DNA of 64,000 nt from Alphaproteobacteria bacterium (GCA_964291395.2 OZ219856.1:2016001-2080000), one strand, 5' to 3'. Counted from the stretch's first letter, positions 1 to 64,000 are shown. The notes: a model not told the origin generated them from the letters alone. A program made the numbers and translations.

Positions 1-1314
1 GACTCCTAACCTGATCAGCTCGTTGGCGACGGCCGTCGCCCGATCGAGAGAGATACGGAAGTTGACAAGCTTGTGCTGTTGGATCGGGAGATTCCTTGTC
101 CGGTGAGACGCGTGACCCACGACGCGTACAGTGCCCTGGCGCGCCCTAAAAGCCCCGGCCACGTCGAGGATGACCGCTTTCGCCTTGCCGTTCAACCGTG
201 CCGAGCCGTTGCCGAAGTGAACCGTAGCGGGATCGGAGGGCGCGGGCGCCAGCGACGAGCCCGATGCGGCGGTCGCCGCCGGGGCGACATCGGACCCCAC
301 CATCAAGGGTTCGTTATACGTCTCGCGCACGATGTCGGGAACCGAGGTTTGGGCCGGCGTCAGCGGCTCCGCGGACGGAGCACCGAACGACGTGCCGGCG
401 GGCGTCGTGGTGACCGTGCTCGCCGACTCGGCCAAAGCTCGAGCAAAAGCTTGGGCGAGGACCTCTTGTTCTGCCCCAACCGATGTGAGCGCCGCGACCT
501 CGAGTGTTGGTCGAGGCGCGGATTGGACCGGCGCGACCGGCGGCACGGGCTGCGGCGCCGCAGGCGTTGCACCCACCGTCCCGGTCATTCCCGGCGCTTG
601 CACGATGGACGACGCGCCCGTCGTAGCCACGCGGTCGGTCACGTCCCCCGCCAACGGTGTATAGGGCGCGCGTGTCTGCGATCCGCTCTCCGGCTCGACG
701 ATGGGGCGCGGCAAGGGTGCGGGTAAGGCAGCCTGTGCCCGAGGGACGGCGGACGGCGGTGGCGGTGGGACGGCGGCGGCCCGAGTCCTGGCTGTCGACC
801 GCAGGTCCAGCTTCGGTAGTCGCGCCTTGGCGACGCGCTGGGTACGAGCGGGCGGAGGTGTGACGGAATTGGGCGACACGACCGGTTGCGGCTTCAGTTC
901 GGATGCCACCGACTTGGGCATATCGCCTGCACGCAGAACCTGATCGGTGTAGCGGGCATTATCGCGATCGGCAACGAGTTCCTGGACCATCTGCTGGCGC
1001 TCCGCGCTCGAGGACGTCCGAGGCGCCCGCCGCGGGACACTCCCCAAGCTTGGAAAGCCTTTCGACTCGCTGGATGCGGTTTGGCCCCGCGCCTTCTGGA
1101 CCGCCTCGGCATCGTCAACCTCGGGGGGTGCGTCGCTACCGCCGCCGAACAGGCTCCCACCGACTATGGAGTCGTACCAAACAACGGGATTACCCCAATC
1201 GGGCACGAAGGAGCACGCAGACAGGCTCAATAAAGCACCCAGAGCCAGCACGGTCGCCGCGCGCCTCAAGGAGAGTTCGAGGAGTGGCTTCGTATTCGGT
1301 TCCAACCGTTTCAT
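1..1314 (-). CDS. OmpA-like (peptidoglycan-binding) domain lipoprotein with long Pro/Ala-rich linker; 3' end runs off the left edge
   Basis: Not in the ORF track because there is no stop in the window. Manual translation from ATG at 1314 gives MKRLEPN...ATVLALGALLSLSAC (lipobox). The same frame at the edge reads VRVVGHASHRT...VNFRISLDRATAVANELIRLGV, the OmpA_C-like G-H...N..LS..RA.AV pattern. Confidence 0.8.
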   Translation of the reverse strand, partial: MKRLEPNTKPLLELSLRRAATVLALGALLSLSACSFVPDWGNPVVWYDSIVGGSLFGGGSDAPPEVDDAEAVQKARGQTASSESKGFPSLGSVPRRAPRTSSSAERQQMVQELVADRDNARYTDQVLRAGDMPKSVASELKPQPVVSPNSVTPPPARTQRVAKARLPKLDLRSTARTRAAAVPPPPPSAVPRAQAALPAPLPRPIVEPESGSQTRAPYTPLAGDVTDRVATTGASSIVQAPGMTGTVGATPAAPQPVPPVAPVQSAPRPTLEVAALTSVGAEQEVLAQAFARALAESASTVTTTPAGTSFGAPSAEPLTPAQTSVPDIVRETYNEPLMVGSDVAPAATAASGSSLAPAPSDPATVHFGNGSARLNGKAKAVILDVAGAFRARQGTVRVVGHASHRTRNLPIQQHKLVNFRISLDRATAVANELIRLGV

Positions 1315-1489
1315 TCCTTGTGCTCCGAGTTGGCCTCTTCTTTCCCGGCAACGGCTTCCGCGGCAAATCGCCGCCCGCCCGCTACACGCCCATTATGCCT
1401 CATAGGCAACCGTTTGGCCGCCATCCCGTTTTCACCCGGTCTTCATCGTGCTGACCTTATGAAGGGGACTTATGACCAAAGGTTGACGT

Positions 1490-1537
1490 ACGCAATATAT
1501 TGTGGATCGTGATGTCTCAAATTACAAGATATGGTTG
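1490..1537. promoter_or_regulatory. Tandem NrdR-box-like operators
   Basis: acgCaAtATaTtGtgg (1490-1505) and ttaCaAgATaTgGttg (1522-1537) match the consensus acaCwAtATaTwGtg and start 32 bp apart. Confidence 0.55.
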
Positions 1538-1615
1538 ATCGTCAACCCTTGGTTACAATTCCGTTATGAAGCCTCCTTGACTCACTTGTCAAAAAGGCTT
1601 TGACACCGCGACGGA

Positions 1616-2173
1616 TCAGCTTCCAGTCAACCGCTCGCGATAGGTCCGGCCGAGCCGTGCATATTGCCGCGCTGCGTCCTCGATGTATTCGACCTCATCG
1701 GGCCGCAGTTCGCGCATCAGTTTGGCCGGGGATCCCGCCCACAGCTCGCCCGACGGGACCCGCCTGCCCGGCGTTACCAAGGCACCTGCGGCCACCATCG
1801 CGCCGCTCTCGACCACGGCACCGTCCATCACCGTGGCACGCATGCCGATATAGCTGCCGTCCTGCAGGGTGCAACCGTGGATGATCGCGCCGTGTCCGAT
1901 CGTGCAGCGGGATCCGATAAAGGTACCGTGGGTCCGCCGCGTCACATGCACGACGGACCCATCCTGGATGTTGGTGAGCTCGCCGACGCGTATGACGTTG
2001 ACGTCCCCACGAAGGGTGCAGCCATACCAGATGCTGCAGCCGCTGCCGATCTCGACGTCTCCGATGACCGTTGCCCCGTGGGCGACAAAGGCGTCCGGAG
2101 CAACCTCGGGCAGCGTCTCACGGAAGGGTAACAGCAGACCGCCGCCCAGATTGTTCGCGGTTTTGGTGGTCAC
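1616..2173 (-). CDS. Gamma-carbonic anhydrase family (YrdA/PaaY-like) hexapeptide-repeat protein
   Basis: VIGDVEIG...LRGDVN.I.VG..TNIQDG.VVH, IGHGAIIHGC, WAGSPAK. Confidence 0.92.
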   Translation of the reverse strand: MTTKTANNLGGGLLLPFRETLPEVAPDAFVAHGATVIGDVEIGSGCSIWYGCTLRGDVNVIRVGELTNIQDGSVVHVTRRTHGTFIGSRCTIGHGAIIHGCTLQDGSYIGMRATVMDGAVVESGAMVAAGALVTPGRRVPSGELWAGSPAKLMRELRPDEVEYIEDAARQYARLGRTYRERLTGS

Positions 2174-3300
2174 GGGAACATGGGCTCCTGCCTCAGCCCG
2201 GACGTCTCCTCAAGACCGTAGGCGACATTCATGTTCTGCACGGCCTGGCCGGAGCCGCCCTTGACGAGATTGTCGATTGCCGAGACCAGGATGGCTCTTC
2301 CCGGAACGCGGTCGGGAAAGACCCCGATCAGGCAATGGTTCGAGCCGCGCACGTGCCGTGTGGCCGGCACGACTCCCTCGCCGACCACGCGTACGAAGGG
2401 CTCATCCTCATAACGAGACCGGAGAATGGCACGCAGGTCGTCGGCGTCGTTTCCGCCCGTCATGTTCACGTATATCGTTGCCAGAATTCCCCGGTTCATG
2501 GGCACCAGATGGGGCGTGAAATTGAGCGTCACCAGTTCCCCCGCCGCCCTGGACACTTCCTGCTCGATCTCCGGCGCGTGGCGGTGACCGCCGATTCCGT
2601 AAGGGTGAACGCCCTCGGCCACCTCGGAGAAGAGCGTCGCCTCCTTGAGAGAGCGCCCCGCACCCGATACACCCGACTTGGCGTCGATGATGATGCCTTC
2701 CGACCCGATGACGCCGTTCTCGATCAGCGGCACGAGGGGTAGCAGGCTGGCGGTGGGATAGCAGCCGGGACACGCGATCAGGCGCGACCCGGTGAGCGCG
2801 TCGCGAGCGAATTCCGTCAGTCCGTAAACGGCTTCAGGTTGCAGGTGCGCCGCCAAGTGCTCATGACCGTACCACTGCGCATAGGTTCCGACGTCCGTCA
2901 GTCGGAAATCGGCCGACAAGTCGATGACCTTTACGTTCTTCGCCAGGCCGGCGGCGACACCTTGGCGCCCTCCCGCCACGAGCTCATCCACCATGTCGTG
3001 CCCAGTGGCGTGCAGCAGCTCCGCGATGACTTCCTGGGTGGTCCCATGGGGAAGCGTGCAGAACACGAGATCAACGTCGATTCCCGCCCATTCCACCTCG
3101 TCGATGTGCAGGAGATCGGGCAGGCCCAGGCCGCCGAGATGCGGAAACACATCGCCAAGCGGCCTGCCGGCATGACGATCCGCCGTCAACACGGTCAGTT
3201 CGACGTCCGTGTGATTGGCGAGCAGACGGACGAGTTCGGCACCGGTGTAGCCGCTCGCACCGAGAATGGCGACCCGCAGTTTGTCGGTCCCGCTCGTCAC
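2170..3300 (-). CDS. argC: N-acetyl-gamma-glutamyl-phosphate reductase
   Basis: GASGYTG, DLSADFRL, PGCYPT, SGVSGAGR, IDNLVKG. Confidence 0.97.
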   Translation of the reverse strand: MTSGTDKLRVAILGASGYTGAELVRLLANHTDVELTVLTADRHAGRPLGDVFPHLGGLGLPDLLHIDEVEWAGIDVDLVFCTLPHGTTQEVIAELLHATGHDMVDELVAGGRQGVAAGLAKNVKVIDLSADFRLTDVGTYAQWYGHEHLAAHLQPEAVYGLTEFARDALTGSRLIACPGCYPTASLLPLVPLIENGVIGSEGIIIDAKSGVSGAGRSLKEATLFSEVAEGVHPYGIGGHRHAPEIEQEVSRAAGELVTLNFTPHLVPMNRGILATIYVNMTGGNDADDLRAILRSRYEDEPFVRVVGEGVVPATRHVRGSNHCLIGVFPDRVPGRAILVSAIDNLVKGGSGQAVQNMNVAYGLEETSGLRQEPMFP

Positions 3301-3338
3301 TTCATGTTCTCCTCAACCGTCCGTCGGCAATTGCCGAC

Positions 3339-3366
3339 AAAAAAGGGCGCCCGTCAAGGCGCCCTT
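3339..3366 (-). terminator. Intrinsic terminator after rplM-rpsI
   Basis: Stem aagggcgcc/ggcgccctt with an A-run on the + strand (U-tract on the minus strand), just downstream of the rpsI stop. Confidence 0.75.
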
Positions 3367-3393
3367 GTCATTGGCGGTCTCCCGACCGAACGC

Positions 3394-3924
3394 CTAACGT
3401 TTCGAGAACTGGAAGCTGCGTCGTGCCTTGCGCTTACCGTACTTCTTGCGCTCGACGACGCGGGAATCGCGGGTCAGGAATCCGCCCGCCTTGAGGACCC
3501 CGCGCAGCGCAGGCTCGAAATTCGTCAGGGCGCGGCTCAATCCGTGGCGCACCGCGCCCGCCTGTCCGGAGAGTCCGCCGCCCTTGACGGTGCACCAGAT
3601 GTCGTACTGATCCAGGCGTCCGGCCGTGACGAGTGGCTGATTGATGATCATCCGAAGCACCGGCCGCGCAAAGTAGCGCGCCCCCTCGCGGCCATTGACG
3701 GTCAACGTGCCCCTGCCGGGCTTGATCCAGACCCGGGCAACCGCGTCCTTGCGCTTGCCCGTCGCGTAGGCGCGCCCCTGCGCATCGATCCGAGGTTCCG
3801 AAAGCGGGACCTCGTGAGCCTGCGCCGCGGGCGGGGCTCCCTCGCCGCTTTCGTCGCCCGCCCCGTCCACGACGGCATCACCGAGTTCCTTGAGATCCGT
3901 AATCGTTCGTTGCCCGTCCGACAT
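3394..3924 (-). CDS. rpsI: 30S ribosomal protein S9
   Basis: [45 protein letters not shown]. Confidence 0.99.
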
Positions 3925-3926
3925 CG

Positions 3927-4391
3927 TCAGACCATCCTCTTGTTCTTGGGATTGAGCGCCGCGACGTCCAGAACCTCCGGTTTCTGCGCCTCATGCGGAT
4001 GTTCGGCACCGGCATAGACCCTCAAATTGCTCATCTGGACGCGGCCGAGCTTGTTCCGCGGCACCATGCGCTGGACAGCTTTGACGATGACCCGTTCCGG
4101 GTGCCGGCCGTCGAGCCAGTCCGAGGCCTGGCGGCTGCGGATGCCGCCGGGATACCCCGTGTGCCAGTAATAGGTCTTGTCCGTGCGTTTACGTCCCGTC
4201 AGCCGCACCTTCTCCGCGTTGATGACGATGACGTTGTCGCCGCAGTCGATATGGGGCGTATAGGTCGGCTTATGCTTCCCACGAAGGCGTGTCGCGATGA
4301 TCGACGCGAGCCGACCGAGAACAACGCCGTCGGCATCCACGACAATCCAATTCTTGTCCACGTCCGACGGTTTGGCGGAATAAGTCTTCAT
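3927..4391 (-). CDS. rplM: 50S ribosomal protein L13 (start corrected to MKTYSAK)
   Basis: [36 protein letters not shown]. Confidence 0.98.
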
Positions 4392-4582
4392 CGTACCGGT
4401 CTTCGAACTATGACGATGCCTGCGCGGCGGCCCGGCAATGCAAAATACCGGCCGCGCGGCGGCGGAGTATGTCACACCCGCACACCAAGTCAACGGCTGA
4501 AACACCAAAATCACGGAAAATTCCGTCAGCAGATCAAAGGGTTAGATAGAGGTATTTTATTACCTCACAACAATCCGATTCT

Positions 4583-5014
4583 TCAATCGGTCGCGTCCGG
4601 AGGGATCGAGTACGTCGCGGTTACGTGCGCCACGGGCTCGGGGTCACCCTCGCTGTAGAGAGACACCTCCCCCACCGCCAGACGCTTGCCCAGTTTCAGG
4701 ATCTTTCCCTCGGCGATGATGTCCACCATCAAGGGCCGCCGCAGGAAATTGCAGGTCAAGTTCGTCGTGACGGCCAGCTCGACGGGACCGATCATTCCAG
4801 TCACGACGGCGTACATGGTCGCATCGGCGAGACCCATCAGCGCCGGTCCCGCCACCGTACCGCCGGGCCGCAAATGCTGTTCCTCGACCGGCAGCCGCAT
4901 GCGTGCGGTGCCGTAACCGATGTTCTCGACCCGGTATCCCATCAGCCCCGCGAACGGAAGCTTTTGGGTAGAGAGCGCTTTGAAATCTCCAATAGTGATC
5001 TTCGGTTCTGGCAA
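4583..5014 (-). CDS. PaaI family hotdog-fold thioesterase
   Basis: LRPGGTVAGPALMGLAD, AVTTNLTCNFLR, KLGKRLAVGEV. Confidence 0.88.
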   Translation of the reverse strand: MPEPKITIGDFKALSTQKLPFAGLMGYRVENIGYGTARMRLPVEEQHLRPGGTVAGPALMGLADATMYAVVTGMIGPVELAVTTNLTCNFLRRPLMVDIIAEGKILKLGKRLAVGEVSLYSEGDPEPVAHVTATYSIPPDATD

Positions 5015-5214
5015 GAGCGGAACCCTATCCCAACACCCGATCCCGGCCGGCAGTTGGTGCCGCGGACCGGCCTGGAGTTCACTTCCCCTAACAGGCCCAT
5101 GGCGCGCCGATCAAGGTCGTTGCCCACGACCGCACGCGACGTTGGCCGTGTCGGTGTCACCAAGCTATGATCGCACGAAATTCCTACCTCCTCGATGCAA
5201 CGACCAAGGCCGAG

Positions 5215-5739
5215 ATGGACCACGACAACTATCCGGATTCATTTTTGCGGCAGATTTTGCGCGACACCAAGACGATCGCCATGGTGGGTTCGAGCGACAA
5301 CTGGGTGCGGCCCAGCTATTTCGCTATGAAGTACCTGCAGTCCAAGGGTTATCGGGTGATCCCCGTCAACCCGAAGGCGGCGGGGAAGAAGATCCTCGGC
5401 GAGACGGTGTACGCCGGGCTCAAGGATGTGCCCGACAAGATCGACATGGTGGATGTATTCCGGAACTCGGAGGCCGCGGGCCCAATCACCGACGAGGCCA
5501 TCGAGGTCGGAGTCCCCGTCGTCTGGATGCAGCTCGGCGTCCGCAACGACGAAGCCGCCGCGCGGGCGGAGGCCGCTGGCCTCAAGGTCGTCATGGACCG
5601 CTGCCCCAAGATCGAGTACGGCCGCCTCAATGCCGAATTGAGCTGGAGCGGCATCAATTCGCGCGTCATCACCGCGAAGCGTACGAAAAAAGCCGGCAGT
5701 CCGGTCCGCCGCGGCGGCTTTTCCAGCCGGCGGCGCTGA
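5215..5739 (+). CDS. CoA-binding protein (YccU-like); likely start MDHDNY
   Basis: IAMVG.S....RPS, VIPVNP, DMVDVFR, WMQLGV, DRCPKIE; usual neighbour of OAH sulfhydrylase. Confidence 0.9.
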   Translation: MDHDNYPDSFLRQILRDTKTIAMVGSSDNWVRPSYFAMKYLQSKGYRVIPVNPKAAGKKILGETVYAGLKDVPDKIDMVDVFRNSEAAGPITDEAIEVGVPVVWMQLGVRNDEAAARAEAAGLKVVMDRCPKIEYGRLNAELSWSGINSRVITAKRTKKAGSPVRRGGFSSRRR

Positions 5740-5788
5740 GCCCTCCTTCGAGTTCAAGCGCCGCCACCAAACCTGAGGTCAGATTCCC

Positions 5789-7120
5789 ATGAGCGCGAAT
5801 CCCGAACATCCCGAAGAGGAACCGTCGGGCGAAGACGATCAGTCGCAGGATTACGGGTTCGAAACCCTCGCGATCCACGCCGGCGCGGCCCCCGACCCGA
5901 CGACAGGTGCGCGGACGACCCCGATCTATGCGACGGCCTCCTATGTCTTCGACGACGTCGATCACGCCGCGTCGCTCTACAACCTTCAGACCTTCGGCTT
6001 CCTTTATTCGCGCCTGACGAACCCAACGGTCTCGGTGCTGGAAGAGCGGCTGGCCGCCCTGGAGAATGGGCGCGGCGCGGTGGCCTGCGGCTCCGGTCAC
6101 GCCGCCCAGCTTCTGGTGTTTTCGACTCTGCTGCAGGCGGGCGATGAATTCGTGGCCGCGCGTAATCTCTACGGCGGCTCCATCACCCAGTTCAGTTACG
6201 TGTTCAAGAACTTCGGCTGGACCTGTCACTTCGTCGACCCGACGGACCCGGAGAACTTCCGCAAGGCGCTGACGCCCAGATGCAAAGCCATCTTCTGTGA
6301 GAACCTGGCCAACCCGGGCGGAATCATCGTCGATATCGAGAAGGTCGCCGACATCGCCCACGAGGCCGGCATTCCCCTCGTCGTCGACAACACCATCGCA
6401 ACGCCTTACCTCTGCAACCCCTTCGACTGGGGTGCCGACCTGATCACCCATTCGCTGACAAAGTACCTGTGCGGGCACGGCAATTCCCTGGGCGGGGCGG
6501 TCATCGAGTCAGGGAAATTCGACTGGGCCCAGAACGACAAGTTCCCGGCCCTGAGCCAGCCCACGGAATCCTATCACGGGATGACCTTCTACGAGACCTT
6601 TGGGGATTTCGGCTTCACCATGCACGCCCGTGCCGTGGGCCTCCGCGATCTCGGGCCAACGCTCTCGCCTTTCAACGCCTTCCTCATCATCACGGGTATC
6701 GAGACGCTGGGGCTCCGCATGGAGCGTCACGTCCAGAACGCCCGGGACGTGGCCGAATTCCTCGAAACCCACCCAAAGGTCGAGTGGGTTTCGTACGCCG
6801 GCCTGAAGTCGAGCGAGTTCTACGACCTCGCCCGGAAATACATGCCCAAAGGCCCGGGGGGCCTGTTCACGATCGGCCTCAAGGGCGGCTACGAGGCCGG
6901 CATCAGGATGGTCGAGGCCTGCGAGCTCTGCTCACACCTCGCCAACGTGGGTGATACGCGCACGCTGATCCTGCATCCGGCATCGACGACGCACCGTCAG
7001 CTTACCGAAGAACAGCAGCGCGCATCGGGATCGGGTCCCGAGGTGGTCCGGCTTTCCATCGGCCTGGAGACGGCCGCCGACATCATCCGGGATCTGGATC
7101 AGGCACTGGCGGCGGCGTAG
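5789..7120 (+). CDS. metY: O-acetylhomoserine aminocarboxypropyltransferase (PLP-dependent)
   Basis: YSRLTNPT, LYGGS, VDNT, HSLTKYLCGHG, HLANVGD, HPASTTHRQ. Confidence 0.93.
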   Translation: MSANPEHPEEEPSGEDDQSQDYGFETLAIHAGAAPDPTTGARTTPIYATASYVFDDVDHAASLYNLQTFGFLYSRLTNPTVSVLEERLAALENGRGAVACGSGHAAQLLVFSTLLQAGDEFVAARNLYGGSITQFSYVFKNFGWTCHFVDPTDPENFRKALTPRCKAIFCENLANPGGIIVDIEKVADIAHEAGIPLVVDNTIATPYLCNPFDWGADLITHSLTKYLCGHGNSLGGAVIESGKFDWAQNDKFPALSQPTESYHGMTFYETFGDFGFTMHARAVGLRDLGPTLSPFNAFLIITGIETLGLRMERHVQNARDVAEFLETHPKVEWVSYAGLKSSEFYDLARKYMPKGPGGLFTIGLKGGYEAGIRMVEACELCSHLANVGDTRTLILHPASTTHRQLTEEQQRASGSGPEVVRLSIGLETAADIIRDLDQALAAA

Positions 7121-7201
7121 TCCGTCGCGGCCGAGGCCCGCGGGCACCCTGCGAGAACTCAAGCCGGACGCGCGGCGTGGGGACCATCAACCACCCGTTC
7201 A

Positions 7202-8959
7202 TCACCGCAAAGCAGCAGCAGCCGGGGCGTTCACCTGGACGGTAACGATATCGACGTCATGATATTGCTGGTGGCGAACGGAAGACGCGAGGTGCCGAAG
7301 CAGCCGGAGGGAAACCTCGTGCTCGACCGGTGTCTCGTCGCCTCGGTCCCCGAGCAGCGCGAGCCGGTCCTGAATGTTCTCCCCCCTCGGTGCGATCGCA
7401 AACTCCAGCACCGCGCCGCCGTTTCCTCGATAGGCAACCAGTCGCAGGCGCCGATCGGATCCTTCTCGGCCTTCGTCCGATTTGATGAGGCTCAGCAAGG
7501 TCTCCTCAGCGACCGCGTCAAGGCGAGCCGCCATCCCGCCATCCCAACCGCCACGGGACGCGAACGAGCGGAGGAACTCCCCGATCTTGGGCAGAGCCGA
7601 GAGATCGAGTTCCGCCTCCATCCGGCTTCGGCGGGACTCGGTCATCTCCAGGAACAAGGTCATGAAGATGGCCGCCAACCCGCCGGAGGTCATCCCATTG
7701 GAGAGCAGGCCGCCCGCGAAACCGGATGCGAACTCCGGGAATATCATGCCGTTTTGGAACCCGACCCCAATCCAGAAAGCGACGCCGGCGATCAGACCCT
7801 TCCGGTGGTCGATTCCGTCCTGAAGCAGGACCTTGATGCCGACCAGGAAGAGCATCGCCATCAGTATGGCGAGGTAGCCCGCGACGACGGGGCCCGGTAT
7901 CGCGAGAACCACGGCCAGGGCCTTCGGAAGGAACGCCAGAAGGATGAATATCGCCCCGGTGGCGATTCCGACGCCGCGCGCCGCGACGCCCGTGAGCTCG
8001 ATCAGCGATGCGCTCACCGACAAAGCGGTGTTTGGCACGGTCCCGGCGAAACCGCACAGCAAGTTGCTGAGTCCGTCGACGTTCACCGCACCCTGCACCG
8101 CGCGGAAATCCACCGCGCGTCCCTGTCGCCACGATACGCTCTGAACGGCGACGCAGCTGCTGATCGAGCGCAGTGTCACGATCAACGTCACCAGCAGGAA
8201 TGCCGGGACAAGCGACCAGAAGGCCGGCCCGAACTCGAGATCGAGACCGGGCCATTCGACGCTCGGAACGCCGATCCAGGGAGCTTCGGCAACACGGTCC
8301 GTGTCGTAAAGTCCGAACAGCGCGGACACCAAGGAGCCGGCAACCACCCCGAAGACGGGAGCCCAGAGACGTAGCGCCCCCCCGGCCCTCAGCGCGATGC
8401 AGACGATGACGAGTACGGTGGCAACGGCGCTCAACGGCGCGACGTGCGCCGGGCTTCCGTCCGGCACCTCGGTCAGCATTCCAAACACGACCGGCATGGC
8501 CGTGACCGGCACCAACATGAGCACCGTTCCCGAAACGGTCGCGGTCAGGATCCGCCGGAACAGCGCGATCCGCGCGGACAGGACGAACTGGAACAGTGCC
8601 GAAATGACAATCAGGGTTGCGAGCAGCGCCGGGCCGCTTTTCTCCATGGCTTCGATGCAAAGCCAGATGAAGGCCACGGAGCTGCTCATTACGAGCACGT
8701 GGTTGCACCCGATCCGACCGTAACGCACCGCTTGCAGGGCGGTGGCCGCGCCGCAAACCGCGACCGCCGCGAACACCGCCCATGACAGGTAGGTTTCGCT
8801 CGCGCCCGCGGCCCGCATCACGACGGTGGGAATCAGGATCGGTAGGGCGACGGTCAGAACTGTGAGCTGCAGGCCGAGGCCGAGACCGAGCGCCACCGAA
8901 ACTCTTTCGTCGGGCTGGTAGCGGACTCCCCCGCCAGAAGTGGAGTCGTTTCCGCTCAT
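7202..8959 (-). CDS. NCS2 (xanthine/uracil permease)-fold membrane protein fused to a C-terminal degenerate RsbW/SpoIIAB-like HATPase domain; candidate sup-cluster permease
   Basis: YQPDER...LGLQ, multiple TM helices, DGLSNLLCGFAGTVPNT, LTGVAAR, PKALAVVLAIPGPV. The soluble C-terminal tail LSALPKIGEFLRSF...LDAVAEETL...SLRLLRHLASSVRH follows the HATPase_c_2 pattern. Confidence 0.8.
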   Translation of the reverse strand: MSGNDSTSGGGVRYQPDERVSVALGLGLGLQLTVLTVALPILIPTVVMRAAGASETYLSWAVFAAVAVCGAATALQAVRYGRIGCNHVLVMSSSVAFIWLCIEAMEKSGPALLATLIVISALFQFVLSARIALFRRILTATVSGTVLMLVPVTAMPVVFGMLTEVPDGSPAHVAPLSAVATVLVIVCIALRAGGALRLWAPVFGVVAGSLVSALFGLYDTDRVAEAPWIGVPSVEWPGLDLEFGPAFWSLVPAFLLVTLIVTLRSISSCVAVQSVSWRQGRAVDFRAVQGAVNVDGLSNLLCGFAGTVPNTALSVSASLIELTGVAARGVGIATGAIFILLAFLPKALAVVLAIPGPVVAGYLAILMAMLFLVGIKVLLQDGIDHRKGLIAGVAFWIGVGFQNGMIFPEFASGFAGGLLSNGMTSGGLAAIFMTLFLEMTESRRSRMEAELDLSALPKIGEFLRSFASRGGWDGGMAARLDAVAEETLLSLIKSDEGREGSDRRLRLVAYRGNGGAVLEFAIAPRGENIQDRLALLGDRGDETPVEHEVSLRLLRHLASSVRHQQYHDVDIVTVQVNAPAAAALR

Positions 8960-9286
8960 ACCGGGAGCGAGCCCCCGCGAGCGTTATCTACGCGGCCGAA
9001 AACGTGAGACTTCATCGCCTGACAACTTCAACAATAGTTGCTACAAATGGTGAAATTATCTTGCTATGCGGCCCTCAGGCGCGGCGTCCGTGGATATGAT
9101 AAACAGACCGGCACGCCGGCCGAAAAGGTGGGAACCTTTATCCTGCGCGAGGTTGTCGAAGACTGTCATGAGACGGCACGGCATGGGCTCGAACCCGGGA
9201 CATATTCGGTGCCGTCCCGCTGTCGCCCACCTCCTCAGCCGCGATCGGCTTCGGCGGTGAGTGCAGTGTCTTCGGAGGGTCAGCCG

Positions 9287-10477
9287 ATGAAGACCGATCT
9301 GCGCGCGAAGCAGTGGGCGGCGAAGTATCCCGACCTCGGAACCGCCCCGCTGCCGACCGAGCCATATGTTTCGGAAGAATATTTTGCCCTGGAACGCGAC
9401 CGGGTCTTTCAGCAGTGCTGGCTGAACGTCGGGCGCGTCGAGGAGATCCCGAAGGCAGGAGACTACTTCGTGCGGGAGATTGCCATCTGCCGCGCCTCCG
9501 TTCTGGTGATCCGGGGCGCTGACGGTGTCGTGCGCGGCTTTCACAATGTCTGCTCGCACCGCAGCAACAGGCTTGTATTGGATGAGCGTGGGGCATGCGG
9601 GAGAACCCTGCATTGCCGGTTCCACAACTGGACATATGACGACAAGGGCATGCTGATACATGTTCCCGATGAAGAGAATTTCCACAACTTCGACAAGAAG
9701 GATCACGGCCTGACGCCGGTGAACACGGACATCTGGGAAGGCTTCATCTTCATCCACCTCGGCTTCGATCCGGCCGAGTCGCTGCGGGAGTATCTGGGCG
9801 GTGTCGCGGACCGTCTCGACAACTGCCCGTTTCATGAGATGAAGCTGTTCCAGACCTACAGGGTGGAGGAACAGGCCAACTGGAAGGTCGGACTCGATGC
9901 ACAGAACGAACTTTATCATTTCCCCATGCTGCATGGCCGCGCTCTGGGCAACCAGTTTATGGTGAACGGCGAGAGGCAGTGTCGTTATCTGGACGTCACG
10001 TTGTTCAAACGCCACAGCACTTGGTCCTGCGAATACAATCCAGACCAGAAACCGACCCCTCTCACGAAAAAACTCTTCGCATTCGACGGCATAATTCGTT
10101 CGTTCGAGATCCCGCGGATGATCGGCGACATGGATTATTTCACCGTGTTTCCGAACTTCGTCATCCTGCTTTACCGGTTGGGAACTACGGCGGCCTACAT
10201 GACCTACCAGTTTTGGCCGCTGTCCGTCGATCGGACGATCTGGGAAACGAGTATCTATTTCCGGGAGCCCCTGACGATACGGGAGAAGCTCCGGCACGAA
10301 TACTTCAAGCGTATCTCTCTCGACACGCTGCAGGAGGATTCAGCCGCGCACGAGACTGTACAGGCAGGTCTCGCCTCGCGTGCCAAGTCACATGTGGTCC
10401 TGCAGGACAGCGAAATCCCGATCCGCTACTTTCACAAAGTGCTGGAGGATTGTGTCGGGTTTTATCGGCAGGCATAG
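9287..10477 (+). CDS. Rieske non-heme iron oxygenase alpha subunit (start corrected to MKTDL)
   Basis: Rieske CSHR...CRFHNW; mononuclear site NWK...ELYHFPMLH...QED; GGAGG RBS upstream. Confidence 0.92.
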   Translation: MKTDLRAKQWAAKYPDLGTAPLPTEPYVSEEYFALERDRVFQQCWLNVGRVEEIPKAGDYFVREIAICRASVLVIRGADGVVRGFHNVCSHRSNRLVLDERGACGRTLHCRFHNWTYDDKGMLIHVPDEENFHNFDKKDHGLTPVNTDIWEGFIFIHLGFDPAESLREYLGGVADRLDNCPFHEMKLFQTYRVEEQANWKVGLDAQNELYHFPMLHGRALGNQFMVNGERQCRYLDVTLFKRHSTWSCEYNPDQKPTPLTKKLFAFDGIIRSFEIPRMIGDMDYFTVFPNFVILLYRLGTTAAYMTYQFWPLSVDRTIWETSIYFREPLTIREKLRHEYFKRISLDTLQEDSAAHETVQAGLASRAKSHVVLQDSEIPIRYFHKVLEDCVGFYRQA

Positions 10478-10494
10478 GCGTCGCCGCGACACAA

Positions 10495-10818
10495 TCAGTC
10501 TTGCGGGACGAAACGCAGCGGATCGCAGGCATCGACCGCCTCGCGACGCTTGTAAAGTTCGACCAGGGTGGAAACTTCCACTAGCGACAAAGACATGAGG
10601 TAGAGCCGATGCGCCGGCGCTGGCATGACCGCGCCGAAATAATCCTCCAAGTACCCAATTATTTCGTCCAGCCTCGACACCATCGCGTCGTAGAATGCAC
10701 GGATCTCGTCCATCGAGGACTCGGCCTTCTTCTCAGTTCTGGCGCGTTCCGGTTCCAGCGCCCAGTCCAGAAACGGCACCAGCTCCTCGAAAGGCTCCGG
10801 CAGCATGGGTTCGACCAT
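10495..10818 (-). CDS. Conserved small helical hypothetical protein of a type often found beside Rieske oxygenases
   Basis: LPEPFEELVPFLDWAL..E..R...SSMDEIRAFYDA pattern; GGAGAG RBS; directly downstream of the ThDP gene. Confidence 0.75.
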   Translation of the reverse strand: MVEPMLPEPFEELVPFLDWALEPERARTEKKAESSMDEIRAFYDAMVSRLDEIIGYLEDYFGAVMPAPAHRLYLMSLSLVEVSTLVELYKRREAVDACDPLRFVPQD

Positions 10819-10844
10819 CGTCGTTCGCTCTCCTGTTTTCCCGG

Positions 10845-12509
10845 CTACACCTTGCCCTCAATGGCAACTTCGATCAGGTGGGGGGCGTCCGAAGCGAGCG
10901 CGCCGCGCACCGCGTCCGCAAGCTCGTCCGGCTCCGCGACACGGGTTCCCGCGACGCCCATGCCCGCGGCCATCTCGAGGAAGCCTAACGGAGGATCAAC
11001 TAGGTCCATCCCGTGGTATGGCAGGTTGGAAGCCACGCCGAAGCGTCGCCGGTAGATGTCGAGATTGTGCTTGAGAATCCGGTATTCGCGATTGGCGAGG
11101 ATAACGAAAAGGATTGGCAGCCGGTGATGCGCCGCCGTCCACAATGCCTGAATGCTGTACATCGCCGACCCGTCGCCGGAGATACAAAACACCGATCGCT
11201 CCGGACAGGCGAGCTTGACGCCGAGGGCGCCGGCGATACCCTGACCGATCCCGCCGCCGCGGCCTCCGAAATAATAGCCGGGGCCGCGAAAGTCGAACGC
11301 ACGCGGGATCTCGCGACTGCCGGTGATCGCTTCCTCTACGATCACGGTCTCCTCTGGCGCCACGGCCGCCAGCGTCTCCAACGCGAGCGCGACCGGCATC
11401 GGCCGCCGTTCCCGCCCCATTTCTAGGAGCGCGCGCCGGGATTTCCGTTCCTTTTCCCGAAGTACCGCGAAGCTCTCGTTACGGTTGTCGGCGGCGGCGG
11501 CGAATGCGGCCGGGCGGTCTGACAGCACCAGCTCGGAGACCGCTTCCAAAGCGGGCCCGAGGCCGGCAATCAGGCCGGTTGCGAGCCCGCAATTGCGGGC
11601 GAGGCGTTCCGCCACCTCCTCGATTTGAACCACCGCCGCACCGGACGGGAACGGCCCGGTGGGCGCGTACCAGACCTCCTCGAAGAAGGGACCGCCCACC
11701 AACAGAACTAGGTCGGCGTCGCCCAGGCTCTGCGCAATGCTCGCCGCATCGGAGGAGAGGCGGCCCCGGAAGTTGGGATGTGCGTTCGGAATCGGCTGGT
11801 GCTGATGGACGAACTCGGCCCAGATCTTCGCGCCGGTCGCCTCCGCAAGCTTCAAGACGGCATCGCCCGCACCCGCCCGCGCGACGTCGTCCCCGATCAC
11901 GATCGCGGGTTCGGCGGCGGCCAGGAGTTGCCGGGCGATGTCGCGGACGCCCTCAGGGTCCGGCGCGGGGGCGCGGTAGAGTCTGCCTGAGCCGACGGCG
12001 GCGATATCGGTCTGCTGCTCCATCACATCGATCGGTAGGGAGACGAAAACCGGGCCCGAAGGGGGATCGTGGGCGGTCTTGAAGGCGCGCCGGATGATCG
12101 GGGCGATCTCGTCAGCGGTTTCGGCCTGGACGCTCCATTTCACCACGGGTGCCGCCATGGCCACTAGATCGTGGCCGAGGAGCGGGTCGCGCAGCCGAAG
12201 GCGGGTGTCCTGCTGTCCTGCCGTAAGCACCATCGGCGAGTTGGCGCGCAGCGCGCCGTAGATCATGCCGATGGCGTTGCCGAGGCCGGGTGCCACGTGG
12301 AGGTTGACCACCCCGGTGCCGCCACCGGCTTGGGCGTAGTAGCTCGCGGCGCCGACGGCAACGCCTTCGTGCAGCGCCAGCACGTAGGAGAGCGCCGGGT
12401 ACCGGGCCAAGCTGTCGATCAGCGGGCTCTCCGTGGTGCCGGGATTGCCGAATAGATGCCGCACCCCTTGCGCCAGAAGGCTCTCCATGAAGACGTCGTG
12501 CCCGTGCAT
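10845..12509 (-). CDS. ThDP-dependent enzyme, benzoylformate decarboxylase-like
   Basis: FGNPGTTE, LHE, NLHVAPGLGN, GDGSAMY...ANREY ThDP motif. Confidence 0.9.
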   Translation of the reverse strand: MHGHDVFMESLLAQGVRHLFGNPGTTESPLIDSLARYPALSYVLALHEGVAVGAASYYAQAGGGTGVVNLHVAPGLGNAIGMIYGALRANSPMVLTAGQQDTRLRLRDPLLGHDLVAMAAPVVKWSVQAETADEIAPIIRRAFKTAHDPPSGPVFVSLPIDVMEQQTDIAAVGSGRLYRAPAPDPEGVRDIARQLLAAAEPAIVIGDDVARAGAGDAVLKLAEATGAKIWAEFVHQHQPIPNAHPNFRGRLSSDAASIAQSLGDADLVLLVGGPFFEEVWYAPTGPFPSGAAVVQIEEVAERLARNCGLATGLIAGLGPALEAVSELVLSDRPAAFAAAADNRNESFAVLREKERKSRRALLEMGRERRPMPVALALETLAAVAPEETVIVEEAITGSREIPRAFDFRGPGYYFGGRGGGIGQGIAGALGVKLACPERSVFCISGDGSAMYSIQALWTAAHHRLPILFVILANREYRILKHNLDIYRRRFGVASNLPYHGMDLVDPPLGFLEMAAGMGVAGTRVAEPDELADAVRGALASDAPHLIEVAIEGKV

Positions 12510-12916
12510 ATCGCTTGTTCCTGCAGCTCAGATCGCGCTGGACCGTCTTCGATATCCGGCCGAGTCGTGGCTTGCCGCTGGGCTTAACCTCGTGCCGCGG
12601 CAGCATACGACTGCGGCAAGCCACGGCTCGATTTATCGCACAGTCTGGACCGGTTTTCGAGCGGCCACCAGACCAGGGGAAGGAGCACCGCACCAAACGC
12701 CCGCACCATTCAACGCGTCCTTACTGTAAGTCCCGAAGATCGCAAGCCTGGAGACAAAACTGAAGACGTTGAAGAACCGGAACCCTGGTTGTGGATTCGA
12801 ACATGACCATTTTTGGCCCGGTAGAATCCCTGAAGGCATGCCTGCCGAGCGCCTGGGATGTACTCGCCACGCTGCCACCAAATTCTTGCATGTCCGCCAC
12901 CAAAATATGTATGCCA

Positions 12917-12933
12917 GGCAAATCGCATTTGCC
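12917..12933. promoter_or_regulatory. Perfect palindrome GGCAAAT-cgc-ATTTGCC, candidate operator upstream of the PKS
   Basis: 7-bp arms ending about 40 bp before the probable PKS start, in the divergent intergenic region. Confidence 0.35.
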
Positions 12934-12973
12934 CGCAAAGTTGTGGCACTCTCTCGGTCGGGGAGATAATTCG

Positions 12974-15900
12974 ATGACGGAACCAAGAAGCCCGGACGCC
13001 TACCGGGAGTGTAACGGACCGGGGCTTCCCACCCCACTTGCGCCCATCGCCATCGTCGGCATGGCCTGCCGGTTTCCGGGCGCGGACGGGCTCGCTGCCT
13101 TCTGGCGCATGCTGGAGGCGGGAGAGAGCGGGGTGATCGAAGGGGTGCCCGGCTCGGGCGTTGGCCGCATCGGCGAGCTGTTTCCCGATGACGCGGGGCT
13201 CCGCCCGGCGTGCCGGTTTGGCGCCTATCTCGACGACCTCGACCTGTTCGACGCCGCCTTTTTCCGCATCTCGCCGGTCGAGGCGCAATTGCTCGATCCC
13301 CAGCAGCGGATGATGCTGGAGACGTGCTGGCGCGCGCTGGAAGACGCCGGCATGGATCCCGACAGCCTGAACGGCAGCCGCACCGGGGTCTATGCTGGGA
13401 TCAGCAACAACGAATATCGCGGGCTGATCCTGGAGACCGCCTCTCCGGACGAGCCCGCCGTCAGCCTCTATTCCGTCACCGGCACCTCCTTCAACACGGC
13501 CATCGGCCGGGTCGCCTTTGCGCTCGGGCTGGAAGGCCCGGCGCTGGCGCTGGATACCGCCTGCTCGTCCTCGCTGGTTGCGATTCATCAAGCGGTGACT
13601 GGCCTGCAGCGCGGCGAGGCGGATCTGGCGCTGGCCGGCGGCGTCCACGCGATTCTCTCGGGTCGTCTGCTGGCGATGCGCGCCAATGCCGGAATGCTGT
13701 CGCCGGACGGACGCTGCGCGACCTTCGATGCGGCTGCGAACGGATACGTGCGCGGCGAGGGCTGCGGGATCGTGGTGCTCAAGCGCCTCGCCCAGGCGGA
13801 GGCCGACGGCGACCGGATCTGGGCCGTGATCCGCAGCACCGCGCTGAACCAAGACGGGGCCAGCCCCGGATTGACCGTGCCGAGCGGACCCGCACAGGAA
13901 AAGGTCATCGAGGCCGCACTGCAGCAGGCCGGGCTCGAACCCGCCGAGGTCGATTACGTCGAAGCGCACGGGACGGGCACGGAGGTCGGCGACCCGATCG
14001 AAGCCGAGGCGACCGGCACGGCATACGGGCGCGGGCGCACCGAGGGGCAGCCCCTCCTGATCGGCTCGGTCAAGACCAATATCGGCCATCTCGAAGCGGC
14101 GGCAGGAGTCGCAGGCGTGATCAAGACCGTGCTGGCCATGAAACGGGGGGTCATCCCCAGGCATCTCCACTTCCAGGAACCGAGCCCGGAAATCGATTGG
14201 GAGCGGCTGCCCCTGAAGGTAACGGCGACGCCTACCGACTGGCCGCGCGCAACCGATCGTCCCCCGCGCGCGGGGATCAGCGGCTTCGGCTGGTCCGGCA
14301 CCAACGCCCATGTCGTGCTGGAGGGGTACGGGGAAAGCGAAGGCGCCGACGCCGAGGGCCCGGAACACTGGACCACCGGATTACCCCGGTCCGTCCCCGT
14401 CTCCCAACCGGCTTCCGTCCTCCAAGCCGCGCCGGCGGCGGAGACCATCGTGCCGCGCGGCACACGGTTCCTGCCGCTCTCGGGCAGGTCGGAAGGGGCC
14501 CTTCGGGAGCTCGCGAACAAGTACCTGTCCTGGCTCGACGAACGCACCGGCGACAACAGCGCAGAAATGCTCGCCGACATGGCGTGGACGGCCGCCGTCG
14601 GGCGCAGCCATTTCGGCCACCGGGCGGGCGTGGTGTTCCGGGACGCCGACTCCCTGCGCGATGCCCTGCGGGCGCTGGAGGAAGCGGACGGGACCGTGGC
14701 GCCGCGGGCGGCGAAAAGGGTCGCATTCGCCTTTACCGGACAGGCCAGCCAATGGCCCGGCATGGGCGAGGCGCTTTACGCGAGCGAGCCGGTTGTCCGA
14801 GCGGTACTCGACCGTTGCGACACGGTGCTTGCCGAGAGCCGCGGGGACTCGCTGCTCGACGTGATGTTCGGCCGGCCGGAGGCCGCGGGCGACCTGGACG
14901 ATCCGCAGTGGAAGCAGCCGGCGATCTACGCGCTGGAGTGCGCGCTCGTCGAGCTTTGGGCGAGCGTCGGCGTGCGGCCCGACGTCGTGGTCGGGCACAG
15001 CCTGGGCGAAATCGCTGCGGCGTACACCGCCGACGTGTTCGGCCTGGAAGAGGGGCTGCGCTTCGCGGCCGCCCGGGGCGGGCTGATCGGCGCGCTTCCC
15101 GGCGAGGGAGCGATGGCGGCGGTCTTCGCGCCGGAATCCCGCGTCGCGGCGGCGCTGGAGGAGCACAACGCGGCCTCCGGGGGGATCGGCCTCTGCATCG
15201 CGGCGGACAACGGCGCGCACCAAGTAATCAGCGGTCCGACTGTGGAGATTGAAGCGATCCTCGAGCGCCTGGAGGCGGAGAGCGTTCGCGTTGCGCGGCT
15301 GCGGAAGAGCCCGGCCTATCACAGCGCGATGGTCGAGCCGGCCCTGGACGACCTGGAAGCCGCGCTTGCCGAAACCGCCTTCGCGCCTCCGTCGATCCCC
15401 TTCGTCAGCAACTTGACCGGCCGCGCGCTGGAAGCGGGCGAGGCACCCGACGCGGCGTATTGGCGGCGGCAGGCACGCGAGCCGGTGGCCTTCCGCGCTT
15501 GCGTCGAAACGCTGGCGGAGCAGGGCGTGGACGCGGTGATCGAGATCGGCCCCCATGCCGTCCTCGGACCGATGGCGGAGATGGCATGGCCGGAGTCCGC
15601 CGGTGCTGCGCCACCGGCGGTTCTCTCCAGCCTGCAACGTCCGGCCAGAGACGAAGAGCCGCCGCCGGCGGGCTCGGGCGGGGGCTTCGTCGAAGCGGTC
15701 GCCGGCGCCTACGAGGCGGGGCTTGCGGTGTCCTTTCCCGGATTCTTCGCGGGCGAGAAGCGCCGCCGGATCGCGCTGCCGGGCTACCCGTTCCAGCGTG
15801 AGCGCTATTGGGTCGAGGGTTCCCGGCGGCAGCGGTCGGGCACGGGGCACCCCTTGCTGGGTACGCGCCACGAGTCCGCGAGCGGGGAGACCGCCTTCGA

Positions 15901-18900
15901 CACGGAGGTCTTCCCTTCGGACCCGGGGTGGCTCAACGATCACCGGGTCTTCGGTCGGCTTATCGCGCCGGGCGCACTTTACGGCGCAATGGCCGCATCG
16001 GCCACCCGCGCCGAAGGAAGCGAAGCGCCGGTCGTCGAGGACTTCCAGATGCAAAGCGCCCTGATCTTCCCCGACGAGGACGCCGAAGAGGGTTCCGCCG
16101 AGCCGGGCCGGCGGATGCAGGTTCTGCTCGACGATACCGAGGACGGCGCATTCCGCCGGGTCCGTGTCCTCAGCCGGGGCGAGGGCGAGGACGGGTGGAC
16201 GCTCCACGCAGAAGGCCGAATCTCGACGGGTGCCGCCGGTTCGCCGCAGGGGGCCTCGCCGCTCGATGTGGAGGGGTTGAAATCCGACCTGTCCCCGGTG
16301 AATCTTGCGGCCTATTACCGCGCCAAGTCCGCCGTGGGGATCGATCTCGGCCCGTCCTTCCGCACGCTGGAGGCGCTCTGGGCGCGCGCCGGCGAGGCGG
16401 TGGCCGAAGTGGCGCTCCCCGCCGGGCGGGGGGACACCCCGCTCGACGTGCATCCGCTGGTGCTCGACGGCTGCTTCCAGACCTTCGCCGCAGCGCGCAA
16501 CCCCGACGGCGGCGAAGAGGGCGTCACCTATCTTCCGTTCGCGTGGGAGCGGCTGTGGCTCACGGGTAGCCTGCCGGAGCGGCTGGTCTGCCATGTGCGC
16601 GTAAGGGAAGGCCCGGAGGGCGCGGCGACGGACGCCGGAAATGGCGAAATGCCGGAGGTGTGGGCCGCGGACCTGCGGCTCTACGACCCCGACGGCGCGC
16701 TCGTCGGAGAGCTGGCCGGGTTCACCGTGAAGCGGGCAACGAGGGCGGCGCTGCTCTCGGCCGTGGAAGGAATAGACGAGCTTCTCTACGAGGTCGTCTG
16801 GCAGGACCGCGCTCTCGCGCCGGGCATCGCGCCCGCCGACTTCCTGACGAGCCCTTCCGAGATATCCGCGACCACGAATCTCTTCCCCGAGTATCTGGCG
16901 AGCGTGGACGTCGACGCCGCCGACAGGGCGGCATTGCTGGCCGATCTGGAGCAACTGTCCGAAGCTTATGCGCTCGCCACGTTGGACAGGCTGGGCTGGA
17001 AGCGAGTGGCAGGTGAGAAGGTGGAATCCGCCGAGCTGCGGGAGAGCCTGAACGTCGGGGTGGAGCACGAGCGGCTGTTCCGGCGAATGCTGGAGATGCA
17101 GGCCCGCGCCGGGGTGCTGGAGCAGGCTGGAGACGGCTTCGTCGTCACCGTCGCGTCCGGCGAGCCCCTGCCGGAGGGGTTGGTGGACGACCCCGATGCA
17201 TGGGCGGGCGAGATGGCCGTGCGGTATGCGCACGGAACGACCGAGATCGGCCTGTTCCGGCGCAGCGCCGATGCCCTGGCCGATGTGCTTCAAGGCCGCA
17301 TGGACCCGTTGACGCTGCTCTTCAGCAGCGGCGAGCCTACCGCGGCCGATCTCTATCTGAAGGCGCCGGTGGCGCGGGCGGCGAACCGGCTGCTGGCAGA
17401 TGCGGTCGCGGCGCTCCTGGCCGAATTGCCGGAAGGCCGCAAGTTGCGCGTCCTCGAGGTGGGTGCCGGCACCGGCTCGGCGACCGCTGCCGTTCTCCCC
17501 GAGCTGCCGGAGGGACGCTACGACTACACCTATACGGACATCTCCGCCGGCTTCTTCGCGGAGGCGGAGTCGCGCTTCGGCGGTGCCGAGGCGGCGATCG
17601 ACTACCGCGTGCTGGATATCGAGAAGGACCCGGTGGAGCAGGGATTCGATCGTCACGGCTACGACCTAGTGATCGCGTCCAATGTGCTGCACGCCACGCG
17701 CTACCTGAACGAAACGCTGGCGCACTGCCTCGAGGTGCTTGCCCCGTCGGGCCAGTTGGTCGCGCTTGAGAACCTGCGTGGCCAGGGCTGGCTCGACCTG
17801 ACCTTCGGCCAACTGGACGGCTGGTGGCGTTTCGCCGACGAATACCGCCCGCATCATGCGCTCGCCACCCCCGCCGTCTGGCGGCAGGCCCTCGGCGACG
17901 CGGGCTTCGAGGACATCGCGATCCTGGGATTCGACGAGTCCGACCCGAACGCCAACCCGGACCGAGGCGTGATCGCGGCGCAGGGACCGTCGGACGTGAC
18001 CGAGGCGCCCGGCGCGTGGGTAGTGGCCGCCGACCGGGGCGGCGTGGCAGCCGAACTGGCGGCGGAACTCGCGGCGCAAAACCAGATGGTCGTGCTTGCC
18101 GGCGCGGAGGCAGGCCCGGACGTGCCTTCGGTGCCCGCCGGCGCCGGCATCGTCGAGGCGTTCGTGGAAACGACACGGCGCGAGTCCTGGAAGTCCCTGC
18201 TCGAAGACCTGCCCACCGACCTGCCGCTTGCCGGAATCGCGCACCTCGTCGGACTCGGCGGCCACGGCGCACAGGCGACGACGGAAGAAATGGCCGAGGA
18301 TGCCCGACACGCGACGGCGAGCGCGCTGGCGCTGACACAGGCGCTGATGGAAAGTGACCTGACCCTGTCGAAAGGCCTCTGGTTCGTGACGCGGGGCGCG
18401 CAGGTGCTGGAGCGCGAGCGCGGCGGGCAATTGGCCGGCGCCGCCCTCTGGGGATTCGGCAAGGTGGCAGCCCGGGAAGCGCCCCGGCTGCAACCGAGGA
18501 TGCTGGATCTCGATCCCGCCGATGCGGAGCTTCCGCCGGATCTGGCAGACGAGTTTCTCCATCCGGACGCCGAAACCCATATCGCCCATCGCTTCGGCCG
18601 CCGCCGGGGCGCGCGGCTGATCCGCGCCGCTGCGGTCGCGGACCGGCTGACCCTGCCGGAGGAGCCCGGCTGGGAGCTGGAGCCCGATGCCGGCGGTTCC
18701 CTCGACGCGATCGGGGTGATGTCCATGCCGGAGCGTCGGTTGGAGCAGGGGGAAGTCCGGGCCGCGGTCGAGTCCTTCGGGCTTAACTTCCGAGACGTGT
18801 TCATCGCCATCGGCGTCGTCGACGACGTCATGGGCGGGGAGTTCTGCGGGCGAGTGCTCGAAGTTGGGGAAGGTGTCACCAGCGTCGCCGTGGGAGACCG

Positions 18901-21900
18901 CGTCGTCGGCATGACGTTCCGCAATTTCGGTTCGGAGACGGTGACCCTGGAAAAGATGATCGTGCCCGCGCCGCCCGGCTTCTCGGTCACGGAGCTTGCG
19001 ACGATCCCGACGGCGTTCGTCTCGGCGGCGCTGTCGTTCGAGCTCTCGGGGCTGAACGCCGGCGACCGCGTGCTGATCCACGCCGGCGCCGGCGGGGTCG
19101 GGCTCGCGGCGGTCCAGCTTGCCCAGGCGGCGGGCGCGGAAGTCTTCGCCACGGCGAGCGCGCGCAAGCGCGACTATCTCCGCTCGCTCGGCGTGAAGCA
19201 CGTGTCCGACAGCCGCACGACGGCGTTCGGCCAGGAAATACTCGACGCCACCGGCGGCGCCGGGGTTGACATGGTGCTGAACAGCCTGACCGGCGAGGGC
19301 TTCATCGAGGCGAGCCTTTCATGCCTGGCCCACGGCGGCCGCTTCGTGGAGATGGGCCGGGTCGACATCCTGAGTGAGGACGAGATGGCGGCGGCGCGGC
19401 CCGACGTCACTTACGCCATCCTCAAGATCGACGTCCTCAAAGAGGAAGAGCCCGCGCGGGCCGGGGAGATCCTGCGGCGGGTGATGGAGCGGCTCGCGGC
19501 CGGCGAGCTGACCCCGCTCGTCCACGCCCGATGGCCCGTCGCCGAAGCGGGATCCGCGATGAAGTGCATGCAGGGCGCGCGGCACATCGGCAAGATCGTC
19601 TTTACCAACTCGCCGCTCGCCAGGGGAACCTTACGCGAGGACCGGACCTATCTGGTGACCGGCGGGCTCGGCGGCATCGGCTGCGCAGTGGCCGGCTGGC
19701 TGGCGGATCGCGGCGCCGGCGTCATCGTGCTCAACGGCCGGCGGCCACCGGATCCCGAGGTCGCGGAGGCGATCGAGGCGCTGCGCAGGCGCGGAGCCAC
19801 CGTTCAAGTGGAGCTCGCGGATGTGACCGAGTCCGAGGCGGTGGACGCCATGCTGAAGCGGATGGACGCCGATCTTCCGCCGCTTGGCGGCGTGATCCAC
19901 AGCGTCGGCGTGCTGTCCGACGCCGCAATCGGCAATCAGAATTGGGAAAACTTCGAAGCGGTGCTGTGGCCCAAGGTCCTGGGGGCCTGGCACCTGCACA
20001 GGGCGACCGTCGGACGCGATCTCGACCTGTTCGTTCTCTTCTCGAGCGTCGCTGGCGTCCTCGGCAATCCGGGCCAGGCCAACCACGCGGCTGCCAACGC
20101 CTTCCTCGACCAGCTCGCCGCCCATCGCCGCGCGCTCGGACTCGCCGGCCAGTCCATCGCCTGGGGCGCGTGGTCGGAGATCGGCGAGGCCGAGGAGCAG
20201 CGCGAGCGGATGACCCGGCGCTCCGCGTCAGGCGGGATCGAGTGGATCACCCCGCAGCAGGGCCTCAGGGCCTTCGACCGGCTGGTGCGCGAGGACGCCA
20301 CGACAGGCGTGGTGCTGGCACGGGACTGGGAGGCGTTCGGCGAATCCCTCGAGAGCCGCCCGCCGTTTCTGGAAGACCTTCTGTCCGACGGCCAGGACAA
20401 GGCTGCGGACGACGCACCGGCCGACGACCTGCTCACCCGCCTGCGGGAGGCACCCGCGGCGACGCGCGGGGAGGTGCTCGCGGCGTTCCTGCAAGGGGAG
20501 GTCAAGGCCGTGCTGAGACTGCCGACCTCGCCCTCGCCCACAGTCGGATTCTTCGATCTGGGCATGGATTCCCTGATGGCGGTGGAGCTGCGCAACCGCC
20601 TGAACCGCGCCTTCGTAGGCGCCTACACGGCGTCCAATACCGTGGTGTTCGACTACCCCGACATCGCCGCGCTCTCCGCCCACCTGGTGGATGAAACTGC
20701 CGAGGTCGTCGGCGCGGACGCGCCCGCGACGACGCCGGAACCCGAGACGCCCCCGGAGCCGGCGACCCGGCCGGCGGCGCGACGCGACGACAGCACCGAC
20801 CCCGACGCCGTCGCCATCGTGGGCATGGCGTGCCGGTTCCCGGGCGCGCCGGACTTGCCGGCATTCTGGAATCTACTCGATTCCGGCGCGGATGCGGTGG
20901 CGGACGAGCGCCGGGAGGCTGGCCCCTGGAGCGATTTCGTGGACAACCTGCCCACGCCGTACGCCGCCTATGGCAGGGCCGGGTTCGTCGACGGAATCGA
21001 TATGTTCGATGCGCGGTTCTTCGAAATCTCGCCGATCGAGGCCCGGCTGATGGACCCCCAGCAACGCATGCTGCTGGAGACGACCTGGCAGGCGCTGGAA
21101 GACGCAGGAATCGATCCCGACAGACTGAAGGGAAGCAACACCGGCGTCTATGCCGGTATCGCCTCCAGCGAATACCGCGACCTGATGAAGACCGGCGATT
21201 ACGGAATCGGCTATCTGAGTACCGCCGCGAGCATGGCGGTCGGGCGGCTCTCCTACCGCTTCGGCCTGGCGGGGCCGACCATGCCGGTGGAACTGAACTG
21301 CGCTTCTTCGCTGGTTGCGGTTCACCAGGCCGTCACGGGCCTGCGCACGCGCGAGGCGGACCTTGCCCTTGTCGGCGGCGTGAGCGCCGTGCTCTCGGCT
21401 CCGGTCACCAGGGAAATGGCGGATCTGGGGCTCCTGTCGCGGGGCGGCGTGTGCAGAACGTTCGACGCCGAGGCGGACGGCTTCGTGCGCGGCGAGGGCT
21501 GCGGGATGGTCGTTCTCAAGCGTCTCTCCGACGCGGAGGCCGACGGCGACCGCATCTGGGCGGTGATCCGCGGCTCGGCGGTAAACCAGAACGGGGCGAG
21601 CGCCGGGGCCACGGTTCCGAACGGCCCCGCACAGGAACGGGTGATCGAACAAGCCCTTTCGCGGACCGGCTTCGCCCCCTCGGAGGTGGACTACCTGGAG
21701 GCGCACGGCGCTGGATCGGCGTTCGGCGATCCGATCGAGGTGCAAGCGGCGGCGGCGGTCTACGGCCAGGACAGGGTCGAGGACCGCCCGCTGTTGATCG
21801 GCTCGGTGAAAACCAATATCGGGCATCTTGAATCCGCGGCCGGGGTCGCCAGCCTCATCAAAACGGTGCTGGCGATGAGCCGGGGGACGATCCCCAGGAC

Positions 21901-23323
21901 CCGGAACTTCCGGACCCCGAGCCCGCTCATCGAGTGGGACCGTCTGCCCGTGCGGGTGACAGACGAGGCGATGGACTGGCCGTCCGATCCCGACAGGCCG
22001 CGCCGGGCAGGGGTCAGCGCATTCGGAATTTCCGGTGTGAACGCCCATGTCGTGCTGGAGGGATACGGTAGCGCCAACGGCATCGCCTCCAACGCCTCGG
22101 ACGGGCCTTCGTCGGCGGGACCCGCCAGGCGTGTCGCCGTGTCCCTGCCGGAACCGATCGCGGCACCTTCGGACGATAAGGGCGCGCTCACCGCGCGCGC
22201 GGTTCGTCTGTTGCCGCTCTCGGGCAAGTCGGAGGATGCGCTGCGGGCGCTCGCGGGGCGGTATCTCGCTTGGCTCGACGAGCAGGCCGACGGACATTCG
22301 ACCGGGGACGGCGCCCCCGGCCCGCTGCTCTCCGACATGGCCTGGACCGCCGGCGTCGGGCGAAGCCATCTCACGTACCGGGCCGGTGTGGTGTTCGGCG
22401 ATGCCGCTTCGCTGCGGGACAGGCTGATGGCGCTCGCGGCAGCGGCGGAGGTCGCGAAACCGGCGACCGCGGCGAAGGTCGCTTTCGTCTACCCGGGCGA
22501 AGGCGTCGACTGGGCGGGCATGGGCGAAGCGCTCTACGAGAGCGAGCCGGTGATGCGGGCGGTGCTCGACCGTTGCGAGGCGGCGATACGCGACGAGCGG
22601 GGCGAGTCGCTGCTCGACGTGATGTTCGGTCGGACCGGGTCGGCAGGAACCCTCGACGACCCCGCGTGGTCGAAGCCCGCGACCTACGCGATGACATGCG
22701 CGCTCACGGCGCTCTGGTCGAGCGTCGGCATCCGGCCGAGCGTGGCGCTGGGGCACGGCGCGGGGGAGATTGCGGCGGCGCGGGCCGCCAGCGTGTTCGG
22801 CTTGGAGGACGGGTTGCGGCTCGCGGCCGTCCCCGGCGAACCGGAGACGGTGCTGGAAGGCGTCGCGGTCGCACCGCCCTCAATCGGCCTGGTGAGCCGT
22901 GCGGCGGGTCGTCCGGTCGGGCCGAACGACGGCCTGGACGGGGCCTACTGGCGCCGCCAGCCGCAGGAAGTCGCACCGATCGAGCGCTGCGCGGAGACCC
23001 TGGCGGAGCTGGGTGTCGAGGCGGTCATCGAGATCGGCCCGCGGAGCGCAATGGGGCCGGCGCTCGCCCGTGCCTTGCCGGCGTCGTCAAACGGCGCGGG
23101 CGCGCCGGAGCCGATCGAGAGCCTGCGGTGGCCGTCGGAGGACGGGGAAGAACCGGCGGCGCTTCCCGATGGCGGCTTCGCGGACGCGGTGGCCGGGGCC
23201 TATGAGGCGGGTCTTCCGGTTTCCTTCGCGGGCCTCTTCGCGGGCGAGGCCAGGCGCCGGGTCGCGCTTCCCGGCTATCCTTTCCAGCGCCGACGGCACT
23301 GGCTCACGAAGCGGGAACGGTAA
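12974..23323 (+). CDS. supA: SupA-type type I PKS/FAS: KS-AT-DH-MT-ER-KR-ACP-KS-AT(inactive); probable start MTEPRS
   Basis: KS1 DTACSSSL/HGTGT/NIGH; AT1 GHSLG...SPAYHS; DH HRVFGRLIAP; MT LEVGAGTG; ER LIHAGAGGVG; KR TGGLGGIG...GQANHAAAN; ACP GMDSL; KS2 ELNCASSL/HGAGS/NIGH; AT2 GHGAG with an internal deletion. GGGAG RBS before 12974. The domain string matches the sponge ubiquitous PKS family. Confidence 0.9.
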   Translation: MTEPRSPDAYRECNGPGLPTPLAPIAIVGMACRFPGADGLAAFWRMLEAGESGVIEGVPGSGVGRIGELFPDDAGLRPACRFGAYLDDLDLFDAAFFRISPVEAQLLDPQQRMMLETCWRALEDAGMDPDSLNGSRTGVYAGISNNEYRGLILETASPDEPAVSLYSVTGTSFNTAIGRVAFALGLEGPALALDTACSSSLVAIHQAVTGLQRGEADLALAGGVHAILSGRLLAMRANAGMLSPDGRCATFDAAANGYVRGEGCGIVVLKRLAQAEADGDRIWAVIRSTALNQDGASPGLTVPSGPAQEKVIEAALQQAGLEPAEVDYVEAHGTGTEVGDPIEAEATGTAYGRGRTEGQPLLIGSVKTNIGHLEAAAGVAGVIKTVLAMKRGVIPRHLHFQEPSPEIDWERLPLKVTATPTDWPRATDRPPRAGISGFGWSGTNAHVVLEGYGESEGADAEGPEHWTTGLPRSVPVSQPASVLQAAPAAETIVPRGTRFLPLSGRSEGALRELANKYLSWLDERTGDNSAEMLADMAWTAAVGRSHFGHRAGVVFRDADSLRDALRALEEADGTVAPRAAKRVAFAFTGQASQWPGMGEALYASEPVVRAVLDRCDTVLAESRGDSLLDVMFGRPEAAGDLDDPQWKQPAIYALECALVELWASVGVRPDVVVGHSLGEIAAAYTADVFGLEEGLRFAAARGGLIGALPGEGAMAAVFAPESRVAAALEEHNAASGGIGLCIAADNGAHQVISGPTVEIEAILERLEAESVRVARLRKSPAYHSAMVEPALDDLEAALAETAFAPPSIPFVSNLTGRALEAGEAPDAAYWRRQAREPVAFRACVETLAEQGVDAVIEIGPHAVLGPMAEMAWPESAGAAPPAVLSSLQRPARDEEPPPAGSGGGFVEAVAGAYEAGLAVSFPGFFAGEKRRRIALPGYPFQRERYWVEGSRRQRSGTGHPLLGTRHESASGETAFDTEVFPSDPGWLNDHRVFGRLIAPGALYGAMAASATRAEGSEAPVVEDFQMQSALIFPDEDAEEGSAEPGRRMQVLLDDTEDGAFRRVRVLSRGEGEDGWTLHAEGRISTGAAGSPQGASPLDVEGLKSDLSPVNLAAYYRAKSAVGIDLGPSFRTLEALWARAGEAVAEVALPAGRGDTPLDVHPLVLDGCFQTFAAARNPDGGEEGVTYLPFAWERLWLTGSLPERLVCHVRVREGPEGAATDAGNGEMPEVWAADLRLYDPDGALVGELAGFTVKRATRAALLSAVEGIDELLYEVVWQDRALAPGIAPADFLTSPSEISATTNLFPEYLASVDVDAADRAALLADLEQLSEAYALATLDRLGWKRVAGEKVESAELRESLNVGVEHERLFRRMLEMQARAGVLEQAGDGFVVTVASGEPLPEGLVDDPDAWAGEMAVRYAHGTTEIGLFRRSADALADVLQGRMDPLTLLFSSGEPTAADLYLKAPVARAANRLLADAVAALLAELPEGRKLRVLEVGAGTGSATAAVLPELPEGRYDYTYTDISAGFFAEAESRFGGAEAAIDYRVLDIEKDPVEQGFDRHGYDLVIASNVLHATRYLNETLAHCLEVLAPSGQLVALENLRGQGWLDLTFGQLDGWWRFADEYRPHHALATPAVWRQALGDAGFEDIAILGFDESDPNANPDRGVIAAQGPSDVTEAPGAWVVAADRGGVAAELAAELAAQNQMVVLAGAEAGPDVPSVPAGAGIVEAFVETTRRESWKSLLEDLPTDLPLAGIAHLVGLGGHGAQATTEEMAEDARHATASALALTQALMESDLTLSKGLWFVTRGAQVLERERGGQLAGAALWGFGKVAAREAPRLQPRMLDLDPADAELPPDLADEFLHPDAETHIAHRFGRRRGARLIRAAAVADRLTLPEEPGWELEPDAGGSLDAIGVMSMPERRLEQGEVRAAVESFGLNFRDVFIAIGVVDDVMGGEFCGRVLEVGEGVTSVAVGDRVVGMTFRNFGSETVTLEKMIVPAPPGFSVTELATIPTAFVSAALSFELSGLNAGDRVLIHAGAGGVGLAAVQLAQAAGAEVFATASARKRDYLRSLGVKHVSDSRTTAFGQEILDATGGAGVDMVLNSLTGEGFIEASLSCLAHGGRFVEMGRVDILSEDEMAAARPDVTYAILKIDVLKEEEPARAGEILRRVMERLAAGELTPLVHARWPVAEAGSAMKCMQGARHIGKIVFTNSPLARGTLREDRTYLVTGGLGGIGCAVAGWLADRGAGVIVLNGRRPPDPEVAEAIEALRRRGATVQVELADVTESEAVDAMLKRMDADLPPLGGVIHSVGVLSDAAIGNQNWENFEAVLWPKVLGAWHLHRATVGRDLDLFVLFSSVAGVLGNPGQANHAAANAFLDQLAAHRRALGLAGQSIAWGAWSEIGEAEEQRERMTRRSASGGIEWITPQQGLRAFDRLVREDATTGVVLARDWEAFGESLESRPPFLEDLLSDGQDKAADDAPADDLLTRLREAPAATRGEVLAAFLQGEVKAVLRLPTSPSPTVGFFDLGMDSLMAVELRNRLNRAFVGAYTASNTVVFDYPDIAALSAHLVDETAEVVGADAPATTPEPETPPEPATRPAARRDDSTDPDAVAIVGMACRFPGAPDLPAFWNLLDSGADAVADERREAGPWSDFVDNLPTPYAAYGRAGFVDGIDMFDARFFEISPIEARLMDPQQRMLLETTWQALEDAGIDPDRLKGSNTGVYAGIASSEYRDLMKTGDYGIGYLSTAASMAVGRLSYRFGLAGPTMPVELNCASSLVAVHQAVTGLRTREADLALVGGVSAVLSAPVTREMADLGLLSRGGVCRTFDAEADGFVRGEGCGMVVLKRLSDAEADGDRIWAVIRGSAVNQNGASAGATVPNGPAQERVIEQALSRTGFAPSEVDYLEAHGAGSAFGDPIEVQAAAAVYGQDRVEDRPLLIGSVKTNIGHLESAAGVASLIKTVLAMSRGTIPRTRNFRTPSPLIEWDRLPVRVTDEAMDWPSDPDRPRRAGVSAFGISGVNAHVVLEGYGSANGIASNASDGPSSAGPARRVAVSLPEPIAAPSDDKGALTARAVRLLPLSGKSEDALRALAGRYLAWLDEQADGHSTGDGAPGPLLSDMAWTAGVGRSHLTYRAGVVFGDAASLRDRLMALAAAAEVAKPATAAKVAFVYPGEGVDWAGMGEALYESEPVMRAVLDRCEAAIRDERGESLLDVMFGRTGSAGTLDDPAWSKPATYAMTCALTALWSSVGIRPSVALGHGAGEIAAARAASVFGLEDGLRLAAVPGEPETVLEGVAVAPPSIGLVSRAAGRPVGPNDGLDGAYWRRQPQEVAPIERCAETLAELGVEAVIEIGPRSAMGPALARALPASSNGAGAPEPIESLRWPSEDGEEPAALPDGGFADAVAGAYEAGLPVSFAGLFAGEARRRVALPGYPFQRRRHWLTKRER

Positions 23324-23375
23324 GAGGGAAGCGGCTGTCGCTTCGTGACGGTATGCTCATACGCGCGCGGAAATC

Positions 23376-24275
23376 TTAGTAAACGCGGTGCCTCTCAAGG
23401 AACTCCCGGAGCAGCTCGGCACACTCTTCCGGCCTTTCCAACTGCAGCAAATGGGTCGCCTCAGGCAGGAAATCGTAGTCCACGGCGGACACTTGCCCCA
23501 GGTCGAAGGTCGGAAGGTACGCGTTTCTGATCGTCGGATCGCCACCGATGACTTTTGTCGGGCAGTAGAGCAGATCGAGATCCAACAGCGGGAAAAAACT
23601 CCGCCCGTAGTCCATGAGTTGGGCCTCGTATTCGCGAGGGCAGCGTAGTTCGTATTGCTCGTCGCTCGCGGATTGTCGAAGCGTTGTCCGGGCCATGAGT
23701 TCGTGCACGCCGGGAGCAACCCGTGCAAAGGTCGGCAGGATCCCCAGGAACTCGGCAAACGCCTCACGTGTCTTGAAGCGGTAGCCTCGCTTTCGGATCA
23801 TTTCGGCCGCGCGTTCCGCAGCTTCATGAAGCTCTACCTGACTAGCGCCCGGTTTGCACAGCGGCGGATCGAACAGAATCAGTGCCGAGTAACGACTGTA
23901 CAAAGAGAGAAGCGGCATGAGCGTTGCGAGGGAGTGAAAAACGCCCACGATCGGTTTTTCACCGTATTCGCGGGAGATCGCGTCGAGAATGAGATCGTGA
24001 TCGGAGATCAGCGTCGGAATGTTGTGATCCCGCCGGGCTCCGACGTCATTCCAGCCGTGGTTCCTGAGGTCGTAGACCATCAGGTCGAAATCGCCGGCGA
24101 GCAGCGACCAGAACGGATAATAGAGATCGACCGCCAGGCCGTTGCCATGGGTCAGCAGGAGCCGGGGGCCCGATGGATTGCCATGCCGCCGCACCGTGGT
24201 CACGGTGTTCTCGTCGAGCCGGACTTCGCATGTCGAAACGGGCTCGGGTATCGTCCATACTGCTTCTTCCGCCAT
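23376..24275 (-). CDS. supD: Alpha/beta hydrolase, SupD-like (start corrected to MAEEAVW)
   Basis: THGNG oxyanion segment, YDLRNHG, VFHSL nucleophile elbow, THLLQLERP; adjacent to the PKS and the ACP. Confidence 0.8.
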   Translation of the reverse strand: MAEEAVWTIPEPVSTCEVRLDENTVTTVRRHGNPSGPRLLLTHGNGLAVDLYYPFWSLLAGDFDLMVYDLRNHGWNDVGARRDHNIPTLISDHDLILDAISREYGEKPIVGVFHSLATLMPLLSLYSRYSALILFDPPLCKPGASQVELHEAAERAAEMIRKRGYRFKTREAFAEFLGILPTFARVAPGVHELMARTTLRQSASDEQYELRCPREYEAQLMDYGRSFFPLLDLDLLYCPTKVIGGDPTIRNAYLPTFDLGQVSAVDYDFLPEATHLLQLERPEECAELLREFLERHRVY

Positions 24276-24452
24276 GGCGGGGTCCGGTTTCTTCCCGACG
24301 CGGAGCTGGGAACAGGGGCACGGCACTGGCGGGACCGTCGCCCACCCCATGGCGGAAATGCCAACCGCCTCCGGGTTCGGAGGCGGCCGGACTTCGTTCA
24401 CTTCGTATCGGAGACCATATCCCGAATGCGCGCAGGCGTCCCCGAGTTCTCG

Positions 24453-24680
24453 TCAGCCGCGTGCATCGATATGCGCGACAAGATCCTGCAGGGTCTTGAA
24501 TTGCAGGCAGTCGTCCGCGACCAACCCCAGGCCGAACTCCTCGTTGACCGACTTGTAGAACGCTACCGCTTCCACCGAAGAAATCCCGACGTCGCTGAAC
24601 TGAGCGTTGAAATCGGGCTCATGGTCGAGGTCGAAATTATCAGCGATGATTTTGCTGATGCGCTCTTTAGTTGAAGCCAT
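24453..24680 (-). CDS. supB: Stand-alone acyl carrier protein, SupB-like
   Basis: 75 aa, acidic, ACP helix pattern, DVGISSV phosphopantetheine site, EEFG, TLQDLVAHI; GGGAG RBS. Confidence 0.82.
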   Translation of the reverse strand: MASTKERISKIIADNFDLDHEPDFNAQFSDVGISSVEAVAFYKSVNEEFGLGLVADDCLQFKTLQDLVAHIDARG

Positions 24681-24899
24681 AACCGTTCACTCCCTATTCG
24701 ACGGTGATAATGAGGCGCGAGAAGCACGCCAATGCAGGACGCAGGCACGGCGTCACGATACCGAGACAAGGTGCCGCATACCGTGCTCACTTTGGTATGC
24801 GTCTGCGCACTCGGTCAAGCCCTTTCAATTCCGCCGGCCGTCCAGCTTGGCCGAAAAACGTCCGTGCACTAACATTCCAACTCTGGACCACTCAGTGGG

Positions 24900-25108
24900 G
24901 CTGGTCAGTGATCGGTGTGCCGGATGAGACGTGGGGCGAAGCGATTCTCGCCGTGATCGTGGCTCTGCCCCGATCCGATCTTGTCTCCGGCAACGGCGAG
25001 GACGCCCTCATCGCGCATTGCCGACGGTTCATTGGCGGCCACAAGGTGCCTCGCCGGGTCCGCTTCGTCGACGCCTTACCCAAGAGCGCGATTGGGAAGG
25101 GCGCGTGA
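24900..25108 (+). pseudogene. Remnant: C-terminal AMP-binding_C domain of an acyl-CoA synthetase
   Basis: VIGVPDETWGEAILAVIV...LIAHCR..IGGHKVPRRVRFVDALPKSAIGK with no upstream adenylation core. Confidence 0.75.
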
Positions 25109-26724
25109 ACTACGATCTCGACACGCTCCGCGGAGATCTCTTCGGTGGCGTTACGTCAATGGTGGTGGCACTGCCGCTGTCGTTGGGCTTCGGCATAGCG
25201 TCAGGGCTGGGAGCGGCCGCAGGCCTGTACGGCGCGATCGCGGTCGGCTTTTTCGCGGCGGCGTTCGGCGGCACGCGAGCTCAGATTTCCGGCCCTACCG
25301 CGCCAATGACCGTCGCCATGGCGGTCATCGTCACAATTTATTCGACTAACCTCACCGAAGCCCTGACAGTGGTTGTCCTGGCCGGTCTGCTTCAGGTGAC
25401 TCTGGGCCTGTCGAAGGTCGGCCGTTTCGTGGCGTATACGCCACATATGGTCGTGTCCGGATTGATGTCCGGCATCGGCATCGTCATCATCCTCATGCAG
25501 ACCCTGCCGTTCGTCGGGGCGGCCGCTACGATGGGCGGCCCCATGGGCGCGGTCCGGGCGCTGCCGGAGGCCGTGAGCAATATCGACACCGGCGCATTCG
25601 CTATAGCCGCGGTGACGCTTGCCGTCGGTTTTCTCTGGCCGCGCCGGCTGGCGAGACTTGCGCCCGGCCCTCTGGTGGCGCTGATCGCCGGTACGGCCCT
25701 GGGCGTTCTGTGGCTGAACGACGCGCCGGTTATCGGGAAGATCCCGACCGGCCTGCCGAATCTGCAGTGGGATTTGCCGTCTGGCGACTTCCTGCTGTAT
25801 GCGCTGGAACCCGCGCTTATTCTCGCCCTGCTCGGCTCCGTGAACAGCCTCCTGTGCTCTTTGATCACCGACTCGCTGACCGGGAACCGCCACAACCCGG
25901 ATCGGGAGCTGGTCGGTCAGGGCCTCGGCAACATTGTCGCGGGGCTCTTCGGGGCAATGCCCGGCGCCGGTCACGGCGTAAACACCGTGGCCAACGTCCG
26001 CGCCGGCGGGCTGACGCCGATATCGGGCATGTTGTGTGCACTGCTTCTGCTGGGGGCGGTACTGGGCCTTGGCCGGTTCGTCGAGCCAATTCCTCTCGCC
26101 GCTCTCGCCGGCGTCCTGATGAAGGTCGGCTGGGACATCATCGACTGGCGTCTTCTCTCCCGGCTGCACCGCCTCCGGCGCGAACACCTGCTCGTCATGC
26201 TGATGACCCTGGTCCTCACGGTGTTCGTCGATCTGGTCACCGTCGTGGCACTCGGGCTGATCGCCGCGGGGATGGTCCAGGCGCGGCAGCTGGAGCGCCT
26301 GGAGCTTGACAGCGTGGTTTCGGTGCCGCTGCTGGACACGACGTTTTTCGACCAGGGGGAGGAGGAAGACCCCTATGCGGCGCGGGTCGGCCTCGTTGCT
26401 CTCAGGGGGAGCTTCACCGTCGCCTCATCCCATAAGCTGGTGGGTGTGATCGGCGAGGACATCAAGGATCACGAGGTCGTCATCTTTGATTTCTCCGATG
26501 CCACCTATATGGATGACAGCGCCGCCATGGTGATGGAGAGACTCATGGACGTCGCGGACGAGGCACGGACCGGGTTCATCGTGATGGGCCTCTCGGGTTC
26601 AGTCGAGAACACCCTCCACGCGCTCAATATCCTGAAGAAGGTTCCCGAGGATCATGTGGTCGACAAGCTGGACGACGCTCGGCAGGTCGCCAAGAATCTC
26701 CTCGGCCTCGGAGATGATCGGTGA
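25105..26724 (+). CDS. SulP/SLC26 (BicA-like) permease with C-terminal STAS domain (GTG start)
   Basis: GDLFGG...VALP, GLYGA, FGGT..QISGPT, DRELVGQGLGN, IPLAALAGVL, STAS FDFSDATYMDDSA. Confidence 0.92.
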   Translation: MNYDLDTLRGDLFGGVTSMVVALPLSLGFGIASGLGAAAGLYGAIAVGFFAAAFGGTRAQISGPTAPMTVAMAVIVTIYSTNLTEALTVVVLAGLLQVTLGLSKVGRFVAYTPHMVVSGLMSGIGIVIILMQTLPFVGAAATMGGPMGAVRALPEAVSNIDTGAFAIAAVTLAVGFLWPRRLARLAPGPLVALIAGTALGVLWLNDAPVIGKIPTGLPNLQWDLPSGDFLLYALEPALILALLGSVNSLLCSLITDSLTGNRHNPDRELVGQGLGNIVAGLFGAMPGAGHGVNTVANVRAGGLTPISGMLCALLLLGAVLGLGRFVEPIPLAALAGVLMKVGWDIIDWRLLSRLHRLRREHLLVMLMTLVLTVFVDLVTVVALGLIAAGMVQARQLERLELDSVVSVPLLDTTFFDQGEEEDPYAARVGLVALRGSFTVASSHKLVGVIGEDIKDHEVVIFDFSDATYMDDSAAMVMERLMDVADEARTGFIVMGLSGSVENTLHALNILKKVPEDHVVDKLDDARQVAKNLLGLGDDR

Positions 26725-26762
26725 GGAATCAAGTGTTTCCAGATTGATCGTCTCCGATAAAG

Positions 26763-26860
26763 TTATATCTTGAGCAGCTTCTGGGCCGCCTCCGTCGGCG
26801 CACCGTCTCGCGTCACATACATGTAAAGAAGGGACTGCGACACGCCGAGCCGCTGTGCGG
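26763..26860 (-). pseudogene. Remnant HTH resembling a serine resolvase/invertase C-terminus
   Basis: AQRLGVSQSLLYMYVTRDG resembles the Hin-type HTH (A..LGVS.STLY.Y); no catalytic domain upstream. Confidence 0.45.
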
Positions 26861-27163
26861 GCGATCTAATTTGCGGAGCGGCGCTTCGGCGGTGCCCCCG
26901 GCGGGTGTGTGTTGGTCGGCGCGTGCATTGGACGCCGTTCAACAGGCGAGTCCCCAACATTGGGGAAGTGCGGTAGCGCGCAATCCGACTATCCTCACCT
27001 AACGTGCAGAGGTGAGAAAGTAAGCAGGCAAGCCGTAGGCGGCCGCACCGACAGGGACAGGCAGGTTTGCGGCCGGGAATATCGGCAACGCGGCATAAAA
27101 GATGGCTGCCGTTCCAAGACGGACGGCGGGATCATGCCGTTCAGGACTCGAAAGCGGTAAGCG

Positions 27164-27502
27164 ATGGATGTTGCGACGGAACGGAAGAACGACGTCTTAT
27201 CGGTCCTGGTGAGCGGACGCATCGACGGCACCAACGTCATGCAATTCGAAGAGACGGTCAGAACCGTGATCGAGGAGAACGACCACGCCGTGGTCATGGA
27301 CCTTGAGCGACTTTCCTACATCAGCAGTGCGGGCCTTCGCATCCTTCTCCTGATCGCCAAGAGCCTCATGGGCCGGGATGCCAAGCTGGTGCTCTGCGCC
27401 ATGTCGGATCAGATGCGCCAGGTCTTCGAGACAGGCGGTTTCGACAAAATCATCCCAATCCACCCGTCCAGGGCCGAGGCGCTTTCTTCCTTCGGTGCCT
27501 GA
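27164..27502 (+). CDS. STAS-domain anti-sigma factor antagonist (RsbV/SpoIIAA-like)
   Basis: VSGRID, DLERLSYISSAGLRILL with the phosphorylatable Ser, VFETGGFDKIIPI. Confidence 0.93.
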   Translation: MDVATERKNDVLSVLVSGRIDGTNVMQFEETVRTVIEENDHAVVMDLERLSYISSAGLRILLLIAKSLMGRDAKLVLCAMSDQMRQVFETGGFDKIIPIHPSRAEALSSFGA

Positions 27503-28095
27503 GAGCGACCTCGGAGCGCTGCGACCGCGTCCACTGCCGCGCGAGAGCAGGCGCAGGCCTTCCCGTAATCCCGCGCAGATTTCTGCGACGGTTTTCCAGC
27601 GGTTTCCGCTGGTCTTACCGGGCACTTCGGTACGTGCAAGAAAAGCGACACGACCGTTTCTGTCTAAAAGTGGGAACACACGAATTTTTCATGTAACGGC
27701 CTCTCTCGTCGAGCTCGTGGCGGATTGCCGGGCCATAAACTCACCGAGAAGCGGCTGGTGGACCGGCACCGTCCGACACGTGTTACACACCAAGGGAGCC
27801 GATGCCCTGCGCCTGCTCACCCGCAGCGAACGTGAAACAGAATGGCAAATAGTGTTTCGCGACGTGCCACGAAGAAATCCCCGTGGGCAAGTCAACGACC
27901 CACCTATTCAACCATCAGCAGGTTGACGATACCGAAGAAGGCCAACGTGACAACCGCCCCGCGATGCGCAGGCTCCGGCTTTCACACGAGGTATTGTTCG
28001 GCGACCAGCGTCGACCCCACCGGGTCGATTAAAATCAAACGATCCCGCGCTGATCACCATCCAAACCACGCACCGATCAACCACCAGGAAGCGAG

Positions 28096-28704
28096 GTGAA
28101 CAAGATGTCTTCACGAAAAAGAATCGCCGCGGCGTTGTCCCTCGCCGTAGGGATGCTGTTCCCGACCTGCGTCGTCGCCACCGAGGAGAGCGGCAGTTTC
28201 AGCATGGTCCGGGTCCAGGTCCAGGACTACACTGCCTTTGATCACGCCGGGGGGTCGGTCTTCGGAGGCGCCCTCGAAGGTACCAGCACCATTCTCGAGA
28301 GCAGCGGCGGACCGTTCGTGGAAGACGAGCACAGCGTCTCGACGTGCGTGGCCTATGGAAAGAGAGGGCCTGCCGGCATGGATCTAGAGGTACCCTGCGC
28401 GACGACGGATGCCTCGGGAGACAGGTTGGACTCGCTCTCCAAGAGAGTTGCAGGCGGTGTCGAAGCGGGTGGTGGTGGCGAAGGCCGTATGGAGCTTCTG
28501 GGAGGTACCGGCAAATATGCCGGCATCACCGGCAGTTGCAGCTATGAGGTCGGATACCCGGCAGGCAAGTGGCTCGTCCTGATGGCCGACTGCATCTGGC
28601 GCAGGCAACAAAAAGGCAGGCACCCAGAACCAAGCGACAAGCTAAAGCCGGTTCCAGCTCTCTTCCGCCTGCTGGCAGGGGGTCTCGCCGCGGCAGGTCT
28701 CTGA
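28096..28704 (+). CDS. Secreted hypothetical beta-rich protein
   Basis: Signal peptide (RKRIAAALSLAVGMLFPTCVVA), GGTGKYAGITG motif, several Cys. The C-terminal tail after ADCIWRR may be read-through. Confidence 0.6.
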   Translation: MNKMSSRKRIAAALSLAVGMLFPTCVVATEESGSFSMVRVQVQDYTAFDHAGGSVFGGALEGTSTILESSGGPFVEDEHSVSTCVAYGKRGPAGMDLEVPCATTDASGDRLDSLSKRVAGGVEAGGGGEGRMELLGGTGKYAGITGSCSYEVGYPAGKWLVLMADCIWRRQQKGRHPEPSDKLKPVPALFRLLAGGLAAAGL

Positions 28705-28785
28705 CCGCTGGACCAGGACGGCGCGCCGGCAGGCCGAACGCATCTAACCCGATATCACTGAGGATGGCCCGAAGAGTGGGCTGCC

Positions 28786-29030
28786 CCCGTGGGCTTGCCC
28801 GGTCGGGAGAAGTCCAGCCTCACGCCGCTCATCCAGGCCCCCAGGTCGAGCTCCTTGCTGATGAACTCGGGTCCGTTGTCGACCCGGATGGTCCTGGGCA
28901 TGCCATGGACCCTGGTGACCCGTTCCAGCGTCGTCACCACGTCCGAGCCGCGGTAGCTCTGCCGGACGTCGACTGCCGGCGAAAGCCGGCTGAAGGCGTC
29001 GGCAATCATCAGGATGCGGATGCGCCTGCC
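28786..29030 (-). mobile_element. IS3-family transposase (integrase core) internal fragment
   Basis: GRRIRILMIADAFSR...PRTIRVDNGPEFISKELD...LDFSRPGKPT; stops before the third (Glu) catalytic motif; no terminal repeats seen. Confidence 0.88.
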
Positions 29031-29579
29031 TCGTGAAGCCCTATCTGACTAGAACCAGGCTTGCACAGCGGCGGATCGAACAGAACCAGTGCCGAGTAAT
29101 GCTTAGTGAACGAAAGAAGCGTCACGAGCGTGGACAGGGAGTGAAAGACGCCGACTGTCGGTTTTCTCCCATAGACACGGTCGTTGGACTCGAGAATGAG
29201 GTCGTGATCGTGAATCAGCGTCGGAACATTGTGATCGCGTTGGGCGCCGACGCTATTCCTGCCGTGGTTCCTGAGGTCCTACACGAATAGATCGAAGTCG
29301 TCCGCGAGCAACGACCAGAACGGAAAATAAAGATCAATCGTGAGGCCGCCGTGGCTCGGTAGGAGCCGGAGGTCGGCGTCCGGATTACCGTGCTACCGCA
29401 CGGTCGTGACCGTCTCTTCGTCGAGGTCGACATCGCTGACCGAAAGAGGTTCCAGAATTTCCCAAACGGCTTCTGTCGTCATGGCGAAAGACCCGGCTCT
29501 CCTTATCGAAATCCGGTTCATGATCCAGGTCGAGGTTTTCGTTGATAATCTTCCTGAGACGGTCTTCCGCCGATGACAT
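29031..29579 (-). pseudogene. Decayed second copy of ACP (5' part) plus SupD-like hydrolase (5' half)
   Basis: MSSAEDRLRKIINENLDLDHEPDFDK matches the ACP at 24453-24680. MTTEAVWEILEPLSVSDVDLDEETVTTVR* (stop at 29393) matches the hydrolase start. DNA at 29031-29100 aligns with about 23825-23892. Confidence 0.85.
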
Positions 29580-29753
29580 GTGGATACTCCCATGACGTTT
29601 GAGTTCGGATCCCGATGGTTTCGCCCAGTCGTTGCAAGGCACGGCCTTTCTCGCCACAAGACTTCCGGCGCGCCGACGCCGGGCACGGTTTGGCAGACCC
29701 CGCCGAAGTAATCGTCCGGGACATATACGGAGGCCCCGGTGAGGGGAACGGCA

Positions 29754-29984
29754 CTAGAAGTCCGCAGCCTTGCGGATGACGTAGGTATAGACGCCGGCTT
29801 CCTCTTCCACCGACACGAGCTCCTGGTCCGTCGTCTCGCAGAACAGCCGAATATCGATGTAGGACGTGGGGTCCGTTGCCTGCACGGTCAGCGTCTCGCC
29901 GATGACGACATCCTTCAACGCCAGCCGTGTTCTGATCAACGGCATGGGACAGTTTAGCCCCTTAGCGTCCAGCGTCGCCCCCAT
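29754..29984 (-). CDS. TusA/SirA family sulfur-carrier protein
   Basis: LDAKGLNCPMPLI (CPxP), ATDP, YVIRK. Confidence 0.9.
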   Translation of the reverse strand: MGATLDAKGLNCPMPLIRTRLALKDVVIGETLTVQATDPTSYIDIRLFCETTDQELVSVEEEAGVYTYVIRKAADF

Positions 29985-30100
29985 CGCTCGCCCCCGCGCG
30001 ACCAACTAGCGTTTGAAATACCTTGGAGACACTCTCGATAAGATTCGCTCCGCAGTCTAGCGAAACCGCCAAGGCTCGCAAAACGCGGGAAAACGAGCCT

Positions 30101-30481
30101 TCAATGGATGATCATCATGCCGACCGCAAGCAGGATCATGGCGACGGCGAACGTACTGGTCACCCGCTTCAGCCGAAGGCGCTCCCGAGCGACCTCGTCG
30201 AACGTCTTGCCAATGGCCGCCAGACGTTCCTCCTCCGCTCGCAACGCGATCTCCTGCATCTCCCGCGCGTGAGGTCCGGGGTGATAGATGCCGGGATTCA
30301 GGATTTTCTCGGGAACGTCCGAACGCAAACTGGTCCTCCAGTCGGGCGACCAGAGCGCGAGGCAGCCGGCGATGGCGACGCCCAGCCATCCCGCCATCTG
30401 ATAGAGCATCAGAGCAAGACCCACGCAAACGAGTAGCCGCAGGCAGGCGATCGCCGTTGCTTGCTTATCCGTGAGCCACAT
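30101..30481 (-). CDS. Hypothetical membrane protein
   Basis: Three hydrophobic segments; no family recognised; start uncertain. Confidence 0.5.
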   Translation of the reverse strand: MWLTDKQATAIACLRLLVCVGLALMLYQMAGWLGVAIAGCLALWSPDWRTSLRSDVPEKILNPGIYHPGPHAREMQEIALRAEEERLAAIGKTFDEVARERLRLKRVTSTFAVAMILLAVGMMIIH

Positions 30482-30578
30482 GGCGCTGCTTCGCCTTCGA
30501 TCATCCCACGTGTGCAGCCAAATTCTATTCCACTTGAAGGGCGCCCACACCTCACATTAACTTTGGAGCGATATCGAC

Positions 30579-31004
30579 ATGGAACAGCGCGTCAGCCTCA
30601 TCTCCCTCGCCGTAGCCGATCTCGATCGGAGCGTCGTGTTTTACGAGAAGCTCGGCTGGACCCGCTCTTTCGAGGCCGCCGAGGGCATCGCCTTCTTCCA
30701 GATCGGCGGACTCGCCTTCTCGCTGTACCCCCGCGACGACATGGCGCGTGACATCGGAATCCCGGCGGACGGTTCCGGCTTTGCGGGCTTCGCGCTCGCC
30801 TACAACACGCGGTCCCAAAACGAGGTCAACGCGGTCCTTCAGGAAGCCGAAGCCGCCGGCGGGCGAATCGTAAGGGCGGCCGCGGACCAGTTCTGGGGCG
30901 GCTACGCGGGGTGTTTCGCGGACCCGGACGGCCACCTCTGGGAAGTCGCCTGGAACCCCCACTTCCCGATTGCCGAAGACGGCAGCGTCATCCTGCCAGC
31001 ATAA
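30579..31004 (+). CDS. VOC/glyoxalase family protein
   Basis: MEQRVSLISLAVADL, FWGGY.G.FADPDGHLWEVAWNP. Confidence 0.92.
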   Translation: MEQRVSLISLAVADLDRSVVFYEKLGWTRSFEAAEGIAFFQIGGLAFSLYPRDDMARDIGIPADGSGFAGFALAYNTRSQNEVNAVLQEAEAAGGRIVRAAADQFWGGYAGCFADPDGHLWEVAWNPHFPIAEDGSVILPA

Positions 31005-31108
31005 GGGAAACGTCACGGATACCCGCCTGTTGAGGCGGATTCGACTCATATCCCCTTCCCCGCTTCAATAGCGTCGGAACGCAATCCACTCACCGGGGAG
31101 GCAACAAG

Positions 31109-31978
31109 GTGAAAATCGGACTCCATTTTCCGCAAGCCGAGATCGGCGCGGACTTCGAGGTTATTCGCGAATTCGTGCAGACGGCCGAGGAACTCGGCTT
31201 CAACCACATCAACGTTCCCGACCACGTCATCCAGACGCGGACGCCGCGCGGGCCAATGCCGCTCGCCACCAACTACACGACCGAGTTCCCTCATCACGAG
31301 ACGATGACCACGCTCGCCTATGTCGCCGGCGTGACGAACACGCTCGGGATCAGCTCGGCCGTCATCATCATGCCCCAGCGGCCCGCGGTGTTGACCGCCA
31401 AGCAGGCCGCACAGATCGACGTGCTGAGCGGCGGGCGCATGCGCCTTGCCATCGGCATCGGCTGGAACGAGCCTGAATACGAGGCTCTCGACATGAACTT
31501 CCGCGACCGCGCGGTGCGCGTCGAGGAACAGATGGAGGTCTGCCGCAAGCTGTGGACCGAGGAGCACGTCACTTACAAGGGCCGGTATCACACCATCACC
31601 GACGCGGGCTTTGCGCCCATGCCAATACAGCGGCCCATCCCCATCTGGATCGGGGCGATCGCGGAGCCCGCCGTGAAGCGCGCCGGTCGGCTCGCGGACG
31701 GCTGGCTGGTCATCGCCATGGACCAGCCCGGCGATTCGACCAAGGCCAAGTTCGACAGCTTCTATGAAGCCGCGCGGGGAGCGGGGCGCGATCCCGCCTC
31801 GCTCGGCATCGAAGCGACGGTCTGGGCCGGCGAGGACGAGGATCCCGAGGAATGGGCCAAGACCGCAAAGGCCTGGATCGACATGGGCGCGACTCAGCTC
31901 CTGTTCCGGCCGCGCGGCCAGTTTCCCGCGATCCAGAAGGCCGTTCAGGCGTTCGCACCGATCATGAAGGACATCTGA
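31109..31978 (+). CDS. LLM-class oxidoreductase, probable F420-dependent (Rv2161c-like)
   Basis: AEELGF.HI.VPDHV, FHE-like PHHE, PQR..VLTAKQAA.IDVLSGGR.RL.IGIGWN..EY, IPIWIG. Confidence 0.85.
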   Translation: MKIGLHFPQAEIGADFEVIREFVQTAEELGFNHINVPDHVIQTRTPRGPMPLATNYTTEFPHHETMTTLAYVAGVTNTLGISSAVIIMPQRPAVLTAKQAAQIDVLSGGRMRLAIGIGWNEPEYEALDMNFRDRAVRVEEQMEVCRKLWTEEHVTYKGRYHTITDAGFAPMPIQRPIPIWIGAIAEPAVKRAGRLADGWLVIAMDQPGDSTKAKFDSFYEAARGAGRDPASLGIEATVWAGEDEDPEEWAKTAKAWIDMGATQLLFRPRGQFPAIQKAVQAFAPIMKDI

Positions 31979-31999
31979 CGGGCGCGGCTGCGTGACGTC

Positions 32000-32437
32000 A
32001 TGACCACGTTCACCGTCGGTCACACCAAGACGCCAGCGCGGGAGTTTTTCGGGAAGCTCTCAAACGCGGGGGTGCGCCGCGTGATCGACGTGCGGCTGAG
32101 GAATACGTCAGCGCTGACCGGATATGCGCGCAGGGACGATCTGGCATACCTGCTGGAATCCTTCGCCGGAATTCACTATGTGCACGCGCCGGAACTCGCG
32201 CCCGACGAAGGGCTCTTCAACGACTACAAGAAGAAGGGGCTGCCCTGGGCCGAGTACGAGCCCCGCTTTCTGGCCCTCATGGAAGCGCGCGAGATCGAGA
32301 AGAAGGTCGACCCGGCGCTCCTGGTGAACACCTGTCTGCTATGCGCCGAAAAGACGCCGCACCACTGCCACCGGCGCCTCGTCCTCGAGTACCTGCAGGA
32401 CAAATGGAGAATGGAACTCGACGTAGTGCATCTGTAA
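32000..32437 (+). CDS. DUF488 family protein
   Basis: FTVGHT, VIDVRL, ELAP, CLLCAE..PHHCHRRLV. Confidence 0.88.
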   Translation: MTTFTVGHTKTPAREFFGKLSNAGVRRVIDVRLRNTSALTGYARRDDLAYLLESFAGIHYVHAPELAPDEGLFNDYKKKGLPWAEYEPRFLALMEAREIEKKVDPALLVNTCLLCAEKTPHHCHRRLVLEYLQDKWRMELDVVHL

Positions 32438-32635
32438 CGCCGGTCCTCAAGTACCGGGAATGCTGAGCTCGGTGACGCTCGGGGCCGAGGCAGGTTGAAA
32501 CATCAACCCCCGTCGGGTGTCGAAGCCGGCGGCGTAACGGTTCACCCCCGCGCACGGCGGGGCTCAAGCGCGTTGCGGCGAGTGTCTGACCAGAGAGCCA
32601 GCCCGCCGTCTCCTCCATTCCGAGTACGTTAAAAT

Positions 32636-33967
32636 CTATCCCCGGCCGATGACGCCATCGGACATCAACTGCTCGATCGTGCCATCGATCGCCCGCAGGG
32701 TAATTTCGACGTCTTCGTCCGTGTGCGCGGAAGAGGTGAGGCCGCCCAAGTGGGACATGTTGTTGATGCCGCGCTCGAGCAAGGCCTGCTGGTAGGCGAG
32801 CACCGTCGACGACGGGATTCCCCGGATCTCCTCGGGCGTCAGTCCCTCTACGGAATCCCGGGACGGCGTATTGCCGAAATGGATGTGGAAGGTCGACGAC
32901 TCGCCGTATACCGCGCCCGGAACCTGGCGCTCCTCAAGGATGGTGCGGATACCCTCGCGTATCTTCTCGGCGATGGCATCGGCGTGCTTGTGCGGCTCGC
33001 CCGTCTTGACGATCTTGAGCGTAGCAACGGCCGGCGCGGCGACAAGGGGTGCGCCGTTGAACGTGCCCTTGTGGACGACCTTGCGTTCGGCGTGGGTGGT
33101 CGTGCGCGGATTGAGCACCTCCATGATGTCGGCCTTGCCGCCGAGGGCACCTCCCGGATTCCCTCCGGTGACGATCTTGGCCATGCAGGTCATGTCGGGA
33201 ACGATGCCGGTGAGACCCTGAACGCCGCCCGGACTCCACCGGAACCCCGTGATCACTTCGTCGAAGATGAGAACGACGCCATACTTGTCCGTCAGATCCC
33301 GAAGCTCCTGAAGGAAATTGGCCGGCAGGGGAACCGATCCCCAGTTCGCGCCGGAGGCCTCGACCATGACGGCGGCGATGTCGTCATTGGACTTCAATGT
33401 CTCCTCCACCTTGGCGGGATCGGTGGGCAACACGATGATCGACTCCGCCGCGCCCGACACCACACCCGCCCCCGGCGCCTCGTCGTAAGGCGCTTCCGAT
33501 CCCGTGATGGTGATGTCGCTCCACCCGTTGTAGTGGTTCTGGAAACGGACGATCTTGGCCCTGCCCGTATAGGCGCGCGCGACGCGTGCCGCCAACAATG
33601 TGGACTCCGACCCCGATGCCACGAAGCGGACGCGCTCCGCCGACGGCATCAATTCCTGGACCATGCCTGCCCACTCGACCTCCAGTGCATGACAGCTGGC
33701 CGTGTAGGTGCCATGGGGCGCCTGTTCCTGAATGGCCTTGACGACGTCGGGGTGGGCATGACCGAGGAGCAGTGAAGCGCTTCCCATCGAGTAGTCGATG
33801 TACTCATTGCCTTCCACATCCCACATGCGGGAACCCTTGGCGCGCCCGATATAGACGGGGTCACCGTTCTTGCGCCGGTTGGGGTGTGAAATCCCGCCCG
33901 GCATGGTTTCCAGGGCCCGCGTCCAAAGATCCTGCTGCGAACTGGTGGTATCGGCCGTCGAAGACAT
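32636..33967 (-). CDS. Class III aminotransferase (GSA aminomutase-like); start corrected to MSSTAD
   Basis: DVEGNEYID, LLGHAHP, SGSES, FDEVITGFR, MAKIVTGG, GTFNG; GGAGAG RBS. Confidence 0.9.
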   Translation of the reverse strand: MSSTADTTSSQQDLWTRALETMPGGISHPNRRKNGDPVYIGRAKGSRMWDVEGNEYIDYSMGSASLLLGHAHPDVVKAIQEQAPHGTYTASCHALEVEWAGMVQELMPSAERVRFVASGSESTLLAARVARAYTGRAKIVRFQNHYNGWSDITITGSEAPYDEAPGAGVVSGAAESIIVLPTDPAKVEETLKSNDDIAAVMVEASGANWGSVPLPANFLQELRDLTDKYGVVLIFDEVITGFRWSPGGVQGLTGIVPDMTCMAKIVTGGNPGGALGGKADIMEVLNPRTTTHAERKVVHKGTFNGAPLVAAPAVATLKIVKTGEPHKHADAIAEKIREGIRTILEERQVPGAVYGESSTFHIHFGNTPSRDSVEGLTPEEIRGIPSSTVLAYQQALLERGINNMSHLGGLTSSAHTDEDVEITLRAIDGTIEQLMSDGVIGRG

Positions 33968-34166
33968 GTCGCTCTCTCCCATGTGGGTCGCCCCGGGGAC
34001 CGCCGGGTCAACGAGCGCGCATGATGGCACACGAGGCGCACACGAGCCAGAGCGCGCCGCACGCTCGAGCGGTGCTCGCGGGGGCATCCGGCAGGCAAAT
34101 CCCGTCAGCATGGTAACGCGTGGGCCGAGCCCGGGAAGACCGACGTGAACGTGATCGAGCCCCGCG

Positions 34167-34496
34167 TCACCTCGGTGTGGTGTTCGTCTCCGCGCCAAGC
34201 CAACTCAGGTAATCGGCGTTTCCGTCCAGGATCGGCCACGAAACGACACAAGGGACATCATAGGAATGGAGTTCCTTGACCCGCCTCGTAAGAGCCTCCA
34301 TCAACTCGGTACGGGACTTCAGAATCACCACGACTTCGGGATCATCCTGTACCTCACCGTCCCACCAATAAAGCGACCGCACGCCATCAATCACGTTGGC
34401 GCAGGCGGCGAGACGCTCCTCGACCAACGCCTTTCCAATCCCCACGGCCTCGTCCTTGTCGGATGCCGTGATGTAGACGGAACAGTAGGTTTTCAT
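34167..34496 (-). CDS. cutA: Divalent-cation tolerance protein CutA
   Basis: LVEERLAACAN, SLYWWDGEV, HSYDVPC, YLSWL. Confidence 0.93.
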   Translation of the reverse strand: MKTYCSVYITASDKDEAVGIGKALVEERLAACANVIDGVRSLYWWDGEVQDDPEVVVILKSRTELMEALTRRVKELHSYDVPCVVSWPILDGNADYLSWLGAETNTTPR

Positions 34497-35587
34497 ATGT
34501 CGACCCCCGACCTCCGGCCCGTGGAACGCCGAAGCGCGAATGCTGCGGTAACCATTGAACCAAACAAAATCATGGCGCCAGCCTGATGCGCGGCCGCGAC
34601 GGGCACTGGGACAACCAGCACCACGGTCGCGACGCCGAGGGCGGTCTGCAGGAGAACCGCAGCGGCCATGGCGTGCAGCGCCATTCGGGGGAACCCGCCA
34701 TGCGCGCGGGAGCGTTCTCGCCACCACAGAATGAGAATAGCGGCAGCCGTCGAGACGGCGAGCCATCGATGACCGAACTGCACGGTGATCGTGTTCTCGG
34801 TGAAGTTCGTGTACCAGGGTATCCCGGCCAGGATCCCTTCCGGGATCCACATGCCATTCATGGTCGGAAAGGTGTTGTAAGCGAATCCGGCGTCGAGACC
34901 CGCGACCAGGGCCCCAGACAGAATCGTTGCGAAGACCGCCGCCAGACAGACCACAGCACCGCGATGATGTCGCCATACGGGACCGTCATCGCGATCATCA
35001 CCAAGCAGCGATGTCAGTGCCGCCCACAGCAGCAAGCCGAAGATGACTACCGCCAAACCCAAATGGACCGCGAGCCGGTAGTGGCTGACATCGGGCTGAT
35101 CCACCAGGCCACTCCGGACCATCCACCAGCCCACGACTCCCTGTACCGCGCCGAGACAGAAAATCACCGCCAACCGGCAGGCGGTTTTGGGACCGATGCG
35201 ACGCACATACAGAAACCACAGGAAAGGTAGAAGAAAAACGACCCCGATCGTCCGGCCCAGCAACCGATGAAGATACTCAAACCAGAAAATCGATTTGAAC
35301 TCGCCGAGCGACATTCCCTGATTGAGCTTCTGGTATTCGGGAAACCGCTTGTAGTTCTCGAACGCAGCACCCCACGCGGCCTCGTCGAGAGGCGGCAGCC
35401 ATCCCGTAACCGGCCGCCATTCAACCATCGACAGACCCGAATGGGTAAGGCGGGTCAAACCTCCCACGACGACCGTCAGGAGAACCAGGAAGGTGCAGAC
35501 GAGAAGCCAGATCGCCACGGGACGCACGATAGCCGCCCGGGCATCGGAACTTGCGGTCGCGGTAGCCGTCATTCCCGAGATGTACAC
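34493..35587 (-). CDS. ctaA: Heme A synthase (COX15/CtaA)
   Basis: VGGLTRLTHSGLSM, WFEYLHRLLGR, GWWMVRSGL, VSHYRLAVHL, AGLDAG, HQ. Confidence 0.95.
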   Translation of the reverse strand: MYISGMTATATASSDARAAIVRPVAIWLLVCTFLVLLTVVVGGLTRLTHSGLSMVEWRPVTGWLPPLDEAAWGAAFENYKRFPEYQKLNQGMSLGEFKSIFWFEYLHRLLGRTIGVVFLLPFLWFLYVRRIGPKTACRLAVIFCLGAVQGVVGWWMVRSGLVDQPDVSHYRLAVHLGLAVVIFGLLLWAALTSLLGDDRDDGPVWRHHRGAVVCLAAVFATILSGALVAGLDAGFAYNTFPTMNGMWIPEGILAGIPWYTNFTENTITVQFGHRWLAVSTAAAILILWWRERSRAHGGFPRMALHAMAAAVLLQTALGVATVVLVVPVPVAAAHQAGAMILFGSMVTAAFALRRSTGRRSGVDI

Positions 35588-35626
35588 GACTTCAGGGGGA
35601 AACGGGAGGTGATGGCGTGGGATGGG

Positions 35627-36502
35627 TCACGCCCGCTCGTAGTAGGGACGATCCCCTTCAATCTGCGTGCGGTGCATGACACGACGGTCGTCGTTGTCGA
35701 AAGCGTCCCGCCGGTGCAGAACCGCGCGATTATCCCACATCAGGAGGTCGCCCACCCGCCATCGATGGTGCCAGGTGAAGGCGCTCTGAGTCGCATGGGC
35801 CCAAACGGCATCCAACAAGGCGTCGCTCTCTTCCACGGGGAGTCCCGGAACGTACGCGTTCCGCCGGCGCCCCAGAAACAGGGCGTGACGTCCGGTTTCA
35901 GGATGTGTCCGAAACATCGGATGTCGAGCTCCCGGCGTCCGGGTCACGTCCGTCACTTCCTCGTAGCCCCGGCGCAGGAATCCTGCACTATTCAGGCTGT
36001 GATCGTGCACGCAGACGCGGTCCTCGAGCTTTGAACGCAATTCATCCGGCAGCATCTCGTACGCGAGATACATGTTGGCGAAACCGGTATCGCCGCCGGA
36101 GGGAGGAACCTCCAGGGCGTATAGGATGGCCCCCATAATCGGTTCTTCGAGGTAAGACATGTCGGTGTGCCAGATCGCCTCACCGTTCCCGAGACTGCCG
36201 ATGGGAATTCCATCCTTGGTCACGTTCGAGATGATCGCCACTTCGGGATAGCCCTCGGGCGATCGAGAGCGGCCTTCCATCCGGGCTTCGCCGAGCGGTG
36301 CCAGACGAGGTTCTCCAAAATACCTACTGAATCGCACGAGATCGGCGTCCGAGATGTCTTGATCGCGGATCAACAGCACCAAGTGGTCTCGCCAAGTCTG
36401 CTTGACGACTTCGATCGAGTCGGGATCGAGCCCTCGACGCAAGTCCAGCCCCCGGATTTCAGCGCCAAGAGCCTCACCGGTTGGTAAAATCTCGACAGTC
36501 AT
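35627..36502 (-). CDS. TauD/TfdA family 2-oxoglutarate/Fe(II) dioxygenase
   Basis: LGAEIRGLDL, WHTD, GGDT.FANM, HPETGR, WDNRAVLHRR. Confidence 0.93.
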   Translation of the reverse strand: MTVEILPTGEALGAEIRGLDLRRGLDPDSIEVVKQTWRDHLVLLIRDQDISDADLVRFSRYFGEPRLAPLGEARMEGRSRSPEGYPEVAIISNVTKDGIPIGSLGNGEAIWHTDMSYLEEPIMGAILYALEVPPSGGDTGFANMYLAYEMLPDELRSKLEDRVCVHDHSLNSAGFLRRGYEEVTDVTRTPGARHPMFRTHPETGRHALFLGRRRNAYVPGLPVEESDALLDAVWAHATQSAFTWHHRWRVGDLLMWDNRAVLHRRDAFDNDDRRVMHRTQIEGDRPYYERA

Positions 36503-36752
36503 CCTTCCCTTCGACACCCTTCCGAACGTGCTCGGGGTCGCGGCGGACCCCATCCGCCTTGCTTCTTCCCAGACGTTAGTTCAGCACTTGGATCGCATTC
36601 AAGTACACGGGCCACGACAAGAAGTCGCGTGTCATCATATTCGGCGATCCGCCGTCGCCGTAGAGCCGCGCAGACCACGTGGCCCGAGGCGGACCGGCGT
36701 GCTATGAAGGATGACGGTCAGCAGCATGACATGCCGCCTCGAGGACGGAGCC

Positions 36753-37847
36753 ATGAAAATTCACGATCTCGCCCTCTATCGGGTCGAAATTCCCCTGCAC
36801 GTTCCCTACGTCACCAAACTCCAGCCGGACGGGCTCAAGACGATCGATACCATTGTCTGCGAGGTACATGACGAAGACGGTCGCGCCGGTGTGGGAGATG
36901 CCACGATCCTCCCGGGGTATACACACGAAACGTGCGATGGCGGCTGGAAGTTCTGCCTCGAGCACGGCGAACGCATCGTCGGAATGGAAACCCGGGAAGC
37001 CAAGACCAGTCTCGATCCTTACCGGTTCAGCGATGCGCATGCCGTCAGCGCCCTGCAGGTCGCGATCGAGATGATGGAGGAGAACCCCTTGTTCGATCTG
37101 CCAGGCGAGCCGACCGAGGTGCCCATCCTCGGCGCCGTCAATACCAAGGTACTGGATAAGATTCCCGACGAAGTCGACAGGCTCATCGAGAAAGGGCATC
37201 GAACCCTCAAGGTCAAGGTCGGTTGGGAGCCCGCGGCCGACCTCGATCGTCTCGAGATCATTCAGAAGGCCAATGCCGGGCGCGCAGACATCCGGATCGA
37301 TGCCAACCAGGGATTCTCCCGCGAGGACGGCATCGAATTCGCGACGTCCCTGGAGTCGGATGGTGAACTGCAGTTGTTCGAGCAACCCTGCGACAAGGCG
37401 GACTGGGACAGCAATGCCGCGGTGGCTGCCGTCTCGAACGTGCCCGTGATGATGGATGAATCCATATACGGAATCGTTGACGTCGAGCGCGCGGGCGCCA
37501 TGCACGGCTGCGGATTCGTCAAGCTCAAGATCTCGAAACTCACAGGCGTCGATCTGCTCAAGCAAGGACTCGACCGCATCCGGGAACTGGGAATGACTCC
37601 GGTGCTGGGCAACGGTGCCGCGTCGGACGTAGGCTGTTTCGTCGAGTCCTGCGTGGCGCGCCATGCGATCGACAACGCGGCCGAGAACAACGGATACCTC
37701 AAGAACAGCGAACAGCTTTTCAAGGAAACCCTGCCATTCCGCGATGGGTCGATCATTCTCGAAAAAGACTTCAAGCCGGAGCTGAATCACGGCACGGTCA
37801 ATCGCCTCAAGCTCGACGAAGCGCGCTTCGCCCCCGTGCAGGCCTGA
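36753..37847 (+). CDS. Enolase superfamily, MLE-subgroup enzyme (paralogue 1)
   Basis: LKVKVG (KxK), DANQ, EQP, DES metal ligands, VKLKISK. Confidence 0.88.
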   Translation: MKIHDLALYRVEIPLHVPYVTKLQPDGLKTIDTIVCEVHDEDGRAGVGDATILPGYTHETCDGGWKFCLEHGERIVGMETREAKTSLDPYRFSDAHAVSALQVAIEMMEENPLFDLPGEPTEVPILGAVNTKVLDKIPDEVDRLIEKGHRTLKVKVGWEPAADLDRLEIIQKANAGRADIRIDANQGFSREDGIEFATSLESDGELQLFEQPCDKADWDSNAAVAAVSNVPVMMDESIYGIVDVERAGAMHGCGFVKLKISKLTGVDLLKQGLDRIRELGMTPVLGNGAASDVGCFVESCVARHAIDNAAENNGYLKNSEQLFKETLPFRDGSIILEKDFKPELNHGTVNRLKLDEARFAPVQA

Positions 37848-37883
37848 TCCGCCGCCTCGCGCGGGGTTGCGGGTGACGACCCC

Positions 37884-38978
37884 GTGACGCGCCTCGAGTC
37901 GTTCACGCTTTGGCGCCTTCGGGTGCCGCTTATCCGGCCCTATCACCTGACCGGGGTCACGCTGTCCGACCTGGACGTTCTGCTCGCCGAGGCGAGCGAC
38001 GCAGAGGGGCGGGCCGGATATGGTGAAGCCGTCATCGTTCCGCACTACACGAGGGAGACGACCGAGTCTGGCTGGGAATTTTGCCTCAAGCAGTCGGCTC
38101 TTCTGGTCGGAATGGCACCGTCCGAAGCAAAACGGACGCTCGAGCCCCATCGCATCGCCTATCCGCACGCGGCGACGGTCCTGCAGGTCTCGATCGAAAT
38201 GATGGAAGGACATGCCCTGCTGGAACCGCCATCCCTGCCCACACGCGTGCCACTGTCGATGGCCGTGATGAGTCAGGACCCGCGCGAGATTCCATCCGAG
38301 GTGGAGGAACATCTCAACGCAGGGTTCCGAACCTTGAAGCTCAAGGGCGGCTGGGATCTGGAGGGCGATCTGAAGCGACTCGCCGCGGTCCAGGTAGCCG
38401 CGGCAGATGCGGCAGAAATCCGCTTCGATGCCAATCAGGGTTACACCAGGGAAACGGCGGTGCAGTTGATGGAGCGGATCGATCCCCGAGGAATCGAAAG
38501 CATCGAACAGCCGTGCGCCGCGGACGATTGGGAAGCAAACGCGGCCGCCGCCGCGGCCTCACCGGTCCCTCTGAAGCTAGACGAATCGATTTACGAGCTC
38601 GCCGACATCGATCGCGCCGCGGAGATGAAGGGCTGCGGATACGTCAAGATGATGCTGGTGAAGAGAAACGGCTTGTCCCGACTTGGGGAAGCGCTGGAGC
38701 GCATCCGTGAAGCGGGCCTGTCGTCGGTGTTGGGAAACGGCGCCTCCACCGACGTCAACTGCTGGGCCGAGGCCTGTGTGGCCCGTCACACGATCGGCAA
38801 CGCCGGAGAGATGAACGGATTTCTCAAAAATCGCGAGCAACTGTGGCGGGAACCGCTGACGTTCGAAAACGGCGCAATCGTTCTCGATCCAGCGTTCGTG
38901 CCGGCGCTCAATCATGAGCTCGTCGATCGTTTGAGCATTGCCAAGGAACGCTTTACCCGGTCCTCGGCAGGCGGCTAA
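37884..38978 (+). CDS. Enolase superfamily, MLE-subgroup enzyme (paralogue 2)
   Basis: LKLKGG, DANQ, EQP, DES, VKMMLVK; clearly homologous to the preceding gene. Confidence 0.88.
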   Translation: MTRLESFTLWRLRVPLIRPYHLTGVTLSDLDVLLAEASDAEGRAGYGEAVIVPHYTRETTESGWEFCLKQSALLVGMAPSEAKRTLEPHRIAYPHAATVLQVSIEMMEGHALLEPPSLPTRVPLSMAVMSQDPREIPSEVEEHLNAGFRTLKLKGGWDLEGDLKRLAAVQVAAADAAEIRFDANQGYTRETAVQLMERIDPRGIESIEQPCAADDWEANAAAAAASPVPLKLDESIYELADIDRAAEMKGCGYVKMMLVKRNGLSRLGEALERIREAGLSSVLGNGASTDVNCWAEACVARHTIGNAGEMNGFLKNREQLWREPLTFENGAIVLDPAFVPALNHELVDRLSIAKERFTRSSAGG

Positions 38979-39008
38979 GTTCCTGTCCACCAAGGACGGG
39001 GAGGAACC

Positions 39009-39749
39009 ATGACGGGCAATCTAATCGTCACGGGCGGCGGTCGCGGCATCGGCGCGGCGACGGCTCTCATGGCCGCGGATCGCGGCTACGACATCTGCGT
39101 CAACTATCTGGAGCGCGGGGACCGTGCCGACGAAGTCGTCGAGAAGGCCAAGTCAAAGGGTCGCAAAGCCATTGCCGTCCAAGCGGATGTCGCGAAGGAG
39201 GCCGATGTTGCCCGCATGTTCGAAACCGTTGACAAGGAGCTCGGCGGCCTGGACGCCCTGGTGAACAGCGCCGGAGTCACCGGCGGGATCAGCCGGCTCG
39301 ACGATGAACGGATCAACGAGGAACTCCTCGCCAATCTCTGGTCCATCAACATCACCGGAACCGTCATTCCCTGCCGCTACGCGGTCCGGCGCATGTCGAC
39401 GAACCATGGCGGTAGGGGTGGCTCAATCGTCAACGTGGGCTCCGTTGCCTCAAAGCTCGGCGCAGGGGGCAAATACATCCACTACGCCGCCAGCAAAGGC
39501 GCAGTCGACAGTTTCACAATCGGATTGGCCGGAGAAGTCGCGGGAGAGGGAATCCGTGTGAACTGCGTTCGGCCCGGGATTACGGATACCGAAATTCAAC
39601 CGCCTGGCTTGGTGGAAGAGATGGGCCCCAAACTCCCGATCAAACGCGTCGCGCAAGCGAACGAAATCGCATCCGTAATCCTGCATCTGCTGTCCGACGA
39701 AGCGTCCTACGTCTCGGGCGCCCTCGTCGACATTGCGGGGTCGATGTAG
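39009..39749 (+). CDS. Short-chain dehydrogenase/reductase
   Basis: TGGGRGIG, NSAG, YAASK, VRPG. Confidence 0.93.
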   Translation: MTGNLIVTGGGRGIGAATALMAADRGYDICVNYLERGDRADEVVEKAKSKGRKAIAVQADVAKEADVARMFETVDKELGGLDALVNSAGVTGGISRLDDERINEELLANLWSINITGTVIPCRYAVRRMSTNHGGRGGSIVNVGSVASKLGAGGKYIHYAASKGAVDSFTIGLAGEVAGEGIRVNCVRPGITDTEIQPPGLVEEMGPKLPIKRVAQANEIASVILHLLSDEASYVSGALVDIAGSM

Positions 39750-39788
39750 CCACGCTGTCTTTCCACCCAGCGACAGGACAGTCATCCG

Positions 39789-41213
39789 ATGTCGGACGAA
39801 CTTCTCTACCTTTCCGCGACCGAACTGCTGGACGCCTACAGGAGCAAACGCGTCTCCCCGGTCGAAGTCATCGACACGGTACTGGCCCGCATTCAGGAGC
39901 TGCAGCCCACCGTCAACGCCTTCGTGACCGTTTGCCATGATGACGCCCGGAAGACAGCACAAGACGCCGAAGCCGCCCTTTCGAGCGGCGAGGGCGAGGG
40001 CGCGATCGCCGGTATCCCTTACTCCGTCAAGGACCTGGTGCCGACCAAAGGCGTGCGCACGACGTTCGGCTCCGCGGTCTTCGGTGACAATGTCCCCAAC
40101 CACGACTCCGTGGCGGCCGAACGATTGATGGGTGCGGGCGGAGTTCTTCTCGGCAAGACGACGACCCCCGCCCTCGGCCACAAGGCCGTCACGACCAGCC
40201 TGGTCTCCGGAGTCTCCCGCAACCCCTGGAACCTCGAACGCACTTGCGGCGGGTCGAGCGGCGGTGCCGCGGCCGCCGTGGCCAGCGGACAGGGGCCACT
40301 GGCGCTCGGCACGGACGGCGGCGGGTCGGTCCGGATTCCCGCGAGCGCCTGCGGCATCGTGGGCCTAAAGCCAACCCTGGGCCGCGTCCCGCAGGAGTCG
40401 GCGCCGGACCTTTTCGGGACCTTGAGCTATATCGGCCCGATGACCCGAACCGTCGCAGACGCGGCACTGATGCTTTCCGTGATGGCAGGCCCCCACACTT
40501 CGGACCCCTGGTCCCGGGGACAGCCCACCCTTCCCGACTTGTCGTTCCCGGAGGTACCGTCCTTGCCCGGGAACCTCAAAGCGGCATGGTTTCCCTTCCT
40601 GGGAAATTCCATAATCGATGACGGCGTCAAACGTGTCGTCGAAGGGGCGGTCCAGAGTCTTTGCGGCCTCGGCCTCGGCATCGAGCCCGAGGAAGACATG
40701 CTGGAGGCGGGCGACGCGATGTGGCGGGCGATCGGATACTCCGCCCAGTACGCGCGCATGGCATCCCATCTCGACTCCACGCCCGACCTCATCGACCCGT
40801 CCTTGAAGACCAACATGGACGAGGGCATGCAGGTCAGCGGGCGCGATCTTCAGGATGGCCTGTTCGCGCGCAGCAACATTTACCGCGCGATCGAGAAGGT
40901 CTTCGAGGGGTTCGACCTGATGATCACCCCGACCCTCGCCGCGCCGCCACCGGTCGCCGACTTCGACGCCCACCAAGACATCGAGATCGGGGGCACACGG
41001 GCGGGCAAGCTCAGAGCCGCCTGGTACGCGTACACGCACCCCTTCAACATGTCGGGGCACCCGGCGATCACGCTGCCCTGCGGGTGGACGGACGATGGGC
41101 TGCCGGTGGGCATTCAACTGGTCGCCCCTTGGTATCGAGAAGACCGGCTACTGCGGGTCGCGGCGGCCTTCGAACAGGCGAACCCGTGGGCCCACAAGCG
41201 ACCCGGCATTTGA
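39789..41213 (+). CDS. Amidase-signature family amidase
   Basis: SVKD, GKTTTP, NPWN, GGSSGG, TDGGGSVRIPA (Lys-cisSer-Ser triad). Confidence 0.95.
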   Translation: MSDELLYLSATELLDAYRSKRVSPVEVIDTVLARIQELQPTVNAFVTVCHDDARKTAQDAEAALSSGEGEGAIAGIPYSVKDLVPTKGVRTTFGSAVFGDNVPNHDSVAAERLMGAGGVLLGKTTTPALGHKAVTTSLVSGVSRNPWNLERTCGGSSGGAAAAVASGQGPLALGTDGGGSVRIPASACGIVGLKPTLGRVPQESAPDLFGTLSYIGPMTRTVADAALMLSVMAGPHTSDPWSRGQPTLPDLSFPEVPSLPGNLKAAWFPFLGNSIIDDGVKRVVEGAVQSLCGLGLGIEPEEDMLEAGDAMWRAIGYSAQYARMASHLDSTPDLIDPSLKTNMDEGMQVSGRDLQDGLFARSNIYRAIEKVFEGFDLMITPTLAAPPPVADFDAHQDIEIGGTRAGKLRAAWYAYTHPFNMSGHPAITLPCGWTDDGLPVGIQLVAPWYREDRLLRVAAAFEQANPWAHKRPGI

Positions 41214-41255
41214 CCGACGACACGGATTCCGCTGTCTTGGTCCGACCGCCCCTGT

Positions 41256-41894
41256 CTACGGCGCCTTCGGTAATGTCACGCCGATCATGCAGTCCCGGGT
41301 GACCAGCTCGACCAGTTCTTTCTCGCTCATATCTTCCGTTCCATCGGGCCGCCGCGGCAAAACCAGATAACGCATGTCGGCCGTCGAATCGTGAACGCGG
41401 ATCTCCGTATCGTCGGGGAGCTCGGTACCGAATTCCCCGAGGACCGCCCGGGGTTCGTGCACGACGCGGCTGCGATAGGCGTGCGCCTTGTACCAGTCCG
41501 GCGGCAACCCGAGCAGCATCCGCGGATAGCACGAGCATAGAGTACAGACGATCACGTTGTGGACCGTGTCCGTGTTTTCGACGACGATCAGATGCGTATC
41601 GGGCATTTCGATGCCGAGTTCATCGACCGCCGCGTTTCCGTTCTCGAGAAGCCGTTTCTTGTATTCCCGATCCGTCCAGGCACGGGCCACGACCTTGGCG
41701 CCGCCTTCCGGTGACTTGCTGTCGATGAGTTCAATCGCGGCCCGCAGCTCATCGGCCGTAATGACGCCCTTCTCGATCAGCAATTCGCCGAGGGCCGCGC
41801 CCATGATCTGATAGTATCCCTTCGGCTCGGAATCGATATCCGGCTGCGGCGGGTGCCGGTGGTCGTGCCCGTGATCGTGCGTGTGTTGGCTCAT
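41256..41894 (-). CDS. Cobalt-type nitrile hydratase alpha / thiocyanate hydrolase gamma-like subunit
   Basis: VCTLCSCYP metal motif, VVARAWTD, WYK...YRSR, DSTADMRYLVLP; His-rich N-terminus. Confidence 0.95.
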   Translation of the reverse strand: MSQHTHDHGHDHRHPPQPDIDSEPKGYYQIMGAALGELLIEKGVITADELRAAIELIDSKSPEGGAKVVARAWTDREYKKRLLENGNAAVDELGIEMPDTHLIVVENTDTVHNVIVCTLCSCYPRMLLGLPPDWYKAHAYRSRVVHEPRAVLGEFGTELPDDTEIRVHDSTADMRYLVLPRRPDGTEDMSEKELVELVTRDCMIGVTLPKAP

Positions 41895-41909
41895 GGCGTT
41901 CTCTCGACG

Positions 41910-42194
41910 TTATGCGACCGGTTCCAGCCAGTGATCATAAATCTCGATATCCACGGTGTCCTTGGGGTTCTCGGCGTAACCGTCCCACACCTCGTTCTGC
42001 ACAAACCTCACCCGGTACAGGGTCTGCTTGGGCGTGCCGTCGCGGCCGTAAGCCAGTTCCTCCGGATTCCCGAATTCACCGCAGACCCGCTCGATCACTC
42101 CGGACTTGCCGCGAATGTACCAAGGCGTGCGGATGTGTCCGGGCGGATACGCCTTCCGCACGAGTACCTTGTCTCCCGGCGCGAACCTAGCCAC
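41910..42194 (-). CDS. Nitrile hydratase beta C-terminal (SH3-like) half / ScnA-like subunit; GTG start
   Basis: FAPGDKV, GHIRTPWYIRGKSG, PEELAYG, LYRVRF, EIYDHWLEP. Confidence 0.9.
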   Translation of the reverse strand: MARFAPGDKVLVRKAYPPGHIRTPWYIRGKSGVIERVCGEFGNPEELAYGRDGTPKQTLYRVRFVQNEVWDGYAENPKDTVDIEIYDHWLEPVA

Positions 42195-42510
42195 CTTCGA
42201 ACCTCGCCTTGTCGCGCTCTTCGACTTCAGCCATCTTGCGACCGAGCTCATCGGTCGTGATGACGCCTTTCTCCAACATGACACCGGTGACCGAGGCCGT
42301 CCAACGTTCGTAGTAGCTGAGCTTGTCGTACACGTCCTTGCCCAGAGATTCGATCCCTCTGCGCATCTCGTCGACCGTGATCAGCCGACGCTTCTTGTCG
42401 GCGAGCAGCAACCGGATTCCGTCGATGCGCTTCTCCCAATAGCCGTGCTCGTGCTCCGCCTGATCGACGGGTCCGGCGGGCAGTCCACCCAGATCGTGTA
42501 TTCCGCGCAT
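42187..42510 (-). CDS. Nitrile hydratase beta N-terminal half / ScnB-like subunit
   Basis: HDLGG, WEKR, DEMRRGIE, YDKLSYYERW, EKGVITTDEL. Confidence 0.9.
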   Translation of the reverse strand: MRGIHDLGGLPAGPVDQAEHEHGYWEKRIDGIRLLLADKKRRLITVDEMRRGIESLGKDVYDKLSYYERWTASVTGVMLEKGVITTDELGRKMAEVEERDKARFEGG

Positions 42511-42512
42511 CG

Positions 42513-43697
42513 CTATATCTCCAGAATCGGCCCGGACGCGCCGGTAGGCGACCGCATGACCGCGACGATGGCTCGAATGTGTTCGATCGACGGCGTACGA
42601 GGACTGTAGGGCACGTTGCCGCTCTTCATCGCCGCCTCGACGATGGTCTCCCGCTCTTCGTCGGTGGTGACGATCTCGTCGAGCCCGATATCGAGATCGA
42701 GTTCGGCCCGAATTCGCGCCACGCCATCAGCGGGAGTCGCGCTGCCGAGAATGCCCGCAAGCACCTGACCTTTCTCGCCAAGTTCCGGTTCATTGTAGGC
42801 GATCACCGCCGGCAGGGCGAGCGCGTTGGCCTTGCCGTGGACCACGTGATGTATGTTGCCAAGCGGCGCCGCGATGGCGTGGGCCAGCCCGAGCTGGGTC
42901 GAATTGAATGCGACGCCGGCAAGCATCGAGCCGATATGGCAGTGTCCGCGGGCGGTCAGATTGCCGCCTTCCCGATAGGCCACGGGCAGCCATTTGACCA
43001 GACGCCGAATCGCGTCCCGGGCGTAGGGATCCGACATGATGTTGGCGCCGCGGGAGATATAGGCCTCGATCGCATGAGTCAGGGCATCAAAGCCCGTGTT
43101 GGCCGTGACCGCGGGAGGCGCGGTCAGCAGCAGCTCGGGATCCAGCACCGCGAACTGGGCTGTCATGTTCTGCGATCGGTAGCGGAGCTTGATGTCCGAC
43201 CCGACGAGACCGATCACGGCCATCTCCGAGACTTCGGAGGCGGTTCCCGCGGTGGTCGGCACGCACACCATGACCGAGCGGTGCGGTTCGTAATATCGAT
43301 CGAAGTCCGCCATTTCCTCGACGGTGCCCGGGTTAGACAGCAGGATGCGCGCGACCTTGGCGGTATCCATGGTTGATCCCCCGCCCACCGCAACGACCAT
43401 GTCGGGATGCGCGGCTTCCAGAACCTGCCGACAGGCCTCGACCGTCTCGGTGTCGGGCTCCTGAATGGGTACGCCGTGGACCTCGACGCCGATCACATTG
43501 CCGAGCACTTCGCGGACCCTTGCCTCCAGCTCTCCGCCGATAAAAACACCATCCATGACCACGACGGCGCGTTCGACGCTCCTCGCCTCGGCGATGGCGG
43601 CGAGCTCGGAAAACCGGCCCGGCCCGAACAGAATCTGTCGGGCGGAATGACGAAAAAAGAAAGGTTCGGGAGCGCCGTCGAGATCGTTATCAGCCAT
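42513..43697 (-). CDS. Iron-containing alcohol dehydrogenase family protein
   Basis: GGGSTMD, PTTAGTASE, DALTHAIEA, GLAH, HG.AN. Confidence 0.92.
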   Translation of the reverse strand: MADNDLDGAPEPFFFRHSARQILFGPGRFSELAAIAEARSVERAVVVMDGVFIGGELEARVREVLGNVIGVEVHGVPIQEPDTETVEACRQVLEAAHPDMVVAVGGGSTMDTAKVARILLSNPGTVEEMADFDRYYEPHRSVMVCVPTTAGTASEVSEMAVIGLVGSDIKLRYRSQNMTAQFAVLDPELLLTAPPAVTANTGFDALTHAIEAYISRGANIMSDPYARDAIRRLVKWLPVAYREGGNLTARGHCHIGSMLAGVAFNSTQLGLAHAIAAPLGNIHHVVHGKANALALPAVIAYNEPELGEKGQVLAGILGSATPADGVARIRAELDLDIGLDEIVTTDEERETIVEAAMKSGNVPYSPRTPSIEHIRAIVAVMRSPTGASGPILEI

Positions 43698-43904
43698 CGA
43701 GTGTTTCCCTGTTTCTCCTGGTATCGGCTCACATGCGCCGTCGCGGTCCATCCCGGCTCGCAAAGTGGCGCCCGTTCCTGCCGTGACGATCCCGCACGTG
43801 TTTGCCGACGTAAGCGCCGAGACCTGTCCGCAGCGCTTGCAGGCCCTTCTCGACCCGTTGCTTTGCCGGGAGCGCCGAGTCCGGATGGTTCGTCTTGCTC
43901 ATGG

Positions 43905-44071
43905 CGTGCCCCCCTATCGATCAACTTGATGCGCTCGCCAAAGCCCCGGAAATCGTCGGTATTGAAGGTCAACAACCACTGCTCGCCATGCGCCGGCATG
44001 GTCGCCGCGACGTTGGCATGGTGAACCTGCCGGCCCGCGACGGGAAGCTCACGGCACAGCCTCGCCGACAT
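43905..44071 (-). pseudogene. PIN-domain (VapC-like) C-terminal remnant
   Basis: LCRELPVAGRQVHHANVAATMPAHGEQWLLTFNTDDF resembles the PIN pattern G.QVHDANI.ATM.AHG...LLTFN..DF; the N-terminal half is missing. Confidence 0.6.
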
Positions 44072-44295
44072 CGCGGTAGAGCGGGACGCACCTGCCGCGC
44101 GCGGCGGGGTCCTGGACGAGCCGATCCTGGGTCACGGCCATATCCCTGCCCCCCCCTGCGCAAGATAGTTCTGACCGACTTGAACATGATCCTGGAGCAA
44201 GCGCGTGTCAAACGCCGCCCGGCATCTCCAGCGGCAGGACGCCTTCGCGCCGGCCAGGAAAACACGCCTTCCCGCGGCGCACCGAGACTTTTGGC

Positions 44296-44934
44296 TTAGT
44301 CGCCGGTTTGGAGGTTCTTCACGAACTCTGCGAGACCGGTTTGCCGTGCACGTTTCATGCGTTCCGCGGCCAAAATGGTGCAGACGGCTTGCAGAGTCCG
44401 GTCGACATCCTCGTTGATAAGAACGTAGTCGTATTCGGGCCAGTGACTCATCTCGCCCGAGGCTTTTTGCATGCGGCGAAGCACGACGTCCTCCGGATCT
44501 TGGGCGCGCGCCAGCAACCGACTCTCCAATTCCCCCAGGGACGGCGGAAGGATGAACACGCTGGCAACATCTTCGCGGGCGGCTTCCTTGAGTTGCTGCG
44601 CCCCCTGCCAGTCGATATCGAAGAGAACATCCCGGCCCCGGGCCAACGCCTCCCGCACGGGCGGCGCCGGCGTTCCATAGCGATGGCCGAAGACGGTGGC
44701 GTGCTCAAGAAACTGCCCGTCAAACACCATCTGATCAAACCGCCCGTCATCGACAAAATAGTAGTCCGTACCTTCCGTTTCACCCGGCCGGGGATGCCGT
44801 GTCGTCGCCGATACCGACATGACGATGGCGTTGTCGGTTTCGATGAGCATACGCGCCAGTGTCGTCTTACCCGCCCCCGATGGTGAAGACAGGATGAACA
44901 TCAGTCCTCGACGTTGGACAGTGGTATCAGCCAT
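44296..44934 (-). CDS. gmk: Guanylate kinase
   Basis: SSPSGAGKTT, SATTR.PR.GE, YGTP, DIDWQG, FILPPS. Confidence 0.98.
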   Translation of the reverse strand: MADTTVQRRGLMFILSSPSGAGKTTLARMLIETDNAIVMSVSATTRHPRPGETEGTDYYFVDDGRFDQMVFDGQFLEHATVFGHRYGTPAPPVREALARGRDVLFDIDWQGAQQLKEAAREDVASVFILPPSLGELESRLLARAQDPEDVVLRRMQKASGEMSHWPEYDYVLINEDVDRTLQAVCTILAAERMKRARQTGLAEFVKNLQTGD

Positions 44935-44943
44935 TGCGCATGT

Positions 44944-45858
44944 CTACTCGATGTTTTGAACCTGTTCGCGGAACCGATCGATGACCGCCTTGAGATCAAG
45001 TCCCACGCGCGCCAGGGACACATCCGCCGCCTTGGCACACAAGGTGTTGGCCTCCCGATTAAGCTCCTGGGCCAGGAAATCCAGACGTCGCCCCACCGAG
45101 CCGCCCTCGCCCAGCAGTTCGTTGATCGCTTCCACGTGCGCCGCCAAGCGGTCCATCTCTTCTTTGACGTCGGACTTCACCAGCAGGGCGGCAAGTTCCT
45201 GTGCCAAGCGGTCCTCCGGCAAGCCTGGTCGCGCGTCCAGGATCTCGGACAGCTGCTCGTTGAGCCGGGCGGAAAGCGCCTTTGGCAAAGCGGCCACGCA
45301 CTCGGCAGCGTTCGCGGACAGTTCTTCGATCTCCGCGACGTGACGGCGCAGGACCTCCGTCAGCTTGCTGCCTTCCGCCAATCGTGATGCCTGCAGCTCA
45401 TCGAGAGCAGTCTCGAGGGTCTTGACCATCGCCGTGATGCGTAACGATTGTTCCTCGTCGGCCGCAACCTCCTCCACCGGTTCGATGACACCTCGGATGG
45501 AAAGCAGACCGTCGAGGCGAGGCGGCAGGACTCCCGGCGCGCCCTCGTATTCCCGAGCGACGTCAAGAAGCCGGTCCAGCAATCGCCGATTGACGGTAAC
45601 CGAAGAGCCGGCTTCGACCGGATTCACCTGCAAGGTCATGGTCAGGTTGCCGCGGCTGAATCTCTCCGACGCCGCCGCGCGCGCGACCGCCTCGAGCATG
45701 TCGAAGCCGACGGGAGTCCGGCATCGGATATCGAGCCCTCGACCATTGACACACTTGAGTTCCCAAACCCACTCATACCGGGTGTCTTGTCCGCCCACCC
45801 GGGAGAACCCGGTCATGCTAGACAGATGCGCCGCCGCTTTCATTTTGCGGGCTGCCAT
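44944..45858 (-). CDS. yicC: YicC/YloC family endoribonuclease
   Basis: SMTGF, VNGRGLD, GRRLDFLAQELNREANT, REQVQNIE. Confidence 0.96.
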   Translation of the reverse strand: MAARKMKAAAHLSSMTGFSRVGGQDTRYEWVWELKCVNGRGLDIRCRTPVGFDMLEAVARAAASERFSRGNLTMTLQVNPVEAGSSVTVNRRLLDRLLDVAREYEGAPGVLPPRLDGLLSIRGVIEPVEEVAADEEQSLRITAMVKTLETALDELQASRLAEGSKLTEVLRRHVAEIEELSANAAECVAALPKALSARLNEQLSEILDARPGLPEDRLAQELAALLVKSDVKEEMDRLAAHVEAINELLGEGGSVGRRLDFLAQELNREANTLCAKAADVSLARVGLDLKAVIDRFREQVQNIE

Positions 45859-45980
45859 TCACCTCCATCCCTCTACCCGGCCGCACGGGCACGGGGGCTT
45901 GCCCGAGGGCGTGCCCCTCGAACGGTGCCGAAGCATACCAAACCGGGGGCGGCGCGCATGCGAACCGGCGCGCCCGGCCC

Positions 45981-46979
45981 TCACTTGCGGTTTTCCCGGA
46001 TGCGCCGCCAACGCGACACGTTCTCGAGATGCTCCTCAAGGGTCCGTGCGAAGGCGTGACCGCCACTGCCGTCCGCAACGAAATACAGTTCGTCGGTTTC
46101 CGCGGGGTTCATGGCTGCTTCCAAGGAATCCCGGCCCGGATTGCAGATCGGTCCCGGCGGCAGTCCGCCGATAGCGTATGTGTTGTACGGATGATGAATG
46201 CGGAGGTCGCGGCGGGTCAGTTTCCGTCCCAAGGGCTCTTTGCCTCCGGTCACGGCGAACGCGACGGTCGGGTCCGATTGCAGGCGCATGCCGCGCCTTA
46301 GCCGATTGACAAACACGCCCGAAATTCGAGCACGCTCGCCCGCCATCGCCGTTTCCTTTTCGACAATGGACGCGAGGATCAAGGCTTCACGAGGACCCTT
46401 GAGCGGCAGATCCCTGGAACGGGTTCTCCAGAGCGCATTCAGCGTATCGGTCATGGCGGTCCGCATTCGAGCCAACACGTCCGCGCGCCGGTCCCCGAAG
46501 CTGAAGTGATACGTATCGGGCAGTAGCTGGCCTTCCTCCACACCCTGCACGTCGACGGTGCCCACGAGGCCTTCCGCCTTCGACAGGATTTCCAATACTT
46601 GAGCCTGGGTCAGACCCTCCGGAACGGTGAGTCGACGAACGACGGTTTCACCACCAATGAGAAGGTCCATCGCCTCCATCGGAGAGATTCCCGGTGGGAA
46701 CCTGAATTCGCCCGCCTTGAGCTGGCGTGACTTCCGGAGCACTCGCACGGCCACCTGGAATATGTCGGAGCGTTCGATCACCCCGCTTTCATGAAGAAGT
46801 CGCGCGATCTCGCGAAGATCCGATCCCCGCGGGAACACGACGTCCGTCGCCTCCGTCAGAGGTCCCGGACTCCGAAAGACGGACAACCCCCAGACGGCCA
46901 CCCCACCGACCGAGACGACGGCGAACGCCAACAGCAGTATCAGAACACGGTACGCCCGACGTGCCCGCGAACGCTCCAC
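45981..46979 (-). CDS. mltG: Endolytic transglycosylase MltG
   Basis: N-terminal [36 protein letters not shown]. Confidence 0.96.
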
Positions 46980-46997
46980 GCCGGCTCCCGATGTTTC

Positions 46998-48257
46998 CTA
47001 AGGCGCCTGAGTAAAGATGAGCGTAGCGTTTGTTCCGCCGAATCCGAAGGAGTTCGACAATACCGCATTCACTGGACGTTCCTTGGCCTGGTGAGGAACC
47101 AAATCCAGATCACACCCTTCCGAGGGATCGTCCAGGTTCAGCGTCGGCGGCACCACACCGTCCTTCATCGCCAGGATACCGAAAATGGCTTCGACAGCGC
47201 CAGCGGCTCCCAGAAGATGTCCGACCGATGACTTGGTGGAGGACATCGAAAGCTCGTAAGCATCGGCGCCGAACACCCGCTTGACGGCCGCCAGCTCAAT
47301 CTCATCCCCGAGCGGTGTCGACGTGCCGTGCGCGTTGATATAGTCGATATCGCCGGAATTCATCTCCGCCCGTTCCAGCGCCATTTTCATAGCCCGGAAC
47401 CCGCCGTCTCCGTCTTCGGCCGGCGCGGTAATATGGTGAGCGTCTCCGGACAGGCCATAGCCTTTTACCTCCCCGTAGATCTTCGCCCGCCGGGCCTGCG
47501 CATGCTCCAGTTCCTCCAGGATCACGACGCCCGCGCCTTCTCCCATCACGAATCCGTCCCGTGCCTGGTCCCATGGTCGCGAGGCCCTGGTCGGCTCGTC
47601 GTTGAAAGTGGTCGACAGGGCTTTAGATGCCGCAAACCCGGCAACCCCCAGACGGCAAATCGCAGCCTCGGCACCGCCCGCCACCATCACGTCCGCGTCC
47701 CCCAATTCGATAATCCTCGCTGCATCACCGATGGCGTGAGCCCCTGTCGCGCATGCCGTGACAACCGCGTGGTTCGGCCCCTTGAAACCGAACTTGATCG
47801 AAACGTGACCGGACAGCAGGTTGATCAGGGCCGATGGAATGAAGAACGGGCTGACGCGACGTGGCCCCCGTTCGTGGATGGTGATCGCCGAGTTCTGTAT
47901 GCTTTCCAGTCCACCTATCCCCGATCCCAGCAGCACGCCCGTTCGTTCAAGCGACTCCTCGTCCGTCGGAGTCCAGCCGGAGTCTTCAACCGCCTGCTGC
48001 GCCGCCGCTATGCCATATATGATGAACTGGTCCACCTTACGCTGATCTTTCGGTGGAACGTAGTCGTCGGCGTTAAACAAGCCCGAGCCTTCCCCGCGGG
48101 GAATCTCGCAAGCGATACGGCATGCTAAATCCGACGCATCAAACTTTTGAATGGAGCCTGCCCCCGACTCTCCGGCGATCAGGCGGCTCCAAGTCTCTTC
48201 CACTCCCGATGCGAGAGGTGTGACAAGACCGACCCCGGTGACGACAACTCGTCTCAT
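46998..48257 (-). CDS. fabF: 3-oxoacyl-ACP synthase II
   Basis: TACATG, GFVMGEG, NAHGTST, GHLLGAAG, NSFGFGG. Confidence 0.98.
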   Translation of the reverse strand: MRRVVVTGVGLVTPLASGVEETWSRLIAGESGAGSIQKFDASDLACRIACEIPRGEGSGLFNADDYVPPKDQRKVDQFIIYGIAAAQQAVEDSGWTPTDEESLERTGVLLGSGIGGLESIQNSAITIHERGPRRVSPFFIPSALINLLSGHVSIKFGFKGPNHAVVTACATGAHAIGDAARIIELGDADVMVAGGAEAAICRLGVAGFAASKALSTTFNDEPTRASRPWDQARDGFVMGEGAGVVILEELEHAQARRAKIYGEVKGYGLSGDAHHITAPAEDGDGGFRAMKMALERAEMNSGDIDYINAHGTSTPLGDEIELAAVKRVFGADAYELSMSSTKSSVGHLLGAAGAVEAIFGILAMKDGVVPPTLNLDDPSEGCDLDLVPHQAKERPVNAVLSNSFGFGGTNATLIFTQAP

Positions 48258-48314
48258 CTCAGAAATACAGGTTCAGGCGCGCCGACCCCATGATCGGGGC
48301 GGCGCAAAGGGACG

Positions 48315-48551
48315 TTAAGATACTTGCTCTTCCAGGTAAGTAATCGCGTCCTTCACGGTCAAAATCTTTTCGGCCGCGTCGTCGGGAATCTCGCAACCAA
48401 ATTCCTCCTCGAACGCCATGACCAGTTCAACCGTGTCCAAACTATCAGCCCCGAGGTCATCAATGAAACTGGCGTTTTCGGTGACTTTTTCATCTTCAAC
48501 GCCGAGGTGCTCGATGACGATTTTCTTTACGCGTTCGGTGACATCGCTCAT
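48315..48551 (-). CDS. acpP: Acyl carrier protein
   Basis: [20 protein letters not shown]. Confidence 0.99.
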
Positions 48552-48710
48552 GGATCAAATCCCCGGATGCAGACTATTGAGAACCATTTCTCGGACCCGA
48601 ACGGGCGCGAGTTCCCTCTCCGGCAGCGCCGCTCCAACGCCGCCGAAAGTCGGGGCTTGGTAACACACTTTGGAGGCCGTGACCAGCGGGCCAAGTGCGG
48701 CGAAACGCCG

Positions 48711-49457
48711 TCAAACCATCACCATGCCGCCGTCGACGTGCAACGTATGGCCGGTGACGTACGAAGCTTCCTCGCTAGCCAGAAACACGGCCGCGGACGC
48801 AACATCGGACGGCATGCCGAAACGTCCAGCCGGTACGGCGGCGGCGAGCCTGTCACGCTGATCACCTTCCAAGGACTCCGTCATCGCGGTCTCGATAAAC
48901 CCCGGAGCGATGCAGTTGACGGTGATAGACCTCGAGGCCACTTCTCGGGCCAGAGATTTGGTCAACCCCACGAGTCCCGCCTTCGAGGCCGCGTAGTTGG
49001 CTTGACCAGCGTTCCCCGATACACCGACAACGGACGTTACATTGATGATCCGTCCCCAACGGCGGCGCATCATGCCGCGCAGGACGGCACGGGAAACTCG
49101 GAATGCCGCGGTGAGATTGACATCGACAACCTGCTGCCAGTCTTCATCCCTCAAGCGCACCGCAATATTGTCTCGTGTGATGCCGGCGTTGTTGACGACA
49201 ATGTCGACCGAACCCATGAGCTCTTCCGCCTCTCTCACGAGGGCCTCGACGGCGGTCGGGTCGAACAGATCACATGGTATCGCGCAGGCCCGGCCGCCGA
49301 GCTCCCGCACCAATCCATCGAGTGCCTCCCGGCGGGTGCCGGATACAGAAACCGTTGCTCCCCGCTCGTGCAGCGCGCGAGCGATCGCCCCTCCAATCCC
49401 GCCTGAACCGCCGGTCACCAGTGCACACTTTCCATCGAGATCGAACAATTGCCGCAC
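48711..49457 (-). CDS. fabG: 3-oxoacyl-ACP reductase
   Basis: NNAGITRD, GQANYAASK, APGFI.T.MT; in the fab operon. Confidence 0.96.
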   Translation of the reverse strand: MRQLFDLDGKCALVTGGSGGIGGAIARALHERGATVSVSGTRREALDGLVRELGGRACAIPCDLFDPTAVEALVREAEELMGSVDIVVNNAGITRDNIAVRLRDEDWQQVVDVNLTAAFRVSRAVLRGMMRRRWGRIINVTSVVGVSGNAGQANYAASKAGLVGLTKSLAREVASRSITVNCIAPGFIETAMTESLEGDQRDRLAAAVPAGRFGMPSDVASAAVFLASEEASYVTGHTLHVDGGMVMV

Positions 49458-49520
49458 TCCATCGAATGGATGATCCGCAGACGCCCCAAACCGGGCGATG
49501 CCGGGCGACGCCCCGCAGGA

Positions 49521-50489
49521 TCAGAAGGTCTTCAACACGTCCTCGATGTCCCTGGGGGAGCTAACCGACATCCCGGTCAGATCCCGGTCAATTCGTCGGA
49601 CCAGCCCCGTCAACACCTTTCCCGCACCGAGTTCGACCAACGTCTCGACCCCTTGATCCCTCAAGAACTCGACGCTTTCCCGCCAACGCACCATTTTCGT
49701 GATTTGCTCGATGAGCAGCCTCCGAAGGGTCTCGGGATCACTCTCGCCCCGTGCGCTCACATTGCTGACGACGGGAGTGAGCGGGGGGGCGATCGGGACC
49801 TCCGCCAACACCTCCGCCATCTCGTCGGCCGCCCGCTGCATCAGAGGGCAGTGAAATGGCGCGCTGACATCGAGCAAGATCGCCCGCCGCGCACCCCGTT
49901 CCGACGCGAGCGTCACGGCCCGCTCGACGGCCACCTTGTCTCCGCTGATGACGACCTGGCCCGGCGCATTGTCATTTGCCGCCGCGCACACCCCGTCATC
50001 GGCACCCGAAGCCTCATCCATCCCACTCTGGGCCGCCTTGGCGACGGCCACGACGTCGTCGAGATCGAGTCCGAGCAAGGCCGCCATCGCGCCGTCACCT
50101 ACCGGCACCGCCCGTTGCATTGCGGTTCCCCTCGCCCGAAGAACCCGGGCAGCTTGATCGAGTGCGATGGCGCCGGCCGCCGTGAGGGCCGAGTACTCAC
50201 CGAGCGAGTGACCCGCCACGAACCGACAGACATCCGGCAGCGTCACACCTCCTTCGGCCGCGAGGACACGGAACACCGCAATACTCATGGTCATCAAAGC
50301 GGGCTGAGCATTTTCCGTCAGAGTGAGTTCCTCCTCGGGTCCCTGGAACATGAGACGGGAGAGATTCATGCTCAGAGCCTCGTCCACTTCCTCGAACACG
50401 TATCGGGCAATGGAAAAGGCGTCTGCGAGGTCCCGGCCCATTCCTACCTCTTGCGAACCCTGTCCCGGAAAAACGAATGCGCGCGTCAT
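49521..50489 (-). CDS. fabD: Malonyl-CoA:ACP transacylase (start corrected to MTRAF)
   Basis: FPGQGSQ, GHSLGEY, VSAPFH, ELGAGKVL. Confidence 0.97.
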   Translation of the reverse strand: MTRAFVFPGQGSQEVGMGRDLADAFSIARYVFEEVDEALSMNLSRLMFQGPEEELTLTENAQPALMTMSIAVFRVLAAEGGVTLPDVCRFVAGHSLGEYSALTAAGAIALDQAARVLRARGTAMQRAVPVGDGAMAALLGLDLDDVVAVAKAAQSGMDEASGADDGVCAAANDNAPGQVVISGDKVAVERAVTLASERGARRAILLDVSAPFHCPLMQRAADEMAEVLAEVPIAPPLTPVVSNVSARGESDPETLRRLLIEQITKMVRWRESVEFLRDQGVETLVELGAGKVLTGLVRRIDRDLTGMSVSSPRDIEDVLKTF

Positions 50490-50776
50490 TGAAGTCCTAT
50501 CCAGCATTGTACGGAACGGCGTAATGCCGTGGCGCTGGGTTATCATAGATGCCCGTTTCATACGAGCCGGACCGGCACGGACTCCACGGCAAACCGCAGC
50601 GGCACCGGTCGGGATGTCCTCCCGGCGGCACTGTACAGGATTGAAGCGAACGGCAATGTGCACTTGCGCCGGGCGATGCAATCGGTATAGTCCCGCGCTC
50701 TGATATCACTCCTTGCCGGATAGTCCGGCTATGTCCCGCATCTCGCCGGACCGATACAGCCAGAGGGAGTACCGAT

Positions 50777-51217
50777 ATGCCGCTCTACGAGAACGTGTTT
50801 CTCGTTCGCCCCGACGTTTCCGCGAGCCAAGTGGAATCGTTGACGAAGGAATTCGGCACCATCATCGAAGAAGGCGGCGGTTCCGTCCCAAAAGTCGAAC
50901 ACTGGGGACTACGAACCCTCGCCTACCGATTGAAGAAGAACCGCAAGGCGCACTACGTCCTGATGAATCTCGATGCGTCGACCGACGCGGTCCACGAGAT
51001 GGAACGCAACATGCGCATTCACGAGGATGTCTTGCGTCACTTGACGATCAGAGTCGAGGAGCTGGAGGAAGGGCCGTCGATAATCATGCAGTCGAAAGGA
51101 AGCCGCGATGATCAGCGGCGGAGTGAGCGCGGCGGACGAGGTTCAAGGAGCGAGACACCTTCGAGCGTTCAGGAGACCGAGGCCCGCAAAGACGTCAAAT
51201 CGGGAGATGAACAGTGA
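50777..51217 (+). CDS. rpsF: 30S ribosomal protein S6
   Basis: [19 protein letters not shown]. Confidence 0.98.
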
Positions 51218-51468
51218 ACGCGACCCGACCATCACCCTCTCCGACGCGGCGCGCGTTCTTCCGGCGTCGGAAGTCATGCCCGTTCTCCGCACCGGGGGCA
51301 CCGAAGATCGATTACAAAGACGTGAAACTGCTGCAGCGGTTCGTTTCGGAGCGGGGAAAGATCGTACCGAGCCGGATTACAGCGGTTTCGAACAAGAAAC
51401 AACGCGAGCTCGCCCGGGCCATAAAGCGCGCCAGATTTCTGGCGCTGCTCCCGTACGTGCTCCGCTAG
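51214..51468 (+). CDS. rpsR: 30S ribosomal protein S18
   Basis: [27 protein letters not shown]. Confidence 0.98.
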
Positions 51469-51499
51469 GTCCGACGGGACGGGCGAGGTCCGTGCCACG

Positions 51500-52441
51500 A
51501 TGTCGAGATCGACATTTTTTGCGGTAGGTGCGGGATTCGTCAGCGCACTCCTCTACCTCTCCATCCTGGCAGGGTCGCCGGGAGCACTCATCCTCGCCTA
51601 TCTGTCGTCGCTTCCCCTGTTCGCGGCGGGATTGAGCCTGGGTGTCGCGCCGCTGTTGGTCGCCGCCGCAACGGGGACGGTCGTAACCGGGATCGGTGAC
51701 GAATTCCTCAGCGCCGCGATGTACGGAGGTTTGACGGCGGGACCCGTCGTCTGGATCGTTCATCTCGCCCTGTTGTCCCGGCGAGGCTCCGGGACGGTCG
51801 AGTGGTATCCGGCCGGGCGGCTGATCACCTGGTTGTCCGCCTTGGCCAGCGGCTACTTCCTGATCGCCGTTGCGGCTTTCTCCGCACTGGCGGGCGGGTT
51901 ACGAGGGCATGTTGAGCGATTTCTGACAACCATCCTGGAAAAACTATCGGGCCGCCCCTGGGTAGAGCTGGAAGGCGTACACGCGCTCATGGAGGTGTGG
52001 GAGCCGTTGTTCCCGGCGCTCGTGGGCGTGTCGTGGATCATCATGCTGTCCCTGAACGGGGTGCTGGCCCAAGGCCTTCTGGTCCGCTTTGGCCGGAACC
52101 TGCGCCCATCCCCGAAGATGACCGTCCTGCAGTTGCCCCGTCCTCTCGCCCTTGCCTTCGGAGCCGCGCTGCTGGCCTCCTTGGCGCCGAGCCTGATCGG
52201 TTACGCGGGCACCACGATCTCGGTCTACATCATGGTCCCGTACCTGCTGCTGGGTTTGGCGGTAGTACATGCGCTGGTCGGCAAGTTGCCCGCCGCCCAG
52301 ATCGTGCTGGTGATTTTCTATGTGGTGCTCGTTCTGTTTGGGCTCTTCGGCCTGGCATTGATTTCCGGTATCGGGCTTATCGAACAATGGTTCAATCTCC
52401 GTCGTCGTTGCGGCGTGGTCTACAAAGGTGAGGAAGAGTAA
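51500..52441 (+). CDS. DUF2232/YybS family membrane protein
   Basis: Polytopic membrane protein with EWYP motif, in the conserved rpsR-X-rplI position. Confidence 0.85.
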
Positions 52442-53166
52442 TGGACGTCATTCTCATGGAACGCGTGGAAAATCTCGGCCAGATGGGCGACGTCGTCACC
52501 GTCAAAGACGGCTTTGCACGCAACTACCTGCTGCCCCAGCGCAAGGCACTTCGGGCGACGGAGGAAAACCGCGAGAAATTCAAACAACAGCGGGCCGAGT
52601 TGGAGGCACGCAATCTCGAGCGCCGGACCGAAGCCGAATCGGTGGGAACCCGCATGGACGACCTGTCCGTCGTCCTGATCCGGCAGTCCAGCGATACGGG
52701 ACAACTGTACGGTTCGGCGAACGCCCGTGACATCGCCGACGGCGTAACCGGAGCCGGATTCAACATCGATCGAAAGCAGGTCCTACTGGACCGGAGCATC
52801 AAGACGTTGGGAATTCATCCGGTGCGGGTATCCCTGCATCCCGAAGTCACGATATCGGTCAACGTCAACATCGCTCGCTCGGAGGCGGAAGCCGAACAGC
52901 AGGAAGCCGCGTTCCGCGTGGGGACGCTCGCGGCCGGCACCCCCGCCATCGCCCAAGCAGAAGACGATGTAGAGGCTGCCGATGAGGCCGCCGAGAAAGA
53001 TCAAGCAGTCGTGGCGGAAGAGTTCTTCGAGAACACCTCTCTCGCTCCCACCGAAGAAGCCGAGCAAGACAGCGAGTCCGGGACGGCGGCCGACGTCCGC
53101 AGCGAGTCGGGCGACACAACGCCAGATAAAACCGACGCCGCGATGCCAGACGCCAAGGCATCCTAG
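52441..53166 (+). CDS. rplI: 50S ribosomal protein L9 with long acidic C-terminal tail
   Basis: [21 protein letters not shown]. Confidence 0.98.
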
Positions 53167-53258
53167 CCGCCTCGACCAAGTCACCGGAATTCATGAAACC
53201 CATGCCGCACGGCCCACAAACCGCCGTAGCACAGCCCGATAGGCGTCAACTGCCGAAA

Positions 53259-53298
53259 ACGGTTTTGCGGGTCGCGCGTACGGTTTTGCGGGTCGCGC
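53259..53298. repeat. 19-bp direct repeat, two copies, 21-bp period
   Basis: acggttttgcgggtcgcgc at 53259-53277 and 53280-53298. Confidence 0.85.
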
Positions 53299-53379
53299 CC
53301 TCCATTAAAATCACTGCCTAGCGCGGGGGATCTCGCCGACGACGGCCGATGGGCGAAGGGTGAAGGCGCTGCGGTTGTC

Positions 53380-54609
53380 ATGCTGCTTGCAAGAATCCTG
53401 AACGGCACGTTCTGCTGGGGCGACTTGGAAATCATCGACGCCCGCGGCAACCGTCATCGATTCACCGGCGAGCCCGGCCTCAAATCGACAATCCGCCTCC
53501 ACGATTCCCGACTTCACCATCGGCTCGTCATGAATCCGGACCTCGAGTTCGGCGAGGCCTACATGAACGGAACGTTGACCATCGAGGAAGGTGATCTCGC
53601 CGATTTTCTGGGGGTTGCGGTCGCGAACATGTATGCACTGGACAGGCACTGGAGTCAGCGCCTGACCAGATTCCTCGGCAGTATGTTCAAGGTCTTGACC
53701 CAGACCAACACGACGCGTCGGGCGTCGCGCAACGTCGCCCACCACTACGATCTGTCGAGCCTTCTTTACGATCTCTTCCTCGACCGCGACCGCCAGTACT
53801 CCTGCGCGTATTTCCTCGATCCCCGGGATACGCTGGAGCAAGCCCAGGAAAACAAGAAACGTCATATCGCGGGAAAGCTCCTGCTCGAGCCGGGAATGCA
53901 CGTTCTCGATATCGGATCGGGGTGGGGCGGCCTTGGGATTTCCCTCGCTCAGCAGGCCGATGTCGAAGTCACCGGCGTAACCTTGTCCGAAGAACAGCAT
54001 AGAGTGTCGAACGAACGCGCCGAGAAGGCGGGACTCGCCAACCGCGTTCGCTTCCTGATGAAGGACTATCGGGAAGTCTCCGGCAAGTTCGATCGTATCG
54101 TGTCGGTGGGCATGTTCGAGCACGTGGGCATCCCGCACTACGGCAACTACTTTCAGAAATGTCGAGAGCTTCTCGCCCGGGACGGGGTCGCCCTCCTCCA
54201 CACCATCGGTCGGTCGTCGGGTCCAGGGGTGACGGCAGCATGGATGCGCAAGTACATCTTTCCGGGCGGCTATTCCCCGGCACTGTCGGAAGTCGCTCCG
54301 GCGATCGAGAAATCAGGCTTGAAGCTGACCGACATCGAGGTCCTGCGTCTCCACTACGCCGAAACGATCAAGGAGTGGCGTCGCCGCTTCCTGGCGAATT
54401 GGCAGGAAATCTCGTCTCTCTACGACGAGCGGTTCTGCCGCATGTGGAACTTCTATCTGGCGGGGTCAGAGGCGGTGTTCCGATACGGAGACCATATCGT
54501 CTTCCAGATTCAGTTGGCCCGCGAGCACAAGGCGGTGCCCCTGACCAGAGATTATCTTTACGAACGGGAACGAACCGGCAACCGAGATCGACGATCCGCC
54601 GTCGCTTGA
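53380..54609 (+). CDS. cfa: Cyclopropane-fatty-acyl-phospholipid synthase
   Basis: HHYDL, YSCAYF, LDIGSGWG, SVGMFEHVG, YIFPGG, HYAET. Confidence 0.94.
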   Translation: MLLARILNGTFCWGDLEIIDARGNRHRFTGEPGLKSTIRLHDSRLHHRLVMNPDLEFGEAYMNGTLTIEEGDLADFLGVAVANMYALDRHWSQRLTRFLGSMFKVLTQTNTTRRASRNVAHHYDLSSLLYDLFLDRDRQYSCAYFLDPRDTLEQAQENKKRHIAGKLLLEPGMHVLDIGSGWGGLGISLAQQADVEVTGVTLSEEQHRVSNERAEKAGLANRVRFLMKDYREVSGKFDRIVSVGMFEHVGIPHYGNYFQKCRELLARDGVALLHTIGRSSGPGVTAAWMRKYIFPGGYSPALSEVAPAIEKSGLKLTDIEVLRLHYAETIKEWRRRFLANWQEISSLYDERFCRMWNFYLAGSEAVFRYGDHIVFQIQLAREHKAVPLTRDYLYERERTGNRDRRSAVA

Positions 54610-54803
54610 AAATGATAGTCAACAGTCTCCCGATCCCGTGCCATGCCTTGGAAACGAGGCTGCGCCACTGATAGGGAGTGATGCCTCCCAGCAGCCTCCG
54701 CGTTCCACCCCCTGTGGACAGTTCTTTTCCCCGGGTTCCACGTCCCCAAACCGAGGAATGGTCTACCGCCGACCCGGCCGTTACATTACTACTTGGCCAT
54801 CCA

Positions 54804-56357
54804 ATGGTAGATCAGGCCGTCTCGAGTCATCACCTCTCCGCCGTCGGGAACGGACGCGGCGAGGACATCACCTACCGGGAATCTCCCCACAACATCGAAG
54901 CCGAACAGGCACTGCTCGGTGCCGTCCTCGTCAACAACGAGTCGGCCCACCGCGTGCTCGGATTTCTGGAACCTCAACATTTCCACGAGCCGGTTCATGG
55001 GAGGATCTACGAAGCCTGTCAGAAGCTTATCGAGCGCGGGCAGATTGCAACGCCAGTCACGTTGAGAAGCTATTTCGAGAACGATGATGCCCTGGCCGAC
55101 GTCGGCGGTGCGCAATACCTGGCGAGACTCGCCGGCTCCGCGGTCACGATCATCAATTCCGAGGACTATGGCCGCACGATCTACGATCTCGCGATCCGCC
55201 GACAACTGATCGACCTCGGCGAGGACATCGTCAACCGCGCCTACGACTCGGATATCGATGACGCCGCGATGCAGCAGATCGAAGATGCCGAGCAACACCT
55301 GTTTCGCCTGGCCGAAAGCGGGAAGCAAGAAGGCGGCCTGCAGGCGTTTCAGACCTCTCTGCGGGACGCGGTGCTGGCGGCGGAGGCGGCACATCGACGG
55401 GAAACGAGGCTAACCGGCGTCGCCACGTCGCTTACGGATCTCGACGAGCTTCTCGGCGGCCTGCACCGGTCGGACTTGATCATCCTGGCCGCGCGACCGG
55501 CGATGGGCAAGACGGCATTGGCCGCCAATATCGCGGTGCACGCGGCGGCATCCTATCGCGGCGGAAGGGACGAAAACGGGGAATGGCGGACCGAAGACGG
55601 AGCGGTCGTGGGGTTCTTCTCGCTGGAGATGTCCGCCGAACAGCTCGCGACGCGTATCCTTTCCGATCAAACCGAGATTCCCTCGTACAAGATGCGTCGG
55701 GGCCAACTCAGCGACGATGAATTCCATAAACTCGTCGTCGCCAACCAGAAACTCGAGGAAATCCCCCTATTCATCGACGACACGCCCGCCCTCAGCATCG
55801 CGGCGCTCAGAACGCGCGCGCGGCGCCTCAAGCGACAGGAAAATCTGGGGCTCGTCATCGTCGACTACCTGCAGCTCGTTTCACCATCCGGGCGCCAACG
55901 GCACGACAGCCGCGTGCAGGAAATTTCCGAGATCACGCGGGGATTGAAGGCGTTGGCGAAGGACCTCGACGTTCCCATTCTCGCCCTCTCTCAGCTTTCG
56001 CGCGCCGTCGAACAGCGGGACGACAACCGTCCGCAGCTCGCCGATCTCAGGGAGTCCGGAACGATCGAACAGGACGCGGACGTCGTCATGTTCATCTACC
56101 GGGAAGAGTATTACTGGAGCCGCACGCATCCGAAGCCGAAACGCCGTCGCGACGAGATCGAAGAAGACTTCAACACGCGTATGGAACAGTGGAACCACGA
56201 CTACATGACCGAAGGCCACGCCGGAGAGGCCGAGATCATCGTGGGCAAGCACCGCCACGGTCCCACGGATACGGTGACGGTGTACTTCAGCAATCAGTTC
56301 ACGCGTTTCGGCAATCTGGAGGCGCCCGACCACCTCCTGTCGGACGTTCCGTTCTAG
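54804..56357 (+). CDS. dnaB: Replicative DNA helicase (start approximate)
   Basis: PHNIEAEQALLG, ARPAMGKT, FSLEM, DYLQL, LSQLSR, DLRESGTIEQDAD. Confidence 0.97.
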   Translation: MVDQAVSSHHLSAVGNGRGEDITYRESPHNIEAEQALLGAVLVNNESAHRVLGFLEPQHFHEPVHGRIYEACQKLIERGQIATPVTLRSYFENDDALADVGGAQYLARLAGSAVTIINSEDYGRTIYDLAIRRQLIDLGEDIVNRAYDSDIDDAAMQQIEDAEQHLFRLAESGKQEGGLQAFQTSLRDAVLAAEAAHRRETRLTGVATSLTDLDELLGGLHRSDLIILAARPAMGKTALAANIAVHAAASYRGGRDENGEWRTEDGAVVGFFSLEMSAEQLATRILSDQTEIPSYKMRRGQLSDDEFHKLVVANQKLEEIPLFIDDTPALSIAALRTRARRLKRQENLGLVIVDYLQLVSPSGRQRHDSRVQEISEITRGLKALAKDLDVPILALSQLSRAVEQRDDNRPQLADLRESGTIEQDADVVMFIYREEYYWSRTHPKPKRRRDEIEEDFNTRMEQWNHDYMTEGHAGEAEIIVGKHRHGPTDTVTVYFSNQFTRFGNLEAPDHLLSDVPF

Positions 56358-56418
56358 ACCGTACATTGCTTCGGATGACGATCGCGTACCGCTTGCCCGC
56401 GGGAGTTGGAAACTAGGC

Positions 56419-57534
56419 ATGTCCAGCGCGGCGCACGCCGGTGCGGTGCTGACCATCAATCTCGCCGCCATCAAATCGAACTATCGGCTGCTGAGGAGGA
56501 AATCGGCGACGGCTCGGTGCGCTGCCCTGGTCAAGGCAAACGCCTATGGCACCGGGGTCGAGCAGGTCGCCCCTGCCCTGCAAGATGCAGGATGCCGCAT
56601 CTTTTTCGTCGCGACCATCGACGAGGCGGTCGCCCTTCGAGGGATTACGGGAGCGGGACCTCAAATATTCGTTCTCAACGGGTTGCCGGCCGAAGCGAGC
56701 GGCGCGTTTGAGGCGCACGACCTGACACCCGTTCTCAACGACTTGGGACAAATCGAACGCTGGGCCAAAGGGGCGCGCATCCGGGGCCGTGCGCTGCCGG
56801 TGGCCCTTCACTTCGATACCGGCATGTCGCGCCTTGGATTGCCCGAGGACGAGACTCAGCGCCTCATGGACGACCCCGCCATGATCGACGGGCTGAACGT
56901 CGAGTATGTCATGAGTCACCTCGTCTCGTCCGAGGAACCCGACAATCCACTCAATGGATGCCAACTGGAGGCATTCTCAACGATCCGAGGGGGATTCCCC
57001 CATGTCGCAGCCAGCCTCGCGAACTCGTCGGGGATATTTCTGGGACCGAAATACCATTTCGACTTGGTGCGTCCCGGAGTAGCGCTTTACGGCGCCAACC
57101 CCCAACCCGGCCATCTCAACCCCATGCGCGAAGTCGTTCGCCTCCGGGTGAAAATCGTTCAAGTGCGCCGCATCGACGCCCCTCAAACCGTTGGATATGG
57201 CGCCACGCATCGTGTTTCGGGTCCCACCACGATCGCCACGCTTCCATTGGGATACGCAGACGGTTATCTGCGGTCCCTGAGCGACCGAGGGTTTTGCTGC
57301 CTCGGAGGGGTTCGAGTGCCGGTCGTGGGACGCGTCTCGATGGACCTCACCACCGTCGACGTTAGTTCGGTGCCTCCCCAGCTTGTGTTCCCCGGCGCCG
57401 AGGTCGACGTCATCGGCGGGTCCGTCCCGATCGACGATCTGGCAGAGAGAGGGGACACCATCGCCTATGAATTGCTGACCGCCCTGGGTGCCAGGTACCA
57501 CCGGGAATACGTTTTAGGAATTGCCGACGAATGA
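56419..57534 (+). CDS. alr: Alanine racemase
   Basis: VKANAYG, DTGMSRLG, ANS, VRPG, GYADG, GRVSMD. Confidence 0.97.
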   Translation: MSSAAHAGAVLTINLAAIKSNYRLLRRKSATARCAALVKANAYGTGVEQVAPALQDAGCRIFFVATIDEAVALRGITGAGPQIFVLNGLPAEASGAFEAHDLTPVLNDLGQIERWAKGARIRGRALPVALHFDTGMSRLGLPEDETQRLMDDPAMIDGLNVEYVMSHLVSSEEPDNPLNGCQLEAFSTIRGGFPHVAASLANSSGIFLGPKYHFDLVRPGVALYGANPQPGHLNPMREVVRLRVKIVQVRRIDAPQTVGYGATHRVSGPTTIATLPLGYADGYLRSLSDRGFCCLGGVRVPVVGRVSMDLTTVDVSSVPPQLVFPGAEVDVIGGSVPIDDLAERGDTIAYELLTALGARYHREYVLGIADE

Positions 57535-57625
57535 TCAGCGCGGCCATCCATTCCTTGGCGACCGTCGGCCGCCTATCCTTGAGAGCGCCGAGGGTCCCAT
57601 AAAGATGCAGATGAGACACCCGTGA
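57531..57625 (+). pseudogene. Probable mlaE(5')-mlaF(3') deletion scar
   Basis: An ATG overlapping the alr stop gives MISAAIHSLATVGRLSL; from about 57584 another frame gives SAEGPIKMQMRHP*. These resemble alphaproteobacterial MlaE N- and MlaF C-termini, which commonly sit between alr and radA. Confidence 0.5.
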
Positions 57626-57677
57626 ACGTTCGGATGACCGGAGGATGTCCCGCATACCTTGGGAGAGGTAAGATCTA

Positions 57678-59084
57678 ATGGCGCGGCGTTCTTCCCGCTA
57701 CGTGTGTCAGGAATGCGGCGCGATCGCTGCGAAATGGAGCGGTCGTTGTGATTCCTGCGGCGCCTGGAACTCCATCACCGAAGAAAACGAGCCCGTTTCT
57801 CCGCCCGGCGCCATCGTCTCGGCGCAGGGACGGCGGTTTGAATTTGACACCCTCGATGGAGCCGCCAAGTCGATCGAACGAGCGGTCGTCGGCATTCCCG
57901 AATTCGATCGTGTCTGCGGCGGCGGCCTCGTACCGGGATCTGTCCTGCTCGTCGGTGGCGATCCTGGAATCGGCAAGTCAACCTTGCTGCTTCAGGTCGT
58001 CGCGGCTCTCGGAAAGCTCGGCGTCCCATGCGCCTATTTGTCCGGGGAAGAGGCGGTCGATCAGGTCCGCATAAGAGCGCGCAGGCTGGCGTTGTCGGAC
58101 TCACCGGTTAAGCTCGCCGCGGCCACCGACGTTCGCGGCATCCTCGCGACCCTCGAGGCCGAGGGCCCGGTCCAAGTCATCGTGGTGGACTCCGTGCAGA
58201 CGATGTTCGTCGACTCCCTCGAGTCGGCACCCGGCACGGTGGCTCAGGTGCGCGCGGCAGCCCAATCGTTCATCGGTTTCGCCAAGAAAACAGGATCGGT
58301 CGTTGTGTTGGTCGGCCATGTGACCAAGGAGGGACAGATTGCCGGTCCCCGCGTGCTTGAACATATGGTCGACACCGTCCTGTACTTCGAAGGAGAACGC
58401 GGACACCAATTTCGCATCCTTCGAGCGGTCAAGAACCGGTTCGGTCCGACAGACGAAATCGGCGTGTTCGAAATGACGGACTCGGGCCTGGCGGAAGTCA
58501 CCAATCCCTCGGCACTCTTTCTGACGGAACGGTCATCGGCAATCAGCGGGACCGCGGTCTATGCCGGAATCGAAGGAACCCGGCCCGTGCTGGTGGAGAT
58601 CCAGGCGCTCGTGTCCCCTTCCGTCCTCGCCACTCCACGTCGGGCCGTCGTGGGCTGGGACACCTCCCGACTGGCGATGATCGTCGCAGTGCTCGAGGCA
58701 CGCTGCGGCCTGTCGCTGTTCGGCAATGATATCTATCTGAATGTCGCAGGCGGCCTCAGGATCGGTGAACCGGGTGCAGACCTTGCCGTCGCCGGCGCCT
58801 TGGTGTCATCACACACGGGGATTTCGGTGCCGGAAGCCACCGTATTTTTCGGGGAGATCGGATTGTCCGGTGATGTGCGGCCGGTGAGCCAAGCTGACAA
58901 TCGATTGTCGGAGGCCGCCAAACTCGGATTCTCACGTGCCGTGGCCCCTCCCGGTAAGGGACGGAAATCGCACGATATTCGGATAACCCAGATTGAACAA
59001 TTGAACGAGTTGGTGGCTATGCTGCAGCCCCCGTCGACGAGCGCAGCCGCGGAATCAGGATCCATCCGGCGTCAACATGGCTGA
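57678..59084 (+). CDS. radA: DNA repair protein RadA/Sms
   Basis: C4 zinc finger, GDPGIGKST, GHVTKEG, KNRFG. Confidence 0.98.
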   Translation: MARRSSRYVCQECGAIAAKWSGRCDSCGAWNSITEENEPVSPPGAIVSAQGRRFEFDTLDGAAKSIERAVVGIPEFDRVCGGGLVPGSVLLVGGDPGIGKSTLLLQVVAALGKLGVPCAYLSGEEAVDQVRIRARRLALSDSPVKLAAATDVRGILATLEAEGPVQVIVVDSVQTMFVDSLESAPGTVAQVRAAAQSFIGFAKKTGSVVVLVGHVTKEGQIAGPRVLEHMVDTVLYFEGERGHQFRILRAVKNRFGPTDEIGVFEMTDSGLAEVTNPSALFLTERSSAISGTAVYAGIEGTRPVLVEIQALVSPSVLATPRRAVVGWDTSRLAMIVAVLEARCGLSLFGNDIYLNVAGGLRIGEPGADLAVAGALVSSHTGISVPEATVFFGEIGLSGDVRPVSQADNRLSEAAKLGFSRAVAPPGKGRKSHDIRITQIEQLNELVAMLQPPSTSAAAESGSIRRQHG

Positions 59085-59607
59085 TCTTCCGTTTACCGTT
59101 GCCGACGTCGGTGTACTGATCGTGTTGATCATTTCGGCACTTCTGGCGTTTGCCCGCGGTTTCATCAAGGAAACGCTCTCGGTCGTCGGCTGGGTCGGTG
59201 CGATCTTCGCCGTGCTCTACATTTTCCCGGTGCTACAGCCCTTCGCCCGCGATTTGATTCCGCTAAATATTCTGGCGGACGCCGTAACGGGGAGCGTGAT
59301 TTTCCTGGTGGCGCTCGTCACCATCTCGATCGTCAGCTATGCGATCACTAAACGAGTGCGAGAAAGCTCGCTCAACGCGATTGACCGCTCGCTCGGATTT
59401 CTTTTCGGACTTTTGAGAGGCGCCGTCGTCATCTGCATCGCCTACTTGGTGCTCGTGCAACTCGTGCCCGTCGCCGAACGTCCAATCTGGATTCAAGAGG
59501 CGAGAAGCCGCCCGTCGGTCGAAATTGGCGCGAATCTTCTCATCAAGCTCGTACCCGAAACCGGCTGGGCCTTCAGTAAGGGTACATCAGAAGACGACGA
59601 GGAGTGA
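59077..59607 (+). CDS. cvpA: CvpA family membrane protein
   Basis: RGFIKE, DRSLGFLFGLLRG; radA-cvpA-purF synteny. Confidence 0.95.
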   Translation: MADLPFTVADVGVLIVLIISALLAFARGFIKETLSVVGWVGAIFAVLYIFPVLQPFARDLIPLNILADAVTGSVIFLVALVTISIVSYAITKRVRESSLNAIDRSLGFLFGLLRGAVVICIAYLVLVQLVPVAERPIWIQEARSRPSVEIGANLLIKLVPETGWAFSKGTSEDDEE

Positions 59608-59762
59608 GCCGTGCGGCCGACGGTGCAGCCGCCTTCGGACAGGATTTCGAGATTGACATGGATTCGTTCGGGACTCTTCGCCCGAATCCAGGTACAAGGA
59701 GCCGCGCAGCTGCTTGGGATGTCCACCAGCGACCGTATGTTCTTCAAGCTTTCAGTAGGCTG

Positions 59763-61229
59763 ATGGCCGGGTTCGTCCGTCCCGCACACCCGGAAGGCGA
59801 CAGTCGACCCCGCGATGGCTGCGGCGTATTCGCCGTGTTCGGACACGTCGATGCATCGGCGCACACGGCTCTGGGCCTTCACGCCCTTCAGCACCGCGGA
59901 CAGGAGTCGGCGGGAATCGTCAGCTACGACAATGGGCACTTCAATACCCACCGGAGCCTGGGCCTCGTCGGAGATATATTTTCGTCTCCGAACGTCATGG
60001 ATCGGCTGACCGGAAATGCGGCCGTTGGACACGTCAGGTACTCCACTACCGGGGGCACCGTTCTGAGAAACGTGCAACCACTATTCGCCGAATTTTCATT
60101 CGGCGGACTGGCCATCGCGCACAACGGCAACTTCACGAATGGATACAGCCTGCGGCGCGAACTGGTAAAGCGCGGCAGCATCTTTCAATCGACCACTGAC
60201 ACCGAGGTCCTGATCCACCTGATGGCGACGAGTTCCTACCATGCTGTTGAAGATCGGATGATCGATGCCCTCAGGCAGATCGAAGGCGCATACTCGATAG
60301 TCGCTTTGACCAACGACACGGTGTTCGGCGTGCGCGACCCGCTTGGGGTCCGGCCCTTGGTCATCGGAGTGCTCGATGACTCTGCCGTCCTCGCGTCGGA
60401 AACCTGTGCGCTAGACATCATCGGCGCGGAGTTCGTCCGCGATGTGCGGCCGGGCGAGCTGGTCGTCATAGACGCGGAGGGGCTGCACAGCGTTTCGCCC
60501 TTTCCGGCCGCGCGACACCGATTTTGCGTGTTCGAGTACATCTATTTTGCTCGCCCGGACTCAGTGGTCGAAGGCGCCGGTGTTTACGAGATTCGAAAGC
60601 GCATCGGCGCGGAATTGGCCCGCGAGGCACCGGTGGCAGCGGACGTCGTCGTTCCCGTACCGGATTCCGGCACACCGGCGGCGATGGGTTACGCCTCCGA
60701 AGCCCATATTGCGTTCGATCTGGGGATCACCCGGAACCATTACATTGGCCGAACCTTCATTGAACCGACGGATCAGATTCGGCACCTCGGCGTCCGGTTG
60801 AAGCACAACGCCAACCGGGCGAGCATCGCGGGACGGCGGATCGTTTTGGTGGACGACTCCATCGTCCGGGGTACGACATCCACAAAAATCGTCGAGATGA
60901 TGCGGGAAGCCGGCGCCGCTGAAGTACATATGCGGATCGCGAGCCCGCCGATCGCGGACTCCTGCTACTACGGAGTAGATACGCCGGAGAAGGAAAAGCT
61001 TCTGGCGTCGCGCCTCGATGTCGAAGAGATCGCCACCGCTATCGGCGTGGACAGTCTCGCCTACCTGTCGATCGACGGCCTTTACCGGGCTACCGCAGGG
61101 ACGGACCGCAATGACGAGGCGCCGCAGTTCTGCGATGCCTGTCTCAGCGGCGACTACCCGATCCGCCTCATGGACCAAGAAGACGGCGACATTCCCGCCC
61201 AATTGTCGCTGCTCATGGAACAGGTTTAG
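59763..61229 (+). CDS. purF: Amidophosphoribosyltransferase (start uncertain, 59604-59763)
   Basis: CGVF N-terminal nucleophile after a propeptide, LQHRGQE, GHVRYST, VDDSIVRGTT, FCDAC. Confidence 0.97.
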   Translation: MAGFVRPAHPEGDSRPRDGCGVFAVFGHVDASAHTALGLHALQHRGQESAGIVSYDNGHFNTHRSLGLVGDIFSSPNVMDRLTGNAAVGHVRYSTTGGTVLRNVQPLFAEFSFGGLAIAHNGNFTNGYSLRRELVKRGSIFQSTTDTEVLIHLMATSSYHAVEDRMIDALRQIEGAYSIVALTNDTVFGVRDPLGVRPLVIGVLDDSAVLASETCALDIIGAEFVRDVRPGELVVIDAEGLHSVSPFPAARHRFCVFEYIYFARPDSVVEGAGVYEIRKRIGAELAREAPVAADVVVPVPDSGTPAAMGYASEAHIAFDLGITRNHYIGRTFIEPTDQIRHLGVRLKHNANRASIAGRRIVLVDDSIVRGTTSTKIVEMMREAGAAEVHMRIASPPIADSCYYGVDTPEKEKLLASRLDVEEIATAIGVDSLAYLSIDGLYRATAGTDRNDEAPQFCDACLSGDYPIRLMDQEDGDIPAQLSLLMEQV

Positions 61230-61230
61230 G

Positions 61231-61941
61231 CTGTCGACCCGACGTCTGGTAGATAGAACCGCCCTGATTACCGGCGCTTCCCGGGGAATCGGCGCGGCCG
61301 TCGCCGAGCGGTTCGCCGTCGAAGGGGCGCATGTCGTTCTCGTTGCCCGCACGTCAGGCGGCTTGGAGGAAGTCGACGATCGTATCCGGACAACGGGCGG
61401 TTCCGCGACCTTGGTGCCCGTCGATCTGACGGATTTCGGCGCGATCGACAATCTCGGGGCGGCCGTCGCCGAACGTTGGGGGCATCTCGACATTCTGGTC
61501 GGGAATGCCGCGACGCTCGGTGTGCTCAGCCCCATGGGCCATTTCTCTCACGACCTTTGGGAAACCGTGTTCGCCCTCAACGTCACGGCAAACTGGCGCC
61601 TCATAAGGTCGTTCGACGCACTGCTCCGAAACTCCGACGCCGGCCGCGTCATCTTTGTCACATCGGGCGCCGCAAGCGCAGCGTTACCGTATTGGGGGGC
61701 TTATTCGGCCAGCAAGGCCGCCCTCGAATCGCTGGCCAAGGTCTACGCCGCAGAAGTCGCCAAGACCAACGTCCGCGCCAACCTGCTCGATCCCGGCGTC
61801 GTGAGGACCCAGATGCGCGCCCAGGCGTTTCCAGGAGAAGATCCGAACACCCTCAAGCCGCCCCAGGACATCACGGAATATTTCGTCGAGCTCGCGGAAA
61901 CCGCTTGCCGTCGAAACGGAGAGGTTGTCCGTGCCTACTGA
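61231..61941 (+). CDS. SDR oxidoreductase (YciK-like); start uncertain, possibly CTG
   Basis: ITGASRGIG, YSASK, RTQMRAQAFPGED; usual purF neighbour. Confidence 0.88.
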   Translation: MSTRRLVDRTALITGASRGIGAAVAERFAVEGAHVVLVARTSGGLEEVDDRIRTTGGSATLVPVDLTDFGAIDNLGAAVAERWGHLDILVGNAATLGVLSPMGHFSHDLWETVFALNVTANWRLIRSFDALLRNSDAGRVIFVTSGAASAALPYWGAYSASKAALESLAKVYAAEVAKTNVRANLLDPGVVRTQMRAQAFPGEDPNTLKPPQDITEYFVELAETACRRNGEVVRAY

Positions 61942-61948
61942 TCCACGG

Positions 61949-63331
61949 TCAGGAACCCCGCTCCCCGCGCCGCCGCCGACCCTTCTCTGCGTACGGGTTC
62001 GGCCCCTTTCGCAGCCGCATCCGTATGGGCGTACCCGGCAGATCGAAAGTGGCTCGCAGCTCATTCTCCAGATAGCGCAGATACGTCTCGCCCACCGCCT
62101 CCGGGCGACTCACGAACAGTACGAAGGTGGGAGGACGGGCCTTCGCCTGAGTGACGTAGCGAAAGCGTGGCCTGTGTCTTCTGACGGCCGGCGGCGGGTG
62201 ATGATCCACGGTCTCGTTCAGCCATCGATTGAGCGGGCCGGTCATGACCCGTCTGTTCCACACCTCGTGGACGGAGAATACGGCGGGCAACAGGTTCTCC
62301 AAGCGTTTGCCAGTGAGCGCGGACACGGGAACAATTTCTATGCCCTTGGCCTGCGGGAGGGAGTCGCCTAGCCGTTCCCGCAGGCGCGCCATGGTGCCCC
62401 GGCCATCGTCCACAAGATCCCACTTGTTGACGACGATCAGCGATGCTCGGCCTTCTTCCACAGCCATCGACGCGATACCGAGGTCCTGCTTCTCCATTCC
62501 GATGGCGCCATCCACGACGACGGCGACGACCTCAGCCAGGCGGATCGCGTTCAAGGTGTCGTTCACGGACAACCGCTCCAGCCGATCCGTCACGCGCGCG
62601 CGGCGGCGGAGACCGGCGGTATCCACCAACTCGATCTCTCGTCCGTCCGCCTCCAGCCTGACCGCGACCGCATCCCGCGTGATCCCCGGCTCCGGCCCAG
62701 TCAACAGGCGATCGGCCCCCATGAGACGGTTTACCAGTGTCGACTTGCCAACGTTCGGGCGGCCGACAATGGCCAGTTTGAGAGGCCCCGCGTCCGAAGG
62801 AGAGTCGGCCTCCGCATCGGTATCGCTCGTGGCACTCAATGTTACAGCCTCGCCTATCCGGTCATGCAGATCGGTCATCCCGTCGGCGTGTTCCGCCGAG
62901 ATTGCGACGGGTTCCCCGAGTCCCAACGAATAGGCGTCGTAAAAGCCCGTCTCGCCCGCCTTGCCCTCACATTTGTTGGCAACGAGGATCACGCGACCTC
63001 GGTGACGACGCAGTAGATCGGCGAAATGTCGGTCGACTGGCGTAACCCCTGCGCGAGCATCGATCAGCATCAATACGACATTCGCCTCGTCGACCGCCCG
63101 CTCCGTCTGCCGCCACATCCGGGCCTCCAGGCTGGCGCCCTTGCCCTCTTCCAGGCCCGCCGTATCGATGACCTTGAATTTCCAGGAGCCGAGCCGTGCC
63201 TCTCCTTCCCGGCGATCACGCGTAACGCCCGGCGTATCATCGACGATCGCCAGGCGCTTACCCACGAGTCGATTGAAGAGAGTCGATTTTCCTACGTTTG
63301 GACGGCCAACGATGGCCAGCGTGGTGCTCAT
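61949..63331 (-). CDS. der: Ribosome biogenesis GTPase Der (EngA)
   Basis: Two GRPNVGKST / DTAG / NKxD GTPase domains plus a KH-like C-terminus. Confidence 0.98.
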
Positions 63332-63334
63332 GAC

Positions 63335-64000
63335 TCACCGGTAGGCGAGAAGGTCCCCGTCGTCCGTCAGAACGTAGATCGTTCCGCCCGCAACAATCGG
63401 CGACAGTGATGCACCGTCGGGAAGCTCTAACTGACCCAGTATATCGCCGCTGTATGGGGAGACGGCGATGCCGTCACCGCGGGACGAGACCACGATCAAG
63501 CGATCGCTTGCCAGAACCGGGCCGCTCCATTCGATAGCCTCCCGCCGACGTTCCTCGTCTTCGTATCTGGGAAGCTGTCGCACCCAGCGGATACGGCCCG
63601 TGTTTCTTACCAGGCAGACGATCTGCGCCTCGGTGGTGACCACAAACACGAAATCCCCAGCCACCCAAGGAGTCTGGAGGCTGGCAATTTCCTGCTCCCA
63701 GAGGCGGGTCCCGCTCCTCAAATCAATGGCGACCATGCCGCCGGCGTGGCCCACGGCAATGACAATATCGCGATCGATAACCGGCGACCCGTTGATATCG
63801 TTGAGCTCGGCGAGGGGCGTCGCGCGACGGGTGCGCGTCAGGGAATCAGCCCAGAGCAACCTGCCGTTCTCAACCCGCAGGGCGATGAGCTCGCCAGAGG
63901 AGTAAGGTGCCACCACGACCCCGCTGCCCACCGCCGGGCTGGCCGCGCCGATTATGCCGGCATCCTCGGCGATTCCGATATGGGTCCAGGCAACGCCGCC
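63335..64000 (-). CDS. PQQ-repeat beta-propeller protein, BamB-like; 5' end beyond the right edge
   Basis: Repeated A.d...G...W propeller motifs; the frame stays open to 64000; upstream of der as in yfgM-bamB-der. Confidence 0.85.
   Translation of the reverse strand, partial: GGVAWTHIGIAEDAGIIGAASPAVGSGVVVAPYSSGELIALRVENGRLLWADSLTRTRRATPLAELNDINGSPVIDRDIVIAVGHAGGMVAIDLRSGTRLWEQEIASLQTPWVAGDFVFVVTTEAQIVCLVRNTGRIRWVRQLPRYEDEERRREAIEWSGPVLASDRLIVVSSRGDGIAVSPYSGDILGQLELPDGASLSPIVAGGTIYVLTDDGDLLAYR

Follow-up and report, generated by a model that had tools for sequence, protein, structure and literature searches.

The question raised by this locus is whether the transport and regulatory genes around a polyketide synthase (PKS) act as one system. 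In the window, that is the whole stretch of 64,000 nucleotides analysed here, an NCS2 permease with an RsbW-like tail, a SulP permease with a STAS domain, a free STAS protein and a free acyl carrier protein (ACP) are all located no more than 20 kb from the PKS. The initial annotation had proposed these four genes as a candidate for a single membrane partner switch. The two permeases would dock through contacts between tail and STAS domain, with the free STAS protein competing, and would accept acyl-ACP in order to export or sense the PKS lipid. The following features were assigned in and around the PKS island.

7202..8959 (-): NCS2/NAT-family permease with RsbW-like tail, 585 aa (PF00860, residues 28-401, E 7.9e-33)
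7205..7642 (-): C-terminal RsbW/SpoIIAB-fold pseudo-kinase domain of this permease, residues 440-585, 146 aa (Foldseek, hhalign)
9038..10477 (+): Rieske oxygenase alpha subunit (PF00355 and PF00848)
10845..12509 (-): TPP-dependent enzyme, benzoylformate decarboxylase-like (PF02775, PF02776, PF00205)
12791..23323 (+): type I PKS, SupA-like, 3510 aa (Pfam domains; NF045894, 2094 bits)
23376..24401 (-): alpha/beta hydrolase, sup-cluster companion (PF12697, E 4.7e-13)
24453..24680 (-): free ACP, sup-cluster companion (PF00550, E 7.6e-10)
24704..25108 (+): acyl-CoA ligase remnant, C-terminal domain alone (PF13193, E 2.8e-14, residues 69-132)
25105..26724 (+): SulP/SLC26 permease with C-terminal STAS domain (PF00916, E 1.1e-73; PF01740, E 1.6e-9)
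27164..27502 (+): single-domain STAS protein, anti-sigma-factor antagonist type (PF01740, E 1.8e-20; TIGR00377)
28096..28704 (+): predicted secreted protein, family unassigned by Pfam (no match)
28755..29009 (-): transposase/integrase core fragment (PF00665, E 1.2e-10, profile positions 30-102 only)
29028..29686 (-): decayed duplicate of the ACP and of the N-terminal part of the hydrolase (repeat and broken ORFs)

The domain calls of the initial annotation all proved correct. This applies to the NCS2 fold with its RsbW/SpoIIAB-like C-terminal domain (PF00860 and Foldseek), the SulP permease with C-terminal STAS domain (PF00916 and PF01740), the RsbV/SpoIIAA-like free STAS protein (PF01740 and TIGR00377) and the free ACP (PF00550). 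The window had also been said to lack a sigma factor and a PP2C phosphatase. Neither was present among the window ORFs scanned, and all genome-wide PF04542 and PF07228 matches lie outside the window. True RsbW, PP2C and sigma genes are located elsewhere in the genome. A complete partner switch with kinase, antagonist, PP2C and target together was not found in the window, which holds STAS domains and a pseudo-kinase only.

PKS clusters of the sup type have long been known and their function is obscure. The PKS of the window has the domain order KS-AT-DH-MT-ER-KR-ACP-KS-AT and a GC content of about 0.70 compared with about 0.62 in its flanks. In the published features considered here, the window resembles the sponge-microbiome sup cluster in architecture and gene set: the PKS is mono-modular and contains a methyltransferase domain, and companion genes are present. 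Architecture and context likewise suggest that the window PKS and permease correspond to SupA and SupE, and the permease is probably of the 'SupE' type. No SupE accession was found among 10 clusters looked up. The sup enzymes are proposed in one report to make mid-chain-branched fatty acids (PMC4245539). 'SupE' appears as a permease in a table of another, where the swf fosmid table places its homologue between two anti-anti-sigma ORFs, next to a PKS (PMC3908369).

Substrate site and tail of the NCS2 permease

The permease matched PF00860 with 114.1 bits (cut-off 27) and NF037981 with 41.7 bits (cut-off 40), and it stayed under the cut-offs of TIGR00801 (135.9 versus 291.8) and pbuX (168 versus 414). 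Like UraA, UapA and XanQ of the NCS2/NAT family it has a 7+7 TM permease domain, and between TM5 and TM13 it could be aligned with the structures of UraA and UapA. In contrast to these proteins, its site varies by clade and an RsbW-fold domain is added at the C-terminus. Residues R264, S268 and V315 align with UraA E241, H245 and E290. None of the canonical NCS2 site residues (UraA E241/H245/E290; UapA E356/Q408) is kept in the window permease; the TM8 Glu is replaced by Arg (R264) and the TM10 Glu/Gln by Val (V315). Across 85 family rows, position 264 is occupied by R (30), Q (28), E (26) or K (1), and the residue type follows the clade structure of the permease tree. The window permease falls in the Arg-264 (R) clade with an SH-aLRT of 97; its E-type paralogues retain Glu. 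Both permeases of the island had been described as lacking the charged residues of their substrate sites. The canonical acidic residues are indeed gone from both, but these sites are re-specified, not degenerate.

The tail (residues 440-585) gave no Pfam match up to E 10 and is missing from the 10 PF13581 matches of the genome; a precomputed PF13581 match exists for one close homologue of the permease. The tail was modelled by AlphaFold2 from 51 homologues (pLDDT 76). In a Foldseek search with this model ranks 1-19, all with E <= 0.001, were UsfX, RsbW and SpoIIAB chains (E 6e-7 to 5e-4, probability 1.00, TM 0.49-0.75). The comparison with 12 true RsbW-like proteins by hhalign yielded a probability of 94% and E 1.3e-7, with only the first 70 tail columns aligned. 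The N-box Asn, invariant in these 12 proteins, aligns with Ser490. For the GGLG box, also invariant in the true RsbW-like proteins, the tail has no counterpart, and its second half contains no conserved Gly for the G1/G2 boxes across the family alignment. The tail lacks the ATP-binding motifs and is therefore regarded as a pseudo-kinase. It shares the Bergerat-type fold and the order of secondary structure elements with the RsbW/SpoIIAB/UsfX kinases (GHKL, PF13581), its first two helices being recognisably homologous; the genome's own RsbW proteins are also similar to it in the first helices. It differs from these kinases by its fusion to a membrane transporter, the exchange of the N-box Asn for Ser/Thr, the loss of the G1/G2 glycines, its invisibility to Pfam in the window protein and the absence of a sigma factor nearby. 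Conservation of the tail exceeds that of the substrate site; 28 positions, among them an SSVRHQQYH block, are conserved to at least 90%. The fusion resembles the SLC26/SulP-STAS transporters (BicA, SLC26Dg, DauA) in that a 7+7 elevator-type permease is combined with a cytoplasmic domain derived from a partner switch. In contrast to them, it carries the kinase-side partner and not the STAS side.

Distribution of the fused permease and link to sup-type PKS genes

Among 8000 candidates scored, 4710 proteins matched the fused permease at E <= 0.001. A search with the tail alone returned 569 proteins, and nearly all of these hits were C-terminal in proteins of about 580 aa, or fragments. Permease homologues with 50-77% identity were found at 80 genome loci (phyla: Pseudomonadota, Gemmatimonadota, Nitrospirota, Binatota, Latescibacterota, Acidobacteriota, Chloroflexota, Rhodothermota and Thermodesulfobacteriota); the source genome has three tailed permeases in all. 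The family is large and occurs in more than 10 phyla, and it has apparently spread horizontally. At this identity across so many phyla, it is a clear case of accessory genes common to one community type.

The tailed NCS2 permease is real and widespread, and it travels with sponge-type PKS genes. At the genome loci a PKS, ACP or hydrolase gene was located within 10 kb in 15 of 30 R-type rows versus 1 of 55 other rows, in raw counts ignoring kinship. In the metagenome set, counted in the same raw way regardless of kinship, 23 of 25 R-type permeases were linked to sup genes versus 1 of 51 others. The sup-linked rows all fall within one clade of 31 (SH-aLRT 97). A SupA-like PKS was present in 26 of 29 genomes with an R-type locus versus 6 of 21 with other types (again raw and ignoring kinship), and homologues of the window PKS with 56-83% identity were detected in 31 of the 50 permease-holding genomes searched. 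At half of the R-type genome loci a PKS is absent within 10 kb. Four of five same-genus genomes contain the fused permease and one a SupA-like PKS. In the latter genome the hydrolase adjoins the PKS, the permease does not, and the query used detected no R-type permease copy.

The companion genes recur to different extents. Rieske oxygenase homologues were found at 7 of the 80 loci, the five full-length ones all in PKS/ACP/hydrolase loci; at one further locus (L138) the gene order is permease-Rieske (62%)-PKS. Hydrolase homologues occur at 8 of the 80 loci, every one of them PKS/ACP-linked, and free ACP homologues at 10. Homologues of the TPP-dependent enzyme were found at none of the 80 loci, so this enzyme is no conserved neighbour. 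Judged by gene neighbourhood, the R-type NCS2 permease is a genuine sup-cluster companion, and the Rieske oxygenase is a recurrent neighbour in some lineages. With the Arg-264 clade, the sup PKS clusters acquire a defined transporter partner whose specificity determinant can be tested, and this could help to identify the Sup product.

The SulP permease, the free STAS protein and the proposed single system

The SulP protein scored 248.7 bits with PF00916 and 37.9 bits with PF01740, matched 6KI1 with E 1.7e-96 and itself belongs to the SLC26/SulP-STAS transporters. It remained below the BicA equivalog cut-off (NF050096, 452.7 versus 880). The Na+ ligands of BicA are Asp258, Thr262 and Thr302 (bioRxiv 10.1101/2022.06.08.495363). 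The SulP residues N247, C251 and G291 (numbering from start 25105) align with these positions, and the site is apparently an Asn-variant of a BicA-like site. The STAS domain of E. coli YchM/DauA reportedly binds ACP. SulP was found near the fused permease at none of 80 genome loci and none of 78 metagenome loci, and a homologue (53% identity) occurs in one of the five same-genus genomes. In relatives, ten loci that carry SulP homologues lack a free STAS gene within 1.5 kb. In the window both genes are flanked by the acyl-CoA ligase remnant, the transposase fragment and the degraded gene copy. The ligase remnant overlaps into the SulP reading frame, and its AMP-binding N-terminal part is absent at the 5' side, where the ACP gene occupies that place. 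The direct repeat 23821-24120/29028-29327 (79% identity) and broken ORFs similar to ACP and hydrolase mark the degraded copy. This context indicates that SulP-STAS stands outside the sup set, as a chance neighbour in a region that mobile DNA has rearranged.

The free STAS protein exceeded the TIGR00377 cut-off clearly (82.7 versus 53.45 bits). It retains the serine of the YISSAGLR motif; this Ser55 is invariant in 22 homologues and presumably is the phosphorylation site, by analogy. The protein is 79% identical to a STAS protein of the same genome (C1:2153129), whose gene adjoins a true HATPase_c_2 gene (RsbW, C1:2152580). Paralogues with 74-79% identity are paired with true RsbW genes. By sequence the free STAS gene is apparently an orphan paralogue of such RsbV-like genes and not a conserved part of a system.

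These distributions bear directly on the single membrane partner switch, which had implied that NCS2-HATPase, SulP-STAS and free STAS co-occur with supA; as a set they do not. The proximity of the four genes to the PKS, their correct domain calls and the loss of the canonical acidic residues in both permeases speak for it. Moreover, in a related lineage (L039 and L128) an R-type permease has both a STAS gene (55% identity) and a homologue of the secreted-protein gene 28096-28704 at a distance of at most 10 kb. The latter homologues (45-47% identity) adjoin the permease, and a PKS is also present at L128. Against it stand the absence of SulP from all genome and metagenome loci of the permease and from four of five congeners, the missing STAS genes at its relatives' loci, the surrounding gene wreckage and the RsbW-paired paralogues of the free STAS protein. 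Furthermore, no STAS gene was found within 10 kb at any PKS-linked genome locus. In unrelated contexts, close homologues accompany canonical components of partner switches, as shown by the 79% identical STAS protein next to RsbW and by the modules of Nitrospirales and L034 described below. For docking of the ACP and for a heterodimer of the two permeases no support emerged. We regard the single system as scarcely credible.

Far better supported, and on balance probable, is a sup-type PKS island with an R-type pseudo-kinase-tailed permease, to which SulP-STAS and the free STAS protein are unrelated neighbours. The island set comprises the SupA-like PKS, the alpha/beta hydrolase, the free ACP, the Rieske oxygenase and the tailed NCS2 permease. 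In every family member the last ~146 residues are predicted to form an RsbW/SpoIIAB-fold domain minus the ATP-binding motifs. The site has diversified by clade, and the window clade, with Arg for the TM8 Glu and no acidic residue in TM10, is the one that travels with the sup PKS. The permease may move an anionic ligand, a carboxylate product or precursor of the PKS, with Arg264 binding the carboxylate. The tail could serve regulation or dimerisation on the cytoplasmic side, by analogy with the STAS tail of SLC26 transporters, and unphosphorylated STAS proteins from partner-switch modules encoded at other loci might dock on it.

Possible roles of the tail

Permeases of Nitrospirales and of the L034 type abut RsbW, RR-PP2C and STAS genes. 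The same five-gene module, which further includes genes for a HAMP kinase and a periplasmic binding protein, lies beside Q-type (Nitrospirales) and E-type (L034, L131, L134) permeases in differing gene orders. This adjacency represents about two or three lineages, at least two. Other permease clades abut complete partner-switch modules; a tail-STAS link is therefore possible, and the pseudo-kinase tail may meet a STAS protein. In the HptB-PA3346-PA3347 system of P. aeruginosa the dephosphorylated STAS protein is described to bind FlgM, a partner other than its kinase (PMC8256260). Like this system (HsbR/HsbA), the modules combine an RsbW-like kinase and a STAS protein with a sensor kinase and a response-regulator-PP2C. 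They differ in having the kinase as a gene of its own and in including the periplasmic binding protein and HAMP kinase. The extra partner here would be a transporter tail, as gene context suggests.

The tail might instead be purely structural or dimerising, with neither a STAS nor a sigma partner, and the module adjacency a chance event or a relic of fusion. RsbW and SpoIIAB are homodimers. The lack of a STAS gene nearby at 67 of the 80 genome loci agrees with this explanation, as does the absence of STAS and RsbW genes within tens of kb of the other two permease paralogues in this genome. The small number of lineages with the adjacency also fits, and the likeness to the genome's RsbW in the first helices suits an origin by fusion. 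However, the 28 highly conserved positions go beyond the usual need of a spacer or dimer interface, and Q-type and E-type clades abut the same five-gene module in differing orders. A structural tail is possible, though on the whole unlikely.

[quoted passage not shown] The fold of the tail is that of an anti-sigma factor, and SpoIIAB-type proteins use the same face to bind sigma factors. But the genome has only four sigma-70-family (Sigma70_r2) matches, none of which is near the three tailed permeases, and none of the annotated permease loci showed a sigma gene. Such a transceptor is very improbable.

Within the preferred explanation of a sup-type island with a tailed permease, we tentatively consider a wider role of the family, which is itself distinctly doubtful. 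The family would form the membrane-side end of a partner switch, in which an unphosphorylated STAS protein toggles between true RsbW and the dead tail. A cascade of periplasmic binding protein, histidine kinase and RR-PP2C would gate transport, or the transporter would report flux, rather than controlling sigma factors; the module would have spread horizontally among many phyla with the substrate site re-specified per clade, one clade serving the sup polyketide pathway. Known targets of partner switches are sigma factors and a few soluble proteins. The four sigma-70-family matches compare with eight free STAS, four RsbW-like proteins and three tailed permeases in this genome, which argues for non-sigma targets. 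If true, a dead kinase-side tail on a transporter would provide a post-translational route from a partner switch to membrane transport.

Gene content of the PKS island

The genes of the window were verified by Pfam and NCBIfam scans, and every gene named in the initial annotation was found to be present. The features of the island are the following.

7202-8959, minus strand: NCS2 permease (PF00860 on residues 28-401)
12791-23323: type I PKS of 3510 aa, KS-AT-DH-MT-ER-KR-ACP-KS-AT
23376-24401, minus strand: alpha/beta hydrolase
24453-24680, minus strand: free ACP
24704-25108: C-terminal remnant of an acyl-CoA ligase
25105-26724: SulP permease with STAS domain
27164-27502: free STAS protein of 112 aa
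28096-28704: predicted secreted protein without Pfam family
28755-29009: transposase core fragment
29028-29686: degraded second hydrolase/ACP copy (300-nt direct repeat, 79% identity)

The window is part of a chromosome, and the genome size is 4.16 Mb. Its GC content is approximately 0.62 with a block of 0.68-0.71 across 14-24 kb; the PKS gene, at approximately 0.70, lies well above its flanks of approximately 0.62. The C-terminal end of the PKS is formed by the second KS-AT pair with no ACP downstream. The gene debris downstream of the PKS island points to a recent rearrangement. A TauD-family dioxygenase, an amidase and a nitrile hydratase alpha subunit are encoded downstream of the island (35630-36553, 39789-41894) and are unrelated to the present finding.

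Tail and substrate site of the NCS2 permease

Taken alone, residues 440-585, the tail of the NCS2 permease, gave no Pfam match even at E ≤ 10, and a profile of 51 homologous tails searched against PDB sequences gave chance-level matches only (D-Ala-D-Ala ligase, p22; E ~0.8). An AlphaFold2 model of the tail calculated from the 51-homologue alignment (pLDDT 76, pTM 0.71) exhibited the element order strand, two helices, two strands, helix, disordered loop, helix and two strands. When this model was used as a Foldseek query, ranks 1-19, the complete set at E ≤ 0.001, were all UsfX, RsbW and SpoIIAB chains (E 6e-7 to 5e-4, probability 1.00). Profile-profile comparison with true RsbW-like proteins from the same genome and related loci gave probabilities of 92% and 94% over the first 55-70 columns. 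In this alignment Ser490 of the window permease stands where true kinases have an invariant N-box Asn, a position which is Thr in the consensus of the 51 tails. The GGLG box, invariant in true kinases, has no counterpart in the tail, and among the 51 sequences no conserved Gly was found in its second half. Tail conservation is strong: across these sequences 10 positions are invariant and 28 nearly so, including the block SSVRHQQYH. The designation of the tail as a pseudo-kinase in the initial annotation was therefore right, since the fold matches the anti-sigma kinases while the N-box Asn and the GGLG box are lost.

Both permeases had also been described as apparently lacking the charged residues of their substrate sites, and the alignments agree with this. 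Alignment of the NCS2 permease to UraA and UapA placed Arg264 at the canonical TM8 Glu site, Ser268 at the His/Asp site four residues on and Val315 at the TM10 Glu/Gln site. The SulP permease was aligned to BicA (E 1.7e-96), whose Na+ ligands Asp258, Thr262 and Thr302 (bioRxiv 10.1101/2022.06.08.495363) correspond to Asn247, Cys251 and Gly291. At the first of these positions nine of ten SulP homologues of relatives carry Asp or Glu; the tenth, from a congener, carries Asn. The SulP motif TDSLT was ruled out as the BicA D258/T262 site by chain numbering against the published ligands. The term "degenerate" is, however, the wrong word for the NCS2 site, where position 264 varies by clade. Across 85 family rows this position is Arg in 30, Gln in 28, Glu in 26 and Lys in one, and Asp and Gly also occur in metagenome copies. 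The residue tracks well-supported clades of the tree, which we refer to as R-, Q- and E-type.

Among 8000 candidates scored, 4710 relatives of the whole tailed permease were found at E ≤ 0.001; the best 120 were all of similar length with 64-96% identity. The tail alone matched 569 proteins in 1.84 billion representatives. Among the 150 tail matches listed, the tail was located C-terminally in proteins of ~570-600 aa; the remaining proteins are shorter, and many of them may be fragments of genes. The 80 genome loci analyzed (best 80 of 140) derive from metagenome-assembled genomes of at least nine phyla and show 50-77% identity. The tailed-permease tree is at odds with taxonomy, which indicates that the family has spread horizontally.

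The genome holding the window encodes three paralogues: the R-type copy of the window, an E-type copy at C1:2214750 and a Q-type copy at C1:1044845 (C1, contig of this genome). Tandem or nearby paralogues with differing site residues also occur at L016, L040, L044, L075, L031 and L132; in the Candidatus Foliamicus loci (L016, L040 and L044) an E-type copy is followed by a Q-type copy. Such pairs fit a diversification of specificity by duplication. Other neighbors are found at L041, L042, L048, L054, L056, L073 and further loci. Binatia-type loci have a TRAP transporter (DctPQM) next to the Q-type permease and a YCII-domain gene 12 bp after the permease, and a PhyH dioxygenase is adjacent to the tailed permease in Latescibacterota-type and other loci.

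Linkage of the R-type clade to sup PKS clusters

Sup PKSs are described as mono-modular and small; they abound in sponge microbiomes and have been put forward as makers of mid-chain-branched fatty acids (PMC4245539). Within 10 kb of the tailed permease at the 80 genome loci, a SupA-like PKS was found 15 times, an ACP 10 times, a hydrolase eight times and a SulP permease not once. At least one of PKS, ACP and hydrolase was nearby in 15 of 30 R-type rows (window counted), whereas this was the case in only one of 55 other rows. The independent set of 78 metagenome loci gave 23/25 for R-type rows versus 1/51 for the others, the single exception being an additional permease copy at a locus which also holds an R-type copy. 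All linked rows fall within one 31-row clade (SH-aLRT 97). At the genome level, for which 50 of the 80 genomes were searched, a SupA-like PKS was present in 26 of 29 genomes with an R-type locus versus 6 of 21 with other types, and in one of these six the PKS was only 43% identical. The R-type clade is linked to sup clusters, although these locus and genome counts are raw and uncorrected for shared ancestry.

Of five same-genus genomes, four contain a tailed permease (E-type) and only one a SupA-like PKS, which is adjoined by a hydrolase and has no permease beside it. A "SupE" permease is listed in a table of PMC3908369. We infer that the window permease is of the SupE type; none of 10 homologue clusters looked up carried a SupE accession or name. 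Among the papers listed by literature searches, none described an NCS2-RsbW fusion or a permease as the target of a partner switch. The finding that stands, and that is still new, is a widespread family of permeases ending in a pseudo-anti-sigma-kinase domain, with one of its clades belonging to sup PKS clusters.

The R-type permease may transport a PKS product, or a precursor, that is anionic. By analogy to the STAS tail of SLC26 proteins, the tail would be a regulatory or dimerising module and may receive unphosphorylated STAS proteins. In SLC26 the tail is a STAS domain, whereas in the tailed NCS2 permease the RsbW-fold tail would take the counterpart role.

A Rieske oxygenase (window 9038-10477; GbcA-like by NCBIfam, below cut-off) is repeatedly found with sup-type clusters across several lineages (L012, L015, L017, L029, L057 and L138 besides the window). 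The order permease, Rieske oxygenase, PKS of the window is repeated in L138.

STAS proteins, partner-switch genes and the SulP permease

The initial annotation had tentatively combined the NCS2 permease, the SulP permease, the free STAS protein and the ACP into one lipid-handling partner switch around the PKS. This three-part system was not supported: when co-occurrence with supA was checked, SulP, STAS and tailed permease did not travel with the PKS as one set. No SulP gene was found near the tailed permease at any of the 80 genome or 78 metagenome loci, and only one of the five same-genus genomes contained a SulP match (53% identity). With a local STAS profile, STAS genes were detected at 13 of the 80 genome loci and at none of the PKS-linked ones. 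The free STAS protein shows 79% and 74% identity to STAS proteins of the same genome whose genes lie directly beside true HATPase_c_2 genes (C1:2152580 and C1:2621572). Flanks of 1.5 kb were available for ten loci of homologous SulP genes, and no free STAS gene was detected in any of them, which rules out a conserved operon of the two genes within these limits. In the window the pair is bracketed by the acyl-CoA ligase remnant and the transposase fragment, followed by the degraded hydrolase/ACP copy. A complex prediction of tail and free STAS scored 0.02 (mark 0.32), which counts neither for nor against binding.

In other lineages partner-switch genes do lie beside the tailed permease. In 12 Nitrospirales loci of the Q-type clade, a true RsbW gene follows the permease on the opposite strand. 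STAS, response-regulator-PP2C, periplasmic binding protein and HAMP histidine kinase genes come after it in 11 of these loci; the twelfth, L033, is too short downstream to show the rest of the module. The same five genes follow the E-type permease of L034 in a different order, the first 99 bp past the permease stop, and true RsbW and STAS genes are similarly placed in L131 and L134. Two STAS genes are located a few kb downstream of an E-type copy at L039 and L128 (at L039 the order after this copy is periplasmic binding protein, STAS, ammonium transporter, second STAS). An R-type copy is located a few kb upstream, adjoined by a PKS in L128. For a published swf fosmid, too, a SupE-like permease is listed with an anti-anti-sigma ORF on either side (table of PMC3908369).

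Permease-STAS adjacency represents two or three independent lineages and not 13, and the chance that a randomly chosen point in the genome holding the window lies within 10 kb of a STAS gene is ~4% (an estimate based on 9 STAS hits in the 4.16 Mb). The neighborhood signal is suggestive but not strong. The immediate adjacency to true RsbW in two clades is less easily explained by chance.

No sigma factor or PP2C gene was found among the window ORFs scanned, in agreement with the initial annotation. The genome encodes four Sigma70_r2 hits and a single SpoIIE-type phosphatase, all outside the window, together with eight free STAS genes, four RsbW-like genes and the three tailed permeases. An RsbV-RsbW pair at C1:2621 kb is matched with identical scores by a second pair at C3:1052 kb on another contig; this second pair may reflect either duplication or an error of assembly (contamination estimate 9%). 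Homologues of the secreted-protein gene at 28096-28704 (45-47% identity) are located beside tailed permeases at L039 3764-4294 and L128 10937-11437, a related arrangement.
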